Shown here: in pieces, positions 1-64,000 of the stretch
Position numbering within the stretch: the stretch's first letter is position 1
How the letters are laid out: the number at the start of each line of letters is the position of its first letter
Source of the DNA: an uncultured Bacilli bacterium
GTDB taxonomy: Bacteria; Bacillota_I; Bacilli_A; RF39; UBA660
NCBI GenBank assembly: GCA_947585665.1
Contig: CANPXE010000002.1
Coordinates: forward strand, 1,820-65,819
Reading direction: 5' to 3'
Length of the DNA: 64,000 nucleotides
Program-made: the position numbers and the translations under genes
Notes under the pieces: generated by a model
What the model was told of the DNA's origin: nothing
Database searches by the model: none
What the model saw: the letters and a program-made list of their open reading frames with translations, nothing else

Positions 1-3
1 ATT

Positions 4-30
4 AAAAAAATACTCAAATCATTTTGAGTA
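4..30 (-). terminator. Rho-independent terminator downstream of yidD
   Basis: Hairpin tactcaaa-tgat-ttgagta followed by a T-run when read on the minus strand, immediately 3' of the yidD stop codon. Confidence 0.6.
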
Positions 31-33
31 TTT

Positions 34-264
34 TTATTTGACCTTTTTTGCTTTTTTAGGAACAGGATCATAACCACTCGTTCCCCAAGGATTACATTTT
101 AAGACTCTTTTTGTTGCCAAAAACATGCCTTTAATCGAACCATATTCCGAAATAGCTTCAATGGCATAATTTGAACAAGTTGGAATATGACGACACATAT
201 TGTGCCATGGTCCTGGAATCTTTTGATATATTCTTATTAAGCCAATTAATATCTTTTTCATCAT
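34..264 (-). CDS. yidD: Membrane protein insertion efficiency factor YidD
   Basis: 76 aa with the conserved YidD core (LIRIYQKxxxPxxxxxCRxxPTCSxYAIEAIxxxGxxKG). Confidence 0.85.
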
Positions 265-1172
265 AATCTCTTTCTAAAATTACCATCTATTTCAACACCA
301 TTAGTTTTAACTAAAAAGGCACTTTCATCTAAATTCTTAATATTTCTTTCAAGGCGTTGTAATTCATATTTAGATACAGCAATATAAGATATATAAGTCT
401 TTGTATTTTTATAACCACCAACAGCTTCCCATGTCGTAATATCACGATCTAATTCATTAACAACAAATTCTGATATTTTAGTAGGTTTCTTTTTAGTAAA
501 AATAATCGCTGTTGAACAAATATTTTGCGCATGAGTATTATCGATTGTAAAAGATGCACAAACTGAATAAATAATGGAATATATCATCGTACTTAAGCCA
601 GACATAATACCACAAAGAGTATAGATGACAGCATTTATTCCTAACTCTAGTTTACCTACTGAAAAATTACGATTTTTTAATGTTGCCACAACACCAATGA
701 TATCAGTTCCACCGCCACTAGCACCAGCTGATAAAGTCATACCACTTCCAATACCAGCAATTATTCCACCAATTAAAACGGAAGTTATTTTTTCAGCAAC
801 TAAAGGCGTTGAAAGCGGTTGAATAATTGTTAAGAAAAAGGTTTCTAGTGATACACATAATAAAGTTCTTGCGAAAAAAGTTTTGCTGACATATTTATAA
901 GCTAAAATAAATAATGGTACATTAAGAGCATAATATAACAATCCCGCAAAATCAAAACTGAAATGAAGATGAAAAACTTTAATTAAAAAAGTACGTGTTA
1001 ATTGCGAAATACCTAATGCTCCACCATTATATAGTCCCATTGGAACAATAAAAATATTGACTGCAAAAGTAAATAAAAAAACACCAATTAAAGCTTTTAC
1101 GAATTGATTAAATTCCCATTTAAAAACCCTATTAAAAATATTATCTTTTGCCATATTTATCACTCCAAACAA
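261..1172 (-). CDS. YitT-family (DUF161/DUF2179) integral membrane protein
   Basis: 303 aa, multiple TM helices, [10 protein letters not shown]-type and GGGTDI motifs typical of YitT/YqfU proteins. Confidence 0.5.
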
Positions 1173-1200
1173 TAGTATTTTAACACTTTAAAGAGAAAAA

Positions 1201-1235
1201 TAAAACACTTTCAAGATATGTGAAAGTGTTTTATA
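1201..1235 (-). terminator. Rho-independent terminator
   Basis: 10-bp stem aacactttca/tgaaagtgtt; on the minus strand it is followed by a T-rich tract, downstream of the 1236..1436 gene. Confidence 0.5.
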
Positions 1236-1436
1236 TTACTCAGAATCAGATTTTAACTCAGCAACAAGCGTTTGAACTTTTTTAACTTCGTTAATACTTT
1301 CATCTACATATACTTTTAATTTTTGAGGTATATAAATGTTTCCAAAATGAGCAAAATAATTAGAATTATTTTGTAATTTTTCAAGAGAACTATTAATATT
1401 TTCTTTATAATCGTCAATATTACTCATTAGTATCAC
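1236..1436 (-). CDS. Hypothetical small protein (66 aa)
   Basis: ORF only; overlaps the upstream small ORF by 17 nt, which suggests a coupled pair. Confidence 0.25.
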   Translation of the reverse strand: MILMSNIDDYKENINSSLEKLQNNSNYFAHFGNIYIPQKLKVYVDESINEVKKVQTLVAELKSDSE

Positions 1437-1776
1437 CTTTTTCCTTTAATAATCCATTTCGTTTTTGATATTCATCCCAATCAGCAAAGATCATATTAAA
1501 TAAGTCTTCAATTTTTTTATAATTTTCTTCTAAAACTGTATCTGCTGCACTAACTTGACTTTTAAAATTTTCTTGCCAATCTTGAATATTATCAACTAAT
1601 TTTTTTTCACTAACTTCTGTTAAAAGAGCATCATAGTTCGTTAAATTAGAACGACAATCATTTATTTCTGTTTGTAAATCAGCAAGTAATTTACGAAAAT
1701 CATTCTCAGATATACCATCAACTAAAGCGGAAATGACATCGAATGAAAAGTGTTCACCATTTTTCTTTTTTTTCAT
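1420..1776 (-). CDS. Hypothetical small acidic helical protein
   Basis: The ORF track gives 1420..1842. The likely true start is the internal MKKKKNGEHF at about 1776. No recognisable family. Confidence 0.3.
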   Translation of the reverse strand: MKKKKNGEHFSFDVISALVDGISENDFRKLLADLQTEINDCRSNLTNYDALLTEVSEKKLVDNIQDWQENFKSQVSAADTVLEENYKKIEDLFNMIFADWDEYQKRNGLLKEKGDTNE

Positions 1777-1874
1777 AATATACCCCTTTCTATACTCCCA
1801 ATCTTTCATTCTAAATATAACACTTAATATGAAAATTCGCAACTATCTAAACAAAAATTAAAGTAAACTGACAC

Positions 1875-3467
1875 TTAATTGTCTTTTTCTAAAATCTTAA
1901 TAGCACACTTAATACCATCAACAGCTGCACTCATTATCCCACCAGCATAACCACATCCTTCACCACAAGGATAAAGACCTTTAATGCTGCTTTCCAAATC
2001 TTCATCACGAATAATTCTAACAGGTGAACTACTTCTTGTTTCAACACCTGTCAACAAAGCATCTGGTGAAGCAAAACCTTTGATTTTTGTATCAAAATAT
2101 TTAATGCCATTAACTAAAGTATTAGAAACAAAGTCTGGTAAGATTTCATGAAGATTAGTTAAAGTGACACCAGGAAGATAAGTCGGTTTAACTTTCCCTA
2201 AAGATGTAGACATTTTATTTTCTAAGAAATCACCAACTAATTGAACGGGAGCATTGTAGTTATTACCACCCAAAATGAAAGCATCTCTTTCCAGTTTTTC
2301 TTGAAAAGTAATACCTGATAAAACGTCTTCTTCTAAATCCGTTGTCATAACGTTGACGAGTAATGCACTATTAGCGTTTTCTCCATCGCGTTTAAAATAA
2401 CTCATCCCATTAGTGACAATTGTTTCCTTTTCACTTGATGAAGGAACGACATATCCGCCAGGACACATACAAAATGTATAACAACTACGACCATTTTCAT
2501 CATGATAAACTAATTTGTATTCCGCATTAGGTAGTTTAAGTTTAGTCTTAGTACCATACTGACTATTATTAATTAAACTTTGCGGATGTTCAATTCGAAC
2601 TCCGACAGAAAAGTTTTTCTTTTCCATTGGAACATTTAAGTCTTTTAGTCTTTTAAAGGTATCACGAGCACTATGACCAATGGCTAAAACGACTGTATCC
2701 GTAAAATACTTTTCTTTTCCAACTACACCAACTATTTTGTTATCATCTATTAAAAAATCCGTAATCTTTTCTTGAAAATGAAATTCACCACCATGAGCGA
2801 TAATATATTCACGCATATTTTTGATAATCTTAATTAAATTATCCGTACCAATATGAGGTTTATTAATATAAAGAATTTCTTTTGGAGCTCCAAAACGATT
2901 AAAGATCTTTAAGACACTTTGACAAAACTTACTATTAATTCCCGTTGTTAACTTACCATCAGAAAAAGTACCTGCTCCTCCTTCACCAAACTGCACATTG
3001 CTACTCTCATTTAAAATGCGCTTCATCTTAAAATTTTCAACGTCTTGAATACGTTCTTCAACTTGTTTTCCTTGTTCAAAAATGAGCGGTTTAAGACCAT
3101 TTTCAACAAGTGTTAGAGCTGCGAAAAGTCCGCTAGGACCACTTCCAATTATAATTGGACGCACACTACTTTTTCTTCTAACAACAATATCATCAACTTT
3201 TTCTTCAACGACAAAGATAGCATCATGAACATCATATTCACCATCATAGATCATATCAATCGTATAGTTATAAAATATATCATTCTTATTTCTTGCATCA
3301 ACTGATTTCTTTACGATGTGCCACTCTTTAACATTTTCAACGAATAATCTTTTTTTATCACAAAGATATTTTAATAATTCTTCATCATTTAAATCTTGTC
3401 TTACTTTTATATTACTAAATCTAATCATAGAACCACCTATCAATATTATACCAAAGAAAAAAGACAT
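1875..3467 (-). CDS. FAD-dependent dehydrogenase (COG2509-like)
   Basis: 530 aa; Rossmann dinucleotide motif IIGSGPSGLFAALTL; C-terminal GCGYAGGIMSAAVDG typical of the uncharacterised FAD-dependent dehydrogenase family. Confidence 0.65.
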   Translation of the reverse strand: MSFFFGIILIGGSMIRFSNIKVRQDLNDEELLKYLCDKKRLFVENVKEWHIVKKSVDARNKNDIFYNYTIDMIYDGEYDVHDAIFVVEEKVDDIVVRRKSSVRPIIIGSGPSGLFAALTLVENGLKPLIFEQGKQVEERIQDVENFKMKRILNESSNVQFGEGGAGTFSDGKLTTGINSKFCQSVLKIFNRFGAPKEILYINKPHIGTDNLIKIIKNMREYIIAHGGEFHFQEKITDFLIDDNKIVGVVGKEKYFTDTVVLAIGHSARDTFKRLKDLNVPMEKKNFSVGVRIEHPQSLINNSQYGTKTKLKLPNAEYKLVYHDENGRSCYTFCMCPGGYVVPSSSEKETIVTNGMSYFKRDGENANSALLVNVMTTDLEEDVLSGITFQEKLERDAFILGGNNYNAPVQLVGDFLENKMSTSLGKVKPTYLPGVTLTNLHEILPDFVSNTLVNGIKYFDTKIKGFASPDALLTGVETRSSSPVRIIRDEDLESSIKGLYPCGEGCGYAGGIMSAAVDGIKCAIKILEKDN

Positions 3468-3490
3468 TGAATGTCTTTTATATCTTTTAA

Positions 3491-4579
3491 TTAATCTTTT
3501 ACATAGGTATTTAATGGTTTAGTACGATATTCCAAATCACCCATGTCAGCTGTTGGCACAAATCCCGCTCTAGCATTGATCAAATCAGGAAGGCGATTAA
3601 CAACACTAGCACAAGTAAGTTCAACTGTAGCTGGTCTTTGAACAGTAATCGTCGTATTTGGTTCTCCTTCAATTGTCCATTCATTGATGTCGAATTCATC
3701 AGGTGCATAAACCTTACCAACACACTTCGTTTCAAGTGTAATTCCTTCTTCTGTTTCCGTTGTAACAACAGCGCTCATACCAGTAGCGTCACCTTTTTTA
3801 ACAACCATTCCTAAAGTAGTTGAATTAATATCTTCTTTATAAGTTTCAGGTACACATTTTTGAGTTTGACTCTTAACCGTTAGTCCTAATTTTTCACATA
3901 GCCAACCATTAACGTTCCACATGTAACTTGGAGAATACTTACCACTATCAATTAGAGCTTGACGTTCTTCAGCACTCATTCTATCAACACTCGCAATCTT
4001 TTCATCAAATTCTTGTAGTGTTAATCCTGCCCCATGAGCTTCTGCAAGAGCAATACCATAGTCTTCAACATTGTACCAAGATTCACCAATAATCTTTTTA
4101 ATATTATGAGTTGATCCACCAATAGAACTGATTAATTGTCCCCAATAAATATCTTGATAACCACTACCCGTTATCGTACAATTGTGTTCTTTCGCAAGAG
4201 CATCAATTTTAGAAGTCAAATTAGGATTAGAATTCCAAGAGAAGAAAGCTTCTTCACATGTTGTAATCGCATTAATTCCAAGTTCTGCACATAACAATAA
4301 AGCATCTTTAACATCTTCTAATAAACTCATTGTTGTAACAATACAAGCATCAGGTTTTAAAGATTCTAATAAAGTTCGAGCACTTTCAACAGGTGAAACA
4401 ACTACACCCTTACTTTCAGTTTCCATAATTTCCCCAATATCTTTACCAATAACATTAGGGTTAATATCGACTGCTCCAACAATTTCAGCACCCTTTTCAT
4501 ATACATAACGCATCGTGTACTTACTCATCTTTCCACAACCATATTGAACAATTCTTAACTTCCTATCCATATATATCAT
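3491..4579 (-). CDS. DapB-like NAD(P)-dependent amine dehydrogenase family protein (2,4-diaminopentanoate dehydrogenase-like)
   Basis: 362 aa; N-terminal Rossmann LRIVQYGCGKMSKYTMRYVYEKGAEIVGAVD. Overall resemblance to DapB-like/Ord-type dehydrogenases, assigned by recall and not searched. Confidence 0.45.
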   Translation of the reverse strand: MIYMDRKLRIVQYGCGKMSKYTMRYVYEKGAEIVGAVDINPNVIGKDIGEIMETESKGVVVSPVESARTLLESLKPDACIVTTMSLLEDVKDALLLCAELGINAITTCEEAFFSWNSNPNLTSKIDALAKEHNCTITGSGYQDIYWGQLISSIGGSTHNIKKIIGESWYNVEDYGIALAEAHGAGLTLQEFDEKIASVDRMSAEERQALIDSGKYSPSYMWNVNGWLCEKLGLTVKSQTQKCVPETYKEDINSTTLGMVVKKGDATGMSAVVTTETEEGITLETKCVGKVYAPDEFDINEWTIEGEPNTTITVQRPATVELTCASVVNRLPDLINARAGFVPTADMGDLEYRTKPLNTYVKD

Positions 4580-4655
4580 CTCCTCTATTATTAATTATAC
4601 CCAATTTACTATATCTTTTAAAATCATTTTCAAAAAAAACAAACAACTTTACATG

Positions 4656-5336
4656 CTATTTAACTTTTAAAGAACGTAAATAGTTTTTAGTATCATTACT
4701 AATACGATAAGATTCAATCGCTTTTTGAATAGACTTATTATGTACCCAAGGATCTAACTTCTTATTTTCAAAAATAGAAATCGTTACATCATATTGTTTT
4801 ATCAAAGCATAACTAAAATACCAAGCAACAGCCATATTAACATAATATTTATCACTCTTAATTGAACAAACCAAATTATTAATCTCTTCTTTAAAATTAT
4901 TACCTAAATAAAAATTTAACAAAGTAACAACCCCAAAACGAATATAATATTCATCCTTAGTATTGATCCATTCTTTTACTTTATCTAATATACGATCAGG
5001 ATCTTTCATAAAAGCATGGGGCTTCAAACAATCACTAACAGCCCAGTTATCAATATAGGGAAGAAAGCGCTCTATTTCGATAAGTAATTCATCTAAATCT
5101 TGTAGGAGAGAAAGAACGGATGCATGAAGAAGATTCTCTTCGTAATAATCGTGAGGAAGTTTTTTTATGAACTCTTTATAATTACCATTTTTTACTAACT
5201 CTTTAGCCATTTTACGGATAATGGGTAGTCTTACTCCAAGCATTTTTTCTTTATCGATATTAGGAATAATTCGACTATTAAAATCACGATATTTAATATC
5301 TTGATGTGATAATAATTCATCTTTTATTTGCTTCAT
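4656..5336 (-). CDS. DNA alkylation repair protein (AlkD/AlkC-like HEAT-repeat glycosylase family)
   Basis: 226 aa helical repeat protein; N-terminal pattern matches the DNA_alkylation family as recalled. Confidence 0.5.
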   Translation of the reverse strand: MKQIKDELLSHQDIKYRDFNSRIIPNIDKEKMLGVRLPIIRKMAKELVKNGNYKEFIKKLPHDYYEENLLHASVLSLLQDLDELLIEIERFLPYIDNWAVSDCLKPHAFMKDPDRILDKVKEWINTKDEYYIRFGVVTLLNFYLGNNFKEEINNLVCSIKSDKYYVNMAVAWYFSYALIKQYDVTISIFENKKLDPWVHNKSIQKAIESYRISNDTKNYLRSLKVK

Positions 5337-5935
5337 TTAACACCTCCACGAAATAATTTCTTAATAAAACGATAACCAATTCGTATAACACCAATAATAT
5401 AACTATTTAAATATAAATCTCTAATAACTTCTTCACGGGAAGAAAAGAAATCAGATTTAATAAGTATTTTTTGACGCCAAAATAAAACTTTAATTATTTT
5501 TAAATCTTCTATTTTTATTATTTTATATTTACTTTTAACCTCAGAACAATAAAACAATTTACAAGCAAGATTTTTAGTTGGACAAGGACCACCACATTCA
5601 AAGCGACACTTACGACAACAACCATTAATCTTATCACTTTTTAATTTTCTCTGTAATCGACATTTATTATTCTTAAAATCACAAACATTTTTATTGGCAA
5701 AATAATCATCTATTTCTTGACAAGCTGTATCATAAATAAATTCTAATCTTTTACGTCTATTTTTTATATTTAAAGCCAATATTAAATCATTTATATCATA
5801 TTTATCTTTTTCCAATTTAAAAGTTACAAAATTATATAAAAAAGAACGATATAAAAAAAGTCTATTATAAAATTTATTAAGATCTTTTTGATTATTAATC
5901 TTTAATACTTTTTCCATAACTACACCTAAATTCAT
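5333..5935 (-). CDS. Cysteine-rich hypothetical protein (possible YkgJ/UPF0153-like metal-binding cluster)
   Basis: 200 aa; Cys cluster CDFKNNKCRLQRKLKSDKINGCCRKCRFECGGPCPTKNLACKLFYC; start overlaps the upstream gene by 4 nt. Confidence 0.3.
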   Translation of the reverse strand: MNLGVVMEKVLKINNQKDLNKFYNRLFLYRSFLYNFVTFKLEKDKYDINDLILALNIKNRRKRLEFIYDTACQEIDDYFANKNVCDFKNNKCRLQRKLKSDKINGCCRKCRFECGGPCPTKNLACKLFYCSEVKSKYKIIKIEDLKIIKVLFWRQKILIKSDFFSSREEVIRDLYLNSYIIGVIRIGYRFIKKLFRGGVK

Positions 5936-5936
5936 T

Positions 5937-5972
5937 ATAACATAAAAAAAGTCTGATTCCTCAGACTAATCG
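5937..5972 (-). terminator. Rho-independent terminator
   Basis: Stem gtctga..tcagac followed on the minus strand by TTTTTTT, directly 3' of the flavin reductase-rubredoxin gene. Confidence 0.55.
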
Positions 5973-6598
5973 ATTTTGACAAATACTTCTCTTGGTTGAC
6001 CACAAATTGGACAAGTAAAATCTAATGGTAGTTCTTCTCCTTCATAGACATAACCACACATAGTACATTTCCAACGACTTGCTTTTATTTCTTTCTCAAT
6101 GTCTTCAACATAGGTTGGTGCTTTTTTAGGACTGGTTCCTTTTAACACCTCATGATAATATTTATAAGTCATTGGTGTTTCATCTTGATATTTTTCCATA
6201 GCAATTATTTTACCAACAAAAATAGTATGTGTATCAGTTTCAAGAGTGCTAATTACTTCACAAACAACGTAACCATTACTATCCTTTAAAACGGGAATAC
6301 TTTCTATTTCCTCATAAGATACATCCTTAAATTTATCAGTATCACGGCTACTAGAAAAACCAAAGGTTCCAATAATTGTGGGATTACTTTTTTCATTTAA
6401 AATGGATACTGAAAACTTATTTGTTTTTTTAATACATTCATTAGTATAATTTTCTTTATTAATGCTTATGGCAATTGTTGCCGGATTTGATGTTATTTGA
6501 ACAGCAGTATTAATAGTACATCCAACATTTCTTTCACCATCTTTACTCCCAACAACATAAACACCATAACTCAAATCTCTAAGTATTTTATTATTCAT
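5966..6598 (-). CDS. Flavin reductase-like domain fused to C-terminal rubredoxin
   Basis: N-terminal flavin-reductase-like fold (YGVYVVGSKDGERNVGCTIN); C-terminal rubredoxin with WKCTMCGYVY ... CPICGQPREVF (two CxxC pairs). Confidence 0.7.
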   Translation of the reverse strand: MNNKILRDLSYGVYVVGSKDGERNVGCTINTAVQITSNPATIAISINKENYTNECIKKTNKFSVSILNEKSNPTIIGTFGFSSSRDTDKFKDVSYEEIESIPVLKDSNGYVVCEVISTLETDTHTIFVGKIIAMEKYQDETPMTYKYYHEVLKGTSPKKAPTYVEDIEKEIKASRWKCTMCGYVYEGEELPLDFTCPICGQPREVFVKID

Positions 6599-6607
6599 TT
6601 TTTCCTC

Positions 6608-7348
6608 CTAATTCATTGCCGCACCATCAACTGGCAAAACTATTCCCGTTATGTAACTAGCAAGGTCACTTGCAAGAAATAAGAATGCGTTAGCGATATC
6701 TTCAACTCTTCCGATACGTCCAAGTGGAATCGTTGCAACTAATGGATCAATCATCTCTTTAGGAAGAGCACGAACCATATCCGTTTCGATTATTCCTGGA
6801 GCTACTGCATTAACACGAATACCATATTTACCAAGTTCACGAGCAAGCGATTTTGTCATACCATTAACAGCGTACTTACTTGCGGGATACATAACACCAC
6901 TAGGTTGCCCATAAATACTGACAAAAGAACTCGTATTTAAAATGACACCACCACGCTCTTTCATATAATCGACTATAGCTCTTGAACACATGTAGACAGC
7001 ACGAACATTAATATCCATAATCTTGTCATATTCCTCACTAGTATACTCAGTAAATGGCGTCTTACTAGATACCCCAGCATTATTAACTAAAATATCAATT
7101 TTACCATATTTTCTAATGACTTCCTCAAAAGCCGCACGTAGTTCTTCTTCACGATTCAAATTGGGATAAAGTCCCATTACTTCAAAAGATGGATTTTCTT
7201 CTTTTAAAGTTGTTACAGCTTTTTCAACTGTTTCCCTTCTTGTACCAAATAAAATAACTTTAGCTTTATTCTCTAAGAATTTATGAACTATTTCATAACC
7301 GATACCACGCGTACCACCTGTCACGATAGCAACTTTTCCCTGTAACAT
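6608..7348 (-). CDS. Short-chain dehydrogenase/reductase (FabG-like)
   Basis: GKVAIVTGGTRGIG TGxxxGIG motif, NNAG, and a YxxxK-type catalytic region (YPASKYAV). Confidence 0.75.
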   Translation of the reverse strand: MLQGKVAIVTGGTRGIGYEIVHKFLENKAKVILFGTRRETVEKAVTTLKEENPSFEVMGLYPNLNREEELRAAFEEVIRKYGKIDILVNNAGVSSKTPFTEYTSEEYDKIMDINVRAVYMCSRAIVDYMKERGGVILNTSSFVSIYGQPSGVMYPASKYAVNGMTKSLARELGKYGIRVNAVAPGIIETDMVRALPKEMIDPLVATIPLGRIGRVEDIANAFLFLASDLASYITGIVLPVDGAAMN

Positions 7349-7395
7349 AAAACCACTCCTATCTTTATTAAATTATAACACTCTTTATCTAAAAT

Positions 7396-7425
7396 TTGTT
7401 CCTTTCCTATAAAAAATGTTATAAT
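7396..7425 (+). promoter_or_regulatory. Sigma-A type promoter (TTGTTC, 17 nt spacer, extended -10 TGnTATAAT)
   Basis: ttgttc-17nt-tgttataat about 30 nt upstream of a GGGAGG RBS and the ATG at 7458. Confidence 0.45.
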
Positions 7426-7457
7426 AATGAACATAGTTAGTAGTTTGGGAGGATAAT

Positions 7458-8585
7458 ATGGAAAAGTTAAAAGTTACTAATCTCGCTCTTTTTGCGAAAT
7501 CATTTTATTTATTAGGTGATACCCTAGATTACTGTTATGATTGTAAGTATTGCCGTCTAAATGGTGAAAAAGAAGAAGAAAAGCATTTTAATATTTTACC
7601 AAAAGATATCAATCCCAACTTTGTTAATATTCCAGTAGCTGTTAATCTTTTTTATGGCGATCCCCTCCTCCAAACTGATAACACAATTAAACTATTAAAA
7701 GAATTAGAAAAAAGTGGTCATAAAGGTCCTGTCATCATAATTACTAAGGGTGATTTTAGTAAGTTTCCCGATATTCCCTTTAACTTAGACTTACATGTTG
7801 CCTTTTCTTGTTTTGGTACGGATTCTCATTTAGATGGAAGTACGATGGAAAGATTTGAGAATAATTTGAAAACTACAAGAAAAAGAAAAAATAATTATAA
7901 ATATTCGATTGAATACCGCCCTATTTGTTATGGTATCAATGATAGTGAAGAAGTTTTTGATCATGTTTTAGAACTTGCTAAAGAGTATGGACTTGCTATT
8001 GGATATTCTGGACTCCAAGGGAAACCAGAAAGCGTTAAAATTTGGGAAAGTGAAGGTTTAGAATTACAACCATATCCAGGATATACCTTTGGACATAAGA
8101 AAATAATTGCTGATGAAGTAGTAAAACTTTTTGAAAAGAAAGCCGAAGAGTATGGTGTTCCCGTTTTTAAAAAGACTTCTTGTCTCTTTACTTACGTTCA
8201 CAATTTAGAACGCGATTACAACGCTCATTATTATCGCCCTAATGAAGTTGGATGTTTTGGATGTAAGATGGAAGATAAATGTTTCACCTATAAAAATAAC
8301 CAAGAACAAAATCCTGATTTAAGTGATATCATTCCTTTTGATTATGAAATAGAAGAAAAAGAAAATCATGTTTGTATTTTAAAGAAAAAAGGTATATGTG
8401 AATTTCCTACTCCTGATTGTAGTCATATTTCTGGTAAAATAATTAAAATTAAAGATAAATTGACAACATCAGATGTTAGAGTGATAAAATGGTTAACGGG
8501 ATATACAGTTGATGCTGACTTCGTTGAAAATCCCTATATAAGCGAAAAATGGGTCAAGAATCCTCAATTGATAAAAAAGAAGTAA
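7458..8585 (+). CDS. Hypothetical Cys-rich protein (possible Fe-S enzyme)
   Basis: 375 aa; N-terminal CYDCKYC (CxxCxxC, not the canonical radical-SAM CxxxCxxC) plus further Cys pairs (CFGCKMEDKC, CEFPTPDC); no confident family. Confidence 0.3.
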   Translation: MEKLKVTNLALFAKSFYLLGDTLDYCYDCKYCRLNGEKEEEKHFNILPKDINPNFVNIPVAVNLFYGDPLLQTDNTIKLLKELEKSGHKGPVIIITKGDFSKFPDIPFNLDLHVAFSCFGTDSHLDGSTMERFENNLKTTRKRKNNYKYSIEYRPICYGINDSEEVFDHVLELAKEYGLAIGYSGLQGKPESVKIWESEGLELQPYPGYTFGHKKIIADEVVKLFEKKAEEYGVPVFKKTSCLFTYVHNLERDYNAHYYRPNEVGCFGCKMEDKCFTYKNNQEQNPDLSDIIPFDYEIEEKENHVCILKKKGICEFPTPDCSHISGKIIKIKDKLTTSDVRVIKWLTGYTVDADFVENPYISEKWVKNPQLIKKK

Positions 8586-8595
8586 AGGAGTAAAT

Positions 8596-9189
8596 ATGGT
8601 AATTGGTATAGATATTGATGGCGTTATTCTCGATTTTGAAAGAACAGTAAATAATCGCGCTGAAATGTATGATTTATTTGAACTACATAAAAATGGTGTA
8701 ACTAAGGAAAAAGAGTTTTATTCAATCAATCGCTATGATTGGACTAAAGAAGAACGTGATTATTTTATCGATAACTATTTAGTTCCAGCAACTGAAGAAG
8801 CACCACTAATGCCTGGAGCTAAAGAAGGAATGGACTTTCTTCATCAACAAGGATTTCGCCTTGAAATAATAACCGCTCGTGGAACAATTAATAGGAATAT
8901 TAAAAAAGCTGCACTTGATGCTTTAAAAAAATATGATATCTATTATGATGATATTCACTTTGAAGTCGAAGAAAAAGTATCACTTGCGAAGGAATTAAAC
9001 GTTCAATTAATGTTAGAAGATAATCCCAATACTTGTCAAAAATTCATTGATGCGAAAATACCTGTTATTTATTTCCGTGATAAAAATAGTCATAAATTAA
9101 AAGAAAGCGAATATTTAAAAGAAGTATCTAATTGGGGTGATATTTGTCGCTATATCTTAAATGAAAAAAATCTATCCAAAAAGATGTAG
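8596..9189 (+). CDS. HAD-superfamily 5'(3')-deoxyribonucleotidase-like protein
   Basis: N-terminal IGIDIDGVILDF (HAD DxDG motif); size and layout like NT5C-type nucleotidases. An RBS-ATG follows 10 nt after the upstream gene. Confidence 0.45.
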   Translation: MVIGIDIDGVILDFERTVNNRAEMYDLFELHKNGVTKEKEFYSINRYDWTKEERDYFIDNYLVPATEEAPLMPGAKEGMDFLHQQGFRLEIITARGTINRNIKKAALDALKKYDIYYDDIHFEVEEKVSLAKELNVQLMLEDNPNTCQKFIDAKIPVIYFRDKNSHKLKESEYLKEVSNWGDICRYILNEKNLSKKM

Positions 9190-9238
9190 ATTTTTTCTTT
9201 TTAATGTATAATTAAATAGTAATAATAGAGGTGCAATA

Positions 9239-9865
9239 ATGAAAAATAGTATTAAAAAAATGACTAGAAAAGACTTTTTATATATCGTTTTACCAGTCAT
9301 CATTCAAAGTATTTTATATTTTATTGTCAAATTTTTAGCATTCAACGTTCATACTATTCACTCAATTTTTGATGATAAATTGCCATTTATACCATACTTT
9401 GTCTATCCCTATGTTCTTTGGTATTTATTATTGGTATTGGTACCATTCATAATTTATGTATATGAAAAAGATAAATTAAAGAAATATGATCAATACTTCT
9501 TAATCTGTAGTTTTATCAGTATTTTTATCTTTTTAGTTTTTCCAACGACAATTAATCGTGCTGCCATCGAAGTAAATAGTTTTTCCACAATAATTGTGGA
9601 TATAATTTATAGAATTGATACACCTATTCTTAATTGTTTTCCAAGTATTCATGCTTTAAACAGTATGATGTGGGTAATTTTCTTTACCAAGAACAAAAAG
9701 GCACCAATATTTTTAAGATATCTAATAGTCATATTATCAATAAGTGTCGTTCTTGCAACCATCTTCATTAAACAACACGTCATTTATGATTTAATGGGTT
9801 CAGTTGGTGTCTTAATAGTTGGATATTTAATTCTTAAAATAATTGAAAAAAGAAAAAGTAGTTAA
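9239..9865 (+). CDS. Integral membrane protein, PAP2-like phosphatase candidate
   Basis: 208 aa, about 5 TM helices; FPSIHA (PSxH-like) and QHVIYD (HxxxD-like) motifs; weak assignment. Confidence 0.3.
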   Translation: MKNSIKKMTRKDFLYIVLPVIIQSILYFIVKFLAFNVHTIHSIFDDKLPFIPYFVYPYVLWYLLLVLVPFIIYVYEKDKLKKYDQYFLICSFISIFIFLVFPTTINRAAIEVNSFSTIIVDIIYRIDTPILNCFPSIHALNSMMWVIFFTKNKKAPIFLRYLIVILSISVVLATIFIKQHVIYDLMGSVGVLIVGYLILKIIEKRKSS

Positions 9866-9876
9866 CCACTACTTTT

Positions 9877-11454
9877 TTAATTTTTAATATCTCTCTTTAT
9901 GTAAACAATATTTGTCGTCACATATAAAACGACAATGGTAATTATAGATATGATGATACCTCCACCAAGCGAAAGGTCAAATTGATCAAGTATTCGTATG
10001 TACCACTCGCCAGCATCATATATGAGTCCACAATCGAAATACATGAATGGTAAATAGATTAAACTCTTTATTCCAAAATTAGAACAGATGTAGAAAAGAA
10101 TTGGTGGCATAATTCCTAAAATACTGGTGATAGATGCTGTAACAGCGGTATTTAGAGTAACAGTTGATAAAAACAATAAAATACTCAAACAAGCTATGAC
10201 AGGAATACCAGAAACAAGCATCTGAATTAATAAATATAAGAAATAATTTACTTCTACAACCTTACTACCAGTATAGACGAGTTTTGGTAATAATAAATCA
10301 TTAAATCCTAGTCTAAAGCCGGCATAAAAATACATTATGACTAGACCAATTAACCAAATAATATACATGTGTAAAATCAAATATATGAACTTACTAAGTA
10401 ATATTTTCCACCTTTTAACAGGTGAAGAAATTAAATTTTTAATCGTTCCTTTATTGTGCTCACCACTAATAATACCACTACTTGTAATCGCAACTAAAAT
10501 GATGACGACAAGCGATAGATGAAATACTTTATTAGTCAAATGTTTGCTAGTTGTATAAGTTTTACGATGATCTGGTCCACGCCACTCTGTATAAGATATA
10601 TCATGTGGAATATTGTGCTTACTACTATAAATAATGATAGCACTCTTCTCTTTCCTTTTATCATTTTTTTCTATTTTAAAACAATCCTTGATGTATTCTT
10701 CCTTTTGTTCTTCAGTCTCAAAAGTGACCGCTACATCATCTAACGAATCACACTTTCTTGGCTCCGAATATTGAAGATAGTTTAATACTCTAAAGTCTTT
10801 AGCATCTTCTATTTTTTCATCAATTATTATTTTAGCTAGTTCCTTTTCATTTGAACTCATTGATTCATTAAGACCATTAGCATTTTGATATGATAGATAT
10901 AAATAATACTTATTCTCTTTTAAAAGTTTCTCATAGTCATCAATAATTTTATTATTTTCTTTTTCAAGGGCATCAACATCATCACTCTCACACAAGAACT
11001 TTGAATTAGAATAAAAACCTCTAGGATGATAATCAACCATACTAGATGAGTTACATATGGCGTTTATATTAATCTGTTCAGGATACTCACGATATATCTC
11101 AATGGCTTTATTTTCCATCAATTTTTCTCTAATAGAAACTAATAAATCCAAACGCCAATCATCACCGATCTCATTCTCATAGATATATTTATAAGTTTCT
11201 AATTCAACACGAAAATAATATAGTTCATATTCATCATCAAGACTCTTATCTTCTATAGCTAATAACTGTTGGTATCTATTATTAATCGTCTCAATCGCAT
11301 CTTTACCTGATATTTGAACAGACCTATCATCTAAAAATAGAAATCCTTCACCTAAAACAAGTACTGATATAAACATTGTTAATATTATTAATAATAATTT
11401 TTTAATGCTATAGTTCTTTATAAATTCACTTCTAATTAAATTAATAAATTTCAT
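9877..11454 (-). CDS. ABC-2 type transporter permease, large paralog B
   Basis: 525 aa; N-terminal TM, about 270 aa acidic extracytoplasmic domain, C-terminal TM bundle with SGIISGEHNKGTIKNLISSPVKRWKILLSKFIYLILH (E-x-x-GT motif of ABC-2 lantibiotic-immunity-type permeases). About 60% identical to the adjacent paralog in the C-terminal half. Confidence 0.5.
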   Translation of the reverse strand: MKFINLIRSEFIKNYSIKKLLLIILTMFISVLVLGEGFLFLDDRSVQISGKDAIETINNRYQQLLAIEDKSLDDEYELYYFRVELETYKYIYENEIGDDWRLDLLVSIREKLMENKAIEIYREYPEQININAICNSSSMVDYHPRGFYSNSKFLCESDDVDALEKENNKIIDDYEKLLKENKYYLYLSYQNANGLNESMSSNEKELAKIIIDEKIEDAKDFRVLNYLQYSEPRKCDSLDDVAVTFETEEQKEEYIKDCFKIEKNDKRKEKSAIIIYSSKHNIPHDISYTEWRGPDHRKTYTTSKHLTNKVFHLSLVVIILVAITSSGIISGEHNKGTIKNLISSPVKRWKILLSKFIYLILHMYIIWLIGLVIMYFYAGFRLGFNDLLLPKLVYTGSKVVEVNYFLYLLIQMLVSGIPVIACLSILLFLSTVTLNTAVTASITSILGIMPPILFYICSNFGIKSLIYLPFMYFDCGLIYDAGEWYIRILDQFDLSLGGGIIISIITIVVLYVTTNIVYIKRDIKN

Positions 11455-11464
11455 ATTATCACCC

Positions 11465-13078
11465 CTAACTCTTAATATCTCTTTTTAGGTAAATGATATT
11501 AGTAATACCATACAAAACAATAATAGTAATTAAAGAAGCAACTATTCCTATACCTAAATTCATATTAACTTTCTTTAAGATATTGGTATAAAACTCATGT
11601 TTATTAAATATAAATCCACAATCAAAATATGGTAGTGGTGTATATATAAGAAAATTTAAATTAAAATGTGAACACATAAAATATAAAATTGATGGGATTA
11701 TTGCTAAAACAGTCATAACACTTGTTGTTAAAGCTGTATTTAAAGTAACAGTTGATAAAAAGAATAAAATACTTAAAAAAGCTATAACCGGGATACTTGC
11801 GAAAAACAAGTCTTTCAATAGATATAGATAATAATTTACTTCAACGACTTTTCCACCTGAATAGATAAGTTTTGGTGTAATTAAATCAGTAAAACCAAAT
11901 TTAATTCCAGCATAAATACTCAAAACAACGACACCAATTAACCAAATGATATATGTATGTAGAATTAAATAAATAAATTTACTAAGTAAAATTTTATATC
12001 TCTTAACGGGTGTTGTAATAATATTTTTAATTGTTCCCTTACTATGTTCATTACTTACAATACCACTACTTGTAATGCATACTAGAATTAGAACAATAAT
12101 TGTTAAATGAAAAGATTGATTAACCATTGTTTTGCTAGTGACGTAGTCAAAAGAATTATTAATCATTCCTGAATAAGTCGTTTTATCAAAGACTAAATCA
12201 TGTTTAATATTATTTTTTAAACTATACAAAATAATCTTTTTATCTTTTTCCACGTCTTTTTCTAATATCTTTTGATACCTAACATAATCTTCATAGGAAG
12301 AATAACCATAGGTAGCATAACTTTCATTATAAGTTTTTTCATCACTGATATCACTAATTGGTAAGTTACTGTATTGTAAAAAAGATAATGCTCGCCAATC
12401 ATTTACATCTTCTACTTTTTTATCAATGACTAATTTAGCTACCTTCACTTCATCGGGATAAGTCATACCTTGGTCAACTAAATATTGTAAATATAAATAG
12501 TATTTATTTTCTTTTAATAATTTAGAATCATCATCAATCATCTTTTCTCTTTCAGCAATTTTCTTATCTAAGTCTTTATCATTATAATGATCACATCTTG
12601 TTGCGATTTGCGCTACAAAACTAGATGCATAACCATCACCAAATTCCGTCGGTTTATAACTATCATTTGAACAAATATTTTTTATGAAAGAATTATCAAT
12701 ATTATCAAGAATTAATTTATCAAGATAATTATTATCCAAATAAAAGTTAATTTCCATCAATAGTCTATTGCGCCAATCATAATCGGAAGATGAAACTTTA
12801 TTTTTGGCAATGTATTCATTCATTTCTTTGGCAATATTCATTTCATACAATTTGTATTCTTCTTCAAAAGATTTATTTTCTTTAGCACTTAATTCTTTAT
12901 ATTCATACTCATCAAAATGAAAGTAAGCATAATTATCACCAGTATCTTTTTGATAAAACCTATTAGTAAATTCAACTAGACCAACACCAAAAATGGTAAT
13001 TACTAAAATAATGAAGAGTAGTTTTTTTAAACTATAGTTTTTAACGAATTCACTTTTAACTAAATTAAATATTTTCAT
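11465..13078 (-). CDS. ABC-2 type transporter permease, large paralog A
   Basis: 537 aa; same architecture and C-terminal motif (SGIVSNEHSKGTIKNIITTPVKRYKILLSKFIYLILH); tandem duplicate. Confidence 0.5.
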   Translation of the reverse strand: MKIFNLVKSEFVKNYSLKKLLFIILVITIFGVGLVEFTNRFYQKDTGDNYAYFHFDEYEYKELSAKENKSFEEEYKLYEMNIAKEMNEYIAKNKVSSSDYDWRNRLLMEINFYLDNNYLDKLILDNIDNSFIKNICSNDSYKPTEFGDGYASSFVAQIATRCDHYNDKDLDKKIAEREKMIDDDSKLLKENKYYLYLQYLVDQGMTYPDEVKVAKLVIDKKVEDVNDWRALSFLQYSNLPISDISDEKTYNESYATYGYSSYEDYVRYQKILEKDVEKDKKIILYSLKNNIKHDLVFDKTTYSGMINNSFDYVTSKTMVNQSFHLTIIVLILVCITSSGIVSNEHSKGTIKNIITTPVKRYKILLSKFIYLILHTYIIWLIGVVVLSIYAGIKFGFTDLITPKLIYSGGKVVEVNYYLYLLKDLFFASIPVIAFLSILFFLSTVTLNTALTTSVMTVLAIIPSILYFMCSHFNLNFLIYTPLPYFDCGFIFNKHEFYTNILKKVNMNLGIGIVASLITIIVLYGITNIIYLKRDIKS

Positions 13079-13085
13079 AATGCAC

Positions 13086-14048
13086 CTATTTTTTGTCCTT
13101 CTCAGTCTTAGAAAAATATTCCTCTTCTAAACTGATGTTTTTATATTTAACTTCTTCAATACCAAATTCACTATTTACTTTACCTTCATCAATTATGAGA
13201 ATACGATCACATATATTTTCAACTTCTGATAAAATATGACTACTAATCAAAATACTCATATTTTCTTCACGTGAAATTTTTCTTAAAATACCTCTTAATT
13301 CTTTTATTCCTAAAGGATCTAAACCATTTGTTGGTTCATCTAATATTAAAAGTTTTGGTCTTTTAATAAGAGCATTCGCAAGTCCTAAACGCTGTTTCAT
13401 ACCTAATGAATACTTTTTTACTTTATCATCAATACGATCTTCAAGTTTGACAAACTTAATCATTTTCTCAATGTATTCTTTATCTTTTATATCATTGATA
13501 AGAGCTGTTATCTTTAGATTTTTTCGTCCACTAATGTTTTGATATAAATCTGGATTTTCAATAATTGATCCTGTTTTGGAAAGAGCTTCTTCTAAATCTT
13601 TTTTATTATCATAACCACAAATTTTAACACTTCCCGTATCTTTTTTATAAAGACTTAAAATCGTTTTAATAAGCGTTGTTTTACCAGCACCATTAGGTCC
13701 AATTAAACCGACAATATCTCCTTCATAAATATCAAAAGTAATATTTTTTAATACTTTTCTCTTACCAAAAGATTTAGATAAATTCTTAACTTCTAAAATT
13801 TTACTATGGTGTTCCTTATCTATTTCTTTCTTTTTAAATTTTCTTTCACCATTTAAAAGTTCTTGAACAGTAACATGAAAAATTTCTGCCAACTCTTTTA
13901 AATAATATATATCAGGAGCATTTATTCCTCTTTCCCATTTTGATACAGAATTATCCGTTATACCTAATTTATCACCTATTTCTTTTTGAGTATAACCTTG
14001 TTCCATACGAAGTTCCGCAATAAATTTGCCCATTTTCTCTTGATTCAT
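13086..14048 (-). CDS. XRE-family HTH domain fused to ABC transporter ATP-binding protein
   Basis: N-terminal HTH_XRE (GYTQKEIGDKLGITDNSVSKWERGINAPDIYYLKELAEIFHVTVQEL), then Walker A GPNGAGKTT, signature SLGMKQRLGLANAL and Walker B LLILDEPTNGLD. Confidence 0.75.
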   Translation of the reverse strand: MNQEKMGKFIAELRMEQGYTQKEIGDKLGITDNSVSKWERGINAPDIYYLKELAEIFHVTVQELLNGERKFKKKEIDKEHHSKILEVKNLSKSFGKRKVLKNITFDIYEGDIVGLIGPNGAGKTTLIKTILSLYKKDTGSVKICGYDNKKDLEEALSKTGSIIENPDLYQNISGRKNLKITALINDIKDKEYIEKMIKFVKLEDRIDDKVKKYSLGMKQRLGLANALIKRPKLLILDEPTNGLDPLGIKELRGILRKISREENMSILISSHILSEVENICDRILIIDEGKVNSEFGIEEVKYKNISLEEEYFSKTEKDKK

Positions 14049-14121
14049 AATTTCACCTCATAAGAAAATTATATAAAAATTAACAAAAAAAACAATGACT
14101 TATTAAGTCAGTGTTCTTTTT

Positions 14122-14643
14122 CTATTTTTGCGTATCTTTTTTCTTTAACGATGCATCATTAACAAATTCTTTTCGTGCTTGATAAGATGAACTTTGCCCT
14201 AATTGAAAAGATGTTACACGTTGTTCTTCAACATAACCAAAATCCTTTTTTAAATCTTTATCAAATACTAACATGAGTGTCGTGTCAATAACCTTAGTTG
14301 GTGTCTCTAACCAACAATGTCCGCCCTCTTTTTCGGCATTCAAAGTTCCTTTTAAAATTGGTAATATACCACTTACGATATCGACATCATCATAAGAAAA
14401 ACTCAACTGCCTAGATGCTCCTACACAATTGCCAATGTTATAACCCAAAGTAAACATATCAATGAATTCTTTCATATCAGGAACTAATGATACAAAATTT
14501 TGTGAACATATCTTATTCCATTCATTCTCATCAAAAAATCTAAGTTTACCTTTTTCCATATTTTCTTTTACAACACTTTGAAAATGTTCATCACCATTAT
14601 AAAATTTCCAAAACAAATCATATGCTTTTATATTTGTATCCAT
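14122..14643 (-). CDS. Hypothetical protein (173 aa)
   Basis: ORF with plausible RBS; no recognisable family. Confidence 0.3.
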   Translation of the reverse strand: MDTNIKAYDLFWKFYNGDEHFQSVVKENMEKGKLRFFDENEWNKICSQNFVSLVPDMKEFIDMFTLGYNIGNCVGASRQLSFSYDDVDIVSGILPILKGTLNAEKEGGHCWLETPTKVIDTTLMLVFDKDLKKDFGYVEEQRVTSFQLGQSSSYQARKEFVNDASLKKKDTQK

Positions 14644-14721
14644 AATATCAACTTCCTAATTTAAATATATAAAAATTTAAGAATAAGTGCAACAAAAAAA
14701 GAATTTAATAGATAAATATTT

Positions 14722-15018
14722 CTAATTAATTCTCTTTACTTTCTGTTTAACACCATACTTACTTTCTAAATCTTTTAAATACTTTTCATAATTAACTATA
14801 TATACTCCAACTGACATTGTATCTTTTTTCATTCCCGGATACTTTTGTGGTTTACCTATTTTAATACCATAATTTTCTTTCAACCAAACAAGATATTCAG
14901 AATAAGTATCAGTTCCAGGAATTATTGCTAAACCGACTCTAAAAGAATCTGTAAAATTAGAATAAAACAAACCATCATCAGTTACTATATTATTAGAAGT
15001 ACAATCTTTTTCTTTCAT
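14722..15018 (-). CDS. Hypothetical protein (98 aa)
   Basis: ORF only. Confidence 0.25.
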   Translation of the reverse strand: MKEKDCTSNNIVTDDGLFYSNFTDSFRVGLAIIPGTDTYSEYLVWLKENYGIKIGKPQKYPGMKKDTMSVGVYIVNYEKYLKDLESKYGVKQKVKRIN

Positions 15019-15141
15019 ATAATCCCCTCCTTAAAATCGTTCATATTTTAACATAAATTAATATATAATGCAAGAAACAATAATTTTGTCTTTTCTTATT
15101 CCCAATAAAATTTATATAAATATATGTTATAATCTTTATAG

Positions 15142-15507
15142 GTGATTAAAATGATTTCTAATGGTATAGATATAGTTGAAATAGAAAGATTTTCTAAACT
15201 CATTAATGATAATAATTTTCTAAATAAATATTTTACTTCTAATGAATTGGACTACATAAAAAAAAGAAATAATAATCTTAGTACAATTGCAGGAATTTAT
15301 GCTAGTAAAGAAGCTTTTTTAAAAGCTATTAAGAAAAGAATGAATATTTATCCTATTAATGATATTGAAATATTACACAATGAAGAAAATGCTCCTTATA
15401 TAGTTCTTCATAATCAAATAAAAAAAGATATAGAATACCAAAGTATTTCTATATCTATATCACACGATGGCCATTACGCCATTGCTGAAGTCATAATATT
15501 ATTTTAA
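15142..15507 (+). CDS. acpS: Holo-[acyl-carrier-protein] synthase (4'-phosphopantetheinyl transferase)
   Basis: 121 aa; GIDIVEIERF N-terminus, YASKEAFLKA and ISISHDGHYAIA motifs typical of AcpS. Confidence 0.85.
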   Translation: MIKMISNGIDIVEIERFSKLINDNNFLNKYFTSNELDYIKKRNNNLSTIAGIYASKEAFLKAIKKRMNIYPINDIEILHNEENAPYIVLHNQIKKDIEYQSISISISHDGHYAIAEVIILF

Positions 15508-16455
15508 ATTATTCTTGTAAATGCGATATGCTTCATTCCAAGACTGGTATTTTTCATCATTACGATGATCTTCTAATAAACCAGTCTTTTTTAAATACTC
15601 ACCAATGAATTTAGATACTTTTTTAGCACCCCAATAATTTAAATGTACTCCTCTATCTTTAGTTTCTTTAGTCCAGTCAATTTTTAAAGGATTATCTTTA
15701 TTTAAATCAATATATTCAAGGCCATATTTCTTAGCTAATTTACTAATAGCATTATATCTTTCATAAGTGAAATTATAATAGTTAGGATTAGTAATTAAAA
15801 CTAATTTAACATTCTTTTCTTCGCTCAAATCAACCATTTTTTGAAAAGCATCAAGATTCGCTTTAGGAATTCTCATTGCTTTTTTTGTCTCCTTTAATTC
15901 TTTTTGCTCAGTAACACCTTTAATCTTATGGATGTACTTATAACCTTTATAAACATTAAGTTCTGTAAAATCGTCACCTGTATTTAAAAATTTTAATGTC
16001 TTTTCTTTCCAATTATTGTGATAGGTTGAAAGAGGAAAAAACTTTTTAAATGTTTGGTCAAAGTAACGATCAATAGGAATGTTTTTTTCATCTCTAAATA
16101 AAACATCAGCCTCAAAAAACGCAACCTTCGGATGTTGACTCTCAATAGATTCATACAACATCTCATAAGATATAGGTGTAAGTTGTGACATACCAACACA
16201 ATCAAAAATAGTATAACCAAACTCATTCCATATTTCCATAGGTGAAATTGCTGAATAAACAACACTATCACCAATGAAAATAGCATCAATAGTATTTTCT
16301 TCTTCTTGTAATATTTCAAATTCTCCAGTCTTAATAATACCATACTTCTTAGTATTGTTACCAGGAATTAAAAGATAGGATAAACCATAGTAAATCAATG
16401 CAAAAATTAATGCAAACAATATACTTTTAACTACAATTATTAATTTATCTTTCAT
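15499..16455 (-). CDS. DltD-like membrane-anchored SGNH-fold acyltransferase
   Basis: N-terminal TM helix then a FIGDSVVYS block (GDS motif). It is the last gene of the dltA'-decarboxylase-dltC'-dltB' operon, separated from dltB' by 8 nt. Confidence 0.5.
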   Translation of the reverse strand: MKDKLIIVVKSILFALIFALIYYGLSYLLIPGNNTKKYGIIKTGEFEILQEEENTIDAIFIGDSVVYSAISPMEIWNEFGYTIFDCVGMSQLTPISYEMLYESIESQHPKVAFFEADVLFRDEKNIPIDRYFDQTFKKFFPLSTYHNNWKEKTLKFLNTGDDFTELNVYKGYKYIHKIKGVTEQKELKETKKAMRIPKANLDAFQKMVDLSEEKNVKLVLITNPNYYNFTYERYNAISKLAKKYGLEYIDLNKDNPLKIDWTKETKDRGVHLNYWGAKKVSKFIGEYLKKTGLLEDHRNDEKYQSWNEAYRIYKNNLK

Positions 16456-16463
16456 AATATCAC

Positions 16464-18047
16464 CTAGAAATCAGCATAAATTGGGTCAACTGGTTCATAT
16501 CCTGGTCCATATGCACCAAATATTAATATACCAAAAATCAAAGCATAATAAATGGCCCATCTTAAAACAATGTGTTTTTTACTTACATCTTCCCTAATAT
16601 TCTTATTGTGCTCTTTTAATACACTAACTACAAGAACGACAATTAAGGCTACAACAATAACAATAAAATCCTTAACATCCAAACCTAAATTAGGAATCTC
16701 ACTACCAATTGATGTAATATCGAAATGTAGGAATATTCTCTTAATCATTCGAAGAGCTGTAGTTAAATTTATAGCTCTAAAGAAGATTTCACCTAAAAAG
16801 ACAAGAAGTGATGTTTTGACAATTTGAAATCCTTTATAAATAGTACTCTTACGATTAATCTTTAACTTTTCACATACTTTTACGATTGTTGGCTCAAAAA
16901 TATTACCTAACAATATTAAAACAAAATGATAATATCCAAATGCTAAAAAGTTATAACCAGCACCATGCCATAAACCATTTAAAGACCATACTGCAAATAA
17001 AGCGATAGCACCCATTACTAAGGAAGACACACGATTATTGATATGCTTACGTAAAAAAGTAGTAAGTTTCTTTACTGGTTTAGAAAGAGAAACAGGATAA
17101 AAGATATAGTCTTTTAACCATGTACCTAAAGAAATGTGCCATCTTGACCAAAAGTCCGTAATATTTTTAGCAAAGAATGGCTGTCTAAAGTTCTCTGGTA
17201 TCTTTATATCAAATACTTCAGCGGAACCAATAACAACATCCATTGTTCCTGAAAACTCCATATAAAGCATAATTGTATAGGCTATAGCACCTAGAGCTAC
17301 AGAAGCACCAGACATATGCATATAACCTTTAAAAATAACTTTAACAACAGCATTAAGACGATCAGCTATTAAGAATTTCTTAAAGAATCCCCAAAGTATT
17401 CTTTGAAATCCAAAGCAAAAATTATGGTAAGTAACTTTACTACCATTATATATACTATCACTTACTTGACCATATCTCGTAATTGGTCCTTCCATTATAG
17501 TTGGAAAGAATGATAAGTACAAAAATACTTTAAAAATATTTTTGTCTGCCTCTATTTTTTCATTATAAACATCTATTACATAAGATAATGCTTGTAATGT
17601 ATAAAAAGATATTCCGATGGGAGCAGCATATTTTAAAATACTAAACCTATGATTAATATTAAAAATATTAAATATTTTATTAGATATCTTCTTAAAAAAG
17701 TTCAAATACTTAAAGAAAAATAGAAACGCAACATTAAATAGAATAGTAAATACTAAAACTATTTTCTTGCGACGTTTATATTTTTCCTTAACTGTTTTTC
17801 GCTCTTCTTTTGATGTTTTCTCTAATTTCTTATCACGTTTTTCATCTATTTTCTTCATAATTAAGCCAGCACCATATATTGAGATTGAAGATAACAATAA
17901 ATAGAAAACTAATTTACCACTGATGTAAAAGAAGAAAGCATAACTAGCAAGTAGTAATACAATTGGTTTTAGTTTCTTTGGTGTAAAATTATAAACAATA
18001 ACTACTGCTAGAAATAGAAGCAAATATTCGACTGAAAGATAAGACAT
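16464..18047 (-). CDS. MBOAT-family membrane O-acyltransferase (DltB/AlgI-like)
   Basis: 527 aa polytopic membrane protein with the MBOAT histidine motif FWSRWHISLGTWL (compare DltB FWRRWHMSL). Its start overlaps the carrier-protein stop. Confidence 0.75.
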   Translation of the reverse strand: MSYLSVEYLLLFLAVVIVYNFTPKKLKPIVLLLASYAFFFYISGKLVFYLLLSSISIYGAGLIMKKIDEKRDKKLEKTSKEERKTVKEKYKRRKKIVLVFTILFNVAFLFFFKYLNFFKKISNKIFNIFNINHRFSILKYAAPIGISFYTLQALSYVIDVYNEKIEADKNIFKVFLYLSFFPTIMEGPITRYGQVSDSIYNGSKVTYHNFCFGFQRILWGFFKKFLIADRLNAVVKVIFKGYMHMSGASVALGAIAYTIMLYMEFSGTMDVVIGSAEVFDIKIPENFRQPFFAKNITDFWSRWHISLGTWLKDYIFYPVSLSKPVKKLTTFLRKHINNRVSSLVMGAIALFAVWSLNGLWHGAGYNFLAFGYYHFVLILLGNIFEPTIVKVCEKLKINRKSTIYKGFQIVKTSLLVFLGEIFFRAINLTTALRMIKRIFLHFDITSIGSEIPNLGLDVKDFIVIVVALIVVLVVSVLKEHNKNIREDVSKKHIVLRWAIYYALIFGILIFGAYGPGYEPVDPIYADF

Positions 18048-18286
18048 TAAATATCCTCTTGTAATCTCTCAATTAGCTCCCAAATCTTTTTAGCTGAATT
18101 AAAGTTAGCTGGTATTATTTCAACTGTTGGAACTTGTACTCCAAATTCACTCTCAATTTCACTAATTAATGAAAGTATTGTCAATGAATCAAGATATCTT
18201 CCATCAACTAAGTCCTCACAAGTTTCATAATCAACTTCTGGTTGTAACTCCTCTAATATTTCGATTAATTTTTCCATCATTCTCAC
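18047..18286 (-). CDS. DltC-like carrier protein (phosphopantetheine attachment site)
   Basis: 79 aa acidic protein; GRYLDSLTILSLISEIESEFGV with the Ser in an LDS motif as in DltC/ACPs. Confidence 0.7.
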   Translation of the reverse strand: MRMMEKLIEILEELQPEVDYETCEDLVDGRYLDSLTILSLISEIESEFGVQVPTVEIIPANFNSAKKIWELIERLQEDI

Positions 18287-18294
18287 TCCTTATA

Positions 18295-19461
18295 TCATAT
18301 TAAATTATTAGGAAAATTTAATTCACTCGTCTTGATGTTATCTCTAACCAGTTTAGTACCCCCCCCGGTATGATTTAGAACGACTTTAGGAAGATCTCTA
18401 CTCAAGAAGAGAGATATTCCTTCAGTACTCGAATAAGCACCAACATTTTTAAAGATAAAAACATCTTCTTTTTGTAATAACTGTGTTGTAATATTCTTTA
18501 CGAGGAAATCATTTATGGTACATAGAGAACCACATAAATTATATGTATCCTCTTGGCCAACTCTTTTAGGTAATATTTCATAATGCGGTATTTTCATTGC
18601 CATCGTTTGTCCATAATAGACAAGATGATTTATACCACCATCTAAAATGACATAGTTACCATACTTATTAGTTTTCATATCAACAACTTTAGTTAGATAA
18701 CTACCACAAGAAGCAGCAATACTTCTTCCAATTTCTAATGATACTTTCTTTTTGGTTATTTTGTCAAGAATTCTTTTTATTTCAGCAAGAAAAGCATCTT
18801 CGTCAAACTCATCACCAACATAATAGAAAACTGGTAATCCTGGACCATACTCTATCTCTTTTATCTCTACTTTTAAGTCATTTTCAATATGAGAAACAAA
18901 TTCGATTAAATGGTCTATCTCTTTTTCTATTCTAACTAAAGAATGCTTTTGTGTTCCTGAAAAGTATTCTATTCCATCAATCGTCATCAAAGGATTCTGA
19001 TGATTCTTTATAAGTTCTTCAACTTCACTTTCCGTAACACCAAATTGATTACCACTGGTAAGACGAATCAAGATATTTATCTTACGATTATATTTTCTAG
19101 TAAGTTCATCTAATAATTCGTATTGACTAACTGATTCAATCGTATATTTCAATATATCATCATAGTTCTTAATCATGTTTTCAATTGTTGGTCTATCTTT
19201 ATATACACCTGATATGACCATCTTTTGATGATTAATTTTTAGTTTATTGCAAATATCAAATTCCCCAGGACTACATATTTCATAACGATCAACATTCTCC
19301 TCAAGACTTTTCGCAATAAAAGTATTGGCTTTGACAGCATAAACTAAATCATAACCAGCTAATTTACTACGCAAATAGGAAATTCTCTCTAAAAGAGTAT
19401 CAATATCATAGACATAAGTAGGAGTTCCATACTCTTTAATGATTTTTTCATAATCAACCAT
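18295..19461 (-). CDS. PLP-dependent decarboxylase, Orn/DAP/Arg decarboxylase (alanine-racemase-fold, type III) family
   Basis: 388 aa; PLP-lysine motif VYAVKAN, SPGEFD (GE motif), EIGRSIAA (EPGR-like) and the active-site Cys region LCGSLCTINDF (CESGD-like). Its start overlaps the dltA' stop. Confidence 0.75.
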   Translation of the reverse strand: MVDYEKIIKEYGTPTYVYDIDTLLERISYLRSKLAGYDLVYAVKANTFIAKSLEENVDRYEICSPGEFDICNKLKINHQKMVISGVYKDRPTIENMIKNYDDILKYTIESVSQYELLDELTRKYNRKINILIRLTSGNQFGVTESEVEELIKNHQNPLMTIDGIEYFSGTQKHSLVRIEKEIDHLIEFVSHIENDLKVEIKEIEYGPGLPVFYYVGDEFDEDAFLAEIKRILDKITKKKVSLEIGRSIAASCGSYLTKVVDMKTNKYGNYVILDGGINHLVYYGQTMAMKIPHYEILPKRVGQEDTYNLCGSLCTINDFLVKNITTQLLQKEDVFIFKNVGAYSSTEGISLFLSRDLPKVVLNHTGGGTKLVRDNIKTSELNFPNNLI

Positions 19462-20978
19462 TATTTTTCCTCCATCTCTTCTCTTAATTTTTTACGATCT
19501 ATTTTACCATTTTTAGTAATTGGGAAATTATCCAATTGAATTAATTTAGTTGGAATCATAAATACTGGTAAAACTTCTTTTAACTTAGCATGTAAATCTT
19601 TCTTAGGAATAGAACCAATATAGAAACCATATAGTTTAGACTTTTCTTCATCAAATAGACAACAACTTCGAACAACCTCAGGAATGTCCATAATCGCTTT
19701 TTCAATTTCTTCTAGTTCAATACGATGTCCTAAATATTTAATTTGGAAATCTTTACGACCATTGAAAACGACATCATCATCTTCATTGTAGTAACCCAAA
19801 TCCCCAGTGCGATAAATTAATTCTAGATAATCTTTATTATTAGGATTTTGAACAAAATGAGCATCGGTTTGTTCCTTGTTATTAAAGTATCCTAACCCTA
19901 AAGCTGTTCCTGAAACACATATTTCTCCAACTGTATTTCGATTAGTGACAACTTTATTTTCATCATCTAAAAGGAATACTCTTTCATTAGGGAATGGTTT
20001 ACCAGCTGGAATCTTATCTTCATATTTCTTCTTATTATCAATTATATAATAAAGACAATTACAAGTAATTTCCGTTGGCCCATAGACATTTATAAAAGTC
20101 GTATTAGGTAATTTTTCCATCCACATATTTAAATGTTTCAATGGCATTACTTCACCACTGAATAAAACCTTTTTAACAGTTGTTGGTACTTTGTAATCCA
20201 AACCATGGAAAGTCGTAATTAGACATAGTGCTGAAACAGCCCAAGTCAAAGTCGTAACTTTATTATCACAAATATAATCTAAAAGAATAGCGGGATTAGA
20301 AAAGTAACGTTTAGGAATGATGACAAGGGTTGCCCCAACACGCATAGCTGAAAAGATATCTTTAACTGAGACATCAAAGTCAAACGGTGCTTGGTTACCA
20401 ATGATATCATCTTCATTAAAATTGAATAATTCTGTAAAAACATCAATAAAATCAATTACTGAACGATGTGAAATGACGACACCCTTTGGTACGCCCGTTG
20501 ATCCTGATGTGAAATTGACATACAAAGGATCACAATCAACATGTCTTTCATAACAAGAAGCAAGAACTTTTTCATCAATTTTCTTTTTCTTTAAATCTTC
20601 TATTTTATTAATCTCTAAATCACTGAAATACTTACTAGCCATTTCATAATGTTCTGAATCAGTAATAACTATTTTAGCATTAAGAGTATCTCTAATTTGT
20701 ATAACTCTTGCTTCAGGTAATTCTGGATTTATTAGACTATAAAAACACCCTGCATAAATCGTTCCAAAAAACGAAATGAGAGTGTCTATTCCTTTATCCA
20801 TAAAAATAATTACTGGTTCATTAAAAATACGAGAACCAATATATGATCCAACTATTTTACTATATTTATTAAAGTCACCATAAGTTATCTTTTTATCTTC
20901 TTCAATAACTGCGATTTTTTCCTTATATAATTCGCTTGATTTTTTTAAATAATCGATTACATTATACATAATTCCCAC
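19461..20978 (-). CDS. DltA-like carrier-protein ligase (ANL adenylating enzyme)
   Basis: 505 aa; AMP-binding motif NFTSGSTGVPKGV, YRTGD and GRKDFQIK motifs; DltA size; first gene of the operon. Confidence 0.8.
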   Translation of the reverse strand: MGIMYNVIDYLKKSSELYKEKIAVIEEDKKITYGDFNKYSKIVGSYIGSRIFNEPVIIFMDKGIDTLISFFGTIYAGCFYSLINPELPEARVIQIRDTLNAKIVITDSEHYEMASKYFSDLEINKIEDLKKKKIDEKVLASCYERHVDCDPLYVNFTSGSTGVPKGVVISHRSVIDFIDVFTELFNFNEDDIIGNQAPFDFDVSVKDIFSAMRVGATLVIIPKRYFSNPAILLDYICDNKVTTLTWAVSALCLITTFHGLDYKVPTTVKKVLFSGEVMPLKHLNMWMEKLPNTTFINVYGPTEITCNCLYYIIDNKKKYEDKIPAGKPFPNERVFLLDDENKVVTNRNTVGEICVSGTALGLGYFNNKEQTDAHFVQNPNNKDYLELIYRTGDLGYYNEDDDVVFNGRKDFQIKYLGHRIELEEIEKAIMDIPEVVRSCCLFDEEKSKLYGFYIGSIPKKDLHAKLKEVLPVFMIPTKLIQLDNFPITKNGKIDRKKLREEMEEK

Positions 20979-21119
20979 CCATTACTAAATATTTACTAAA
21001 ATAAACTTCTACGTATAATTATAATACTTTTAAAAATGTTAGACAATATTTTAACAACATTTTTTAAACATTAAAAGAATTAAAAAAAGAGCATTAAATA
21101 TAACCATTAATACTCACAC

Positions 21120-22001
21120 TTAAAACTCTTCTCTAACAGCCAAAATTAATTTTTTTATTTTTTTAATATACTTATCATTATCAATATTCATTAAGTAAAA
21201 ATGACAATAAGCATTTAATAAACACCATTTAAAATTATTCCAATCAAAAGTACCAATTTCTAAATAACCTTTAATAAATATCTTTATATCATCTATATTA
21301 TCCATAAAATGTTGTGTTGGTCTTAAGACACAAGCCCAAGCAATATCTTGTTCTTTAAATCCTTTACCACTATATTCCCAGTCTAAAATACCTGATACTT
21401 CCCCATCTTTCCACAAAATATTAGCATAATGGAAATCACCATGAATAAATGTATCATTATCAAACTTTGGTTTATTTTCCTCCAAGTATTTAATGATTGA
21501 AGTAATGAAATCATCAATATCATCATAATTATCTTGAGAAGGAATATCATTAATAATTCTTTTTTTAGCTACATCGAAACCCTTAGTTGAAATAGTGTGA
21601 AGACGTGCAAGACTTGATCCATATTTTAATAAATAATCTTTTTTAGAAATATTTTTATTGGATTGTAAAAGATCAGATAACCTATCACCATCAAGACTTT
21701 CTAACACAATATAGCTTTTATTATCAATAACGCCTGTTTCATATATTTGAGGAATCAAAGAACAATAATTAAAACGATTAAGCATTCCTAAATGTTCTAC
21801 TTCTATATTAAAATTAGCCATTTTACTTCTTTCAATTTTAATAAAAGCCTTTATCAATTGATTATTATAAATGCAATGACATTCAACGACATCATTACCA
21901 GCAGGTGGATAACTAATTATTTCTTTTAACTCGATTTTCTTAAAATCAATAGAAAATGGATCAATAGCTAAATCTCGCCACTTTTCATATATTTTACTCA
22001 T
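21120..22001 (-). CDS. Aminoglycoside/choline-kinase-like phosphotransferase (APH family)
   Basis: 293 aa; Brenner/catalytic HGDFHYANILW and DWEYSG motifs. Confidence 0.65.
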   Translation of the reverse strand: MSKIYEKWRDLAIDPFSIDFKKIELKEIISYPPAGNDVVECHCIYNNQLIKAFIKIERSKMANFNIEVEHLGMLNRFNYCSLIPQIYETGVIDNKSYIVLESLDGDRLSDLLQSNKNISKKDYLLKYGSSLARLHTISTKGFDVAKKRIINDIPSQDNYDDIDDFITSIIKYLEENKPKFDNDTFIHGDFHYANILWKDGEVSGILDWEYSGKGFKEQDIAWACVLRPTQHFMDNIDDIKIFIKGYLEIGTFDWNNFKWCLLNAYCHFYLMNIDNDKYIKKIKKLILAVREEF

Positions 22002-22099
22002 ATTTCATCTCCTACTTAATTTTTATTAAAACAATTAATTCTCGTTTAGTCAATCTATATAAAGATTTCCCGTATGTAACTCTCATAAAAGCATTTCAA

Positions 22100-22128
22100 T
22101 TGACAAAAACATTAAAGATGATTATAAT
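22100..22128 (+). promoter_or_regulatory. Consensus sigma-A promoter (TTGACA-17-TATAAT)
   Basis: Perfect -35 and -10 hexamers with a 17-nt spacer, about 20-35 nt upstream of the candidate starts of the sortase-like gene. Confidence 0.55.
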
Positions 22129-22145
22129 ATACAGCCATAAACTGA

Positions 22146-23120
22146 ATGGGGTTGAAGTTGATGAAAAAAGTTACTAAAAAAGCAAATAAAGATGCTTTAA
22201 TAGAAATGACTATGGTAATTTCTGTTTTCTTATTTTTTACAATAGTATTATTGGTTCATGATTATTATGATGTAAAAGTGAATGGAATAAATTATGCAAG
22301 TCCTAAACAATCTTTTAAAGAAGAAGAAATAATACCAGAATTTAAATTAGATTTTGAATTACAAAATGTTACTATTAAGGAAGAAGAAAAATATGAAATA
22401 CAAGACTTTCTTCCCAATGCTAAAGATGAATCTTTAGATGATATAAATTATTACTATTATGAAAAAGAAATGAGTAATTATAAAGAAAAAGGTAATTATG
22501 ATATCATCATCATATTTGAAGATGTTAATAAAAAAACTATTGAGAAGAAATCGACACTAACTATTGAAAAAAAAGAACCTATTAAAACTACTAAAGCTAG
22601 TGATAAAAAGACAAGTAGTACTACTAAAAAAATAAATGTTAAACAAGTTAATACTAAAAAACCAACACAAAAAGAAATAGAAAATAAAATATTAACAAGT
22701 AATAAAAAATTAGGTGATTCTGGTCGCTTATATTTTTCATCATTATATTCAATTGCTTTATATAGTCCTGATACAAGTGAAGAAGCTCAAGAATTCGTTG
22801 ATAATCAAGATAGTGGTGCTTACTACCCACACGGAAGTATAATGATAATTGCCGATCATGCTCATCAAGGATTTTCCATAATAAAATCCCGAAAAGTTGG
22901 TAGTTATGTTTATATAAAAAAAGTTGATGAAAACAATCAAAAAATATTAGAAAAATATATTATTAGAGAAAAAACAAATGGTACTAATACAGGTGCCTAT
23001 TTAATAACTAACGATGGAAGAAAACTAGCAACCGATGTCAATTATGATTTAGCATTATATACTTGTAATAGTGCTGATGGGAAAAATATAACTATATTAT
23101 TATTAGATAAAGTAAAATAA
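22146..23120 (+). CDS. Sortase-like protein (divergent; membrane-anchored, Lys-rich linker)
   Basis: N-terminal TM, C-terminal IIADHAHQGF (sortase His block) and LALYTC (TLxTC catalytic Cys motif). No conserved Arg follows the Cys. The true start may be the ATG at 22161. Confidence 0.4.
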   Translation: MGLKLMKKVTKKANKDALIEMTMVISVFLFFTIVLLVHDYYDVKVNGINYASPKQSFKEEEIIPEFKLDFELQNVTIKEEEKYEIQDFLPNAKDESLDDINYYYYEKEMSNYKEKGNYDIIIIFEDVNKKTIEKKSTLTIEKKEPIKTTKASDKKTSSTTKKINVKQVNTKKPTQKEIENKILTSNKKLGDSGRLYFSSLYSIALYSPDTSEEAQEFVDNQDSGAYYPHGSIMIIADHAHQGFSIIKSRKVGSYVYIKKVDENNQKILEKYIIREKTNGTNTGAYLITNDGRKLATDVNYDLALYTCNSADGKNITILLLDKVK

Positions 23121-23143
23121 AAGAAAAAGAAGTAACGAAATTG

Positions 23144-24043
23144 TTACTTCTTATTTTGTTTAGCCATCATTTTTTTAGCCATAGAAATTATAAATGGATT
23201 AGTTGCGGATACACTAGAAATGTCTTTTTTAACACCAACTTTTTTCATAGCCAAATCAGCATAATCAACAACAAAGTCTAACCCAGAAACAAAAGATGCC
23301 ATTTTAGAGTTTAAGAAAACCATACAATAAGCCATTTCTTGCGAAGAAGCTAAACGGTTAGCAAGACCTGCACTAGCAACAAGTGCATCATGTCCACCAG
23401 CCATCTTTTCAAATTCATCTTTCATTCCTGTATCTGTTGACCCTGGCATAACATTATTTACTCTAATTCCCCTTTTACCAAATTCAGATGCCGCTTTAGC
23501 ACTAAAATAAGATAAGCATCTCTTTGAATACATATAAGCAAAAGTACTAGGACTCTTTTTAGCAAGTTTAGCAATCTTTTCTTGAACATCTTCCCATGAA
23601 GTAGCATAAACCATTTTCTTTTCTTCTTTCATAAACTTTTCCCAGTTTAATCCAGCAGCAGATGTTACATAAAGAATTGATCCTCCTTCTTCAATACGCG
23701 TATTCAAATAATTATTAGTTATGTAAAAATTGGCAGTGAAATTACAATTAAATGTCGTTAAATAATCTGTTTTTGAACCAGATAAACCAGCATTTCCAAA
23801 GAAAGAATAAAACTTATCAGGAATCTCTTTAAAAGCTTCATCAATTGCTTCTTTTTTAGATAAATCACATTTAATAAATTTTTCAATTCCTGAAACTGGA
23901 CACTCATTCATATCAATCGCATAAACTTTAGCACCCAATTCAACCAATAACTTAGTTGCTTCAAGTCCCATACCACTAGATGCTCCTGTTATAACACAAA
24001 CTTTACCTTCATAACCAAAATAATCTTTCATATTTACCTCCAA
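23144..24043 (-). CDS. Short-chain dehydrogenase/reductase family protein
   Basis: VCVITGASSGMGLE TGxxxGxG motif near the N-terminus. Confidence 0.65.
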   Translation of the reverse strand: MEVNMKDYFGYEGKVCVITGASSGMGLEATKLLVELGAKVYAIDMNECPVSGIEKFIKCDLSKKEAIDEAFKEIPDKFYSFFGNAGLSGSKTDYLTTFNCNFTANFYITNNYLNTRIEEGGSILYVTSAAGLNWEKFMKEEKKMVYATSWEDVQEKIAKLAKKSPSTFAYMYSKRCLSYFSAKAASEFGKRGIRVNNVMPGSTDTGMKDEFEKMAGGHDALVASAGLANRLASSQEMAYCMVFLNSKMASFVSGLDFVVDYADLAMKKVGVKKDISSVSATNPFIISMAKKMMAKQNKK

Positions 24044-24092
24044 TTATATCTATATTTTTTATATCATATAAAAGAAAATTTCTCAATATTTT

Positions 24093-25379
24093 TTAATTAT
24101 CTGTTCTATTAGTCATTATGTAGTCAGCTCCATAACCAGCATGTTGTTTTCTTAAACCATCACTATCAAGTGAATATACACACACTTTAAAACCATTATT
24201 TTTAATATTTTTAACAGTGCTTGATGAAGATACAGTAAGAATCATATTAACACTAACAACACCAGCACTCTTAAAGGAACTCATATTGCTAACAAACTTA
24301 CTATAGCCAGAACTATTAGTAATCAAGTACCAATATTTAACACCTGATGCTCTTCTATTTATTTGGTTCATTGTTCCAATATCTGACGTTTGAACAATGA
24401 CTATATCTTTTAAATTATTATTACTAATATAATCACCTAATGTATTAAGCATTGATGAATAATTGTAACTCCATCCACTAGAAGCATATTTAATATCAAG
24501 AATGGCTTTCATTTTATACTTTTTACATATATTCAAATAATCAACAAATTTAGTAGCACTTCCAGGTCCCACATCATGAGCACAATATAGAGTTGAACCA
24601 TTCATACGTAAATCACATTCAGCACCATAGAACTTAGCTTGTCCTGCTGATTCATATAAAGCAATAGTATTATCTTTAAGAGGTGGTTGTCCTGAATGCA
24701 AAATACTTAATGCATTATAGAACTTATGATAGTAACTTAGATCATATTCAGTAGATGTTATCTCTTCTCTTATTTTATTTAATTCGTCCATTCTCTTTTT
24801 TCTTTCATCTTTATCAATGATTTTTCTTATATATTTTTCAGCTTCTATAACTGCTGGCATAGTCTTCTTTTCTTTAGCAATTGCTAAATATTTATCAGCA
24901 TCCTTAATCAATTGCTCTTCTATTTTTTCAATTTCATCTAACATAATTTGTTTTTCAGTTTCATCAGTTATCTTATCAATAGCTTGTTTAGCTTCATTTA
25001 TTGAAGCACCATCTTTATTTTTTTTAGCTACTTCTAAATATTCTTCAGCTATTTCTACTATTCTCATTTCAATATAATCGTTATTCGCATTAACTAAACA
25101 TTCTCCATATCCTATTTCAACATCTGAATTAGCTAAAAGTGAATTAAATAAACTAACTAATAAAGGTACAAAAAAGACACATACACAAGCAATCATTCTT
25201 TTAACTGCCATCGAAATATTTCTTTTCATATCTTTATCGTTAGTAGCAACAACTGTTTTAAGTATATCAACACCTAAAATAACTATTAGTATGATTGGAA
25301 CAACTATAAATATTATTTTTAAAACTTCAGATACAAACATTATTGTTCTTAATACATCGGGATTTTGACAAGCTTCCAT
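24093..25379 (-). CDS. Membrane-anchored glycerophosphodiester phosphodiesterase (GDPD) family protein with coiled-coil linker
   Basis: Two N-terminal TM helices, an E/K-rich coiled coil, and a C-terminal GDPD-like core (YGAECDLRMNGSTLYCAHD ... IMTNRTD). Confidence 0.5.
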   Translation of the reverse strand: MEACQNPDVLRTIMFVSEVLKIIFIVVPIILIVILGVDILKTVVATNDKDMKRNISMAVKRMIACVCVFFVPLLVSLFNSLLANSDVEIGYGECLVNANNDYIEMRIVEIAEEYLEVAKKNKDGASINEAKQAIDKITDETEKQIMLDEIEKIEEQLIKDADKYLAIAKEKKTMPAVIEAEKYIRKIIDKDERKKRMDELNKIREEITSTEYDLSYYHKFYNALSILHSGQPPLKDNTIALYESAGQAKFYGAECDLRMNGSTLYCAHDVGPGSATKFVDYLNICKKYKMKAILDIKYASSGWSYNYSSMLNTLGDYISNNNLKDIVIVQTSDIGTMNQINRRASGVKYWYLITNSSGYSKFVSNMSSFKSAGVVSVNMILTVSSSSTVKNIKNNGFKVCVYSLDSDGLRKQHAGYGADYIMTNRTDN

Positions 25380-25484
25380 ACTTCATACACCTCTATATAC
25401 AATACATATAAGTATATAATTTTTTCTAAAATAAGCATATCAAACTAAAATAACAATATCAATACTAATTTTTAAACAAAATCT

Positions 25485-25512
25485 TGATTTTTTAATTAAT
25501 ATAATTATAATA
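25485..25512 (+). promoter_or_regulatory. Sigma-A type promoter (TTGATT-16-TATAAT)
   Basis: Sits upstream of an AAGAGGTG RBS and the ATG at 25533. Confidence 0.4.
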
Positions 25513-25532
25513 GTTGGGTAAGAGGTGAATAT

Positions 25533-25973
25533 ATGGAAAATATTTTATATTATGAGCTTGCAACTGAATATGGACCACTATATATCTATGAACGATATAA
25601 GAATGATCCAAAACAATCAAGAGAAGTACCTGAAACAAGAGAATTCTTCACACAAGAAGAAGCAAGAGTTGGATACGGAACGCTATCATTTTTAATGAAT
25701 AGTAACTTTAAAACTGTTAGAAGAAATTATGAAGGAATTGTAAAAGAAGAATATATGACTGAACTATCTCCATATGAGTTCTTAGATAGAGTTGGTGGAT
25801 ATGTTGGAACAGACGAAGAAATAAACGAAAAAAGAAAAGAAGTTTATAGAATTTTTGAAATGAAAGCACACAAAGTTGGAAATGATCAAATAATTACTGC
25901 ACCAAAAAGATTATCACAAGAACAAAAAGATTATATTGCTTCTAAAGTACTAACTAAATACCTTGCAAAATAA
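25533..25973 (+). CDS. Hypothetical protein (146 aa)
   Basis: Strong RBS and a downstream terminator; no family recognised. Confidence 0.35.
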   Translation: MENILYYELATEYGPLYIYERYKNDPKQSREVPETREFFTQEEARVGYGTLSFLMNSNFKTVRRNYEGIVKEEYMTELSPYEFLDRVGGYVGTDEEINEKRKEVYRIFEMKAHKVGNDQIITAPKRLSQEQKDYIASKVLTKYLAK

Positions 25974-26005
25974 CAAAGATATTAAAAATTAAAACTAAAA
26001 TATAA

Positions 26006-26045
26006 AAGCTACGTTTTTAATTACAGAAACGTAGCTTTTATTATA
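26006..26045 (+). terminator. Rho-independent terminator
   Basis: aaagctacgttt...aaacgtagcttt hairpin followed by a T-rich tract. Confidence 0.55.
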
Positions 26046-26082
26046 AATAAATTTATAATAGAAAAATATAAACCAAATTACT

Positions 26083-26498
26083 CTATTTATTTAGTAATAA
26101 AATAGTTTTAGAATCCATTTCTCCATTATAGAATTTATCTATTACTTCTTTAAAGATAGTTATACTTGAATCAGTATAATAAAATAATGTCATACAAGAT
26201 TTTATTTTTAAATCATCTGGATGACCTAATACTTCTATTGGATCATTAGTATTTAAATTTAATAATGCTTGCGATATTTGAATTAAATTGTTTTTCAAAT
26301 ATTCGTTAGCCAAATATGATTTAACTTCTTTTAAATCTTCAATACCATAATATTCCGTCATAGCACTCGAATCCAATCCTTTAAGTTGTGGAAATATATA
26401 CCAAGACCAATGAGTAAGTTTTTTACCATTTTTAATTTCCTTAAGAGCTATATCATAATCTTTTTTTGAGCTATTATAAATCTATCTAAATTATTCAT
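26083..26498 (-). pseudogene. DUF1810-family protein gene, frameshifted in a T7/A7 homopolymer
   Basis: The ORF-track 97-aa product continues upstream in another frame as MNNLDRFIIAQKK/DYDIALKEIKNGKKLTHWSWYIFPQLKGL, matching the conserved DUF1810 core (RSHWMWFIFPQLxGLG). The frame breaks at the 7-nt run at 26461..26467. Confidence 0.5.
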
Positions 26499-26673
26499 AT
26501 CATATATTTCCTTTCATATTCAATAAATCAATAACATAATTTAACTTTTTAGTCATCTTTAAATATATGAAATTTTAAAGAAAAAACAACTACATTTTTT
26601 GAAATTAAGATGGATTAATTCCATTGACATATTTATTGTATTTACCATCTAATAATAGTAAAAATCAAAATAA

Positions 26674-28422
26674 TTAAAAATAAATAGATATGGGATAAGA
26701 GTTTAGGATTTCTCTTGTGCTTTTATCTAATCGCTTTAAAATAATATCTTTTTCTTTTTTATTATCAATAAGAGCATTACAGCACAATTTTATTTCATCT
26801 TCATTAGATTGATCTCTTATCTTTATTAGTTCTTCATTCTCTTTATCGGTGAGCATATTTTTTCTTTTTAATATTTGACAATAATTAATATAATAAATAT
26901 TTTTATTTTCAATATCATTTTTTAATAATAATGAAACTAGATATTCAGCATAATTTAATAATTGTATATTATTAGAAATATCATATGCTTTTAATATATC
27001 TAAAACTTGAAAATTCATTAATAAACATTCATCCAATGTTAAATTATTGGGAAAAGAAAGTTTCATTTCATTATAATCTATGTCATCTGATAGATATGCT
27101 TCTGTATTTAAGATTAAAAATATATTCTTGGTTTTTATTTCTTTTTCTCCGTTTGAAATTATAAAACTATAGTAATCAGATTTACCACTTTTCCAAATTG
27201 ATTCCACTTTAAATAATCCATTATCTAATTTTTTTGCAATAATAGATATTTTTAATTCATTTATAGTTTTTGAACCTAGTAAACTCATATTGCTTTCAAT
27301 ACTAATTTCCTTTTTATTTTCAATTGCACTTAACCAATTAAAAAGTTCATCTATTTCTTTATTACTCCACAAATCTAGATTTAAATCCTTTGTTATTCCA
27401 TGTTTATTTAACATGTTTCTTAAATCTATACATATTTTTTCTAGCTCAATAAAATGATGATTTTCTTTAACATCGTTATTCAATTTAAATATATCTTCAC
27501 CAATAAGAAATTTTTGTTCTTTAATAACTAAATTGATGAATTTTAGTCTTTTAATTCTTTCATTTAATGTACCACAAATTTTAATATTAAATTGACGATG
27601 TGTTGTATCAATTGTAAAAGAATTGCCAAATACATAAGTCGTTCTATCTGCACTTTTAACATATAATAAATCATCAAATGTTATTGTTTTGTCTATAGTT
27701 GAAACAGTCACATCTAACTTCTTGCTCATATTATATATCATTCCATACTTAACCCCAATTGGATCACCATTTTCATTAACGTCATAAAAATATTGGAAAG
27801 TACCAACTAAATTTTCAGGTTTGAATAAAGAGAAATCTTTTTCCCAAATACTGAATTTTGATACTATATTAGAATCTGTTTTTTCATAATCTTTGATAAA
27901 AGCATTCTTATTCATTCTTTTTTGAACTTCTTTGTTAATTTGAAAATTACGGCATATAGTTTCTAATTGGTCAGAGTCTTTTAGTTCCTTCATTTTTTGT
28001 CTAATTGATTTTACACTAGATTCTTTTATGCTATTCAATTCTCTGATGATATTATATGGTAAAAATTCGACATAATATATTTTATAAGTAGATAAATCTT
28101 TCTTAAATAGTACAAGTAAAAACAATGTTCCATCTTTTTTTAAAAAGTTTTTAATATCTATAACAGAGAAATCAAATGTATATTTATCACTTAATTTTTT
28201 ATTATATGTAGTTCTTCCCTTAACTTGTACGTCGATAGAAAATTCGTAATTTTCCTTCTTGTCAATATTTCCTTTATAAAAATCTATAGTTCCATCCCAA
28301 GAAATAGACTTATCATTTTTGGATATATGACTATCAGCACAACTTATTTGACCTATTAAATTATTAATTTTGTCAATAGCACATTGTTCAACTTTTTTGC
28401 TCCCTATTTTATTCATTTTCAT
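26674..28422 (-). CDS. Hypothetical 582-aa protein with N-terminal DUF4365-like (PD-(D/E)xK nuclease fold) domain
   Basis: N-terminal ISWDGTIDF ... SIDVQVKGRT ... DGTLFLLVLF resembles the D..GID / vQvK core of DUF4365; large C-terminal domain of unknown function. Confidence 0.35.
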   Translation of the reverse strand: MKMNKIGSKKVEQCAIDKINNLIGQISCADSHISKNDKSISWDGTIDFYKGNIDKKENYEFSIDVQVKGRTTYNKKLSDKYTFDFSVIDIKNFLKKDGTLFLLVLFKKDLSTYKIYYVEFLPYNIIRELNSIKESSVKSIRQKMKELKDSDQLETICRNFQINKEVQKRMNKNAFIKDYEKTDSNIVSKFSIWEKDFSLFKPENLVGTFQYFYDVNENGDPIGVKYGMIYNMSKKLDVTVSTIDKTITFDDLLYVKSADRTTYVFGNSFTIDTTHRQFNIKICGTLNERIKRLKFINLVIKEQKFLIGEDIFKLNNDVKENHHFIELEKICIDLRNMLNKHGITKDLNLDLWSNKEIDELFNWLSAIENKKEISIESNMSLLGSKTINELKISIIAKKLDNGLFKVESIWKSGKSDYYSFIISNGEKEIKTKNIFLILNTEAYLSDDIDYNEMKLSFPNNLTLDECLLMNFQVLDILKAYDISNNIQLLNYAEYLVSLLLKNDIENKNIYYINYCQILKRKNMLTDKENEELIKIRDQSNEDEIKLCCNALIDNKKEKDIILKRLDKSTREILNSYPISIYF

Positions 28423-28782
28423 ACCTCCTTTTCATTATTTTTTTTAAATAAATAATAAATATAAAAAAGATATCATAATTTTAATGATATCTCAGCTATT
28501 TTAATTATAACATAATAATTAATTTTCATCATCTATTATTTTCTCTAGTTCAACACCAATCTTTTTAATTACCCTATAACTAAAGGATTTTCCATCATGA
28601 AATATTTTCTTTTATTAGACATAACTGTATTAATCAAATCATCTAGGAACCTATTTGTTATTTCACATTATACTGTTATAAAAAACCTTGGCTTTTTTGT
28701 TTTAAAATCCTCAATAGCATATGTTGTTCCACCAACTCTACTTTCGCTAGTAAGCATTGTTCTAGTTGGCGCATCTAAATTA

Positions 28783-29040
28783 TCAGGAAATGACATAACT
28801 TCCTTCTAAGTAAAAGTATGGTTCGCTATTTGCCTTAACTCTATTGATTTTTTTATTCCCCCTTAAGAGTGCAAATTTCTCTATTTTTTCTTTACTTAAG
28901 AAATATTTTTTATCTACTGATTCTTCTTCACGAATATTTCTTAGTGGATAAACTAAATCATAATCTACTTTTACTTTAACTATATAAATACCTCTATTTT
29001 TCATAATTACTGTATTATAAAAACTCCATTGCCTTTTCAA
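28783..29040 (-). CDS. Hypothetical ORF, probable gene remnant
   Basis: 85-aa ORF. Adjacent frames continue the coding-like sequence (FPDNLDAPTRTMLTSESRVGGTTYAIEDF), suggesting a degraded larger gene. Confidence 0.2.
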   Translation of the reverse strand: MKRQWSFYNTVIMKNRGIYIVKVKVDYDLVYPLRNIREEESVDKKYFLSKEKIEKFALLRGNKKINRVKANSEPYFYLEGSYVIS

Positions 29041-29136
29041 ACCAACGGAATTTTCTTCTTAAATTTAGATTTCTACCTTTATTCATCTATGTTCATCGAA
29101 CTTCTTCATAAAAAGAGTTCGAGTATATTACTTAAT

Positions 29137-29417
29137 GGCAGAGATAAGTGAATTGAACTCCCAACAATGATTTTGGAGATGTAGTCCCGAATTTCTTAAA
29201 TTGAATTGAAATGGCTTGAAATCAAGTAATTTCAAGGGTTTCCGAATTTCATCAGTTCATCAAAACTGGCACTTTTTTTTGAAATATTTTGAACTAATTG
29301 GCACAAACTTTTTTGACCCATTTTTTTGTGCCAATCGAGTTGTAGACCGCTAGAGTCACTCTTCGCAAAACCAGTGTTCATAAGGGTTTAATTAAGTTAA
29401 CATAATAATTTGTGCCA
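29137..29417. repeat. Structured intergenic repeat R, copy 1 (about 280 bp, 85-90% identical to copy 2)
   Basis: Aligns with 37630..37924; contains the cttgaaatcaag...atttcaag hairpin and the TTGGCACAAA ... TTTGTGCCAA decamers. Confidence 0.8.
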
Positions 29418-29430
29418 CTTAATTAATCCC

Positions 29431-29490
29431 TTTTTCATCCATATAATCTAATTGATTTCTTATATATCAATTCAAATTTATCACTTTTCA
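29431..29490 (-). pseudogene. Truncated 5' fragment (17 codons, MKSDKFELIYKKSIRLY) of the 152-aa gene found intact at 38153..38611
   Basis: Near-identical DNA to 38545..38602, including the start codon; it is joined directly to repeat R copy 1. Confidence 0.55.
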
Positions 29491-29514
29491 TAACCAACTC
29501 CTAAACTTCTTATT

Positions 29515-31314
29515 TTAATTATCAGTAATACACTCTAAAATATCTTTTTTTAAATACTTCATAATAGGTATAGTAACTAATCCATAAAAATATACAATTG
29601 ATATAAAAATAATTATTCCCCAATTAATTAAGGAAATATAAAAATTCCAATCAATAGATAATTTAATAATTAAACATAATATATTAAAAATTATACAAGC
29701 AAAGATAAAGGCTAATAATATTTCCGTCAAATAATCAATTAAAAAGATTAAATGAATACGATCATTTGATACACGATATAGTCTTAAATAACCAATTTGC
29801 CTTTTATTATAATATAATTCTAAAAGTATTTTACTAATCATAAAGACAAACATAAATAATATAAATACTAAACCAATCTCTAAATATATTTTCACATAAT
29901 TATAAATAGTATATTCTTTATTAGCTATAGTATTAAAATGATTTAAAAGAACAGAATTAAAAAATTTTACATAACCATCTTTGCTTTTCAAGTATATATC
30001 AATAATGTCATTCTTAGATATACTGATTATAATTGTTTTATCTTTGACTGCTGTCTTGATTTCTTTAATTTTGTTATAGGAAATAAAAATCGCAGGTTTT
30101 ATTTCATTAGTTTCTACATCAACAATATCAGTATATATTTCATTGTTATCCAATGTATAAACATCAGTACCACAAATAATACCTGATATAGTTAAAATAT
30201 TATCATCTATTTCGATTGTCTTACCAATTGCTTCTTCATTTTCTAATTGCATTTTATTAATAACAAATTCTTCATTAACTAATATTTCATCATCACTTTT
30301 AGGGAAATGTCCATATTTTATTAAATCTTGTTTTTGAAAATAAGAATCTTCAGCATCAAATAATGTATATGCTTTATAATCATCTTTAACTATATTGTAG
30401 TTAAAATACTCTTTTTCTATTTTGTAATCAATGTATGGTAAATCATCTTCTCGAATGTTTAAAACTTGAATTGGATATTTTTTAGCATAGTCTTTAATGG
30501 ATTCTTTTTTTAAGTTTTGAATAATAGAAATTCCACTAAAAAGTAATAAGAAGAAAAGTGTCATAACAATCATCAAAACAATTCTTTTTTCTTTGCGCCT
30601 TCTTACAAAAAGAAAGTCATATTTCGAAAAAGACGATTGTTCTTCAGTATTATTATCATTATTGTTATCATTTTTTTCATTTATTTCTTCCTTAACTAAT
30701 TTTAATCTACCAAAATCAATCTCATAAATACAATTAGCTATTTCATCATAAATATTCTTATGTGTAGCAATAACAATAATTTTATCTAAATTAATAATTT
30801 CTTTTAAGTAATCACGAAATATTTCAGCATTTTCTTTATCGAGAGAAGAAGTCGGTTCATCTAAAATTATTAACTTACTATCAAGAAGAAGAGCTCTTAT
30901 TAAAGAAATGCGTTGTCTCTCACCACCTGATATCTCTTCCGGTTTTTTATCTAATAATTTTTCAACATCAAACTTTTTAGCATACTCTTTAATCTTATCA
31001 ATATCATCTTTAATAAATAGCAAGTTCTCTTTAATGGTTAATTTTTTAAATAAATAACTCTTTTGAAAAACATAAGAAATGTTATTTTTTATTGTTTGTA
31101 AATCATCTCTATTCATCTTTTTAACATCCTTATTATTCCAATAATACTTACCTTCATAATTAGTATCTAGAAAAGATAAAATATTGAATAAAGTTGTTTT
31201 ACCACTACCACTTATTCCTTTAATGACATAAATATTTCCCTCTTGTAATTTTAGATTAATTTTATCTAAAACGATGTGATCAAAACTTTTAGTTATATTT
31301 TTTAGTTCAATCAT
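29515..31314 (-). CDS. MacB-type ABC transporter, fused ATPase-FtsX-like permease
   Basis: N-terminal Walker A GISGSGKTTLFNIL, ISGGERQR signature and LIILDEPTSSLD; then TM1, large extracytoplasmic domain and 3 C-terminal TMs. Confidence 0.7.
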   Translation of the reverse strand: MIELKNITKSFDHIVLDKINLKLQEGNIYVIKGISGSGKTTLFNILSFLDTNYEGKYYWNNKDVKKMNRDDLQTIKNNISYVFQKSYLFKKLTIKENLLFIKDDIDKIKEYAKKFDVEKLLDKKPEEISGGERQRISLIRALLLDSKLIILDEPTSSLDKENAEIFRDYLKEIINLDKIIVIATHKNIYDEIANCIYEIDFGRLKLVKEEINEKNDNNNDNNTEEQSSFSKYDFLFVRRRKEKRIVLMIVMTLFFLLLFSGISIIQNLKKESIKDYAKKYPIQVLNIREDDLPYIDYKIEKEYFNYNIVKDDYKAYTLFDAEDSYFQKQDLIKYGHFPKSDDEILVNEEFVINKMQLENEEAIGKTIEIDDNILTISGIICGTDVYTLDNNEIYTDIVDVETNEIKPAIFISYNKIKEIKTAVKDKTIIISISKNDIIDIYLKSKDGYVKFFNSVLLNHFNTIANKEYTIYNYVKIYLEIGLVFILFMFVFMISKILLELYYNKRQIGYLRLYRVSNDRIHLIFLIDYLTEILLAFIFACIIFNILCLIIKLSIDWNFYISLINWGIIIFISIVYFYGLVTIPIMKYLKKDILECITDN

Positions 31315-33257
31315 AATAGATCACTCTTTTCTTTAATTAAGTAAAACCAACCTTTTTTCTTGCGCGAATGGTTGAGAAAAAGACTTTCGATTAAGGCAAA
31401 AACGCCACTAACTATTAATAATTTTAAAATCCAATCAATACTTATCATAAATAGTGGATATGGAAGAAAGCCACCACTAGTAATAGTGTAATTTAATACT
31501 TTTGATAAAAGAATAGAACAAAAAGAAGATAATAAAATTATGAAAAACATATAAAGTAGGAAATATATTGAAGTAGCTGTTTTAACACTCATTTCACGAT
31601 AACCATAATATTCATAAATACTATAATTGTGCTCTGTATGGGCAAGTCTTGTTTTATGAATTTGATAATAAAAGATAAGTCCTAAAGCTAAAAAAGCAAT
31701 ACTTGTGGAAAAACACAATTGTTGAATTAATTCATCATTAACTCCAAATTCAACAAAATTATTAATAGGATCATTTAAAACAATAGGCGAATTAGAATTA
31801 TAGTCTTTACCTTTGTATTTATTATAAAAACTCATGAAATCTTTACTATTATTAAAGTAAACTGTTAGAGAGGTTGCTGGATAATTAGAATTTAATTCAT
31901 CACTTCCTAAAACATCATCTTGTAAATATTTTTCCATGTAACTATTACTTAAAAAATAATACCAATCATAGACATATTGACCGAGAGTAGCCCTCCAAAG
32001 TGTCTCATTATCTTCATCAATCTTATTAAAGATACCAACTATTTCAAATTCATCTTTACCATCAGGAAGATTAAGTTCTATTTTTTCACCGATTAAGTTT
32101 TTTATTTTACTTTCATCTAAATTTTGTAATTCTAAAGCTTCTTCATAGCCAATAATAATATCATTTTTGTCCTCAAAATAATGCCCATAAAGTAGTTTAC
32201 TATCGATGTCACCTAAATTATCTTTATGTTCAGGAAGCGTAATTATATCGGTTACAAAATCCGTTTGAATACTTGAATCATCATCTTCTTCATAAGAATT
32301 CATTGGAACATTCCTAATATAGTTATAAGTGACTTCAGAAACATCATAATTAGATAAAATACTATTACAATAGTCTTTTGTCTCAAGAGAACAAAATATT
32401 CCAGTTGCTTTTAAATCATTATTATAAATTAGTTGATTAATAAGTTTGGTATCATAGTCAGTACATGCAAAAAGAAGTAATAAAACAACGGAAAAAATAG
32501 TTGTAAAAAGAAATAATATTTTCTTTTCAAAACGAAACATTTGACGACATAAATATTTTAAAACGATAAAAGTTTCTTTAAAAAAACTATTTTTTCTTTT
32601 ATATTTAATTTTTTTAGATAAATCTACTTTTAAATCTTTATCTTTATATCGATCTAAATCATTGAAATCTATTTTTTTACATTCCAAAGAAAAGATAGTA
32701 CTATCATGACTAGCACAAATTACTAATGCTTTTTCTTTTAATTCATCAAGCATTTCATAAAAAATATCACGATTTTTCTTATCTAATGAAGCTGTTGGTT
32801 CATCTAGTAGAAATATCTTTTTATCTTTTAAAATATTACCAATTAAAGCAAATCTCTGTCTTTCTCCACCCGATAATTGATTAGGGAACTTTTTCAAACA
32901 GCGACTTAAATTAAACTTTTTAACTAAGTTATTAATTTCATCTTTATTTTTATTTGATTGTAATATTAAGTTTTCTTCTATGGTTAAATAATCAATAAAA
33001 TATGTATCTTGGGAAATATAAGCAATTTTATCTTGAATGTTATTGTAATTAACACATTTTTTATAAACATTACCATCATAAGCTATTTCTCCATCATCAA
33101 AGCTAACAATTCCTAAAAGGATTTGAAGAAGAGTTGTTTTTCCACTACCACTAATACCATAAAGAACATATAGACCTTTATCTTCAAATTTATAAGAGAA
33201 ATCTTTAAAAATAGTAACATCATTAAATTTCTTTTTGATATTTTTACATATAATCAT
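31311..33257 (-). CDS. MacB-type ABC transporter, fused ATPase-FtsX-like permease (paralog)
   Basis: GISGSGKTTLLQIL, LSGGERQR, FLLDEPTASLD, plus the same four-TM FtsX-like topology; overlaps the downstream gene by 4 nt. Confidence 0.7.
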   Translation of the reverse strand: MIICKNIKKKFNDVTIFKDFSYKFEDKGLYVLYGISGSGKTTLLQILLGIVSFDDGEIAYDGNVYKKCVNYNNIQDKIAYISQDTYFIDYLTIEENLILQSNKNKDEINNLVKKFNLSRCLKKFPNQLSGGERQRFALIGNILKDKKIFLLDEPTASLDKKNRDIFYEMLDELKEKALVICASHDSTIFSLECKKIDFNDLDRYKDKDLKVDLSKKIKYKRKNSFFKETFIVLKYLCRQMFRFEKKILFLFTTIFSVVLLLLFACTDYDTKLINQLIYNNDLKATGIFCSLETKDYCNSILSNYDVSEVTYNYIRNVPMNSYEEDDDSSIQTDFVTDIITLPEHKDNLGDIDSKLLYGHYFEDKNDIIIGYEEALELQNLDESKIKNLIGEKIELNLPDGKDEFEIVGIFNKIDEDNETLWRATLGQYVYDWYYFLSNSYMEKYLQDDVLGSDELNSNYPATSLTVYFNNSKDFMSFYNKYKGKDYNSNSPIVLNDPINNFVEFGVNDELIQQLCFSTSIAFLALGLIFYYQIHKTRLAHTEHNYSIYEYYGYREMSVKTATSIYFLLYMFFIILLSSFCSILLSKVLNYTITSGGFLPYPLFMISIDWILKLLIVSGVFALIESLFLNHSRKKKGWFYLIKEKSDLL

Positions 33258-33259
33258 AA

Positions 33260-34201
33260 TTATTTATCCCTATTTTCTTCAATTTTTTCAAATATTTGAA
33301 ATAACTCTTTATAGTCTGAATTGTCTTTTAAACTATCAAACTTTTTATCTAAAGAGAATTTTCCATTCTTTTTAATATCTTTTTCCATTTCTTTAATCGT
33401 GTTATAAATTTCTTTTTCTTTATCAGTTGCTTTGTTAGAAGCAATCTTATCTGTTAAATATGTACCATTTGAATATACATAATCAATTCTAACTTCTTCT
33501 ATATTGCCATAATTTAAAAGTAATCCAACTTGATAGTGATCTTCATTACTCTTAACTTTTGTTATTGAGCAAGTTTTAAGTGATATATATTTTCCAATTA
33601 TATCATCTGTTTTTTGATATTTTTTTGAATATGCATCATTCCATAATTTTACAATATCATCTTTTTCAAAATTAACAAATTTAATACTTTTTAAATCATC
33701 ATTATTTATTTTTCTCTCCCAATGTTCATTTACTAACAATTCATTTATTTCACCTAATTCATCAGTTTCTGTTTTTTTGCCATCTTTTGATTTACGTGAA
33801 TGTTCAAGCGTAACTGAACTTGATGGTATTTTAGATATGTGTCCATCTCCATCTATAAGTGTACTATAATTATCATCTAAGTGTTCGTATTTAATATTAC
33901 AACCTGAAAAATAATTATAATAAATATATTTTTCTTTTTCTTGAACACGATCAATAGTAATATAATAGAACCAACCATCTTCTTTTTCTAAATAGCTTCT
34001 TTTAACAACAGAACTTTCGGCAACTTTCTCTTCTTCTTCTCTAATTTTTTTCTCTCTTTGTTCTTTATCATAAACTGTCTTGATTTTATTTATGGAAAAT
34101 ATAATAATTGCGACTAAAAATATAATTATAAATACAAACATAATTTTTTGATTTAAACTCTTTTTTTTCGACATATTTTTTCTCCTCTTTTTATATAGCA
34201 A
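33260..34201 (-). CDS. Membrane-anchored extracytoplasmic protein (possible accessory component of the MacB-like exporter)
   Basis: 313 aa with an N-terminal basic tail, a single TM helix and a charged extracellular domain; ends 3 nt upstream of the ABC gene. Confidence 0.3.
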   Translation of the reverse strand: MLYKKRRKNMSKKKSLNQKIMFVFIIIFLVAIIIFSINKIKTVYDKEQREKKIREEEEKVAESSVVKRSYLEKEDGWFYYITIDRVQEKEKYIYYNYFSGCNIKYEHLDDNYSTLIDGDGHISKIPSSSVTLEHSRKSKDGKKTETDELGEINELLVNEHWERKINNDDLKSIKFVNFEKDDIVKLWNDAYSKKYQKTDDIIGKYISLKTCSITKVKSNEDHYQVGLLLNYGNIEEVRIDYVYSNGTYLTDKIASNKATDKEKEIYNTIKEMEKDIKKNGKFSLDKKFDSLKDNSDYKELFQIFEKIEENRDK

Positions 34202-34227
34202 CTTACTAAAAAGTTATACTATAAGAA

Positions 34228-34268
34228 TAAACAATAGCCATTTTGGTTGAAATGGCTATTGTTTTATA
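34228..34268. terminator. Hairpin terminator between convergently oriented units
   Basis: aacaatagccattt-ggttg-aaatggctattgtt perfect 14-bp stem. Confidence 0.45.
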
Positions 34269-34772
34269 TTAATCTACTCTTATTTCGTAATCGAACACTG
34301 CACCATTTGTTGTTGTTTTATCACCTGTTATTTTGTCAAGTGCTGCTGTTATATAAAGTTCACCAGTTGCGTCATTAGCAGAATCAATATTTCCTAAACC
34401 AGCTGTATATTCTTCATCCAATTTGATAGTATCTAAATCCAATCCTTTAAATGTTCCTATGTATCTTTTTACGAAATCATCAGCATTAGGATCTGCATCA
34501 TCTTCCATCAAATATATAATTATCTCTCTACCAGTTATTGGTTTTGCAACTCCTTCTCTCAAGTATCCTAAATTATCAAAAAATACATATGATTCAGATC
34601 CCTTTAAAGGTGCTGACTTAGATGTTAAATTGAATATTTTACCTGATGTTTTTTTACCTGCTATTGCTTCCGGACCTTTTTGCCATCCAGTAACTTGATT
34701 ATAAGCATATACATTAGATGTAACTAATAATAACATTGCAAAAATTCCTAAGCAAATTACAATTTTTTTCAT
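34269..34772 (-). CDS. Small secreted protein (signal peptide, 167 aa)
   Basis: N-terminal signal peptide ending VYAYNQ; acidic mature region; strong AGGAGG-type RBS. Confidence 0.4.
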   Translation of the reverse strand: MKKIVICLGIFAMLLLVTSNVYAYNQVTGWQKGPEAIAGKKTSGKIFNLTSKSAPLKGSESYVFFDNLGYLREGVAKPITGREIIIYLMEDDADPNADDFVKRYIGTFKGLDLDTIKLDEEYTAGLGNIDSANDATGELYITAALDKITGDKTTTNGAVFDYEIRVD

Positions 34773-35026
34773 TTTTTCCTCCTTATTATTATATTTATTT
34801 TAACAACATTTTTATAGTGGCCACAATTTAAACTAAAATGGAGTTAACATATTTTGATGAAATACAAATTGTTATTTATGATAGTTTCCTATTTACAATA
34901 ATCATTTAATTAAATACATCTAAAATAGCACAATAATATCAAACTTACTATTTATAAGAAAACTAACATTAACAATTTATTTTTCACTTTATATTCTTTA
35001 ATGGTATTTAATTGTAGTTTAAATTT

Positions 35027-35779
35027 TTAAAGTGTAATATCAACACCTTCCATTTCGTCATACACTCCAGTAGCTGCACCATAAAACTTGAATACATTTC
35101 CATACCCAGCACTATCTATTACGAATAGTTGACTATTTGACAGACTTATTTGTTTTTTTGCATGTTGATATGATGCATATACCTTCCCACCTTTAGCAAG
35201 TGTATATTTTTGTTCAATAGTAACATTACTACCAGACGGCAACTTTACAGATGTTCCAAAACCATTTACAAATCCTTTGGCATCGTAAACAAAATCATAT
35301 CCTTCGCTAGAAGAAAATTTTGTAACTATTGAATCACTAATTAAATTTGTTCCAGAAAAACGTGCACCAATTATGTCATAGCTTCTTACATTTGGCAATG
35401 ATGTCCATGTACATTTTACAATGATTGCACAATTTTTGGAGCAACTCTTAACTATTGTTAATGTTTTTCCATTTTGATTGAGTGAAGAAGTCATTGGTGA
35501 TATTCCATAATCATAAATAGTCTTAATTTCAACATCGCTATTATCAATATTCAAATCTTGAATCCAATTAAGATCATCAATAGTCATTTTTTCAAAATAG
35601 TTATTACCATAAAATTCATTAATGAAATTATATGTTTTTGTTGAAACCTTAACTCCATTTTCATTAGTATAATAATCTTTACTTTGTGCATGAACTCCAT
35701 CGGTATAAATAAATATTAAAAATGTAATCATTATAATTAATGCATGACCATATTTTCTTCTCATATTTCCTTCTTTCAA
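35027..35779 (-). CDS. Secreted three-Cys protein of about 250 aa, cassette unit A
   Basis: Signal peptide (GVHAQS cleavage); conserved KSCSKNCAIIVKCTW block shared with paralog 42961..43722 at about 50% identity. Confidence 0.45.
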   Translation of the reverse strand: MKEGNMRRKYGHALIIMITFLIFIYTDGVHAQSKDYYTNENGVKVSTKTYNFINEFYGNNYFEKMTIDDLNWIQDLNIDNSDVEIKTIYDYGISPMTSSLNQNGKTLTIVKSCSKNCAIIVKCTWTSLPNVRSYDIIGARFSGTNLISDSIVTKFSSSEGYDFVYDAKGFVNGFGTSVKLPSGSNVTIEQKYTLAKGGKVYASYQHAKKQISLSNSQLFVIDSAGYGNVFKFYGAATGVYDEMEGVDITL

Positions 35780-35895
35780 ACCAATGTTAATTTAAAAATT
35801 TAAAAAAATAAAGGACTTATTCAGTCCATATGTTATTGAAACCTATTTTTTTTAAATTAAATATACATTATATAATAATATTTGATAAATACATA

Positions 35896-37005
35896 TTAAC
35901 TATCAAAATCTATTTTACTCAAATAATTATCACTAAACTCTTTTATTTTTTTATCATCACATTTATACATGATACATTCCTTCTTTTGAAGATCATAATA
36001 AAATTCTTCAATTATATCACCTGCTTGATTTATACTACTATATGACAAATCTACTGGATGTGTATAACTATATCTTTTTATGATGCCATCTTCTTGTTCT
36101 TCTACAATATAAGTTTTAACATCTGGATAATATTCCTGTTTTATACTTTTATTATCATTATTAGTTTCCAAATAATAACAATTATCGTCATCATTATATT
36201 TAAAATTTTTCATAATATAATTAGGCACATTAACATCTTCTACATAATTGACATCTTCTTTTAGTTTATTATGTTTCTTGAAAAAAATATTATTATTAGA
36301 ATATTCTTTTGATAGTTTTAATTTTATAATTGATACTTCATCATCTAATTCAATTTTTAAATATAAATTAGATACTAAATACTTTAAATCCTTATATTCC
36401 ACGCTCGATTCTGAAAAGTCCAATACATCAAAACTTATTACCCCGTTACCATAGAATAAAACATTTTTATTGTCGCCTTTTTCATAGTACAATTCAAAGT
36501 TAACATCATCAGTTTGTAAATTTTGAACATTTCCAAGTTGAATGTAAAGTTTTTCATGTGATACAATCATTAATCCATTATTTATAACATAATTATTTTG
36601 ACTACCTTCAATTTCATATACAGTTATAGAATTATAATTATTTATAAAATAATATGATAAAAATAAAATTGTTAAAGAAATAATTATTAACAAACTAAAA
36701 ATTAAATATTTTTTAAATTTAATACTTTTTTTCATAATATTTGCCGTCATGCTATTAATAGTTTTTATGTTGCTTTTATTTTTTCTTTCACCAAGCATTA
36801 ATTCATAAATTGTTATTTCAAAAATATCACTTAATTTTAATAAAACTTCTATACTAGGATTATTTATTCCACGTTCCCACTTTGAAACTGTTTCTCTTTC
36901 AACAAACAAAAGTTTTGACAACTGCTCCTGTGTCAAGTTTTTTTCTCGCCTTAATTCAGATATAAAATGCCCAATTTTTTTATAATCTAATTGCAAAATA
37001 ATCAC
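35896..37005 (-). CDS. Membrane-anchored XRE-family transcriptional regulator (HTH-TM-extracellular sensor domain), unit A
   Basis: N-terminal HTH_XRE (KNLTQEQLSKLLFVERETVSKWERGINNPSIEVLLKLSDIF), a single TM (YLIFSLLIIISLTILFLSYYFI), and about 250 aa outside. Confidence 0.65.
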   Translation of the reverse strand: MIILQLDYKKIGHFISELRREKNLTQEQLSKLLFVERETVSKWERGINNPSIEVLLKLSDIFEITIYELMLGERKNKSNIKTINSMTANIMKKSIKFKKYLIFSLLIIISLTILFLSYYFINNYNSITVYEIEGSQNNYVINNGLMIVSHEKLYIQLGNVQNLQTDDVNFELYYEKGDNKNVLFYGNGVISFDVLDFSESSVEYKDLKYLVSNLYLKIELDDEVSIIKLKLSKEYSNNNIFFKKHNKLKEDVNYVEDVNVPNYIMKNFKYNDDDNCYYLETNNDNKSIKQEYYPDVKTYIVEEQEDGIIKRYSYTHPVDLSYSSINQAGDIIEEFYYDLQKKECIMYKCDDKKIKEFSDNYLSKIDFDS

Positions 37006-37065
37006 CTACCAACTATATTATTATATATTATATACTATATACCAACATCTATCAATGTCATAATT

Positions 37066-37335
37066 TTATAGATTTCTATCCACAAAAAATTCTCTAATGT
37101 CTACTTCTAAAACGCGGAAAATTCTATACAAAACTGCTATACTAAATGACTGAGCTACTTTTCTTGATTCAATATTACCAATAAGACTAGTACTTAAATC
37201 ACATAGTTCAGCCAACTTTTCTTGAGTCATCTTTCCATAATAACTATATTTGCTATTATTATGTAATCTAAAATATTTAATATTTCTACTAGCAATATCG
37301 TAAATATATCTATCATCATTTGGATCAAAATTCAT
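37066..37335 (-). CDS. Small XRE-family HTH regulator, unit A
   Basis: 89 aa; HTH region MTQEKLAELCDLSTSLIGNIESRKV. Nearly identical to 44963..45250. Confidence 0.7.
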   Translation of the reverse strand: MNFDPNDDRYIYDIASRNIKYFRLHNNSKYSYYGKMTQEKLAELCDLSTSLIGNIESRKVAQSFSIAVLYRIFRVLEVDIREFFVDRNL

Positions 37336-37559
37336 TCAATATCACCTATTTGTATTTTCTCACTTATTGAAGAAAATATTTATATTCATATAATGATAAA
37401 ACTTATATCATAAGTGATGAAACAAAATCAATAGTTTTTATTAATAACGTTTACTAAATTTTTATAGTTATTATTTTCATATTCTTTCATATAGCAAATG
37501 CATAATACATGAGTGTTATTATACTAACTCTAAAAAGGCTTATTGTAAATTATTTTGAA

Positions 37560-37590
37560 AACAAAAAAATCTAGTAAGAACTACTAGATA
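37560..37590 (-). terminator. Hairpin plus T-run (minus strand) between repeat R copy 2 and the xreS-A promoter region
   Basis: atctagta-agaa-ctactagat palindrome followed on the minus strand by TTTTTTTGTTTT. Confidence 0.4.
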
Positions 37591-37629
37591 ATATATGATA
37601 AATCGCTACAAAAAGCGAACATTTGTTTT

Positions 37630-37924
37630 GGCAGGGGATAAGTGAATTGAACACTTATCTAAGGTTTTGGAGATGTAGTCTCGAATTTTTTGAATTGAAC
37701 TGAAATGGCTTGAAATCAAGTAATTTCAAGAGTTTCCGAATTTCATCAGTTCATCAAAAATGGCACTTTTTTTGAAATATTTTGAACTAATTGGCACAAA
37801 ATTGGCACAAATTTTTTTGACCCAATTTTTTTGTGCCAATCGAGTTGTAAACCGCTAGACTTTTTCTTCGCAAAACCAGTGTTCATAAGGGTTTAATTAG
37901 GGCAACATAATAATTTGTGCCAAT
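37630..37924. repeat. Structured intergenic repeat R, copy 2 (most complete copy)
   Basis: About 295 bp with 8-bp hairpin gataagtg/cacttatc, hairpin cttgaaatcaag/atttcaag, two direct ATTGGCACAAA repeats and two inverted TTTGTGCCAAT copies. Confidence 0.8.
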
Positions 37925-37934
37925 AAATAAATAA

Positions 37935-37975
37935 AAAAAGAGAGAATCTACTCATTTGTAGATCCTCTCAAATAT
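37935..37975 (-). terminator. Rho-independent terminator after the 152-aa gene operon
   Basis: gagaggatctac...gtagattctctc stem followed on the minus strand by TTTTTTTATTT. Confidence 0.45.
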
Positions 37976-38152
37976 CTATTCTTTCAACTTTTTTAATATC
38001 ATCAGGTGGATTAATTTCAGGTTTATCACATTTTTAAGACTATTTTAGATATTTTTGTTTATATTTCATAGATGTACCTATAGTACCTTTTTCATTTGTT
38101 TTTTATATATTACTTTTTGAAACTTTGTCAGTTCATTATTTAAGGAATAGAT

Positions 38153-38611
38153 TCAACAACTTTTAGCTAGTATCAAATTAATATCATTCGAATCAATAAT
38201 ATTTTGTATGCGACAATATTCATTATCTATTAAACTAATATTTTCATTACACTTTTCAAACACTCCAGTAATTTCAAATAGTTCATTATCTTTTATACGA
38301 GATACTGAAAGTCCACATTCATATAAAACCACTTCTTTTTGAGGCAATAAATTGTAATTATCATCAAGTTCAATTGGCATTAAATGGTTTACTTTAAATT
38401 GATAAATTATAAAAGTATATTCATCAATATTTATAGTTTTAGATTTAATTATTGAATCTTTTATATTATCAATGCTGACTTTATTACTTTTTTTGTATAA
38501 ACGACTGATATAATTATCAAACTTTAAATCGTATTTAAAATACAAACTATATAATCTAATTGATTTCTTATATATCAATTCAAATTTATCACTTTTCATA
38601 ACTAGCTCCAA
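38153..38611 (-). CDS. Hypothetical cytoplasmic protein (152 aa), terminal gene of cassette unit B
   Basis: ORF with RBS. Its 5' end is duplicated as a fragment at 29431..29490. Confidence 0.4.
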   Translation of the reverse strand: MELVMKSDKFELIYKKSIRLYSLYFKYDLKFDNYISRLYKKSNKVSIDNIKDSIIKSKTINIDEYTFIIYQFKVNHLMPIELDDNYNLLPQKEVVLYECGLSVSRIKDNELFEITGVFEKCNENISLIDNEYCRIQNIIDSNDINLILAKSC

Positions 38612-38629
38612 ATACTCTTTTTATTTAAA

Positions 38630-39352
38630 CTATACATTTTCATTAATTTTTTGTATCAATTCTTCTTTTAATTTTATGTATTTATTTTGTTGCTTCTCAC
38701 ATATCATATCCTTATTATTACAATCACTATATATATAATCATATTTCATTATTTCTTTCATTGTAAGACTACCATTTTCGTATCCAAAAAGCAAATTAGA
38801 TTGTCTAGAAATATTAAAATGCCCATATTCTACACTAGAGAATACAAATGTATTCTTAACGCTAGGATTTGGAGCTTTTTTTACAAATACTACATACTTA
38901 TCACCTAGAGTAAGAGGAGTCATTCCTCCAGAATAATCTATATATTCATTAGATATTAAATTTACTAAATCATAGATTTTTATATCATTACCCTCATAAA
39001 TACTATGATTACTATCATTTTTGTATATTTTTAATACTTTTGCATTATTAATCAAACTATTTCCATATATTAAAGGTTTATTCTGAACTATTATTTTAAA
39101 TACATAATCTGACTTGTCAAACAAATCATCAATATTACTTATTAATGAATCATTAATAAAAAAACCTTTTAATCTAGAATAATGTCTATACATCGACTCA
39201 GTAGATGTAATAAAGTAATCAGTATTTGAAATATAATCATCGTAACTTATGTGATTAGTTACTTTTTTACCAATGAAAATCATAATAAAGAAAAAAAATA
39301 CAAAAATTAAACAAGAAAATCTTAATATTTTTAATATGTCAACTTTTTTCAT
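38630..39352 (-). CDS. Membrane-anchored extracytoplasmic protein (240 aa)
   Basis: N-terminal TM helix then a soluble domain; overlaps the ABC ATPase stop by 14 nt. Confidence 0.35.
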   Translation of the reverse strand: MKKVDILKILRFSCLIFVFFFFIMIFIGKKVTNHISYDDYISNTDYFITSTESMYRHYSRLKGFFINDSLISNIDDLFDKSDYVFKIIVQNKPLIYGNSLINNAKVLKIYKNDSNHSIYEGNDIKIYDLVNLISNEYIDYSGGMTPLTLGDKYVVFVKKAPNPSVKNTFVFSSVEYGHFNISRQSNLLFGYENGSLTMKEIMKYDYIYSDCNNKDMICEKQQNKYIKLKEELIQKINENV

Positions 39353-39992
39353 TTCGATTTAACACCTTACCATCAACAACATAAAAAATCTTATCACACA
39401 AATAATTTAAATCCTCTTTATTATGGCTTGCCAATAACACTATTTTTTTCTGTTTTTTAAGTTTCAAAATTATTTCATGTAACTTTTTTATTGATGTTTC
39501 ATCTAAACCATTTGTTGGTTCATCTAAAATAATAATTTGTTGATTTTCCATTATTGCTTGTATAATTCTTAACTTTTGTTTCATTCCAAGGGAATATTCT
39601 TTAAATTTTTTATCCTTTGCTTCTAATAAGTCAAACTCTTGTAATAAACTACAAATGTATTGCTCATTATCTTTATTGTTAATTTTATATAACATATCTA
39701 GATTTTGAAATCCTGTTAGATGAGGATAAAAATCAGGATTTTCGATAAGGATTCCAAAATTTCTTAAATCATATTCATCATTAATTATCGAAGTGTCATC
39801 TATTAAAACATCACCAGTTGTTGGATATATCAAACTTGATATTGCTCTAAAAAGCATTGTCTTACCTGATCCATTTCTTCCATAGAATCCATATATTTTC
39901 CCACTTGATAAACTTAAATTAACATTATCTAAAATTACTTTATTTTTAATAATTTTTGTGTAATTTTTAACTACTATTCTCATCTTTAACAC
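39339..39992 (-). CDS. ABC transporter ATP-binding protein
   Basis: Walker A GRNGSGKTMLFRAI, signature SLGMKQKLRI and Walker B IIILDEPTNGLDE. Confidence 0.8.
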   Translation of the reverse strand: MLKMRIVVKNYTKIIKNKVILDNVNLSLSSGKIYGFYGRNGSGKTMLFRAISSLIYPTTGDVLIDDTSIINDEYDLRNFGILIENPDFYPHLTGFQNLDMLYKINNKDNEQYICSLLQEFDLLEAKDKKFKEYSLGMKQKLRIIQAIMENQQIIILDEPTNGLDETSIKKLHEIILKLKKQKKIVLLASHNKEDLNYLCDKIFYVVDGKVLNRNEKS

Positions 39993-40638
39993 CTCCTAAA
40001 TCTATTTTTATGTATAAAGATTTTAATATAAAAATTAATATGATTATAATAAAAAAGTCCACATAATTAATATTATAATTTACATATAATGAAACAAAAG
40101 GAATATAAAAGCATTTGAATGAATTTAATAATACTAAAACAGTGCAAGTCACAATAATAATAGAATATATAAAATTGTCAATAACTAATGCTCCTATAAC
40201 AATTATCATAATCAATAAAAATGTTTCAATGATATACTTAAAGTAAAATATCAAAAAGATTGTTTTTGTTTCTATTGGAAGTTGAAAAATTATTGTAAAT
40301 AAAATAATTTGCACTAAAATTGTAAATGTCCCTAATATAATATGATTTTTAATATTATCCTTAATTATGCTAAAATAATACGTTTTACGATTTTTATATC
40401 TAGGATTCATCTTTATTAGCTTATAATACATATTTTTAGATATTAAAAATATATTTAATATTACAGGAATAAACCAAATAAAGTTATAAATGTTGTTCTT
40501 AGAAAAGTCAATTATAATTTTATAATATGATACATTCATCCAAGATCGCATTTCTAACAAAAATGGAATTTTCATATAACATGTAACTAATATTATTGTC
40601 AAATATATAAATTTTTTCCCATTACTCATTATTATCAT
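39967..40638 (-). CDS. Polytopic membrane protein (putative ABC-2-type permease subunit)
   Basis: 223 aa with about 6 predicted TM helices; sits in an operon with the ABC ATPase. Confidence 0.4.
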   Translation of the reverse strand: MIIMSNGKKFIYLTIILVTCYMKIPFLLEMRSWMNVSYYKIIIDFSKNNIYNFIWFIPVILNIFLISKNMYYKLIKMNPRYKNRKTYYFSIIKDNIKNHIILGTFTILVQIILFTIIFQLPIETKTIFLIFYFKYIIETFLLIMIIVIGALVIDNFIYSIIIVTCTVLVLLNSFKCFYIPFVSLYVNYNINYVDFFIIIILIFILKSLYIKIDLGGVKDENSS

Positions 40639-41305
40639 CTTTTTTCATCATAAGATCTTTTTTAGAATATAGCAAAAGCATTACATTTACCAAAATAATA
40701 TTTAAGATAGTAATGCAAGTAAATATGGTAATACTGTTCGAATAAGTATAATTAATAATATACATATTATTAAAGCTTATATTTAGATTGTTTAAGTAAA
40801 AAAAATTTATATGATCTAAAGGAAAATCTATGCAAATTACAATAAATAGAAAAAATATAATAGAAATAAATCTTTTATCAATAAATATGTCAATTATCAT
40901 AATTATTAATGAAATAGTCAAGCTAACAATTAAGTAGTTTACAATTATAATTAGTATATTTAATAAATATTTAAATGAAACAGGTGCATTTAAAATAACT
41001 ATTACTAAATTAAATACTAAAAAAAATACAGTATTTAAAATAAATTCATAAATTAATGTAGTAATAATTAACTTAATTCTATTTTTATATCTAGGATATT
41101 TAGTTGTAATAAAAATATATTTATATACTAAATAATTAAAAATCAATGAAACAACAATCAAGTAATATCTGAGAGGTGGATTGCTTAAATATCCTAAAAA
41201 ATTTTCAAAAAAATTATTTTTTAAATAATATGAAATAAAAATTGAAACAATACAATTTAATATAAATATTAAAGTTAATTGTTTATTTCTCACTATATAT
41301 TTCAT
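40622..41305 (-). CDS. Polytopic membrane protein (putative ABC-2-type permease subunit)
   Basis: 227 aa, multi-TM; overlaps neighbouring genes at both ends. Confidence 0.4.
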   Translation of the reverse strand: MKYIVRNKQLTLIFILNCIVSIFISYYLKNNFFENFLGYLSNPPLRYYLIVVSLIFNYLVYKYIFITTKYPRYKNRIKLIITTLIYEFILNTVFFLVFNLVIVILNAPVSFKYLLNILIIIVNYLIVSLTISLIIMIIDIFIDKRFISIIFFLFIVICIDFPLDHINFFYLNNLNISFNNMYIINYTYSNSITIFTCITILNIILVNVMLLLYSKKDLMMKKDDNNE

Positions 41306-42114
41306 AAATAATCCTTCTTCCTAATTTGAAGAAGTAATAAGACTATGCAAGATAAAAGTAGGGTTACATATAATAATATTGCATTATATATAGAAAAGGA
41401 TGAAAAAGGTTGTAATTGTCCAATAATAGAATATTTATCTAATTTAAAAATTGATAATATTAATTCATCACCAATCAAAGCTAAAAATGGGAATACATAT
41501 ATAATGATACGTTGTTTTATAAAAAAAGAAATAGCATAAGATAGTGAAGATAGAAGACTAATCAAAAAAGATGTATGAGCAGATATAGACACAATGAACC
41601 AAAAAGGACTAATTAGTCTTAAATTATCAATAAAATAATATTTGTTACTACTTAAGTAAAAACCAGGGCTTTGGAAATATGTTAAAGCATTGCCACTACC
41701 ATATATTTTAGCAAGAACATAATAGTTTAACATAAATCCACAAAAAACAATTACAAATGTGGTGATAAGAATTAAAAAAAATCTCACAAATATTAAAGTT
41801 TTCTTATTTAATCTTGAATAAAGGATATTAGTAATTTTTTTATTATTTTCAAGCCAATTTATATCCGAGAAAATCGTTGAACATAATATTGGTAAAGCTA
41901 TAATAATAACTAGATTAATATTTACATCTAAATTATATAGAATAAATAGATATTCCGCTTTATAACCAATTTCACAAAACAAGTGTAAATTATAATTATT
42001 ATGATAAATAACTAAAAATATATGAACTAGATTAATTAATAATATACCCATTATAGCAAAATATAATTCCTTTTTTCTATATAGATGTTTCAAACTATAT
42101 ATTAATTCCTTCAT
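41302..42114 (-). CDS. Polytopic membrane protein (putative permease subunit)
   Basis: 270 aa, multi-TM. Confidence 0.4.
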   Translation of the reverse strand: MKELIYSLKHLYRKKELYFAIMGILLINLVHIFLVIYHNNYNLHLFCEIGYKAEYLFILYNLDVNINLVIIIALPILCSTIFSDINWLENNKKITNILYSRLNKKTLIFVRFFLILITTFVIVFCGFMLNYYVLAKIYGSGNALTYFQSPGFYLSSNKYYFIDNLRLISPFWFIVSISAHTSFLISLLSSLSYAISFFIKQRIIIYVFPFLALIGDELILSIFKLDKYSIIGQLQPFSSFSIYNAILLYVTLLLSCIVLLLLQIRKKDYL

Positions 42115-42140
42115 ACGAATTCTCCTCTTCTTAATTCAAT

Positions 42141-42168
42141 GTAAACACCAACACTTGTTGGTGTTTAC
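42141..42168. terminator. Strong 12-13-bp hairpin between the secreted-protein gene and the permease genes
   Basis: gtaaacaccaac-actt-gttggtgtttac; lacks a clear T-run, so it may be an attenuator or stabiliser. Confidence 0.3.
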
Positions 42169-42179
42169 ATATTAAATGA

Positions 42180-42623
42180 TTAATTATAGTTAATGTATCC
42201 ATTAGATACACCTTTTTTTGTCAATTTCCATACATGATTTCTAGCTTTAGTTCTCATTTTAGTTCCTATAGAAAATGCTCTTTCATAATTTAAATATCCA
42301 GTATCATCATTTTCCAAGTTCATAATTGTTCCATTTGGTGAATAAACATATTCTTTTTCTTTAGAATCAGTATCTTTATAAACATATCCACCAGCATAGT
42401 ATGTAACTTCGTCAATATTTTGAGCATCAACTATAATTTCACCTTTATTTGTTTTCGTTGCTATAACACCATCACCACGATCAGCTGTTGTTGTAACCCA
42501 ACCTTGGCGTGCAGGTATATCAAAGTAAAACCAAAGCCAATCAGCTGCATGTACACTAACCATTGTTAGTATAGCTACTAATGAAATAGAAACAAAAACA
42601 ATCTTTTTCATATGCTTCTTCAT
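42180..42623 (-). CDS. Small secreted protein (signal peptide, 147 aa), unit B
   Basis: Signal peptide ending VHAADW; GGAGG RBS. Confidence 0.4.
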   Translation of the reverse strand: MKKHMKKIVFVSISLVAILTMVSVHAADWLWFYFDIPARQGWVTTTADRGDGVIATKTNKGEIIVDAQNIDEVTYYAGGYVYKDTDSKEKEYVYSPNGTIMNLENDDTGYLNYERAFSIGTKMRTKARNHVWKLTKKGVSNGYINYN

Positions 42624-42658
42624 ATTATCACCTCCTTTCTTAACATTCTTTGATTTAA

Positions 42659-42689
42659 TCGTTCATAAATCAAAGCAATTTATGAACGA
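42659..42689. promoter_or_regulatory. Perfect 12-bp inverted repeat TCGTTCATAAAT-N7-ATTTATGAACGA, candidate operator
   Basis: Located 36-66 nt upstream of the 42623 start codon, in the promoter region of the small secreted-protein gene. Confidence 0.4.
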
Positions 42690-42843
42690 TTTCATATAGT
42701 AAATATACCTACAATAAAAATTTATCAGTAGATTGATTATCAATAATACATTTTTATTAACATTCTATTTTCTTAAAAACAATTCAAAATTTATTGTTAA
42801 TCGTCCTTTTCCTTTCAACTTCATCATAATACTAAATATTTAA

Positions 42844-42903
42844 AAAAATAAAGAGATGAATCATCACATAAAGGTTATATTCAAAATGTGATTTCTCATC
42901 TCA
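42844..42903 (-). repeat. 59-bp terminator-like repeat, copy 1 (downstream of the secreted 253-aa gene)
   Basis: Identical to 43741..43799; on the minus strand it forms agagatgagaaatcacat...atgtgatgattcatctct plus a T-run. Confidence 0.6.
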
Positions 42904-42960
42904 TCATTATTTTTATTTTATGACAATAGTTAATTATATTTTTTATTAACATAAATAAAC

Positions 42961-43722
42961 TTATAATGTCATATTTAAACCATCCATTTGATCAAATACA
43001 TTTAAAGCTGCACCATAAAATTTAAATACACTACCATAACCAGTTGCAGTTATCGTATACATTTTACTAGTTTCCAAAGTAATACTACTTTTTGAATGTT
43101 GATATGTAGCAAATACTTTTCCTCCTTTTGATAATACATACTTTTGTTCAACTGAAATATTTGTTCCTGATGAATTTAATTTTACTGATACACCAAAACC
43201 ATTGCTTGCTTGTTTTAAGTTAGTAAAATATTCAGTTCCTGCGCTGGATGTAACTTTTGTAGTTATAGTATTACTTGCTAAACTAGTATCTAAAAAACGA
43301 GCTCCAATAACATCATAACTCTTTACACTTGGATTTGATATCCATTTGCAATTTACAATAATCGTGCAGTTTGTAGAACAACTTTTAGCTATTGTAATTT
43401 TCCTATTATATTGAGTAATTTCAGTAGCTAATGGCATAATATTCGAATTATTATATGATTTGATTTCTACTTCGCTATTATCAATGTTCAAATCTTTAAT
43501 CCAATTATATTCTTCTAATGACATTGTTTCAAAATAATCTTTTCCGTAAAAATCGCTTATAAACTGATATTCCTTCTTTGAAACTACTATACCATTGCTA
43601 TTTACAAAACAATCAATAGTTTGTGCCGACACAAATTGAATAGAAATACAAATAATGCAAACAATAAATAGAAAAATCTTTTGCTTTAATTTTTTCATAT
43701 TTTTTCCTCCTTCCAATTCCAT
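42961..43722 (-). CDS. Secreted three-Cys protein of about 253 aa, cassette unit B
   Basis: Signal peptide (VSAQT); KSCSTNCTIIVNCKW block; paralog of 35027..35779. Confidence 0.45.
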   Translation of the reverse strand: MELEGGKNMKKLKQKIFLFIVCIICISIQFVSAQTIDCFVNSNGIVVSKKEYQFISDFYGKDYFETMSLEEYNWIKDLNIDNSEVEIKSYNNSNIMPLATEITQYNRKITIAKSCSTNCTIIVNCKWISNPSVKSYDVIGARFLDTSLASNTITTKVTSSAGTEYFTNLKQASNGFGVSVKLNSSGTNISVEQKYVLSKGGKVFATYQHSKSSITLETSKMYTITATGYGSVFKFYGAALNVFDQMDGLNMTL

Positions 43723-43740
43723 CGTAATATTTTTAAGTCA

Positions 43741-43799
43741 AAAAATAAAGAGATGAATCATCACATAAAGGTTATATTCAAAATGTGATTTCTCATCTC
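43741..43799 (-). repeat. 59-bp terminator-like repeat, copy 2 (between the XRE-TM gene and the secreted 253-aa gene)
   Basis: Identical to 42844..42903. Confidence 0.6.
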
Positions 43800-43809
43800 T
43801 TGTTTATTT

Positions 43810-44919
43810 TTAAGTAAGCATACTTAAATATTCATTTTTAAAATATTCTATCAAATCTTTATTACATTCACCAGTAATGCATTCATTACTATCCAACACA
43901 TAAACAAATTCTTTTATAATCTTTCCATTATCACTAGTTTCTGAGTAAGTTATATCTGGCTTAGAATATGTAAAACTACTTCTATACCCATCAAATACTT
44001 CCTCTACCATGTACACATTAGCATCTACAAAATAGGTATACTTAATTGTTTTATCTTCTCTTTTTTCTTCTAAATAATAAGAATTATCATTGCTGTTAAA
44101 ATCAAAATTATCTTTTATATATGTAGGAATGTTATCATATAAATCATTAATGTCATCTTGTTTCAAAGATGATTCATTTTGTGGAATTATTCTATTATTA
44201 GAATATGATTTAGATAGTTCCAATTTTAAAACTGACATTTCATTATCATTAAATATAATTTCTAAAAACATATTTGAAATTAAATATTTTAAATCACCAT
44301 ACTTAAATTCTGAATCTTTATAATCAGAAACATATGATCCTCCCAAGTCATTTCTCTCATAAAAAGTAATTGTTTTATTACCTTTTGTGTAATATAACTT
44401 TTCAGATATAATATTAACGCCATTATTATTTTCAATATTTCCCAAATTTATATAAACTTTTTCTCTAGATATAACCATTATTCCATTGTGAATAGAAAAA
44501 TTATTGTCATCATAATTAATATCATAAACCATAATTGAATTAAAATTATTTATGAAATAATATGATAAAAAAGATAAAAATAAAATTAAGATTATAATTA
44601 TAGTTATGGATAGATACTTTTTAAAAACTACATTTTTTCGTAGTGCACCAACTGTAACATCACTAATACTTTCAATATTCTCTTTATTTATTCGTTCGCC
44701 TAATATCATTTCATTAATAGTAATTCCAAATATTTTAGACATTTTTATTAATGTTTCAGTGTTTATACTATTTTCACCAAGTTCCCATTTTGATATAGTG
44801 GTTCTATCAACAAATAATTTTTTTGCTAGATCTTCTTGGGTCATATTTTTTTCTTTTCTTAGTTCTACTATAAATTTTCCTATTTTTTTATAGTCCATAT
44901 AATCCATTTTAAACATCAC
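43810..44919 (-). CDS. Membrane-anchored XRE-family transcriptional regulator (HTH-TM-extracellular domain), unit B
   Basis: HTH_XRE (KNMTQEDLAKKLFVDRTTISKWELGENSINTETLIKMSKIF), single TM, about 250-aa ectodomain; about 55% identical to 35896..37005. Confidence 0.65.
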   Translation of the reverse strand: MMFKMDYMDYKKIGKFIVELRKEKNMTQEDLAKKLFVDRTTISKWELGENSINTETLIKMSKIFGITINEMILGERINKENIESISDVTVGALRKNVVFKKYLSITIIIILILFLSFLSYYFINNFNSIMVYDINYDDNNFSIHNGIMVISREKVYINLGNIENNNGVNIISEKLYYTKGNKTITFYERNDLGGSYVSDYKDSEFKYGDLKYLISNMFLEIIFNDNEMSVLKLELSKSYSNNRIIPQNESSLKQDDINDLYDNIPTYIKDNFDFNSNDNSYYLEEKREDKTIKYTYFVDANVYMVEEVFDGYRSSFTYSKPDITYSETSDNGKIIKEFVYVLDSNECITGECNKDLIEYFKNEYLSMLT

Positions 44920-44962
44920 CTACCAAAACTACATATATTTTAACATCAAACAATAACAATTA

Positions 44963-45250
44963 TCAACGATTACTATCATTGTTAAATTTTCTGTCTACAA
45001 AAAATTCTCTAATGTCAACTTCTAAAACACGAGAAATTCTATATAAAACTGCTATACTAAATGACTGAGCTACTTTTCTTGATTCAATATTACCAATAAG
45101 ACTAGTACTTAAATCACACAATTCAGCCAATTTTTCTTGAGTCATCTTTCCATAATAACTATATTTGCTATTATTATGTAATCTAAAATATTTAATATTT
45201 CTACTAACAATATCATAAATATATCTATCATCATTTGGATCAAAATTCAT
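44963..45250 (-). CDS. Small XRE-family HTH regulator, unit B
   Basis: 95 aa; identical to the unit A copy except for the C-terminal tail. Confidence 0.7.
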   Translation of the reverse strand: MNFDPNDDRYIYDIVSRNIKYFRLHNNSKYSYYGKMTQEKLAELCDLSTSLIGNIESRKVAQSFSIAVLYRISRVLEVDIREFFVDRKFNNDSNR

Positions 45251-45545
45251 TCAATATCACATATTTGTATTTTCTCACTTATTGAAGAAAATATTTATAT
45301 TCATATAATGATAAATCTTATATGATAAGTGATAAAAAAGAAGTCAGTATTTTTTATTACTAACATTTACTAAATTTTTATAGTTATTATTTTCATATTC
45401 TTTCATATAGCAAATGCATAATACATGAGTACTATTATACTAACTCTAAAAAGGGTTATTGTAAATTATTTTGAAAATAAAAAAATCTAGTAAAAACTAC
45501 TAGATGTATATGATAAATCGCTATAAAAAGCGAACATTTGTTTTG

Positions 45546-45586
45546 GCAGGGGATAAGTGAATCGAACACTTATCTAAGGTTTTGGA
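45546..45586. repeat. Repeat R, truncated copy 3 (first about 40 bp only)
   Basis: ggcaggggataagtgaatcgaacacttatctaaggttttggaga matches the start of copy 2, then homology ends. Confidence 0.7.
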
Positions 45587-45698
45587 GACCCCTATTTTAC
45601 CATTAAACTAATCCCCTATGCGTTTGATTATACCACAATAATTATGCAAATACAATAACACATTTTTATTTTTAACATAATCTATTATAGGTGATTAT

Positions 45699-46127
45699 AT
45701 GGCTATATTAGACTATACTAATAATGAATTAGATCTAATGGCTAGACTAATGCGTGCGGAAGCTCTTGGTGAAGGGGATCTTGGTATGTTAATGGTAGGA
45801 AATGTCATCGTTAATCGAGCTTTAGCCAACTGTTTAACTTTTAAGGATATAAATACTATTCAACAAGTTGTTTATCAAAATCCCGGCGGATTTGCTGGCA
45901 TAAATAGTAGTCTTTTCAATCACGCTGCAACAACTCTTGAAAAAGAATTAGCTCTTCGTTGTCTAAATGGTCAATATTATTATCCAGCTACTAATGCTTT
46001 ATGGTTCTATTCTCCAACCAAAGGCTCTAACTGCATCTCTTTATGGTACAACCAACAATTAAGTGGTAAATATAAAAATCATTGTTTTTATAAACCATAT
46101 CCTGGTGTCTGTAAAGAATTATATTAA
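45699..46127 (+). CDS. Cell wall hydrolase, SleB/CwlJ (Hydrolase_2) family
   Basis: LMARLMRAEALGEG motif (compare LARLIYAEARGE) and a conserved NALWFYSP core. Confidence 0.6.
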   Translation: MAILDYTNNELDLMARLMRAEALGEGDLGMLMVGNVIVNRALANCLTFKDINTIQQVVYQNPGGFAGINSSLFNHAATTLEKELALRCLNGQYYYPATNALWFYSPTKGSNCISLWYNQQLSGKYKNHCFYKPYPGVCKELY

Positions 46128-46981
46128 ATAGGTATTAATAATCTTTGATTAACTGCTAATTTATTAGAAGTCAAATTATTAATATCTTTTATTTTATCTA
46201 TTGTCGTATTAAATTTTTTCGCAATACTATATAAACTATCTCCTCTTTTAACAATATAAAAATTCTCTTTTGTTTTAGGAACTTTTAATATTTGTCCAAC
46301 ATCTAAAGAATCTGTTCCTAAATTATTTATCTTTATCAATTCATCTACCGTCGTATTATATCTTTTAGCTAAATCATATAAATAGTCTCCCTTTTCGACT
46401 ACATGGATTCGACAATTAACAAAATCTTTATCACCAAAGAAATCAATTATAATATTTACTATATCATCACCATAACTCTTTATTTCTTCACTAGTATCAT
46501 TTAAATTATCATAGCCAAATTCTATTACTACTACTTCCATATTATCTTTAGCTAATCTTTGAATAGCATAATAATCTTTACTATCATCAGTTGGTAAAGT
46601 CTTTGTCTTAACTTCCGTTATAGCATTCAATTTATTATATAAATCCTTATTTATCGCATCATCACTATTTATAGAATAAATAATATCAATACCACTACTC
46701 TTTTCATTTTCAATATGAATTGATAAAACTAAACTCTTTCCCTCAACTTCACTTATAATATTATCTATATATTCATAACGATCATAATTACTCATCGTAT
46801 AATCATCATTTCTTGTTATATAAACTGGAAAACATAAATCTTTTAAACGATTATATATATACTTAGAAAGTTCTAAATTAAAATCTTTTTCATAATTGTT
46901 TCCTTCATAATAACCAATATCTATTCCACCATTTCCTGGATCTATTATAATTGACTGATAACCATTATTCATAAATATCAC
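46124..46981 (-). CDS. N-acetylmuramoyl-L-alanine amidase-like (Amidase_3) domain with two C-terminal LysM domains
   Basis: N-terminal IIDPGNGGIDIG (DPGHGG-like, His replaced by Asn); two LysM repeats (VEKGDYLYDLAKRYNTTVDELIKINNL and VKRGDSLYSIAKKFNTTIDKIKDINNL). Confidence 0.6.
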   Translation of the reverse strand: MIFMNNGYQSIIIDPGNGGIDIGYYEGNNYEKDFNLELSKYIYNRLKDLCFPVYITRNDDYTMSNYDRYEYIDNIISEVEGKSLVLSIHIENEKSSGIDIIYSINSDDAINKDLYNKLNAITEVKTKTLPTDDSKDYYAIQRLAKDNMEVVVIEFGYDNLNDTSEEIKSYGDDIVNIIIDFFGDKDFVNCRIHVVEKGDYLYDLAKRYNTTVDELIKINNLGTDSLDVGQILKVPKTKENFYIVKRGDSLYSIAKKFNTTIDKIKDINNLTSNKLAVNQRLLIPI

Positions 46982-47127
46982 CCTATAAAAATATATGAAA
47001 TAAAATAAGTAAATAATACTTTACTCTAATTCACATAATATTTGGTCAAAAACTTTACAATAGAACACCTTATAATATATAATTATATATATAATAGGAT
47101 TTATAAATTGTTTGTAGAGGTGACTAT

Positions 47128-49125
47128 ATGAAAAAGAATGCTAAAAACTTTATCTATATTGGTCTCATACTTCTAACTTGTGGATTCATAATAAATCAAA
47201 TTCCAAATATAACTTTGACATCTACTCTTTACAATAGTAAAAATAAATTTTTTAATGCCGGTGAAGAAAAAAGAGGGGAAACAAGGAATGATACAGTTTC
47301 AGTAGGAGAATTACAAAATGATGGTGATGTTAAACTTGAGAAAAAGGTAACACCTTCTAGTGAAGAAGGAACTTTTGATGTATCATTAACTGTTAAAGGA
47401 AAAAATGTAAAGACTCCTATCTACGTAGCTGTTGTATTTGACAAATCTGGCAGTATGATTTGTAACAATGGTGCCGTTCCATTTCTTACTGGTGCATTAA
47501 CACACCATTATCAAGCAGCTGATGGACAATATTTATCATGTAGTCTAGGTAGTAATCATGTAACCAAAGATAAATGGGAAAAAGCAATTGCTGGTACTAA
47601 ATTGTTTACGGATGATATATTAAAAGAAAATCCTGATTCAAGAATAAGTTTAATAACTTTTGCGACAACTGATTCTTTAGCGGTAGGATGGACTAATCAA
47701 TCACTTCAAGATGCTGATTTTGGGCACCCATATGGACTTACTGCTTTAGGTGAAGCTTTAAATACCGCTATTAGACAATTTGATAATGTAAGAGAAGACG
47801 CTCATAAAGTTATTCTAATCGTTGGTGATGGTATTCCTACTAATGAAAACACAGCTAGAAATCACGCTGAAGATGCAAAGAATGCCGACATAACGGTTTA
47901 TGCTTTCGGATATCATTTAGATGAAGAACAAGGAGCCAAAGAATTATTCCAACAACTTGTTTCTTCTAATGCTGATGAACACTTATTTGATACCGATTCT
48001 AACAATATCGAAACAGAAGCAAAAAAATTGGCTAGTACTTTAACTAATCACGTTGCTGGTGGTCGTGCTACAATAAATGACACAATTGCAAATGGTTTTT
48101 CATACGTTCCAAATAGTGCCAATAAAGAACCAACTATCAATGATAATACACTAACATTTAAGGCTGCAAATATTACTGAAACGGGAACTACATTTACTTA
48201 TCAAGTTAAAATTGACAAAGACTTGAAAGATGGATGGTATCCAGTAAGTAATAAAACTAATATTACCTATGTTGACGATAGTGGTATATCACAAACTAAA
48301 GAATTAGAAAACGAACCAGAAATTTACTGGATTCAAGAAAAATATAAATATTCTATTAATTATTATAAAGATGATATTTCACAACTTAATTTATTAGGTT
48401 CTATAGATGATAGTGCACATATAAATACTCAAATAAAACAAGAAGATATTGATATAAATAAATTTAAGCCATTTGGCTATCAAGATGGAGTTATTTCTAC
48501 CAATATGCCTTATATAGTTATAGATGGAAATAATATAATTAATGTTATATATCAAAAAAGAAATGACTTAACATACAAAGTTAAATATATTGAAAAAGAA
48601 ACTGGAAATATTCTTGAAGAAATCATTAAAGAGAATAATACATATAATTCTACAATAACTGAAGTAGCTAAAACAATTAAAGGATACAACGTTATACTTG
48701 ACAGTACTCAAGATATTATAATTGATCAAGATAATAAAGAGATAACTTTCTATTATGAAAAGAAACATGATTTAATATATACAATTAATTATTATAAAGA
48801 TGATACAACTGATTTAATAGGTCAAGTTGAAATAAGAAATGTTACCTATTTAGATGAAATATCTATTGAGGATATTAATATTAATAAATTTAAACCTAAT
48901 GATAATTACCAAGATGGAACTATTATTACCGAAATGCCATTAATAATAGATGATGGAGAAAACACAATAGATATAGTATATAAAAGACAAAAGCCTATTC
49001 CAAATGAAATAATTTCTCCTAAAACTGGTGATAATTTAATTAAATATATAACAATGTTAATATTAAGTTCAATAATAATAATTATTTTAATATATTTAAT
49101 ACGAAAAAAAAGATTTAGTAAATAG
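47128..49125 (+). CDS. Cell-surface vWA-domain protein with tandem repeat domains and an SPKTG sortase sorting signal
   Basis: Signal peptide/TM at the N-terminus; vWA MIDAS VAVVFDKSGSM; two about 150-aa internal repeats (YSINYYKDDISQL... and YTINYYKDDTTDL... / NKFKP..YQDG); C-terminus ISPKTGD followed by a hydrophobic helix and an RKKRFSK tail. Confidence 0.65.
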   Translation: MKKNAKNFIYIGLILLTCGFIINQIPNITLTSTLYNSKNKFFNAGEEKRGETRNDTVSVGELQNDGDVKLEKKVTPSSEEGTFDVSLTVKGKNVKTPIYVAVVFDKSGSMICNNGAVPFLTGALTHHYQAADGQYLSCSLGSNHVTKDKWEKAIAGTKLFTDDILKENPDSRISLITFATTDSLAVGWTNQSLQDADFGHPYGLTALGEALNTAIRQFDNVREDAHKVILIVGDGIPTNENTARNHAEDAKNADITVYAFGYHLDEEQGAKELFQQLVSSNADEHLFDTDSNNIETEAKKLASTLTNHVAGGRATINDTIANGFSYVPNSANKEPTINDNTLTFKAANITETGTTFTYQVKIDKDLKDGWYPVSNKTNITYVDDSGISQTKELENEPEIYWIQEKYKYSINYYKDDISQLNLLGSIDDSAHINTQIKQEDIDINKFKPFGYQDGVISTNMPYIVIDGNNIINVIYQKRNDLTYKVKYIEKETGNILEEIIKENNTYNSTITEVAKTIKGYNVILDSTQDIIIDQDNKEITFYYEKKHDLIYTINYYKDDTTDLIGQVEIRNVTYLDEISIEDININKFKPNDNYQDGTIITEMPLIIDDGENTIDIVYKRQKPIPNEIISPKTGDNLIKYITMLILSSIIIIILIYLIRKKRFSK

Positions 49126-49136
49126 AACTAAATCTT

Positions 49137-50555
49137 TTATTTTCTTAAATTTGTAAATGTAACTATTAAAGGGAATATTTCCAAACGTCCAAGAAGCATG
49201 CCGATACTTAATACTATTTTGGAAAAATTACTGAACATCGCAAAGTTCGATATATCAAAAGAAAGACCAACATTCGCAAAAGTAGTAAAGACAGCATTCA
49301 AAGTTATATCAAAAGAAAAACCATCAAAACTTATTAAGAACATCGAAACAATTATTAAGAAGACGTACAAGAATAAAAAGGTACAAGTACTCTTAATTGT
49401 TTCCTCTTCAACTTTCTTGCCTTCAAAAGTAACAATATGTACACTATTAGGATGAAATACTTTTAATAAATCTCTTTTAATCGTCTTAAAACAAATTATT
49501 AGGCGTGATACTTTAAAACCACCACAAGTACTACCAGCACAAGCACTGACAAGCATTAAGAATAACATTAAAATTCTAGAAGATGTCGGATATATATTAA
49601 TATCACCAATACTATAACCAGTACTCGTCATAAAAGAACTGGTATGGAATAAAGATGAAGTAAAAGCTTCTCCCAAATTATTAAACATTTGATAAGTATT
49701 AAATAAAACAAATAATACCGCAAAGACATATAACAAAATATAAACACGTAACTCTTCACTTTTTAAAACCGTTTTAATATCGCGCATGATAAATAACAAG
49801 AAATATATATTAAAGTTAACGCCAAATAGAAACATAAATATTGCAACGACATACTTATTAAATACGGAAAAAGTTGCTAAACTAGAATTTAAATAAGAGA
49901 ATCCTCCTGTACCTGCTGTTCCCATCGCTATCAACAAACTATCAAAGAAATTTAAGCCACCAATCATTAAAAGAATTAATTCAACTAATGTTAAACAGAC
50001 ATAAATTCCATAAAGATAAAATAGTGTTTTTCTTAAACTAGGAACTAATTTCGCAACACTAGGTCCAGGCATTTCCGCTTTTAATACGTGCATTGATTTA
50101 TCGTCTCTTGATAGCGGAATAATAGCCATTACAAAGGCAAGAACACCCATACCACCAATAAAATGCGTAAAACTTCGCCAGAAAAGAATACTTTTATCTA
50201 GAACTTCAACATCTTTAAAAATAGTTGCCCCAGTCGTTGTAAAACCAGAAACAGCTTCAAAGAAAGCATCAAAGAAAGATGCTTTAACACTAATCATAAA
50301 AGGAATGGCTCCTAAAAGACTAATTAATATCCAAGAAAGAGTTACGATGACGAACCCGTCTCGTGCATACAAAGTCTTATTTTTAACTTTTAATCTATTC
50401 AATAATAGACCAATAAATAGACTCAATAACAAAGGAATAATAAATGGTAATACCGAATTATGATAGATTAAACTAACAATAATTGGAACTAATAAAAGAA
50501 AAGAATAACCAATTAATACTTTACCAAGATATTTATATATTAATTTATTTTTCAT
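49137..50555 (-). CDS. trkH: TrkH/KtrB-family potassium transporter membrane subunit
   Basis: 472 aa polytopic; repeated selectivity-filter-like GFTTTGA, GTAGTGG and MTSTGYS segments typical of TrkH/KtrB. Confidence 0.75.
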   Translation of the reverse strand: MKNKLIYKYLGKVLIGYSFLLLVPIIVSLIYHNSVLPFIIPLLLSLFIGLLLNRLKVKNKTLYARDGFVIVTLSWILISLLGAIPFMISVKASFFDAFFEAVSGFTTTGATIFKDVEVLDKSILFWRSFTHFIGGMGVLAFVMAIIPLSRDDKSMHVLKAEMPGPSVAKLVPSLRKTLFYLYGIYVCLTLVELILLMIGGLNFFDSLLIAMGTAGTGGFSYLNSSLATFSVFNKYVVAIFMFLFGVNFNIYFLLFIMRDIKTVLKSEELRVYILLYVFAVLFVLFNTYQMFNNLGEAFTSSLFHTSSFMTSTGYSIGDINIYPTSSRILMLFLMLVSACAGSTCGGFKVSRLIICFKTIKRDLLKVFHPNSVHIVTFEGKKVEEETIKSTCTFLFLYVFLIIVSMFLISFDGFSFDITLNAVFTTFANVGLSFDISNFAMFSNFSKIVLSIGMLLGRLEIFPLIVTFTNLRK

Positions 50556-50558
50556 TTT

Positions 50559-51911
50559 CTACTCCAAGATATCATTAATATCACGAATTGAATCTTTATT
50601 ATCAATTACGACAATAGCATCTTTTTCTTTTATTTCATCATCACCATTAGGGAATATTGTACTCTTTCCTCTTGCGATAGCTACTATTAAAATACCATCT
50701 TTAATATGCATATCTCTTATCTTTTTACCTATTCCTTTAAAGTCTTTTTTAACGTTAAATTCAAGCATTTCAAATATATCATCATCAAATTTATAGATAG
50801 CTTCACAACTACTCTTTTCACTATTTTGCATAGCTCTTACATATTGCACAATCAAGTTATTAGCAATCTTATGCGGTGTGATAACAGTATCAATACTCGC
50901 TTTTTCAACAACGCCATCTAATTGGATATGATTAATTTTAGTTATTATTTTAGGAACATTATTCATGGACGCAAACATAGAACAAATAATATTTTCTTCA
51001 TCGATACTCGTTAGTGTTACAAAAGCATCACAGTTATCAATTCCTTCTTCATGTAAAACGTATTGGTCAGATACATCACCATTAATGACTAATACTTTTG
51101 GTAGTTTTTCACTTAAGAACTTACATCTTTCTTCATTTATTTCAATGATTTTAACACCAATTCCCATATCAGAAAGAATCTTCGCAAGATACATTGATGT
51201 ATCACTACCACCACAAATAATAACTTTTTTAGTTTTTTGGGATATTAAATTAGCCTTATCTAAAAAATCATGAATATTTTTTGTTGAACCTGTTATGTGA
51301 ATCTTATCACCTATTTGGAGTTTAGTATTTCCTTTTGGAATGATTGTAACACCATTTCTTTCAACAGCACATACGATAATACCACTGAACTTTTTAGATA
51401 AAGAATGAATAGTTGACCCTACTAAAGAACTCTCTTTTTTTACTTTTAGAGAAATCATTTGAATTCTACCCTTTAAAAAAGTTGTTGCTTCTAAAGCACT
51501 AGGAATACTTAGAGCTCTAGCTATTTGTGTCGCTGTTAAAAGTTCAGGATTAATTGTCATTGATAAACCTAATTGTTCCTTCAAAATATTAATTGAATTA
51601 CTATATTCTGGTGTTCTAATACGTGCAATAGTATGTTTTACACCCATTGTTTTTCCAAGTAAAGAACACATAACATTTTGTTCATCTTTATTAGTAACAC
51701 TGATTAATAGATCAGCATCCCCAACACCTGCTTCTAATAAAACATTAGAATCAAGTCCATTACCACAAACATAATTGACATCTTCATTATTTATAATATC
51801 TTGACTAGTCGTAAAATCTTTATCTATTAAAGTTACCTCATTATTATCCCTAACCAAACTTTTAGCCAAATACTCCCCTAATTTTCCAATACCTACTATA
51901 ATTATTTTCAT
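50559..51911 (-). CDS. trkA: Trk system potassium uptake protein TrkA (two RCK/NAD-binding domains)
   Basis: MKIIIVGIGKLGEYLAK Rossmann at the N-terminus and a second KKVIICGGSDTSMYLAK Rossmann mid-protein; 450 aa. Confidence 0.8.
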   Translation of the reverse strand: MKIIIVGIGKLGEYLAKSLVRDNNEVTLIDKDFTTSQDIINNEDVNYVCGNGLDSNVLLEAGVGDADLLISVTNKDEQNVMCSLLGKTMGVKHTIARIRTPEYSNSINILKEQLGLSMTINPELLTATQIARALSIPSALEATTFLKGRIQMISLKVKKESSLVGSTIHSLSKKFSGIIVCAVERNGVTIIPKGNTKLQIGDKIHITGSTKNIHDFLDKANLISQKTKKVIICGGSDTSMYLAKILSDMGIGVKIIEINEERCKFLSEKLPKVLVINGDVSDQYVLHEEGIDNCDAFVTLTSIDEENIICSMFASMNNVPKIITKINHIQLDGVVEKASIDTVITPHKIANNLIVQYVRAMQNSEKSSCEAIYKFDDDIFEMLEFNVKKDFKGIGKKIRDMHIKDGILIVAIARGKSTIFPNGDDEIKEKDAIVVIDNKDSIRDINDILE

Positions 51912-51928
51912 ATTATCACCTGTATGTC

Positions 51929-52888
51929 TTAAACTTCTTCTTTATTAATAATTTCCTCTAAACTATTATAGTTACTACTTTCATCATATATTCTAATCGT
52001 TATATTTTTACACTCTTCTCCTAAACAATCAAATATACCTTCACTATTTTCTTTTATTATTTCCATATCAAATCTTTGATATTCATCATTATCTAACACT
52101 AATAAACTAGCATTATGTAATCCTGTTAAATATTCTTCTAACTTTTCATTTTCACTTAAAAGAATATCATCATTTACTTTAACATTATTACCATTTATAT
52201 AATAAAATTTATAATCACTATATTGATCTTTCCAACTTATAAAAATAGGAATTAAATCATAAGATAACATATCCATATTAGGATTTATCAATAAAATAAT
52301 AGCTTTCTTTGTAGATTTTTTTAAATTAGCAAATTCATCTATTGATAATTCATCTATCGAAGATAATTTACTCAATTGAACTTCTTTATACTTATCATTA
52401 TCATCAATATCTAATTCTTTAAAATCATTATTACGCATTATCTCTTCAATAACTTCATCTGTAACATCTTTAATATTATTTTTATTTATGTAATTGACTA
52501 AATCTTTTGAATTGTAATAAGTATAATCTATATTTTTATCTTTATCATTAAGAGTAACTTCCATTTTATATTTAGAAACACTCTTAATATTCATTGTATA
52601 ATCATCACAATCAAAAGTAATTTTAGTATTTTCTTCATCATAACTATATTCTTTACATGAACTTAAATTTATTTTATCATTTTCATCTTTATCAACATAT
52701 TTAAATTTACCAGAAGCAAAACGTATTGTTGATGAATTATTATACCAAGTATATGCCGTAATATTTTCTGGTAAATCAGATATTTTTTCATCTTTTCTTA
52801 TATATATTTTCCAATAAAAGAATAGAGAAACTAATAATAATAAAACTAAAAAAATTCGAAAATAATTAATCTTCTTCAAGATAATCAC
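51929..52888 (-). CDS. Hypothetical membrane-anchored protein (319 aa)
   Basis: N-terminal TM helix; Asp/Asn-rich extracytoplasmic region. Confidence 0.3.
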   Translation of the reverse strand: MIILKKINYFRIFLVLLLLVSLFFYWKIYIRKDEKISDLPENITAYTWYNNSSTIRFASGKFKYVDKDENDKINLSSCKEYSYDEENTKITFDCDDYTMNIKSVSKYKMEVTLNDKDKNIDYTYYNSKDLVNYINKNNIKDVTDEVIEEIMRNNDFKELDIDDNDKYKEVQLSKLSSIDELSIDEFANLKKSTKKAIILLINPNMDMLSYDLIPIFISWKDQYSDYKFYYINGNNVKVNDDILLSENEKLEEYLTGLHNASLLVLDNDEYQRFDMEIIKENSEGIFDCLGEECKNITIRIYDESSNYNSLEEIINKEEV

Positions 52889-52963
52889 CCACCATTGTCT
52901 ATTATATCACAATTAACAATTTTAAAAGAAAAAAAGGAATAATAACTATTCCTTTATAACTTA

Positions 52964-54070
52964 TTAATCATCATTTTTAGTAAGTGTTACTTTAGTTGTC
53001 TTTTCTTTGCCATCTCTTATATATGTTAAATCAACAGTATCACCAACTTTATAACTATATAGCACGTATTTTAAATATGCTTGGTTAATTATCTTTTCAT
53101 TACCAATCTTAATAATTACGTCGCCCTTTTTTAATCCTGATTTACTAGCGCCACTACCATCAACAACACTTATGACAGCAACACCATATTCAATACTATC
53201 ATCAAGATCAATACCATATCTTTGTAATAATAATGTTTCATCGACATTAGTTAGTGTAATACCAAGAAGTGGTCTTTCAATACTTTGCTTCTTTTCAAAA
53301 GTACTAACATATTTCATAGCGTCATCAATCTTAATGGAGAAGCCCATACCTTCAATACTACTATCAACTAGTTTCAAAGAGTTAATACCGATTACTTCAC
53401 CATTACTGTTGACAAGAGGACCACCACTATTACCTGGATTAATAGCGGCATCAATTTGTAGAGCTTTCATAACCCAATCATCTTTTGATTGAACACTAAC
53501 TGTTACCTTACGATCAACTCCCGAAATAACACCACGCGTAACTGTATTGTAATATTCATTACCAACTGGTGAACCAATTGCGAAAACAGTATCTCCTAAA
53601 CGAACATCTTTGTCAGCACCAATTTCCGCAACTTTTATAACATCCGTTTTATTAACACGAACAACAGAAATATCTAAGTACTCATCGCCACCTAATATTG
53701 TCGCATCAACTTCTTTTTCGTTAGAAAAAACAATAGTTATTTTAGTAGCACCCTCTACAACGTGATAATTAGTTAAAATATAACCATATTTATCATCTGT
53801 CTTATAAACAACACCACTACCACTACCAGTATAACGATTATTTTTGTAGTTTTTAACCATAACAACAGCATCATATATTTTATCAACGGCTTCAGCAATA
53901 CCATCATCAGTAATTGTTACATTTCTATTTTCATTGATTGTTTTAATTTCACCATCACCACTATCAATATTTAAAATATAACCATCAACTAAATACATAC
54001 ATCCAGCACCCATTAAAAATACTAATAATACAAATCCTAAATTAATAAACTTCTCTCGCATTTTCTTCAC
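52964..54070 (-). CDS. htrA: HtrA/DegP-family serine protease (trypsin-like domain plus PDZ)
   Basis: N-terminal TM anchor; catalytic GNSGGPLVN; C-terminal PDZ (GDVIIKIGNEKI). Confidence 0.85.
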   Translation of the reverse strand: MKKMREKFINLGFVLLVFLMGAGCMYLVDGYILNIDSGDGEIKTINENRNVTITDDGIAEAVDKIYDAVVMVKNYKNNRYTGSGSGVVYKTDDKYGYILTNYHVVEGATKITIVFSNEKEVDATILGGDEYLDISVVRVNKTDVIKVAEIGADKDVRLGDTVFAIGSPVGNEYYNTVTRGVISGVDRKVTVSVQSKDDWVMKALQIDAAINPGNSGGPLVNSNGEVIGINSLKLVDSSIEGMGFSIKIDDAMKYVSTFEKKQSIERPLLGITLTNVDETLLLQRYGIDLDDSIEYGVAVISVVDGSGASKSGLKKGDVIIKIGNEKIINQAYLKYVLYSYKVGDTVDLTYIRDGKEKTTKVTLTKNDD

Positions 54071-55014
54071 CCTATTTCTATATTAGCAATATCTTTCCAA
54101 TTAGTTGGAAAGCCCATTCTATCCAATACCTTATCAATTGGTATTGTTTTTAAATTGTACTCTAAATTCTCTAAAGCACGACTTATTTCAATAACTAAGT
54201 TTTTAACTTCATTATCTGTAAGCATTTGTCTAATGATAATGATGAGCGCAAATAAATCATTTTTACCATAGATGTATTCATCATCAATCTTATCAATGTG
54301 CAATAACTGGTGATACATCGTATCATCAATTACTCTTTGCGTTTTGTTTTCAAACAAGATGTCCTCATGAGCACAAAGATTACGATAATTAGCTAAAATT
54401 GGTAAATAGTTCGCTAGTGTTTCTTGTTCTATTCCAAAGATACTCGCAATTGCCAAGCGATCTTCCAACTTCAAAATGGAATACATCTCACTAACAATTC
54501 CAAAAGATAAAACTTTTACCAAGACCCATAAAGGTATATAACCATAATTAGTTAAATAGTGCATTGTTGCCGAGTGTTGACTACCATTTACTCTTATCTG
54601 TCTCTTCATCTTTTTAAGTAAATCATTTATTTGCTTATACTTTTCAGGACTACTATCAAAGTTCTTAACTTTTAAATAATCATTTTCTTTATAACCATAT
54701 TTCTTAGACAATTGATAAGAAATAATTGACTTAATATTATTCTCAATAATAAGTAGGTTTTTAAAAATAATATTACGAAATTGACGATCGAATAAGAATA
54801 GACTATATAATTCTTCAAAAGTAGTACCTTCAATATATTTCTTATTATTAGCTGATTTCATAAAAAGATGACGATAACCATTTAAGAAAAAGTAGTTTTC
54901 ACGAAGAAGAACACTTTTCGCAAACTTTTCGTCTTCAATTACTAAGCCTTTATATTTAAATATTTCGATTTGCTCATCTAGGTTTTTAAACTGCTTATCC
55001 CTCATTATTCTCAC
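54067..55014 (-). CDS. Abi_2-family abortive infection protein (AbiD/AbiF-like)
   Basis: 315 aa; N-terminal LDEQIEIFKYKGLVIEDEKFAKSVLLRENYFFLNGYRH pattern typical of Abi_2 proteins; stop overlaps the htrA start (ATGA). Confidence 0.5.
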   Translation of the reverse strand: MRIMRDKQFKNLDEQIEIFKYKGLVIEDEKFAKSVLLRENYFFLNGYRHLFMKSANNKKYIEGTTFEELYSLFLFDRQFRNIIFKNLLIIENNIKSIISYQLSKKYGYKENDYLKVKNFDSSPEKYKQINDLLKKMKRQIRVNGSQHSATMHYLTNYGYIPLWVLVKVLSFGIVSEMYSILKLEDRLAIASIFGIEQETLANYLPILANYRNLCAHEDILFENKTQRVIDDTMYHQLLHIDKIDDEYIYGKNDLFALIIIIRQMLTDNEVKNLVIEISRALENLEYNLKTIPIDKVLDRMGFPTNWKDIANIEIG

Positions 55015-55099
55015 CTACTATTTGATTATAACATATAACCAAACTTTTTGTATGAAAATTTAATGAAAAAAGGCGAAGAAAAAAAGAAAAATATCTAAG

Positions 55100-55354
55100 T
55101 TATTCTTCTTTCTGCATTTGTTTTATCATTTGATCCCCCATAACTGTAGCTCCTGTTACTAAAACACCTTGAATGATATCATTGATAATTGTTTCACCAC
55201 CCATTAAAATAGAAAAGAAAATACCAAATGGTAAAAGAAGCAAAGGAATATATTTATCTTTGATAAATTGTGTTCTTTTAATAAAGATACCAATTATATA
55301 TAAAACAGGTATTAGAATTAATCTATTTTGAATGATATAATCCATTATCTCCAC
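55100..55354 (-). CDS. Small two-TM membrane protein, holin-like
   Basis: 84 aa, two hydrophobic helices and a charged C-terminal tail (KQMQKEE). Confidence 0.3.
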   Translation of the reverse strand: MEIMDYIIQNRLILIPVLYIIGIFIKRTQFIKDKYIPLLLLPFGIFFSILMGGETIINDIIQGVLVTGATVMGDQMIKQMQKEE

Positions 55355-55481
55355 TTTTTCACCTCAATTAATTTTATTATTGTTATCGATAAAATAAACC
55401 ATCAAAATATTTTTTTAGCAAATTGACAAGAACATCATGATAATGCAATAATAGATAATAATTAAAAGTTCAGGTGATATT

Positions 55482-56126
55482 ATGGAGTATTCAAAAAAAT
55501 GTCCTTTTTGTAAAGAATCAAGACTAGAAAATAATAGATTAGCAAGCTTACCAACAAATGAAACAATTTTATTTCAAAATGAAAATATATTTGTTCCAGT
55601 TGATATTTCGCCAATCTGTTTAGGTCATATTTTAATTGTATCTAACAAACACTTTTTAAATTTCTATGAAATGCCTAAAAACATTAAAGATGATGTCATA
55701 AAAATAAAAGAAAATATAACTCGCCTTTATAAAGAAATTTATAATACTGATGTCCTCTTTTTTGAACATGGTTCCGCTAAATCAGGTCATGCTGGGGCAA
55801 GTATTGATCATGCTCACTTACACTGTGTACCTTATAGAGTAAATATTAAAGATACATTAGATGAGATACTAGGAGAGCCTATCAATTGTGATATTTTATC
55901 ATCATATAACTTTAAAAATGAATTTTCATATATATATTTAGAAAGTAAAGATATTGGAAAAATTATATATAAAGTTGATAAATTACCTAGTCAATTCTTA
56001 AGAGAAATATTATCAAAAAAGTTAGATGATGATGATTATTTATGGCAAGAAAAGTGTACTTCTTCTAAAAGCATAAATAATTTAAAACAAACCATAACTG
56101 ATTTAAAAGGTAAAATATCTATTTAA
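55482..56126 (+). CDS. HIT-family (histidine triad) nucleotide hydrolase/transferase
   Basis: N-terminal CPFC Zn-ribbon-like motif; HIT motif DHAHLHCVP (HxHxHxx). Confidence 0.6.
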   Translation: MEYSKKCPFCKESRLENNRLASLPTNETILFQNENIFVPVDISPICLGHILIVSNKHFLNFYEMPKNIKDDVIKIKENITRLYKEIYNTDVLFFEHGSAKSGHAGASIDHAHLHCVPYRVNIKDTLDEILGEPINCDILSSYNFKNEFSYIYLESKDIGKIIYKVDKLPSQFLREILSKKLDDDDYLWQEKCTSSKSINNLKQTITDLKGKISI

Positions 56127-56880
56127 AATTCTCTAAGACTTGAATACTTTTAGTGTATACATTACATACTTTTAAAAGACGACTTCTAATATAATCTTCT
56201 TGAGCAATTGGCTGTGTATGCATTGAATTGTCGTTTACAAATGGTGCTACCTCACCGGTACCATTTGTTTTTATTATGCTTCCAACAACAACGTCACTAA
56301 TTTTGTACTTTTTTATTATTTCAATATACTGGTCAACATCATTTATTGTAATATCGTGCAAGACAGGCTTTGTGTATAATACTACTGGAATATTTAGTCG
56401 TTCCATAACCTCAAAACTTTTAAATCGTTCAGTAGGTTGAGTAGTACCTTTTTCCAATTTGTTCCATTTACTTATTGTAGAAGAAGAAACAAAAATTGTA
56501 AGTTGACCATAATAATTAATATTTTTACTTAGTTCCACCAAGTCTTTATAATCAACAAATTTTTTCGTAGAAAGTTGAATTTTATTTCCCCTTTGTAAAA
56601 AATAATTAATAATTTTTATTGTTTGAGGTTTTTTTTTCGTCCCAGCATTCAGAATAACAACCAAAGGATATTAAAGTTCCTTCTCGACCGGGATTATAAC
56701 ATTTAGAAAGTTAAAGTTGTTCTATTAAGTATTCCGCAGTAACATAAGTCGTTACTTCTTTTCCTTTTGAGTAATTTAACTTTGGTAAATAACAAAAAGA
56801 ACAGTTCGCACTACATCCTAAACTAGTATTTATAAATAAACGATTAGGTTCATTACTAAATAAATAGCCTGTATCAATCA
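56119..56880 (-). pseudogene. Radical SAM enzyme gene disrupted by an in-frame stop and frameshift next to an A10/T10 homopolymer
   Basis: Upstream frame encodes MIDTGYLFSNEPNRLFINTSLGCSANCSFCYLPK (CxxxCxxC radical SAM cluster motif) ending at a TAA. The 181-aa ORF-track product continues in a different frame beginning at the 10-nt homopolymer at 56633..56642. Confidence 0.45.
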
Positions 56881-57588
56881 TTATATCCCTTCTTTATTAT
56901 CAGTTTTTATTTTAACTTTGGCATCATCACTACAAACTAAATCATGGAACTCTTGAGAATGAAAAAGTTTAGGCTCACTTACAAAAAAGTATTTATCAAA
57001 GCCATTCTTTCGGAGTATTTTCTCAAGTGTAGAAGCTGTTGAATAAATTTTTCCCATTCTTGATTCGGTACTAATTATTATGTTTTGTTCAGGGTTTAAA
57101 TGGTTAATGGCTTCTTCACATAAACGATTGTATAGACCTCTATGCCAAAAATATAAATTGGTCTCTACTGTCGATACATAAGTCATTGGCTTTTTTTGAT
57201 CAGTATATAGAGTATATTTATCAATATAAGACATGGCGGCAAGAATAGTCTTTTTACCAATATTATTAGGTGTGACACCAATTAAATAACGATTATCACG
57301 ATTCATATAACGAAATGATAAATAACACATTCCTAAAGGAGCATCAGATGGCATCCCTGAACTTATATCACGAACCCATTCCCTTTCTGTTTGATCTGAA
57401 AAATTATCATCAAGATACTTTAAAGGAATATTAGGATCAATATCTCTTACCCATGACCAATCACTTTTATCAACATAGTTTTCATCAAAAAACTTATTTA
57501 ATTCATCATAGGATAAATCAAGCCATTCAATGTTTGATATATCAATTCCCTCTATATAATCTTTTATCCAACGCTCCATCTTTTTCAT
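56881..57588 (-). CDS. Hypothetical protein (235 aa)
   Basis: ORF with no recognisable family. Confidence 0.3.
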   Translation of the reverse strand: MKKMERWIKDYIEGIDISNIEWLDLSYDELNKFFDENYVDKSDWSWVRDIDPNIPLKYLDDNFSDQTEREWVRDISSGMPSDAPLGMCYLSFRYMNRDNRYLIGVTPNNIGKKTILAAMSYIDKYTLYTDQKKPMTYVSTVETNLYFWHRGLYNRLCEEAINHLNPEQNIIISTESRMGKIYSTASTLEKILRKNGFDKYFFVSEPKLFHSQEFHDLVCSDDAKVKIKTDNKEGI

Positions 57589-57635
57589 ATAATCACCATT
57601 GGTCTTTATACTACATCAACAGAATTTACTTGTCA

Positions 57636-57668
57636 ATAAAAAGAAAAAAGTCCAAATATTGGACTTTT
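57636..57668 (-). terminator. Rho-independent terminator after rpsI
   Basis: agtccaaatatt-ggact hairpin followed on the minus strand by TTTTTTCTTTTT. Confidence 0.55.
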
Positions 57669-57683
57669 GTACACATACAAATA

Positions 57684-58112
57684 TTAACGTTTACTGAATT
57701 GTGGAGCACGTCTTGCCTTCTTTAATCCTGGTTTCTTACGTTCTTTGATTCTTGCATCTCTCGTAATGAATCCTTCTGGTTTAAGTAATTTACGGAAAGA
57801 GTTCTCACTATCACTTGCAGTTGTAGAATCGTATTCAAGTAATGCTCTTGCAATTCCTAAACGGATTGCTCCAGTTTGTCCTGAGAAACCTCCACCTTTA
57901 ACTGTTACTTCAACATCGAACATGTCTCTTGTATTAGTAACATCTAATGGTTGAGTTAAGTCAAGAACTAAAGTTTCATAAGGTAAATATTCATTAACAT
58001 CTTTACCATTAACGGTAATTTTTCCACTACCACTAGGTATTAATTTTACTTTTGCAATACTAGTTTTTCTTTTACCTGTACCATAATAGAACTTTTTATT
58101 TGCCATTTCCAT
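57684..58112 (-). CDS. rpsI: 30S ribosomal protein S9
   Basis: YYGTGKRK ... canonical C-terminus [14 protein letters not shown]. The true start is probably the second ATG (MANKK, 58106), 9 nt after the GGGAGG RBS. Confidence 0.9.
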
Positions 58113-58120
58113 TTACCTCC

Positions 58121-58552
58121 CTATTTCATTTCCAAAACTTCTGGTTTTTGAGCCATGTGTGGATGTTCACTACCAGCATAAACAAATAATTTCTTATACA
58201 TTTGTCTACCTAGTCTATTGTGAGGTAACATTCCTTTAACTGCTCTTTCAACCATTTCAACTGGATATTGTTCTTGCATTACTTTAGCACTTCTCACTCT
58301 TAATCCTCCTGGATACATTGAGTGATTGTAATACATCTTATCTTCTAACTTATTACCAGTTAGAACAGCTTTTTCAGCATTGATGATAATGATGTAATCA
58401 CCACAATCGATATGTGGCGTATAAGTAGGTTTATGTTTTCCACGCAACATATGGGCAGCCTTAGCAGCAACGCGACCAAGAACTTGTCCTTCAGCATCGA
58501 TAACATACCATTTACGTTCTACTGTTTCTTTCTTTTGCATATAACTATTCAT
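58121..58552 (-). CDS. rplM: 50S ribosomal protein L13
   Basis: [19 protein letters not shown] and [23 protein letters not shown]. Start placed at MNSYMQ with an AAGGAG RBS 6 nt upstream; the ORF track extends to 58594. Confidence 0.9.
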
Positions 58553-58648
58553 AATCTTTTCTCCTTTTTTACTATCTTTGATTTCCGGAAACAAATCAAA
58601 GTAATGTGGGGATAATTAATGTACCAATTGAGATTATACTAAAAACAC

Positions 58649-58673
58649 CCCTAAAAGTCAACAATTTTAGGAG
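58649..58673 (-). terminator. Putative terminator hairpin after the aminopeptidase gene
   Basis: cctaaaa-gtcaacaa-ttttagg stem with a T-rich flank on the minus strand. Confidence 0.35.
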
Positions 58674-58687
58674 CATTTTTTATTGTA

Positions 58688-59908
58688 TTACCAAGCAAAA
58701 TTGCCATTTTCAAAGATTAGAACTTCTTCACCTTCAACAGTTGTTCCAACAATCTTTAAATCACTCGTTCCAATCATGAAATCAGTATGTTCATTGGAGT
58801 GATTAACACCTACTTCTAAAAGTTCTTCTTCAGTCATATTAACACCATTTTTATAACAAGAAGGAAAACCATTGCCAAGAGCTAAATGACAAGAGGCATT
58901 TTCATCATACAAAGTGTTATAAAATAGTATTTGTGAATTAGATATTGGTGAATCATATTCGACTAAAGCGACTTCTCCAAGCATACATGAACCTTCATCT
59001 AAATTGATTAAGCCATCTAAAACTTCTTTTCCTGTTTCGGAATCAAAATCAACTACTTTTCCCTTTTCAAAACGAATCCAAAAGTTTTCAATTAATGAAC
59101 CATTATAAACAAGAGGCTTTGATGCATAGACAATACCTTCCGTTTTATCTCTTAAAGGGCTAGTAAAAATCTCTTCAGTTGGCATATTGACCATTAGAGA
59201 TCTTCCATCAGGCATTTTTTCATCTGCCCCACACCAAATATGATCAGTACCCAACTCAACTACTAAATCTGTCCCAAGACTATTCGTATAATGTAGTTTT
59301 TGTAAGTGAAGACTGTTTAACTTAGAAGAATTTTCTTTATTTCTTGATACTTTTTCGTCCCATGCAGCAATCGGGTCATCTTTATCAATTTGACAAGCTT
59401 TAAAGATTTCTTCCCATAATCTATCTTTAGAGTCGACAACATCAGGAAAAACTTTTTTAGATGAAATCTCCGTTGAAACAAGAGCAATACACCAAGGAAC
59501 TTCATACTTTCCTTGTTTTTCTTTATATATAGGACGAGTTGTTCTACTTATATAACTACTTTTAGATATCTTTTCTGGATCAATATCATCAAAAACATCA
59601 CTTTCTTCAGCACTTAACATTAAGAATGCTCCATCTTTTTTAGCATATTCATCATATATTTTTTTATTCCAAAATGGACTTTTTTCTAATTCTTCATCAC
59701 TGAAATTTAATAATTGATAACGCTTTAAATAACTATCAGACCAATCAAAATAAATATCTTTAATTCCCATTTCATAAGCTTTTTTAGTAAGAATTCGAAC
59801 AAATTCGTATGATTCAATAGGACTAGTTATCAAAAGAGGTTGTCCTTCTTTTAAATTTAAGCATTTTACTAACAATAAATCAGCATATTTTTCTAACTTT
59901 TCTTCCAT
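58688..59908 (-). CDS. Aminopeptidase, M29 (AmpS/PepS) family
   Basis: 406 aa; N-terminal MEEKLEKYADLLLVKCLNLKEGQPLLITSP and overall M29 thermophilic-metalloprotease-like layout. Confidence 0.7.
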   Translation of the reverse strand: MEEKLEKYADLLLVKCLNLKEGQPLLITSPIESYEFVRILTKKAYEMGIKDIYFDWSDSYLKRYQLLNFSDEELEKSPFWNKKIYDEYAKKDGAFLMLSAEESDVFDDIDPEKISKSSYISRTTRPIYKEKQGKYEVPWCIALVSTEISSKKVFPDVVDSKDRLWEEIFKACQIDKDDPIAAWDEKVSRNKENSSKLNSLHLQKLHYTNSLGTDLVVELGTDHIWCGADEKMPDGRSLMVNMPTEEIFTSPLRDKTEGIVYASKPLVYNGSLIENFWIRFEKGKVVDFDSETGKEVLDGLINLDEGSCMLGEVALVEYDSPISNSQILFYNTLYDENASCHLALGNGFPSCYKNGVNMTEEELLEVGVNHSNEHTDFMIGTSDLKIVGTTVEGEEVLIFENGNFAW

Positions 59909-59970
59909 ATTTCCTCCCTATTCTCATAATTAATATTAACACTATTTTTATATTTATTCAAAAAAAGAAG

Positions 59971-60702
59971 TTAATATGTAACTTCTTCTAAATAAAGACC
60001 TTCACTCTTAGCCGTTGTGACCATCTTTTTATTTTTTTCATCAACCAATATCTCTTTAACAGCACTGACATCAAGTTTACCCTTACCAATTTTTATCAAG
60101 GTACCAACCATATTACGAACTTGATATTTCATAAAGCCATTACCAACAAAGACAAATTTTAAGATATCGCCATCTTTTTCTAAATGAGCATCGTATACTT
60201 CTCTTACATAACTATCTTTAAGACAATCATCGGATACAAAAGAATGAAAATCATGAACACCAATGTAATCTTTAATAGCTCTTTCCATCTTTTGATAGTC
60301 TAACTCATGATTGTACTGATAAATGTAATTACGCATTAAAGGATCATACTCACCAGTATTTAAATAATAGATGTACTTTTTACTTTTAGCCATATAACGT
60401 GAATGAAAGTCATCAGAAACTAACTCTGTATTAATGACATGAATATCATCTGGTAAAAGACTATTTAAAGCACATTTCAACTTGTATAAAGTAATATCAA
60501 CACGCAAATCAAAATGTCCTACTTGCCCCCTCGCATGAACGCCACGATCTGTCCTTCCAGAAGAGTAAATCTTCGTTTCCGTATGATTATTTATATCATA
60601 TAAAGCTTTTTCTAAACAACCTTCAACACTACGTAATCCATCTTGTTTTTGATAACCATGAAAGGCTGTTCCATCATAAGAAAAAGTTATTTTATAACGC
60701 AA
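59971..60702 (-). CDS. truA: tRNA pseudouridine(38-40) synthase TruA
   Basis: MRYKITFSYDGTAFHGYQKQ and the SSGRTDRGVHA catalytic Asp motif. Confidence 0.9.
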   Translation of the reverse strand: MRYKITFSYDGTAFHGYQKQDGLRSVEGCLEKALYDINNHTETKIYSSGRTDRGVHARGQVGHFDLRVDITLYKLKCALNSLLPDDIHVINTELVSDDFHSRYMAKSKKYIYYLNTGEYDPLMRNYIYQYNHELDYQKMERAIKDYIGVHDFHSFVSDDCLKDSYVREVYDAHLEKDGDILKFVFVGNGFMKYQVRNMVGTLIKIGKGKLDVSAVKEILVDEKNKKMVTTAKSEGLYLEEVTY

Positions 60703-60707
60703 CTATA

Positions 60708-61337
60708 TCACCTACCAAAAACAAAAGTAATGACGAAAAGAACTAAACTTACGGCAATATAGAAATTATCATAATTATTCCAAGCAAAAGTTATTCTACC
60801 CTTTTTATGATTGAAATAATGATCATATCTAACACGGTCAACTAAATATAAGTCATCTATTTCTTTCTCAGTTTTTTTAGAAACTTCTTTATCTAAATAC
60901 TTATTATATTTCTTTGTATTAGTAACATATTTATTTATCTTTTGATTGTTTTCAACATTATTATTATATAATTCACGATAATAATATTTCTTTATATAAT
61001 TGCGTAATCTCTTACTACTCTTACTACGATAAAAGAATAAATCATATAAATATCTCTTTTCTAAAGACATGAGACTAGATTCAATTATTAAAGCATAAAT
61101 ACCTACTAGTAAAACTTTTAAAACAATAAAAGTTACTTCATTATAAGTAGATAAATAAGTATAGATAAATAATAAGAGACAGAAAAAGAAATATTTATTA
61201 TCTTTATTGATAAAACTAACTAAGAAAACCATACCACATATCAATAAGAAAATATTATAATTTTTAATAATGACCATAGCGATAATTAATAATACTAAAC
61301 TAACAAACTTACCAAAAAAACTTAAACTCTTATACAT
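60708..61337 (-). CDS. Putative ECF transporter transmembrane (T) component, divergent and short
   Basis: Occupies the ecfT slot of the ecfA1-ecfA2-ecfT-truA-rplM-rpsI block. Only 209 aa, with 3 N-terminal TMs, a Lys/Tyr-rich loop and 1 C-terminal TM, so assignment is by synteny only. Confidence 0.3.
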   Translation of the reverse strand: MYKSLSFFGKFVSLVLLIIAMVIIKNYNIFLLICGMVFLVSFINKDNKYFFFCLLLFIYTYLSTYNEVTFIVLKVLLVGIYALIIESSLMSLEKRYLYDLFFYRSKSSKRLRNYIKKYYYRELYNNNVENNQKINKYVTNTKKYNKYLDKEVSKKTEKEIDDLYLVDRVRYDHYFNHKKGRITFAWNNYDNFYIAVSLVLFVITFVFGR

Positions 61338-62121
61338 GTTTATATATATCCTTTATAATATCTCTTACATCTTTATGAAAAGATAATTTTACTTTCTTAT
61401 TATTCTTAGCTATATAAGTTAGTTTAGTTATATTAGGCATTGGTATCACTTGCTCCTTCATTAATTCCATTGAAGTAAATAATTTTTCACTCGTGCCACT
61501 AATGTAAACACTATTACCATTCAATAAAATTACTTCATCAGTTATATCGTATAAAATATTAGTATCATTACTCGTTACAACAACTATTTTCTTATCTTCT
61601 TTTAAATTATTAATAATCATATTTAATCTTTTCTTACTATTGTGATCTAAACCAGTAAAGACATCTTTAAAAAGAATGATATCTGGTTCATATAATAGAT
61701 TGATGACAACACTAAGAAGGTATTTTTCACTCGTTGATAAAGTATGAATATCACGATTTAAGATATCTTCATCTAAACCAACGAGATCTAACATTTCTTT
61801 TTCTTTTGTTTCTAAGTCTTCCACTTCATAATTACGAATATCTAAATTAAACTTTATTTCATCACTAACTTTATTAGTAAAGAAATTAGGATAAGGTTCA
61901 ATTAAAGCAATCGCCCTTGGATACTCTTTATAAAAAGAACTATCAATAATTAACTTTTCTAGAATGACATAACCATCATAATCAGTAATATCACCATTTA
62001 TGATATCTAACAAATAGTTAGCGTCTTCCCCATAAATTCCTGTAACTCTTCTTCTTGAAAAGCGATAAGAAATGGTATTCAATAAGTTTTTATATTTAAT
62101 ATTTTCTAATACTAATCCCAT
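61330..62121 (-). CDS. ECF transporter EcfA2-like ATPase paralog with degenerate nucleotide-binding motifs
   Basis: ABC fold and position, but Walker A is GIYGEDANYLLDII (no GKS/T), the signature is LSTSEK and Walker B is ILFKDVFTGLD. Confidence 0.55.
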   Translation of the reverse strand: MGLVLENIKYKNLLNTISYRFSRRRVTGIYGEDANYLLDIINGDITDYDGYVILEKLIIDSSFYKEYPRAIALIEPYPNFFTNKVSDEIKFNLDIRNYEVEDLETKEKEMLDLVGLDEDILNRDIHTLSTSEKYLLSVVINLLYEPDIILFKDVFTGLDHNSKKRLNMIINNLKEDKKIVVVTSNDTNILYDITDEVILLNGNSVYISGTSEKLFTSMELMKEQVIPMPNITKLTYIAKNNKKVKLSFHKDVRDIIKDIYKHV

Positions 62122-62939
62122 AAAGCATTCACCATCTCTTCCTCATCTAGAATGACATCATCTAATAAATTATAAAATTTTAGTTTTAATGATATATCCA
62201 TCATTGGTGGAATCTCAAGTCCTAAACGCGTTAAAACATTATCGTGTTCTAAGATATCGTTTAATGTTCCACTATATCTTATGACACCACCTTCAATGAC
62301 TAAAACCGCATCACTATAAATAGTATCCATGAGATTAGAAGAAGTCATTATGACAATGATTCCTTGTTCTTCAATAACTCTTTTGAGAATTAAGAGAATG
62401 CGTTCACGTTCAGTATTATTAAGACCTAATAAAATATCATCTAATAAAAGAACTTGCGGACTATGAATGAGAGCTACAGCAAGAAGAACTTTTACTTTTT
62501 CAACGGCATTCAATTCATTAGTCTTTTTAGAAAGTATATCATCAAGAAATAAAAGAGAACTCATTTCATTGATACGCTTCTTTATCTCTTTTTTACGATA
62601 ATTCAAATTACATAGTGGAAAAGCAATCTCATCAATAACATTTTCAAAAAGAAATTGCTTAAAATCACTACTAAAAATGACCCCAATATTACGAGCATAC
62701 TTTCTAATGTTTTTCTTATTCAAGACAATATCATCAATCATTATTGACTCTTCAACAGGCATAATTCCTGATAAACATTTAATAAGTGTGCTCTTACCAC
62801 AATTATTAGGGCCAATAATCGATATCATAGACGGCATTTTAACCTTAAAACTGATATCCTTCAATACTTCCTTTTCTCCATAAGAGAACTTTAATTTGTC
62901 AACTGTAACTGTACTCATATTACCACCCTTTTGTATCAA
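62112..62939 (-). CDS. ECF transporter energy-coupling ATPase EcfA1
   Basis: Walker A GPNNCGKSTL, Q-loop, C-terminal LTRLGLEIPP typical of EcfA. The signature (LNAVEK) and Walker B (LLLDDIL) are atypical. Confidence 0.65.
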   Translation of the reverse strand: MIQKGGNMSTVTVDKLKFSYGEKEVLKDISFKVKMPSMISIIGPNNCGKSTLIKCLSGIMPVEESIMIDDIVLNKKNIRKYARNIGVIFSSDFKQFLFENVIDEIAFPLCNLNYRKKEIKKRINEMSSLLFLDDILSKKTNELNAVEKVKVLLAVALIHSPQVLLLDDILLGLNNTERERILLILKRVIEEQGIIVIMTSSNLMDTIYSDAVLVIEGGVIRYSGTLNDILEHDNVLTRLGLEIPPMMDISLKLKFYNLLDDVILDEEEMVNALWD

Positions 62940-62950
62940 AAAAGAGAAAT

Positions 62951-63718
62951 CTAACTTTCTCTTTTATTCCTAATTTTTTTACTTTGAATGCGATATGTTA
63001 TGCGAGCTAAAACTTTTGTAGGTACAAATCGCGTGAAGAAAACGGCCACTTTCATTTTTAAACCAGGAATAATAATCAATTTTTTCTTGAACATTTTCTT
63101 AATAGCATAACGACTGACATATTTGCTTGTCAATGGCTTTATCGAAAATGTTACCCCAGCAACTCGATTGAAGTTCGTATCCACTGGTCCAGGGCACAAG
63201 CAAGATACTACAACCTTTGATTTTTCCCTTCTTAATTCTTCATATAACGAAGTAGTTAATCTTAAAACATAAGCTTTGGTGCTGTAATAGGTTGCCATTA
63301 AAGGTCCTGGCTCAAAAGCCGCACTTGAAGCAACATTTAAAATGTAACCACTATTTCTTTTTTTCATATCTTTTAAAAATAATTTAGTTAAAATGTGAAC
63401 AGCGCGGATATTAGTATTAATCATTTCTAATTCACGATTTAAATCAGTTTCCGTAAAATAACCACACATACCAAATCCGGCATTATTAATAAGAACATCA
63501 ATGTTCTCATTCTTACAAAGAACATAAACTTCTTTTAACTTATTTTCGATGGATAAATCAGCAACGATAATTTTGACATTGACTTTAAGATCTTCCTGCA
63601 TCGCTTGTAATTTCTCTTTATCACGCGCAATTAAAATTAAGTCATATCCTAGTTCACTCAAATACTGTGCCATCTCATAACCAATACCTGAAGATGCACC
63701 CGTTATCAATGCTTTCAT
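62951..63718 (-). CDS. Short-chain dehydrogenase/reductase
   Basis: MKALITGASSGIGYEMAQ TGxxxGIG motif, NNAG, YSTKAYV (YxxxK). Confidence 0.75.
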   Translation of the reverse strand: MKALITGASSGIGYEMAQYLSELGYDLILIARDKEKLQAMQEDLKVNVKIIVADLSIENKLKEVYVLCKNENIDVLINNAGFGMCGYFTETDLNRELEMINTNIRAVHILTKLFLKDMKKRNSGYILNVASSAAFEPGPLMATYYSTKAYVLRLTTSLYEELRREKSKVVVSCLCPGPVDTNFNRVAGVTFSIKPLTSKYVSRYAIKKMFKKKLIIIPGLKMKVAVFFTRFVPTKVLARITYRIQSKKIRNKRES

Positions 63719-63778
63719 TCAACCATCTCCAAACTAATTATAACATAGGAAAAACACTTGAAGAAATAATTAATTAAG

Positions 63779-64000
63779 TATTTTTAAAATCTTTTCAAAC
63801 TTTGCTTTATCACTAGAAGTCATCTTACTACTAGATGTACTAGAACTCGTATCAACATTTGGTAATTTCTTATTTTCAGTAATCGTATTATTGGAAATAA
63901 GTTCTAAATAAATACCATCTAAATCAATAGTAAGATCAATATTTGATTTATTATCTTTATAAGAATAATTTATATGACCAATATTTGTTTTAGAGTAATC
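63779..64000 (-). CDS. Partial CDS (C-terminal 73 codons; the start lies beyond the window)
   Basis: Open frame running off the window edge, ending ...KILKILN*; Ser/Thr-rich segment. Confidence 0.25.

What the first reader, a model, noticed from the sequence alone, without database searches (positions are those of the whole stretch)
15499..22001. Non-canonical Dlt-like envelope-acylation operon with an embedded Orn/DAP-family PLP decarboxylase and an upstream APH-like kinase
Five translationally coupled genes form a Dlt-type machine in the order DltA-like adenylase, type-III PLP decarboxylase, DltC-like carrier, MBOAT (DltB-like), DltD-like SGNH protein. The canonical order is dltXABCD with no decarboxylase. 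The coupling is tight: the decarboxylase start overlaps the dltA' stop, the carrier stop overlaps the MBOAT start, and the other junctions are 8-nt gaps. The decarboxylase carries the PLP-Lys motif YAVKAN, a GE motif and a CESGD-like Cys region. An ODC/DAPDC-family enzyme acting on a carrier-tethered amino acid has a precedent in BtrK, which converts Glu-S-BtrI to GABA-S-BtrI in butirosin biosynthesis. One hypothesis is that an amino acid (Glu, Asp or DAP) is loaded on the carrier, decarboxylated in situ (to GABA, beta-Ala or Lys) and then transferred to a teichoic acid or other envelope polymer. A canonical dlt operon was not seen in this window. The APH/ChoK-type kinase immediately upstream on the same strand may belong to the pathway.
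Basis: partly seen in the sequence, partly recalled or inferred. Interest (0 to 1): 0.72.

Follow-up and report, generated by a model that had tools for sequence, protein, structure and literature searches.

The report
Dlt-like envelope acylation operon with decarboxylase
A conserved five-gene operon in gut Firmicutes appears to load an acidic amino acid onto a small carrier protein, decarboxylate it there, and pass the product through a membrane enzyme onto a cell-surface polymer; this would be an undescribed relative of the D-alanylation system that protects Gram-positive bacteria from cationic antimicrobials.

Summary
On the minus strand, 15499-20969 encodes five tightly packed genes: adenylase, fold-type-III PLP decarboxylase, 77-aa carrier, 527-aa MBOAT and a membrane-anchored SGNH protein. 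An AcpS gene lies convergent to them. It is not a canonical dlt operon. Every Dlt equivalog model scores below its cut-off. The adenylase pocket is DVKTLSVCNK, against DLMT[ML]CTVAK in DltA. There is no dltX. The MBOAT ends in its own acyl-shuttle hexapeptide (PIYADF), as PatA-type MBOATs do. The decarboxylase keeps the PLP lysine, lacks the DAP-binding motifs, and shares BtrK's active-site signatures. A profile of the family scores BtrK above the DAP decarboxylases. One relative is fused to a carrier domain. The cassette recurs in more than 20 loci (Bacilli MAGs, Erysipelotrichaceae, Lachnospiraceae), with gene order shuffled but the adenylase always directly upstream of the decarboxylase. 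The APH-like kinase is not part of it. It is missing from a near-identical relative and from all other loci. Best reading: Asp or Glu is loaded on the carrier, decarboxylated to beta-alanyl or GABA-yl, moved by the MBOAT to its C-terminal Tyr, then by the SGNH protein onto an envelope polymer. Substrate and acceptor remain inferred. I found no prior description in the paper library I could search.

The parts
21018..21046 (-). Promoter-like site (TTGTCT-17-TATAAT) in the gap between the kinase and the adenylase
   Evidence: This is a consensus match only. Such sites are not enriched in the region (41 found, 52 expected).
19461..20969 (-). Stand-alone amino-acid adenylase (DltA/NRPS A-domain type), 502 aa. 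Specificity code DVKTLSVCNK: Asp199 = position 235, Lys203 = position 239, Ser271 = position 301, Lys489 = position 517.
   Evidence: It scores below the DltA equivalog cut-offs (279 against 560; 297 against 476).
18295..19461 (-). Fold-type-III PLP decarboxylase of the BtrK/CtaF kind, 388 aa. PLP Lys44 lies at 19330-19332 and Cys314 at 18520-18522.
18047..18280 (-). Aminoacyl carrier protein, 77 aa, DltC-like. The phosphopantetheine serine in LDSL lies at 18185-18187.
   Evidence: The best solved relative is DltC (35 bits).
16464..18047 (-). MBOAT acyltransferase, 527 aa. Conserved His304 and His361. Two extra C-terminal hydrophobic helices (residues 458-476 and 493-511).
16467..16484 (-). 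C-terminal acyl-shuttle hexapeptide PIYADF of the MBOAT. Tyr524 lies at 16476-16478.
   Evidence: The motif is defined as FXYXXF in PMC12148441.
15499..16455 (-). Membrane-anchored extracytoplasmic SGNH-fold protein, 318 aa, from an orphan family. Invariant G62-D63-S64, D267 and H271.
15142..15507 (+). Holo-ACP synthase (AcpS), convergent to the operon and overlapping the SGNH gene's 3' end by 9 nt. This position is conserved in the Bacilli clade.

Best explanation
This is a carrier-protein-dependent MBOAT-SGNH envelope acylation pathway whose acyl group is made by thiotemplated decarboxylation.

Proposed steps:
1. AcpS converts the 77-aa carrier to its holo form.
2. The adenylase activates an acidic amino acid through its side-chain carboxylate and thioesterifies it to the carrier. 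L-Asp is the most likely substrate and L-Glu the alternative.
3. The BtrK/CtaF-like PLP decarboxylase removes the free alpha-carboxylate of the tethered residue. The product is beta-alanyl-S-carrier, or gamma-aminobutyryl-S-carrier if the substrate is Glu.
4. The MBOAT takes the aminoacyl group from the carrier. With His361 as catalyst, it transfers the group across the membrane to Tyr524 of its own C-terminal PIYADF shuttle.
5. The membrane-anchored SGNH protein picks the group up on Ser64 and esterifies it to a hydroxyl of a cell-envelope polymer (teichoic acid or another wall glycopolymer). This adds positive charge, as D-alanylation does.

Shown here: gene content, conservation, catalytic residues, non-DltA pocket, BtrK-like motifs, fused shuttle motif, SGNH fold.
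Inferred: substrate identity, on-carrier order of steps, acceptor polymer and physiological role.
For: Cassette conservation:
- The cassette is conserved from 98% down to about 35% decarboxylase identity in Bacilli MAGs, Erysipelotrichaceae and Lachnospiraceae.
- Gene order is permuted in some loci, but the adenylase is always directly upstream of the decarboxylase.
- The decarboxylase family is large: 265 representatives of 50%-identity clusters match at E<=1e-30.

Adenylase:
- The code is DVK[TI]xSxCNK, invariant at positions 235, 236, 239, 301, 330, 331 and 517 across the cassette.
- DltA has DLMT[ML]CTVAK. I checked this against the 1amu, 3e7w and 3dhv sequences.
- Lys at position 239 matches the Glu code DAKDLGVVD (PMC7256872).
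- This argues that the adenylase substrate still carries a second carboxylate, that is, loading comes before decarboxylation.

Decarboxylase:
- Invariant in the family: PLP Lys44, ExCSxGE, GNQFG, [FY]SGTQ, ExGR, DGG, GSLC[TS]xxD and GAY.
- It shares [YF]-x-GTQ, QFG, DGGxxH and LCTxxD with BtrK. DAP decarboxylases have HxGSQ, KFG, DAxMNDLIRPxxY and CExGD at those places.
- A 131-sequence family profile scores BtrK at 241 bits and DAP decarboxylases at 151-202 bits.
- BtrK gives the highest query-normalised TM-score, 0.85.
- P0384, a relative at 36% identity, is a natural decarboxylase-PP-binding fusion.

Precedents for decarboxylation on a carrier:
- BtrJ/I/K, CtaD/E/F, FlvN/L/O and VinN/L/O (PMC11350588, PMC7183216, PMC11284099).
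- CtaF cannot decarboxylate free substrate.

Back end:
- The MBOAT's only solved relatives are DltB structures, and the WHG histidine aligns.
- Every complete cassette MBOAT ends in [PFL][IMV]Y[AM][DNGQ]F, after two extra hydrophobic segments.
- That is the PatA-type acyl shuttle (PMC12148441).
- The SGNH fold has an N-terminal transmembrane helix.
- The carrier's best solved relative is DltC.
Against: - There are no biochemical, transcript or compositional data.
- Asp and Glu cannot be told apart from sequence. A DAP-to-Lys route is not excluded.
- Asp235 is retained in the adenylase, which is also compatible with alpha-carboxyl activation. A residue tethered through its alpha-carboxyl could not be alpha-decarboxylated.
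- The first shuttle residue is Pro, not Phe, in this clade.
- The Asp and His of the SGNH protein are spaced D-x-x-x-H rather than the usual D-x-x-H.
- The PLP-stacking His is replaced by Phe, although BtrK has Tyr at that position.
- With single-sequence searches, DAP decarboxylases score slightly above BtrK (86 against 72 bits).
- The acceptor polymer is unknown. Context hints are weak: a phosphoglycerol-transferase-like gene in L017, two-component systems next to L012, L014 and L026, and cdaA/cdaR next to L015-L017.
Confidence: 0.6

Rival explanations
1. The machine is the same, but the decarboxylase works on a free amino acid upstream of the adenylase. Examples would be free Asp to beta-Ala, Glu to GABA, or meso-DAP to Lys. 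The adenylase would then load the decarboxylated product.
For: Tight operon linkage only requires a shared pathway, not on-carrier chemistry. Single-sequence scores place the enzyme nearest the free-substrate DAP decarboxylases.
Against: - The invariant Lys at pocket position 239 implies the adenylase substrate still has an extra carboxylate.
- The DAP-binding RPxxY and CESGD motifs are absent, and BtrK-type motifs are present.
- The family profile prefers BtrK.
- A relative is fused to a carrier domain.
- CtaF, which belongs to the same Orn/DAP/Arg decarboxylase family and is a BtrK homologue, does not act on free substrate.
Confidence: 0.15
2. It is a non-canonical thiotemplated small-molecule or lipid pathway. 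The MBOAT and SGNH proteins would acylate a lipid or a secreted metabolite rather than an envelope polymer.
For: Decarboxylase-carrier modules are typical of natural-product clusters. The fusion relative P0384 sits in such a cluster with no MBOAT. The acceptor was not identified here.
Against: - Characterised bacterial MBOAT-SGNH pairs with the Tyr shuttle acylate envelope polymers.
- There are no further tailoring or condensation genes in the cassette.
- The neighbours differ between genomes. That fits a self-contained envelope module.
Confidence: 0.12
3. It is an ordinary D-alanylation (dlt) operon that happens to carry a lysA-like gene.
For: The adenylase, carrier and MBOAT give their best named NCBIfam hits to DltA, DltC and DltB.
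Against: - All those hits are far below the equivalog cut-offs.
- The pocket differs from DltA at 5-6 of 10 positions, including Cys-to-Ser at position 301.
- There is no DltX, because the shuttle is fused to the MBOAT.
- The decarboxylase scores 159 against a lysA cut-off of 298 and lacks the DAP-binding residues.
- It co-varies with the adenylase through gene-order changes.
Confidence: 0.03

Closest known systems
Dlt pathway (DltX, DltA, DltB, DltC, DltD): D-alanylation of teichoic acids
   Same: - A stand-alone adenylase loads a small carrier protein.
- An MBOAT takes the aminoacyl group from that carrier.
- A membrane-anchored SGNH protein makes the final transfer.
- AcpS makes the holo-carrier.
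- DltC and DltB are the closest solved structures to the carrier and the MBOAT.
   Different: - The pocket is not the D-Ala pocket.
- A PLP decarboxylase is inserted after the adenylase.
- There is no DltX microprotein. The shuttle motif is fused to a longer MBOAT (527 aa; the solved DltB chains are 425-440 aa).
- The SGNH protein is not a DltD family member.
- All equivalog models score below their cut-offs.
PatA/PatB-type MBOAT-SGNH O-acyltransferases (also AlgI and WssH systems)
   Different: Those systems use acetyl-CoA and are stated to lack a carrier protein (PMC12148441). This cassette has a dedicated adenylase, carrier and decarboxylase.
BtrI/BtrJ/BtrK (butirosin) and CtaD/CtaE/CtaF (closthioamide)
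   Same: A decarboxylase of the Orn/DAP family acts on Glu or Asp that is tethered to a carrier through its side-chain carboxylate. The product is GABA-S- or beta-Ala-S-carrier. BtrK-type active-site motifs are shared.
   Different: The loader there is an ATP-grasp enzyme, not an adenylase. The product goes into an antibiotic, not through an MBOAT to the envelope.
VinN/VinL/VinO (vicenistatin) and FlvN/FlvL/FlvO (fluvirucin)
   Same: An adenylation enzyme loads 3-methyl-Asp or Asp onto a stand-alone ACP through the beta-carboxyl. A PLP decarboxylase then acts on the ACP-bound residue.
   Different: Those are actinomycete polyketide starter-unit pathways with further aminoacyl protection and transfer steps, and they have no MBOAT or SGNH. 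I could not align their sequences here.
Exosortase-A-associated ligase/decarboxylase pair (TIGR03098/TIGR03099), uncharacterised
   Same: An AMP-forming ligase is paired with a DAP-decarboxylase-like enzyme in an exopolysaccharide context. Both models hit the window proteins (181 and 134 bits).
   Different: Both hits are far below the cut-offs (592 and 478). Those loci are proteobacterial PEP-CTERM loci. No function is known, and no paper was found.

Membership tests
Canonical Dlt system | DltA equivalog that activates D-Ala (pocket DLMT[ML]CTVAK, with Cys at position 301) | tested here: not met
   TIGR01734 scores 279 against a cut-off of 560, and NF003417 scores 297 against 476. The pocket is DVKTLSVCNK.
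Canonical Dlt system | DltC carrier with a phosphopantetheine serine | tested here: inconclusive
   PP-binding passes its cut-off (22.8 against 20.8), and the LDSL serine aligns with the LDSM of DltC. The DltC equivalogs score below their cut-offs (35 against 68; 18.5 against 52).
Canonical Dlt system | DltB MBOAT working with a separate DltX microprotein that bears FXYXXF | tested here: not met
   TIGR04091 scores 145 against 375. No small ORF lies upstream of the adenylase. The motif is fused to the MBOAT's C-terminus.
Canonical Dlt system | DltD family SGNH protein | tested here: not met
MBOAT-SGNH acyl-shuttle acyltransferases (PatA/PatB kind) | MBOAT with the conserved catalytic His | tested here: met
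   The Pfam MBOAT model hits. The His of the WHG motif (His361) and the His of RWHxSL (His304) align with DltB.
MBOAT-SGNH acyl-shuttle acyltransferases (PatA/PatB kind) | C-terminal FXYXXF hexapeptide carried on two extra transmembrane helices | tested here: met
   The window protein ends in PIYADF. Relatives end in PMYANF, PMYAGF, FIYAQF, FVYMQF and LIYAGF. Hydrophobic segments lie at 458-476 and 493-511. The first residue is Pro or Leu in some clades.
MBOAT-SGNH acyl-shuttle acyltransferases (PatA/PatB kind) | Membrane-anchored SGNH partner with a catalytic Ser and His | tested here: met
MBOAT-SGNH acyl-shuttle acyltransferases (PatA/PatB kind) | Acyl-CoA as the donor, with no carrier protein | tested here: not met
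   A dedicated adenylase and carrier are encoded in the cassette in all loci with the complete cassette.
Carrier-tethered amino-acid decarboxylases (BtrK/CtaF kind) | Orn/DAP-family fold with the PLP lysine and catalytic residues | tested here: met
Carrier-tethered amino-acid decarboxylases (BtrK/CtaF kind) | Closer to BtrK than to DAP decarboxylase at the active site | tested here: met
   Motif comparison. The family profile scores BtrK at 241 bits and DAP decarboxylases at 151-202 bits. With a single sequence, DAP decarboxylase scores slightly higher.
Carrier-tethered amino-acid decarboxylases (BtrK/CtaF kind) | Encoded next to a carrier protein and an ATP-dependent loader | tested here: met
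   A relative is fused to a carrier domain.
Carrier-tethered amino-acid decarboxylases (BtrK/CtaF kind) | Decarboxylates the tethered substrate but not the free one | not testable with these tools
   This needs in vitro reconstitution with intact-protein mass spectrometry.
Diaminopimelate decarboxylase (LysA) | LysA equivalog score and the DAP-binding residues (RPxxY, CESGD, HxGSQ) | tested here: not met
   TIGR01048 scores 159 against a cut-off of 298. The three motifs are replaced by VYYGQ, CTIND and FSGTQ.

The most novel reading that the evidence does not exclude
This is the first example of a second carrier-protein-dependent MBOAT-SGNH pathway. Gut Firmicutes would make a beta-alanyl (or gamma-aminobutyryl) thioester by decarboxylating carrier-bound Asp (or Glu). 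They would then esterify it, through the MBOAT's own tyrosine shuttle, onto teichoic acid or a wall glycopolymer. That would be a new envelope modification chemistry, parallel to D-alanylation.
Probability: 0.45. Interest if true: 0.8.

Novelty: new variant of a known kind. Interest (0 to 1): 0.72.

Why it matters
D-alanylation by Dlt is the only envelope acylation known to use a carrier protein. The 2025 mechanistic paper states that other MBOAT-SGNH pathways lack a carrier protein. This cassette contradicts that generalisation. It joins two separately understood mechanisms into one compact, widespread operon of gut anaerobes. One is thiotemplated decarboxylation, known so far from antibiotic pathways. 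The other is the tyrosine acyl shuttle.

If the product is a beta-alanyl or GABA ester, it is a new surface-charge modification. It would probably affect resistance to host cationic peptides, autolysin control and immune recognition in abundant but poorly studied commensals. The prediction is directly testable with five small proteins and mass spectrometry.

Tried and rejected
- **Riboswitch or T-box leader that would name the amino acid.** Only sub-threshold chance hits were found.
- **DltX-like small ORF.** None was found.
- **Intrinsic terminators.** None were found.
- **Second (canonical) dlt genes in the window.** None were found.
- **Sequence and profile search of the SGNH protein against the PDB.** Nothing meaningful came back. 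Only the predicted structure identified the fold.
- **The kinase as a pathway member.** Rejected.
- **LysA identity of the decarboxylase.** Rejected.
- **'Muribaculaceae' hosts for L012 and L014.** Doubted, because those contigs have 28-31% GC.
- **Telling Asp from Glu.** This failed. The VinN structure paper and Schultz et al. 2023 are not held. I had no CtaF, FlvN or VinN sequences to align.
- **Literature.** Ten full-text searches found no description of this cassette. The library is incomplete, so prior mention elsewhere cannot be excluded.
- **P0284 (decarboxylase fused to a 650-aa surface protein).** Set aside as a likely gene-calling or assembly artefact.
- **Pocket positions 330/331.** One small alignment shifted position 331 by one residue. 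I kept the ungapped mapping from the larger alignment.

Full report
**What is in the sequence**

On the minus strand, the window carries six ORFs at the coordinates given:

| Gene | Coordinates | Notes |
|---|---|---|
| APH-like kinase | 21120-22001 | |
| Adenylase | 19461-20969 | ATG start after GGGTGGG; the mechanical GTG start is 20978 |
| Fold-type-III PLP decarboxylase | 18295-19461 | |
| Carrier protein | 18047-18280 | |
| MBOAT | 16464-18047 | |
| Last ORF | 15499-16455 | 318 aa |

- An AcpS gene (15142-15507, plus strand) converges on the operon and overlaps its 3' end by 9 nt.
- The adenylase/decarboxylase and carrier/MBOAT junctions are both TAATG overlaps.
- The MBOAT stop is 8 nt from the next start.
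- The decarboxylase-carrier gap is 14 nt once the GTG inside the AAGGAG ribosome-binding site is discounted.
- Pfam and NCBIfam confirm the domain calls.
- The window has no other adenylase, MBOAT or carrier.

**It is a conserved module, and the kinase is not in it**

- Close homologues of the decarboxylase number in the hundreds in gut metagenomes.
- An exhaustive search finds 265 representatives of 50%-identity clusters at E<=1e-30.
- The cassette (adenylase, decarboxylase, carrier, MBOAT, SGNH-like) is present in all loci with enough sequence. These include:
  - rabbit-gut 'uncultured Bacilli' MAGs (the window is 98% identical in protein to Lapin-013 bin18),
  - Candidatus Coprovivens,
  - Massilimicrobiota timonensis (a complete genome),
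  - Coprobacillus,
  - the Lachnospiraceae Bariatricus and Sporofaciens,
  - a relative at 35% identity (L026).
- In Massilimicrobiota and Coprobacillus the order is MBOAT-SGNH-adenylase-decarboxylase-carrier.
- In Sporofaciens the SGNH gene sits between the decarboxylase and the carrier.
- The adenylase is always directly upstream of the decarboxylase, so the decarboxylase is not a lineage-specific insertion.
- The kinase has no homologue in any related locus. In L007, whose flanks are 95.5% identical in nucleotide sequence, the roughly 1-kb kinase segment is simply missing.
- The gap of about 150 nt downstream of the kinase holds a promoter-like site.

**It is not a canonical dlt operon**

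- The best named NCBIfam hits are DltA, DltC and DltB. All are far below the equivalog cut-offs: 279 against 560, 35 against 68, and 145 against 375.
- I mapped the ten specificity-pocket positions against the GrsA-PheA and DltA sequences. My recalled copies of these were checked against PDB chains 1amu, 3e7w and 3dhv.
- The window enzyme reads DVKTLSVCNK. DltA reads DLMT[ML]CTVAK.
- Across the cassette the code is DVK[TI]xSxCNK. These enzymes therefore share one substrate, and it is not D-Ala.
- Lys at position 239 recalls the Glu code DAKDLGVVD. From memory, it also recalls the Arg239 of the microcystin A-domains that activate iso-linked MeAsp and Glu.
- There is no DltX ORF.

**The MBOAT is PatA-type**

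- Its only solved relatives are DltB structures, and the catalytic His aligns.
- It is about 90-100 residues longer than the solved DltB chains and has two extra hydrophobic segments.
- It ends in PIYADF. Every complete cassette MBOAT ends in [PFL][IMV]Y[AM][DNGQ]F.
- Anderson et al. (PMC12148441) report three relevant findings:
  - DltX carries an FXYXXF acyl-shuttle motif.
  - Other bacterial MBOATs carry the same motif on two additional C-terminal helices.
  - PatA auto-acylates the Tyr and PatB takes the acyl group from it.
- They also state that those other pathways lack a carrier protein. This cassette is the exception. It has a PatA-type MBOAT and SGNH back end, fed by a Dlt-type adenylase and carrier.

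**The decarboxylase is BtrK-like**

- The family keeps the PLP lysine (Lys44), ExCSxGE, ExGR, GAY and the catalytic-region Cys. It is not a decayed pseudo-enzyme.
- It scores 159 against the lysA cut-off of 298.
- It lacks the residues that hold the distal end of DAP (RPxxY and CESGD).
- At four active-site segments it matches BtrK rather than DAP decarboxylase:

| Segment | This family and BtrK | DAP decarboxylase |
|---|---|---|
| 1 | [YF]-x-GTQ | HxGSQ |
| 2 | QFG | KFG |
| 3 | DGGxxH | DAxMNDLIRP |
| 4 | LCTxxD | CExGD |

- A profile of 131 family members scores BtrK at 241 bits and DAP decarboxylases at 151-202 bits.
- BtrK has the best query-normalised TM-score to the model, 0.85.
- One relative, P0384 (36% identity), is a natural fusion of this decarboxylase to a PP-binding domain.
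- Four characterised pathways decarboxylate Asp, 3-methyl-Asp or Glu only after it is tethered by its side-chain carboxylate to a carrier: Btr, Cta, Flv and Vin.
- Two of these load with an adenylation enzyme. CtaF is inactive on free substrate.

**Most likely mechanism**

- Holo-carrier is made by AcpS.
- The adenylase loads Asp or Glu through the side-chain carboxylate. Lys239 pairs with the remaining alpha-carboxylate.
- The decarboxylase converts the tethered residue to beta-alanyl or gamma-aminobutyryl.
- The MBOAT moves it to Tyr524.
- The SGNH protein (Ser64, His271) esterifies an envelope polymer.
- I lean to Asp and beta-alanine. A free gamma-aminobutyryl thioester tends to lactamise, and the butirosin pathway adds a further glutamyl unit to carrier-bound GABA, which from memory I read as protecting it from lactamisation. 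This is a chemical argument, not a result.
- The organism has peptidoglycan: an amidase_3-LysM protein lies at 46124-46981.
- The acceptor polymer is unknown. The hints are weak:
  - OmpR-type two-component systems flank the cassette in L012, L014 and L026.
  - cdaA/cdaR lies upstream in Lachnospiraceae.
  - A phosphoglycerol-transferase-like gene lies downstream in L017.

**Rivals**

- Decarboxylation of a free amino acid before loading is possible. It fits the pocket lysine, the motif pattern and the fusion relative poorly.
- A small-molecule or lipid acceptor cannot be excluded.
- An ordinary dlt operon with a passenger lysA is effectively ruled out.

**Novelty and limits**

- Both halves are known kinds of machinery. 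Their combination, and a carrier-dependent MBOAT-SGNH pathway other than Dlt, was not found in ten full-text searches of the available library. Two key papers could not be read.
- Everything about substrate, step order, acceptor and physiology is inference from sequence, predicted structure and synteny.

Noticed in passing
window 21104-22098 (kinase gene 21120-22001): The APH-like kinase segment is a presence/absence polymorphism. L007 aligns at 95.5% and 86% nucleotide identity on either side but lacks about 1 kb containing the kinase. No homologue occurs in any other related locus.
   Followed up: yes
L024:3418-4884 (P0384): A relative of the decarboxylase (36% identity) is fused to a C-terminal PP-binding carrier domain. 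It sits in a different cluster, with PALP, NAD_synthase-like and flavin-reductase genes and no MBOAT. This is probably a non-canonical thiotemplated natural-product pathway.
   Followed up: partly
L012:3085-5341, L014:3145-5395, L026:8640-10647: An OmpR-type response regulator plus histidine kinase lies directly next to the cassette in three distant loci. This is reminiscent of the peptide-sensing two-component control of dlt operons. The L012 pair is inferred from ORF layout only and was not scanned against Pfam.
   Followed up: partly
L017:11006-13883; L015, L016 and L017 upstream of the cassette: In Lachnospiraceae the cassette sits just downstream of the c-di-AMP cyclase region: cdaA and cdaR were scanned in L017, cdaR alone in L016, and L015 is inferred from ORF layout. 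In L017 it is followed by a nucleotidyltransferase and a phosphoglycerol-transferase/LtaS-like sulfatase-family protein (180 bits, below cut-off).
   Followed up: partly
L012 and L014: These contigs are labelled 'uncultured Muribaculaceae' but have 28-31% GC and Bacilli-like genes. They are probably mis-binned, so the apparent Bacteroidota occurrence should not be trusted.
   Followed up: partly
L028:6177-10250: The most distant locus (32% identity) has only the C-terminal half of the adenylase. It has no visible carrier, and a DHHW/ALGX-family protein stands in place of the orphan SGNH protein. It is either a degraded copy or a variant with a different extracytoplasmic transferase.
   Followed up: partly
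window 24093-25379: A membrane-anchored protein with a C-terminal glycerophosphodiester-phosphodiesterase (GDPD) domain lies about 2 kb upstream of the kinase gene. It could act on glycerol-phosphate polymers. It has no NCBIfam match.
   Followed up: partly
L001-L003:15729-16841; L022:9705-10730: A PGA_cap (CapA-like) gene lies a few genes downstream of the cassette in two distant lineages. This may be coincidence.
   Followed up: no
window 38153-42623: A run of seven co-directional ORFs lies in a very AT-rich stretch (19% GC at 40-42 kb); several of them abut or overlap. Only one (39339-39992) has a Pfam match, an ABC ATPase. Similar HTH proteins of 369 aa flank it at 35896-37005 and 43810-44919.
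   Followed up: partly
P0284 (1046 aa): A decarboxylase homologue appears fused to a low-complexity linker and a surface-protein region with Ig-like and transglutaminase-like domains. This is probably a gene-calling or assembly artefact.
   Followed up: partly
window 54067-55014: An Abi-like (Abi_2) protein gene lies next to an HtrA-type protease gene.
   Followed up: no

Follow-up and report, generated by a model that had tools for sequence, protein, structure and literature searches.

In the window, i.e., the whole 64-kb stretch of DNA that was analyzed, which comes from an uncultured gut Bacilli bacterium, a tRNA-Trp gene has two integrase-less islands at its 3' end, arranged head to tail. 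Their common backbone is composed of a partial copy of the tRNA, a leader of 293 nt, a small XRE gene, a 152-aa gene, and a region termed R, whereas their cargo differs. The cargo consists of a gene pair for an XRE-TM regulator and a secreted Ig-like protein, followed by a variable set made up of an orphan small secreted protein, a hairpin, and a co-inherited ABC system. We give an even chance to the explanation of the whole in which these tRNA-Trp islands carry a ToxR/ToxS-like pair that would control secreted effectors and ABC immunity or efflux.

Two islands in tandem at the 3' end of a tRNA-Trp gene

Both units are on the minus strand, unit B followed by unit A, at the positions that the first-pass annotation had given (45250..38153 and 37335..29431, respectively). 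The backbone features are as follows.

45544..45617, minus strand: complete tRNA-Trp(CCA) (Rfam, 64.4 bits; ARAGORN)
45545..45588, minus strand: att-like repeated core, copy 1, the 3' part of the tRNA from anticodon loop to CCA (repeat mapping)
45251..45543, minus strand: U_B, conserved leader of 293 nt
44963..45250, minus strand: small XRE regulator B, 95 aa, with HTH_3
38153..38611, minus strand: 152-aa cytoplasmic protein of unit B, conserved 3' backbone, 92.7% nucleotide identity to strain L097
37940..37969, minus strand: intrinsic terminator of unit B
37674..37932, minus strand: R_B, conserved noncoding region, candidate recombination arm
37630..37673, minus strand: partial tRNA-Trp copy 2, running from anticodon loop to CCA, with 97.7% identity to the tRNA
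37336..37629, minus strand: U_A, second leader copy
37066..37335, minus strand: small XRE regulator A, 89 aa
29435..29497, minus strand: 20-codon remnant of the 152-aa gene in unit A, fused to R
29180..29427, minus strand: R_A, second R copy, with three TTGGCACAAA motifs
29136..29179, minus strand: partial tRNA-Trp copy 3, degenerate or mosaic

The complete tRNA gene and the two partial copies downstream had been missed in the first-pass annotation. Direct repeats of the 3' part of the tRNA bound both units, and each unit boundary holds one partial tRNA-Trp copy starting in the anticodon loop. Copy 3 bears a partial likeness to the tRNA-Trp type found at the ICE end in locus L005 and in L031. 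Judged by sequence, the partial copies at the boundaries are the apparent signature of successive site-specific integrations.

The leader U_B contains the terminator hairpin of the tRNA, a promoter-like site, and the 5' untranslated region of the small XRE gene, and this leader shares 93.5% identity with U_A and 97.6% with that of strain L097. The tRNA and leader repeats are also break points of many metagenome contigs. Across the upstream region and the small XRE gene, the two units are 92 to 98% identical at the DNA level, with identity falling abruptly to ~55 to 65% at about position 45000, where the small XRE gene has its 3' end; the R copies are 87 to 91% identical. The near identity noted earlier for these segments was thus borne out. 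On the 3' side, the units are conserved in R and over the first 74 nt of the 152-aa gene. This gene and a terminator had been assigned to both units, but only the 20-codon remnant was found in unit A, with neither the full gene nor a terminator.

R is a region of ~260 nt rich in TTGGCACAAA motifs. R_B holds four of them in both orientations, and 7 of the 8 exact matches in the 64-kb window fall within R. Its folding was better than that of shuffled sequences (z = -3.2), and the sole Rfam match for R and the leader was a miRNA-type hairpin below threshold. No match to R was found in the ICE of L005. In strain L097, no R or partial tRNA was found in the 1 kb available after a 163-aa gene, and the island ends are therefore candidate recombination sites.

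The cargo of the two units is composed of the following features.

43810..44919, minus strand: XRE-TM_B, 369 aa, with a cytoplasmic HTH, a TM segment at residues 102 to 120, and an ectodomain of 250 aa made up of two beta-rich domains
42961..43722, minus strand: sec253, with a Sec signal, a small helical domain at the N terminus, and an Ig beta-sandwich like that of adhesins; putative cognate partner of XRE-TM
42843..42915, minus strand: long hairpin plus T-run after sec253
42180..42623, minus strand: ssec147, orphan small Sec-secreted protein
42140..42169, minus strand: candidate attenuator, a hairpin with a 12-bp stem located after ssec147 and before the ABC genes (read from sequence)
38630..42114, minus strand: transporter set B, with three 6-TM permeases of 270, 227, and 223 aa, a 217-aa ABC ATPase, and a protein of 240 aa anchored at its N terminus
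35896..37005, minus strand: XRE-TM_A, 369 aa
35027..35779, minus strand: sec250
34269..34772, minus strand: ssec167, small secreted protein unrelated to ssec147
34229..34264, minus strand: hairpin with a 15-bp stem after ssec167
29515..34201, minus strand: transporter set A, with a protein of 313 aa anchored at its N terminus and two ATPase-permease fusions of the MacB type (648 and 599 aa)

The 369-aa regulator in both units, the secreted proteins of 250 and 253 aa, and the composition of both export systems (two fusions plus an anchored protein in A, a split ATPase plus three permeases in B) agreed with the first-pass annotation. Its claim of a shared ordered gene set held for the first three genes, i.e., those for the small XRE, XRE-TM, and secreted ~250-aa proteins, which are the only paralogous genes common to both units. 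The small XRE proteins are 97.7% identical at the amino acid level, compared with 48.6% for XRE-TM and 49.0% for the secreted proteins, slightly below the 50 to 55% previously estimated for the latter two. The remaining genes are not homologous: no similarity was detectable between ssec147 and ssec167, between the anchored 240- and 313-aa proteins, or between the permeases, and in the transporters the ATPase domains alone matched (27 to 33%).

An assembly artefact, in which a collapsed or expanded repeat would have created the apparent tandem, had been raised as a concern, and the numerous contigs that end at the tRNA and leader repeats are what speaks for it. However, the cargo of the two units differs at ~60% nucleotide identity, whereas artefactual copies would be identical, and two contigs from independent metagenome assemblies, L103 (ERZ27060014) and L104 (ERZ27249426), are collinear through the junction from B to A, with 99.8% identity along 12.9 and 9.9 kb, respectively. 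A further contig, L100, spans unit A into its flank at an identity of at least 99.8%. The artefact, to which we assign practically no credence, was refuted by the independent contigs L103 and L104, and the tandem arrangement is real.

In other genomes, a homologous cassette is the cargo of an ICE, L005, that has a tyrosine integrase along with VirD4, VirB4, TrbL, and PrgI. At the integrase side, this ICE ends in a partial tRNA-Trp of 46 nt whose boundary is the same, and in L045 an integrase homolog is followed by a partial tRNA-Trp; related integrase-bearing elements (L005 and L045) share the tRNA-Trp target. The pair also adjoins tRNA-Trp in L045, L049, L051, and L031/32/36, and large serine recombinases lie 1 to 5 kb away in four other relatives. 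Neither an integrase nor an excisionase was found in the 64-kb window, either by tblastn with the L005 integrase or as recombinase domains among the scanned open reading frames, and present mobility would require an integrase in trans. In strain L097, the tRNA, leader, and small XRE gene are the same, and a third cargo allele comes after them; a protein identical to small XRE B precedes this third allele in both L093 and L097, and L093 carries two sets in tandem. In one species, an identical small XRE precedes no fewer than three cargo alleles and a deletion allele.

The first-pass annotation had proposed an ancient duplication in place, followed by divergence and by recent gene conversion of the 5' module and R. 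Such a model would account for tandem units with their first three genes in the same order and for flanks that are 87 to 98% identical, versus ~60% for the paralogous genes. In situ duplication is nonetheless unsupported, because an ICE-borne pair of another organism matches the unit B pair more closely (55% and 64%) than the unit A pair does (48.6% and 49%), because the downstream halves are nonhomologous and each has orthologs elsewhere, because a partial tRNA copy stands at every boundary, and because the identical backbone of another strain carries a third allele. Moreover, the relatives reside on ICEs and recombinase-bearing elements. We consider the duplication model very improbable. The pattern appears to fit tandem integration or cassette exchange on a common mobile backbone, not local duplication, and the array may have formed as site-specific integrations followed one another or as related elements exchanged cassettes.

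CIME-type integrase-less elements accrete in tandem beside ICESt1/ICESt3 in Streptococcus thermophilus. The islands resemble them in being head-to-tail elements at one attachment site, with att repeats between them and no integrase or conjugation genes, and in that full ICEs related to them have a target of the same kind. They differ in that the target is the 3' end of tRNA-Trp and that the 64-kb window holds no resident ICE or integrase.

The XRE-TM regulator and its secreted partner

The XRE-TM proteins have an HTH_3 domain at residues 15 to 70 (E values of 4e-16 and 8e-14), a single hydrophobic TM segment at ~100 to 120, and a folded C-terminal region of 250 aa. A cytoplasmic HTH, a TM segment, and an extracytoplasmic domain are thus combined in one polypeptide, which places these proteins among the membrane-tethered one-component transcription regulators, a transmembrane class that has been reviewed (PMC10269533). 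Both sec253 and sec250 have a signal peptide and a KSCSxxCxxxxxC block, which confirmed the three-Cys block recognized earlier. The two genes of the pair lay side by side in 66 of 69 loci at the species level, and tblastn gave 79 of 85; the XRE-TM/secreted-protein pair is the invariant core of the module. Divergence of the secreted protein tracks that of the ectodomain (r = 0.82; partial r = 0.67 given the HTH), a correlation that may reflect shared rate variation, and is far more weakly related to that of the HTH (partial r = 0.23).

The secreted family, of ~240 aa, comprises ~1,000 clusters at 50% identity, has no Pfam model, and is confined to gut-type Bacilli. In fold it appears similar to the Ig domains with which Gram-positive adhesins and pilins bind ligands, and the top structural matches were collagen-binding MSCRAMM and pilin domains; a PDB profile search with the family gave no match at E values up to 1. 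No LPXTG, LysM, SLH, or other wall-anchoring signal was found in the 220-aa mature proteins, and with respect to sortase anchoring of the pilin or MSCRAMM kind, the C termini (...GLNMTL and ...GVDITL) lack both LPXTG and a hydrophobic tail.

In ~57% of the species-level loci with enough sequence, as scored by crude open reading frame criteria, the pair was followed by neither a small secreted protein nor an ABC system. The pair therefore has its own function, which need not involve toxins. The small XRE was considered as a general third component and rejected, since small HTH genes were present in few loci, mostly on mobile elements; ~80-aa open reading frames upstream of XRE-TM in other genomes were mostly SpoVIF-like by sequence reading and unrelated. 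Scans of all unit proteins with Pfam, NCBIfam, and PADLOC returned HTH and ABC ATPase domains only, plus weak FtsX.

Small secreted proteins, ABC sets, and proposed function

More than 15 unrelated sequence families of small secreted proteins occupy one conserved position, and ssec147 and ssec167 are each co-inherited with their own ABC type. A single homolog cluster of ssec147 (49%) was found among 5.8 billion clusters, with a distant ortholog at the equivalent position in L020; an ortholog of ssec167 (37%) holds the equivalent position in L010. Collinear orthologs of transporter set B occur in L020, L018, L027, and L008, and those of set A occur in L010. In both units, a strong hairpin separates the small secreted gene from the ABC genes, and in unit B the hairpin at 42843..42915 is a 96% direct repeat of 43740..43812, which comes after XRE-TM_B. 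The unit A fusions have the MacB/FtsX (type VII) layout of an N-terminal ATPase (ABC_tran, E values of 2e-26 and 5e-32) and four TM segments with a large loop between TM1 and TM2, i.e., TM1 at 247 to 265, an extracellular loop of 215 to 245 aa, and then three to four TM segments. The match to the FtsX Pfam model was weak for the 599-aa fusion (E = 0.0019), and none was found for the 648-aa fusion.

No unit protein matched any bacteriocin, immunity, or toxin family, including Lactococcin_972 and DUF1430, and no match to Lactococcin_972 or DUF1430/TIGR01654 was found for nine proteins of related loci, comprising small proteins and large permeases. A lactococcin 972 identity for the related loci with a large permease and ATPase was rejected, as the permease is of the FtsX type, not DUF1430; that of L013 is a BceB-like FtsX permease of 720 aa. 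One natural allele (L086, a single short-read contig) has lost sec253 and ssec147 and kept the regulator and ABC set.

A role in bacterial competition or envelope defence is most likely for the module, and by analogy we infer that a ToxR/ToxS-like sensing pair controls the orphan secreted proteins and ABC immunity or efflux. In this mechanism, the secreted Ig-like protein would bind the ectodomain of the regulator, alone or with an external ligand, as in ToxR/ToxS logic, and this binding would determine how active the membrane-bound regulator is at the promoters nearby. The small secreted proteins are putative proteinaceous antibacterial or surface-active effectors, the ABC systems may provide the producer with immunity or efflux, and the small XRE would be the backbone's own repressor. 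A more specific version, in which the pair serves protein-based self-signalling or kin discrimination, is doubtful. Here, the released 25-kDa Ig-like protein would be read back by the ectodomain of its own regulator, pairs would diversify into specificity types like peptide pherotypes, each switching on its own polymorphic protein toxin and ABC immunity set, and the system as a whole would spread among gut Bacilli on tRNA-Trp-targeting elements.

Two other readings assign the module to resistance or to the cell surface. In a BcrR/Bce-like module, XRE-TM and the Ig-like binder would sense a foreign antibiotic, either peptide or protein, and induce the ABC system for its removal, with the small proteins as decoys or accessory binders rather than toxins. 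The linkage of XRE-TM to ABC types that serve peptide resistance in Firmicutes (ABC-2, MacB/FtsX, and the BceB-like permease in L013), the retention of regulator and ABC set in L086 after loss of the secreted genes, and the lack of a toxin signature in the family scans are consistent with such a module. It leaves unexplained, however, the hypervariable orphan secreted protein co-inherited with each ABC system and having its own hairpin, as well as the two tandem sets in L093, and most pair loci are without an ABC transporter; we regard it as possible, if unlikely. As a surface or colonisation factor, XRE-TM would instead switch an adhesin-like binder of host or glycan, the ABC sets and small proteins being passengers. 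The MSCRAMM and pilin matches, the carriage of the pair alone in most genomes, and the large size and gut-type Bacilli restriction of the family agree with this, whereas the absence of a wall-anchoring signal from the mature protein and the tight coupling of its divergence to the regulator ectodomain do not, and we hold it to be rather improbable.

Relation to known systems

BcrR has four TM helices and lacks a large ectodomain. In BcrR-BcrABD of Enterococcus faecalis, which serves in sensing of and resistance to bacitracin, a membrane-bound XRE regulator likewise stands beside an ABC system, often on mobile DNA, and the earlier assignment to membrane-bound XRE one-component regulators beside ABC transporters was supported. 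The resemblance to BcrR drawn there stands at the level of logic and does not extend to TM number or ectodomain, since XRE-TM has one TM segment and a 250-aa ectodomain. The islands also differ in having no BcrD/UppP gene among the unit genes in domain scans, and in having an obligatory secreted partner and an orphan secreted protein. In line with the first-pass judgment that the combination is undescribed, no paper describing XRE-TM with a secreted protein and an ABC system was found.

Regulators of the ToxR/ToxS type, with a co-encoded extracytoplasmic partner, also include TcpP/TcpH and PsaE/PsaF (PMC10269533). The pair is like them in its cytoplasmic DNA-binding domain, single TM segment, and extracytoplasmic sensor domain, and in a partner gene that is immediately downstream and co-inherited, here in 66 of 69 loci. 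It differs in that the HTH is of the XRE/Cro type (only XRE-type families matched) rather than an OmpR winged helix, that the partner carries a Sec signal that looks cleavable and is Ig-like in fold whereas ToxS is membrane anchored and lipocalin-like, and that the hosts are Gram-positive-type gut Bacilli. No sequence or fold similarity was found between the extracytoplasmic domains of the pair and those of ToxR/ToxS-type systems.

Polymorphic bacteriocin/immunity loci in which protein bacteriocins are exported by Sec and ABC systems confer immunity are represented by the lactococcin 972 cluster, LanFEG transporters, and the pneumococcal blp locus (PMC8538875). The islands share with these a small Sec-secreted protein followed by an ABC transporter, strain-mosaic content behind conserved regulatory genes, and a natural allele that keeps the transporter without the secreted genes. 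They differ in matching no Lactococcin_972, DUF1430, bacteriocin, or immunity family and in that their regulators are not a peptide-pheromone two-component system.

The secreted family is large, has neither a name nor a model, and belongs to poorly known uncultured gut Bacilli, for which several alleles in one species, two of them stacked in one genome, and the linkage to ICEs provide a tractable entry point. If the proposed mechanism is false, the region is still a clear example of integrase-less islands accreting in tandem at a tRNA gene. If it is true, the pair would be a Gram-positive XRE-type counterpart of ToxR/ToxS-like regulator-partner sensing, and the islands would be a source of unrecognized protein antimicrobials with matched ABC immunity.

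Layout and boundaries of the two units

The array spans 45617..29136, with units B and A in tandem on the minus strand. Each unit is preceded by a leader (U) 5' of its small XRE gene and followed by a noncoding repeat (R).

Features of the array, in order of transcription
45617..45544, minus: tRNA-Trp gene, upstream end of the array
directly 3' of the tRNA-Trp gene, minus: U leader, 293 nt, before unit B
unit B, first four genes, minus: small XRE (95 aa), membrane-tethered XRE regulator (XRE-TM, 369 aa), secreted protein sec253, small secreted protein ssec147
unit B, remainder, minus: three 6-TM permeases, ABC ATPase, N-anchored 240-aa protein, 152-aa protein, terminator
B-to-A junction, minus: R, 44-nt partial tRNA-Trp, second U copy
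unit A, first five genes, minus: small XRE (89 aa), XRE-TM (369 aa), secreted protein sec250, small secreted protein ssec167, N-anchored 313-aa protein
unit A, remainder, minus: two fusions of an ATPase with four TM helices (648 and 599 aa), then a 20-codon remnant of the 152-aa gene
distal end, minus: R again, degenerate partial tRNA-Trp, then unrelated DNA

When all unit proteins were compared with each other by BLASTP, only three paralogous gene pairs were found between the units, namely, the small XRE (97.7% identity), XRE-TM (48.6% identity), and the secreted 250-aa protein, sec250 versus sec253 (49.0% identity). The small secreted proteins, anchored proteins, and permeases had no similarity between units in this comparison, and the ATPase domains were 27 to 33% identical, an ordinary level among ABC proteins. 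The ordered gene set that the first-pass annotation described as common to both units holds by position and predicted type; by homology, it extends to the first three genes only, and the 152-aa protein assigned to each unit is absent from unit A. The tandem arrangement is not an assembly artefact, a possibility raised earlier that is ruled out by contigs of two other metagenome assemblies (L103 from ERZ27060014, 12.9 kb; L104 from ERZ27249426, 9.9 kb), both collinear through the B-to-A junction (99.8%). A further contig (L100) continues past unit A into its flanking genes.

The tRNA-Trp gene and its partial copies at the unit boundaries had been overlooked in the first-pass annotation; the segment from the anticodon loop to the CCA end is common to all three boundaries. 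From this segment to about 45000, where the small XRE gene ends, DNA identity between the units is 92 to 98%, and past that point it drops sharply to 55 to 65%. At the unit 3' ends, the 152-aa gene is 91% alike over its first 74 nt, and the R copies are 87 to 91% alike. Each R contains TTGGCACAAA three or four times, in direct and inverted orientation, and seven of the eight exact matches to TTGGCACAAA in the whole window lie within R. The unit boundaries are tRNA att-like repeats. As a tRNA-targeting island, the array has the repeats and lacks an integrase of its own, and none was found in the 64-kb window. The third (partial) tRNA copy is immediately followed by fragments of broken ORFs (85 and 42 aa; 28668..29040, minus strand) with no Pfam match. 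Just past the same distal copy, a 582-aa protein (26674..28422, minus strand) matches DUF4365 only weakly, below the threshold, and gave no PADLOC hit; the exact protein was absent from the contig index.

Elsewhere in the window, a 320-aa protein (13086..14048, minus strand) has an XRE HTH_3 domain fused directly to an ABC ATPase, and the next two genes encode large ABC-2 permeases of 537 and 525 aa; the whole region (9877..14048, minus strand) is a second XRE-linked ABC system, unlike units A and B in design. Genes for an AMP-binding enzyme, a PLP-dependent decarboxylase, and an MBOAT acyltransferase are clustered at 16464..20978 (minus strand), apparently a dlt-like surface-modification cluster. 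A 665-aa protein encoded at 47128..49125 (plus strand) resembles pilus-tip proteins or adhesins in that it has a VWA domain, C-terminal repeat modules, and a hydrophobic C-terminal anchor, together with a signal peptide; its gene is wholly missing between the amidase and TrkH genes of strain L091.

The core pair and its variable neighbors

No Pfam or NCBIfam model covers the sec250/sec253 family, whose homologues were found only in assemblies of uncultured gut Bacilli, "Tenericutes," and Erysipelotrichaceae. A complete HMMER search of 1.84 billion representative proteins returned 986 clusters at an E value of ≤1e-3 and 260 at ≤1e-30, and the best 150 were all stand-alone proteins, either about 240 aa long or fragmentary. 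In a survey of 78 species-level loci, XRE-TM lay directly upstream of the secreted-protein gene in 66 of the 69 with enough sequence. Where 4 kb or more of downstream sequence was available (56 loci), crude ORF criteria placed an ABC transporter downstream of the pair in 17, a small signal-peptide protein in 18, and neither in 32. Therefore, the regulator and the secreted protein form the invariant unit and, since the pair stands alone in most loci, it must also have a toxin-independent role.

The predicted structure of sec253 is confident (pLDDT, 90) and combines a beta-sandwich with a small N-terminal helical domain; the protein has no sorting signal. Invariant polar residues (S135, D137, Q208, H209, and S219) and a CxxxC turn suggest a candidate defined site. 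In a comparison of 70 pairs, the secreted protein diverged in step with the XRE-TM ectodomain (residues 123-369; r = 0.82, partial r = 0.67 with the HTH held constant) far more closely than with the HTH (partial r = 0.23); this co-variation is suggestive only.

The small secreted proteins encoded behind the pair belong to more than 15 families that have no BLAST-level similarity to one another, and several of these proteins have a similar C-terminal ...YN strand. For ssec147, there was one homolog cluster among 5.8 billion. In four species (L015, L025, L041, and L055), this position, after a sec250 homolog, is occupied by a secreted matrixin-like zinc metalloprotease of about 205 aa (HExxHxxGxxH motif; Peptidase_M10 match, E = 8.5e-10). 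A strong hairpin follows both ssec147 and ssec167, ahead of the transporter genes. In unit B, a 73-nt hairpin with a T-run occurs as a direct repeat (96%) after XRE-TM (43740..43812) and after sec253 (42843..42915). A perfect palindrome with 14-bp arms, AATCGTTCATAAAT-N7-ATTTATGAACGATT (42655..42690, minus strand), about 35 nt 5' of the ribosome-binding site of ssec147, may serve as an operator or form a hairpin in the 5' UTR.

Alleles, mobile context, and origin of the array

Another strain of the species (L093/L097) has a leader 97.6% identical to that of unit B and an identical small XRE protein, followed by a third allele (2798..11180) that includes XRE-TM (368 aa) and a secreted protein (247 aa). 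Behind this one regulator pair are two sets of small secreted protein plus transporter. In the first, a 169-aa protein goes with an ABC-FtsX fusion of 820 aa; the second has 168- and 294-aa proteins with two MacB-type fusions and resembles the unit A set. A 163-aa gene there has 92.7% DNA identity to the 152-aa gene; past it, L097 encodes a 159-aa protein and an N6_N4 DNA methyltransferase. A natural deletion allele (L086; Logan SRR27728187, 1..5113, against window 45064..38573) is without 43513..42140, a stretch that takes in the whole of ssec147 and most of sec253, and retains XRE-TM (96.8% nucleotide identity) and the whole transporter set (99.9%). The right-hand end of the deletion is the end of the hairpin after ssec147.

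In other genomes, a cassette of unit B design (small HTH protein, XRE-TM, secreted protein, small secreted protein, three permeases, and ATPase) lies within an ICE (L005) that encodes VirD4, VirB4, TrbL, PrgI, and a tyrosine integrase. A partial tRNA-Trp of 46 nt lies about 270 nt past this integrase and matches the 3' part of the L031 tRNA-Trp at every position. An integrase homolog, a partial tRNA-Trp, and the pair occur in that order in L045, a full tRNA-Trp lies just 5' of the pair in L049 and L051, and large serine recombinases are encoded a few kilobases downstream in L013, L020, L026, and L027. At 55% and 64% identity, the ICE pair resembles the unit B pair more than the unit A pair does, and the closest relative of sec250 is in L026 (55%). 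Each entire cargo set has collinear orthologs elsewhere, that of unit B in L020 (29 to 53%) and that of unit A in L010 (35 to 39%).

The first-pass annotation had explained the array by duplication in place followed by homogenisation of the 5' module. The findings do not fit that account: the cargo has orthologs elsewhere, the unit B pair is nearer to the ICE pair than to that of unit A, and the third allele sits on the same backbone. The foreign relatives, the collinear cargo orthologs, and the third and deletion alleles fit an array in which a shared mobile backbone with exchangeable cargo was stacked twice at tRNA-Trp. We consider this island and backbone reading to be quite probable. The comparisons demonstrate both the anatomy of the units and their mobile context. 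The core pair is co-inherited, as is each small secreted protein with its own transporter type.

Proposed roles of the pair and its cargo

XRE-TM falls within the definition of a transmembrane transcription regulator. It differs from BcrR in topology and in operon and from ToxR in its DNA-binding domain, and the units do not belong to the lactococcin 972 cluster. No published description of the pair was found in the literature. By analogy with the regulator-partner logic of ToxR/ToxS (reviewed in PMC10269533), the secreted Ig-like protein may be the extracellular partner of the membrane-tethered regulator. The pair would control neighboring genes, and the small XRE would act as repressor of the backbone.

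Where present, the orphan secreted protein may be an antibacterial or surface-active effector, with the ABC system as its immunity or efflux partner; this assignment of effector and immunity roles is tentative, and we put it at somewhat under an even chance. Its main rival, a resistance module against foreign antimicrobials, accounts for the transporters but leaves the co-inherited orphan secreted proteins unexplained. Overall, the units combine a proposed regulator-partner sensing pair with polymorphic secreted-protein and ABC cargo on tandem integrase-less islands.

Follow-up and report, generated by a model that had tools for sequence, protein, structure and literature searches.

The DNA analyzed here, referred to as the window, is a 64-kb stretch of a spore-former-like gut MAG whose genome has a GC content of about 26%. 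ARAGORN found one tRNA gene in the window, an intact tRNA-Trp(CCA) gene on the minus strand. Read along that strand, the order is the tRNA gene, island B, a fragment made of repeat R and part of the tRNA, island A, a second R fragment with a decayed tRNA part, and then the chromosome. We write this order of sites as B-O-P' / island B / P-O-P' / island A / P-O-B', where O stands for the tRNA 3' block, P for R, and P' for the arm adjoining the small XRE gene. The features, following the minus strand, are listed below.

45544..45617, minus: intact tRNA-Trp(CCA) gene (ARAGORN; Rfam tRNA, 64.4 bits)
45251..45543, minus: P' arm of island B, containing the hairpin and T-run that follow the tRNA and the sequence that precedes the small XRE gene
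37933..45250, minus: body of island B (Pfam, NCBIfam, ORF translations)
44963-45250, minus: small XRE gene of island B
43810-44919, minus: HTH-TM regulator of island B, 369 aa
38153-38599, minus: ORFan gene of island B encoding 148 aa, with a terminator
37940..37969, minus: strong intrinsic terminator of the 148-aa gene, just beyond R
37674..37932, minus: R arm of copy 2, the distal (P-type) arm at the end of island B
37914..37924, minus: outer inverted 11-mer of copy 2, 84 bp from the unit at 37830-37840
37830..37840, minus: inverted 11-mer of copy 2, forming an N18 palindrome with 37801-37811
37790..37811, plus: two tandem direct ATTGGCACAAA 11-mers of copy 2, with an 11-bp period
37629..37673, minus: island-type core of copy 2, 97.8% identical to 45544-45588
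37336..37628, minus: P' arm of island A, with hairpins at 37603-37618 and 37563-37590
29428..37335, minus: body of island A (Pfam, NCBIfam, ORF translations, repeats)
37066-37335, minus: small XRE gene of island A
35896-37005, minus: HTH-TM regulator of island A
29515-33257, minus: genes for two fused ABC ATPase-permease proteins of island A, 599 and 648 aa
29441-29514: remnant in island A of the 5' end of the 148-aa gene, 91% identical to 38549-38622
29180..29427, minus: R arm of copy 1, at the end of island A
29297-29307 (plus), 29325-29335 (minus), and 29409-29419 (minus, 1 mismatch): 11-mers of copy 1
29136..29179, minus: core of copy 1, decayed and chimeric, the proposed attR (alignments, BLAST, ARAGORN test)

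Besides the genes listed, island B encodes secreted proteins of 253 and 147 aa and an ABC ATPase with permeases, in which the 217-aa ATPase and the multi-pass membrane proteins are separate polypeptides. Island A encodes secreted proteins of 250 and 167 aa and a 313-aa protein. What the two islands have in common lies at their ends: R, sequence of the 148-aa gene (a remnant in island A), and the P' arm together with the small XRE gene. The P' arms are 92.7% identical across 245 nt (45300-45543 versus 37385-37628). Between these ends, the HTH-TM regulators and the secreted proteins of about 250 aa have only about 65 to 76% DNA identity, the transporters differ in architecture, and the cargo is unrelated. 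Conserved ends around divergent interiors argue for independent insertions and against a duplication. A preliminary description of this DNA had proposed that R might be a recombination hotspot that mediated duplication of a cassette. R does appear to be part of a recombination (attachment) site, but the duplication has to be given up.

Pfam searches and precomputed annotation revealed no integrase, resolvase, or transposase in the islands or in the ORFs of the window (nearly all those of at least about 100 aa). Neither PF00589 nor any other recombinase domain was present among the island ORFs or the window ORFs examined, and Pfam detected no type IV secretion system genes in islands A and B. 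Both island ends keep core repeats and conserved arms. Because there is no recombinase in the islands or the 64-kb window, the islands resemble decayed cis-mobilizable elements (CIMEs). In a CIME, attL and attR survive but the genes for integration and transfer are gone, and CIMEs typically occur in tandem after site-specific accretion (PMC5704250). It is these decayed relatives of conjugative elements, retaining att sites, that islands A and B most resemble.

Alignment placed copy 1 of R at 29136-29427 and copy 2 at 37629-37932, with 86.9% identity across 305 nt; their repeat blocks have 91% and 87% identity. Copy 3, at 45544-45588, is 97.8% identical to copy 2 across 45 nt. R had been described as a repeat of about 290 bp in three copies, and those positions hold to within 1 to 10 nt. 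However, copy 3 is the 3' part of the tRNA-Trp gene and not a truncated R. The first 44 to 45 nt of copies 1 and 2 are themselves a fragment of tRNA-Trp, running from the anticodon loop to CCA. On the minus strand, a block aligned as TCTCCAAAA...CCTGCCA is common to all three copies, and we refer to it as the core. It consists of the last base of the 5' anticodon-stem strand, the anticodon loop, the T-arm, the acceptor 3' strand, and CCA. The fragments in copies 1 and 2 (77.8% and 97.8% identity, respectively) lie on the same strand as the gene.

The sequences on either side of the core define its boundaries. Upstream is the tRNA 5' half in copy 3 and R in copies 1 and 2. In both of the latter, R ends in ...GACTACA and the core begins with TCTCCAAAA, so that the junction falls at the identical nucleotide at the start of the anticodon loop. 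Downstream, copies 2 and 3 share about 600 bp at 93 to 98% identity, including the hairpins and the small XRE gene, and copy 1 is followed by unrelated DNA. When joined to the tRNA 5' half, the core of copy 2 still folds as tRNA-Trp. The core of copy 1 resembles the native sequence as far as the T loop and the island version beyond it, and it completed no tRNA in the ARAGORN test. This chimerism suggests homologous exchange or gene conversion between copies. The copy 1 core is older and decayed, and such decay means that at least island A may be immobile.

The remainder of R is marked by a short motif. The exact 11-mer ATTGGCACAAA, counted on both strands, occurs six times in the 64-kb window, always (6 of 6) within R, and one further 11-mer with a single mismatch is likewise within R. 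When a 10-mer with up to one mismatch was used, there were 11 matches, 7 of them in R, compared with 4.6 +/- 2.1 in shuffles; the observed number was above that of every shuffle. Copy 2 has four exact 11-mers, which lie 117 to 250 bp from the core. Copy 1 has two exact 11-mers and one with a mismatch. The two adjacent direct repeats described earlier are found in copy 2, but an 11-bp indel leaves copy 1 with one direct unit. The inverted copies do form a palindrome as described, with N18 spacing in copy 2 and N17 in copy 1. No 11-mer with two or fewer mismatches was found in the P' arms (37336-37628 and 45251-45543). The tandem 11-mers mimic the TGGCAC-N5-TTGC spacing of a sigma-54 promoter, which we ruled out because copy 1 has only one unit. 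In other metagenome assemblies, the R arm of copy 2 is conserved at 96.9 to 100% identity, and in contig L069 homology to R ends 2 nt past the outer 11-mer at 37914-37924.

Other structures attributed to R were also re-examined. Of the two hairpins placed within it, one is the T-arm of the tRNA (37637-37659). Copy 2 does sit between minus-strand terminators, with the strong one at 37969-37940 and weaker hairpins at 37618-37603 and 37590-37563. An ORF in copy 1, given previously as 53 codons and not conserved, is indeed not conserved, although its length is 49 aa (29232-29381, minus strand). The corresponding ORF of copy 2 encodes 46 aa and, through a frame change near its end, has another C-terminus.

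We then compared contigs that encode exactly identical flanking proteins. Contigs L061-L064 reproduce the B+A array of the window. Many metagenome contigs end at 45572-45593, at or within a few nucleotides of the core boundary at 45588, which is the behavior expected of a repeat with alternative neighbors. The strain represented by contig L065 has island B alone. There, an R with 96.9% identity to copy 2 leads into a different tRNA 3' half, TCTCCAAAACCACTGTTGGGAGTTCGATTCTCTCATCCCCTGCCA, beyond which lies another flank. The TCTCCAAAACCACTGTTGGGAGTTCGATTCTCTCATCCCCTGCCA 45-mer differs from the island version in the variable region and in the T stem (GGGAG/CTCTC versus AAGTG/CACTT). Joined to the tRNA 5' half of the window, TCTCCAAAACCACTGTTGGGAGTTCGATTCTCTCATCCCCTGCCA makes a valid tRNA-Trp, which argues that it is the displaced native 3' half in L065. 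Island A would already have rebuilt the tRNA from which copy 2 was displaced, and copy 2 is of the island type, matching the prediction of serial integration. The site is therefore polymorphic among strains: the window and L061-L064 have B+A, L065 has only B, and L122/L084 have a third cassette, island C, plus an ICE. From these sequences, the joining of the R end to different cargo and different displaced fragments across strains implies what is probably repeated and recent site-specific use.

Homologues of the island regulator led to three related contexts. One, L125, is an ICE with VirD4, TrbL, PrgI, and VirB4 and a homologous cargo cassette whose regulator has 55% identity. Its host is a different low-GC organism, and its flanks have no homology to the window. 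At its end, this ICE has a toxin-antitoxin pair followed by a 522-aa tyrosine integrase (PF14659/PF00589), then a 272-bp arm, and last the same native tRNA-Trp 3' fragment as in L065. The arm adjoins the integrase, occupies the position of R, and is of R-like size. It meets the tRNA fragment at the identical nucleotide as R does, ending in ...tatag where the tRNA sequence TCTCCAAAACC begins. The integrase had no tblastn match in the window. Local alignment of the L125 arm with R gave a z score of about 0 (1,000 shuffles), and the 11-mers are absent from that arm. A MAFFT alignment of the two was rejected as evidence of homology because it was no better than dinucleotide shuffles. Since the L125 arm is unlike R and lacks the 11-mers, the L125 integrase is not the partner of R. 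No integrase adjoined R in the sequences examined.

The second context is island C (L122/L084), which starts at a complete tRNA-Trp gene, shares the P' arm, and has a small XRE gene that is nearly identical. Its homologue of the 148-aa gene is 92% identical, and conjugation genes lie directly beyond. These ICE genes span at least 24 kb and include those for a methyltransferase, a SpaA adhesin, a sortase, TrbL_4, PrgI, and VirB4. In L084, the ICE genes follow island C with no R between them, and no R was found in the 10 kb examined, so that a link between R and the far end of that ICE is conjecture. In the third context (L080-L083), the same cargo module lies beside a 556-aa large serine recombinase, inserted in a penicillin-binding-protein gene. 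Judged by these arrangements, the regulator/secreted-protein/ABC cassette is mobile cargo, and the tRNA-Trp anticodon loop is a used integration site of tyrosine-integrase ICEs in the clade.

R itself had no detectable relatives outside this lineage in phage, plasmid, GTDB-representative, IMG/VR, or JGI metagenome collections, and BLAST of R against phages and plasmids gave no match. Scanning for the palindrome pattern returned 43 matches in GTDB and 4 in IMG/VR, none of them R-like beyond the pattern. The 33 matches in JGI metagenomes were all unrelated; most were a coding repeat (FVPIELAQI) in a 382-aa ORF or unrelated hairpins. A 24-mer across the R/core junction had 0 matches in JGI metagenomes, a conserved 22-mer of R had 0 in IMG/VR, and the ICE TrbL-like protein retrieved nothing when used as a query in IMG/VR. 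Homologues of the small XRE protein (70 to 85% identity) are encoded in ordinary chromosomal contexts with neither R nor a tRNA, and they are therefore of no use for tracing R. One of them is labelled "Bacilli bacterium." We also considered an IS element or MITE and rejected it, because R copies are found only at tRNA-core junctions, have no terminal inverted repeats, and have no phage or plasmid matches.

We propose that a family of integrative islands targets tRNA-Trp and that R, made up of a P-type arm and the core, is their conserved distal end; we put the probability of this at about 0.7. The tRNA identity of the core, the boundaries, the polymorphism among strains, the absence of a recombinase, and a tyrosine-integrase ICE that ends at the same tRNA position in a related host are shown by the sequences. 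R is essentially the terminus of a mobile element, which is what the preliminary description had named as evidence against its own reading. Tyrosine integrases are the only integrases known to target tRNA genes, anticodon-centered attP sites are a major class, and island ends are marked by a regenerated tRNA gene and a displaced fragment (PMC4383910). At this locus, two islands would have inserted serially and site specifically into one tRNA-Trp gene. The layout of tRNA, islands, and fragments would make copy 3 attL, copy 2 a hybrid attP-like junction, and copy 1 attR. Island B would have supplied the present tRNA-Trp 3' half (45544-45588). The core of copy 2 would be the fragment displaced at integration, and R, this core, and the P' arm of island A would form the P-O-P' junction. 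Copy 1 would be an older fragment that adjoins the chromosome.

Under this att-arm proposal, any movement of the islands would depend on an integrase provided in trans, such as that of a tRNA-Trp-specific ICE. The most probable role of the ATTGGCACAAA 11-mers is as accessory sites of the recombination complex, bound either by an integrase (arm-type sites) or by an excisionase. Binding of an integrase or excisionase to R, and continued mobilizability of the islands, are what we infer from the arrangement. Recent ancestry or gene conversion, instead of function, could account for how well R is conserved. The proposal also has a bolder form, in which the R-core-P' junction is a reusable docking site. 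Bacteriocin/ABC-immunity cassettes that have conserved ends but no integrase would be stacked, swapped, and excised there by an integrase acting in trans from a tRNA-Trp-specific ICE, and the 11-mers would be a new single-arm recognition code for an integrase or excisionase. We regard this form as doubtful; if it were true, a tRNA att site would here serve as the basis of a cassette-exchange system.

Other explanations of R have to be weighed against an att arm. It might be a functionless scar of decayed elements, kept through recency, with the array reshaped solely by homologous recombination between repeats of about 300 to 600 bp. The lack of a recombinase in the islands and window, the decayed and chimeric core of copy 1, and the confinement of R to this lineage are all consistent with a scar. 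However, four exact 11-mers have been kept in order while the interiors are 65 to 76% identical or unrelated, and the same R end is found with different cargo and displaced fragments across strains. A scar therefore seems unlikely to us. The 11-mers might instead be operators or iterons of the islands' own XRE-family regulators, used for expression or maintenance. The HTH regulators are the most conserved island genes, and the copy 2 junction, or an excised circle, puts R about 300 to 600 bp upstream of the small XRE gene. However, the tRNA and not R is upstream of the XRE genes of island B, and no 11-mer was found in the 20 kb examined for island C, whose small XRE gene is nearly identical. 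Eight loci with XRE homologues of 72 to 85% identity have no TTGGCACAAA nearby, and loci of XRE-TM homologues also lack TTGGCACAAA. Furthermore, the half-sites are 29 bp apart center to center, a spacing that is atypical of Cro/CI-type dimer operators. The homologue loci without the motif, and the island B XRE genes without R upstream, disfavor the idea in the preliminary description of an iteron-like array for the adjacent XRE regulators, and we consider regulator binding improbable.

R could also be an oriT or a replication origin, which would let a helper ICE mobilize the islands or let excised islands replicate. Its inverted repeats, tandem repeats, and A/T tracts would suit such a role, as would the ICE conjugation genes at the same locus in sister strains. 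However, no relaxase or Rep gene lies nearby, and plasmid sequences searched by BLAST showed no resemblance to R. Copy 2 has just two tandem units and copy 1 a single one, which, with no rep gene, also led us to reject an iteron-type replication origin. R directly abuts the core at every copy, and this is a better fit to an att arm, so that we hold a transfer or replication origin to be very improbable. Slightest of all, in our estimate, is the chance that R is, or contains, an independently transcribed small RNA between two minus-strand terminators, maybe a chimera ending in the tRNA 3' half. R is flanked by terminator-like hairpins, and it folds better than shuffles (z score of -5.3). However, the opposite strand folds nearly as well (z score of -4.5), and such similar folding of both strands points to DNA palindromes, of which it is expected, and not to a strand-specific RNA. 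The 11-bp indel also drops one repeat unit between the copies. No Rfam family matched R; only the tRNA scored, apart from a chance match to mir-16 at 25.9 bits against a threshold of 36.5. Promoter signals in R numbered 22, compared with 16.2 +/- 3.8 in shuffles, a number that does not stand out from background. Independent transcription, as suggested in the preliminary description, is unsupported by these results.

The att-arm proposal turns R into a precise boundary marker for two mobile islands of an uncultured gut Firmicute. A tRNA attachment boundary is a type of structure that is already known. What is new is the sequence of R, the 11-mer code, and bacteriocin-type cassettes without an integrase. 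The tRNA-Trp array also explains why metagenome assemblies of this species break at the tRNA. The cargo module is now seen on three mobility backbones: tandem islands without an integrase, tyrosine-integrase ICEs, and a serine-recombinase element. Should the islands still be mobilized in trans, they would add another case of accessory modules, probably for bacteriocin production or immunity, that spread without a recombinase of their own.

The attP site of phage lambda has arm-type Int sites (P1, P2, and P'1-P'3) and Xis sites (X1, X1.5, and X2), and in a lambda-type attP the arm sites are on both sides of the core. The 11-mers of R resemble these sites in being motifs of about 10 to 11 bp that lie apart from the core, 100 to 250 bp from the crossover, in both direct (about one helical turn) and inverted arrangements. 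The tandem pair is spaced like P'1-P'3 or X1-X2. However, the 11-mers of R are on one arm only, and the sequences are unrelated. Integron cassette arrays are another possible analogy, because they too consist of cassettes without a recombinase that have conserved recombination ends and variable cargo at one chromosomal site. Here, however, the units are multigene and 8 kb long, their att-type sites contain a tRNA core, unlike folded attC sites, and neither an integron integrase nor attI adjoins them.

Islands of Islander class A, which have an anticodon-centered attP (PMC4383910), are closer to what we found. Like the islands here, they combine a regenerated, intact tRNA at one end with a 3' fragment in direct orientation at the other, and they have an identity block from the anticodon loop to the 3' end and form tandem arrays. 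Islander requires an integrase gene in each island, however, whereas islands A and B are without one. This difference is shared with CIMEs and the tandem accretion of ICEs and IMEs, as in the ICESt1/ICESt3-related elements of Streptococcus thermophilus and the tRNA-Lys composite islands of S. agalactiae (PMC5704250). Islands A and B differ from those elements in their target, tRNA-Trp, in their host, an uncultured low-GC gut Firmicute, and in an R arm and 11-mers without sequence relatives. Even so, they are like CIMEs in being flanked by att sites, in having no integration or transfer genes, in their tandem arrangement at the 3' end of a target gene, and in the hybrid att site between them, and the ICE genes that sister strains carry at the same tRNA may be a further likeness.

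The ABC ATPases encoded in the tandem islands A and B at tRNA-Trp (29515-33257 and 39339-39992) have lantibiotic-protection and lactococcin-972-type bacteriocin-export transporters as their nearest NCBIfam families, with scores below the family cut-offs. Small secreted proteins (147, 167, and 250 aa) are also encoded in the islands and are present in each. On both counts, the cargo is probably bacteriocin/immunity-like. Two further features of the window were recorded.

Window 9877-14048, outside the islands: 320-aa protein with an N-terminal XRE-type HTH fused to an ABC ATPase
Window 42843-42915 and 43740-43812: 73-nt direct repeat with a hairpin, copies 96% identical

Downstream of the gene for the fusion protein are two large ABC-2 permease genes. 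A copy of the 73-nt repeat lies on either side of island B's gene for the secreted 253-aa protein, and one metagenome contig (L050) terminates within the repeat.

Independent metagenome assemblies of the window's species break around the boundary of the tRNA core, the tRNA-Trp 3' block. The contig ends of L049, L051-L053, and L055-L057 fall at window 45572-45593, at or within a few nucleotides of this boundary. Such breaks are a practical marker of att-site repeats in MAGs. Beyond the attR fragment at the other end of the islands lies a stretch that varies in content by strain.

Window 26065-29135 and L065 4515-7873: variable stretch of about 3 kb, from the attR fragment to the conserved chromosome (146-aa gene)

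In the window it encodes a 582-aa protein, which matches DUF4365 weakly, and a 97-aa ORF; the L058 counterpart of this ORF is annotated as DUF1810. In L065, a strain with island B only, it encodes two proteins, of 309 and 608 aa. The 608-aa protein matches PDC-S49, a PADLOC candidate defence system (E 9e-29). This stretch may be another decayed island or a defence hotspot.

Further observations concern R, the repeat that ends each island, and its 11-mer motif. In the short Logan contig L069 (1281-1450), island B homology ends 2 nt past the outer 11-mer and gives way to unrelated, promoter-like sequence. Either recombination took place at the 11-mer, or the contig is an assembly chimera. In copy 2, the tandem 11-mers (window 37791-37806) have sigma-54 -24/-12 spacing, TGGCAC-N5-TGGC, in which the -12 box has one mismatch. 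Copy 1 lacks this pattern, so the likeness is probably coincidental. The 11-mer pair also occurs in L089 (6826-6895) and in some 15 further JGI/ENA contigs of unrelated, higher-GC metagenome DNA. In these contigs it is part of a 382-aa ORF and codes for the tandemly repeated peptide FVPIELAQI/FVPIQLAQI. We rejected them as relatives of R, the match being a sequence coincidence. A palindrome in short JGI contigs belongs to a separate, unrelated repeat family.

L095 80-488 and L104 838-1156: palindrome of about 41 nt, ATTGGCACAAA...TTTGTGCCAAT, three copies per contig

Its spacing is 184 nt in L095 and irregular (185 and 93 nt) in L104.

In L080-L083, at about 10001-18150, a cassette of homologous regulator, secreted-protein and ABC genes adjoins a 556-aa large serine recombinase. 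The entire unit splits a penicillin-binding-protein gene, with PBP_dimer/Transpeptidase upstream and Transpeptidase/PASTA downstream. In this respect, it recalls the gene-interrupting elements of spore-formers.
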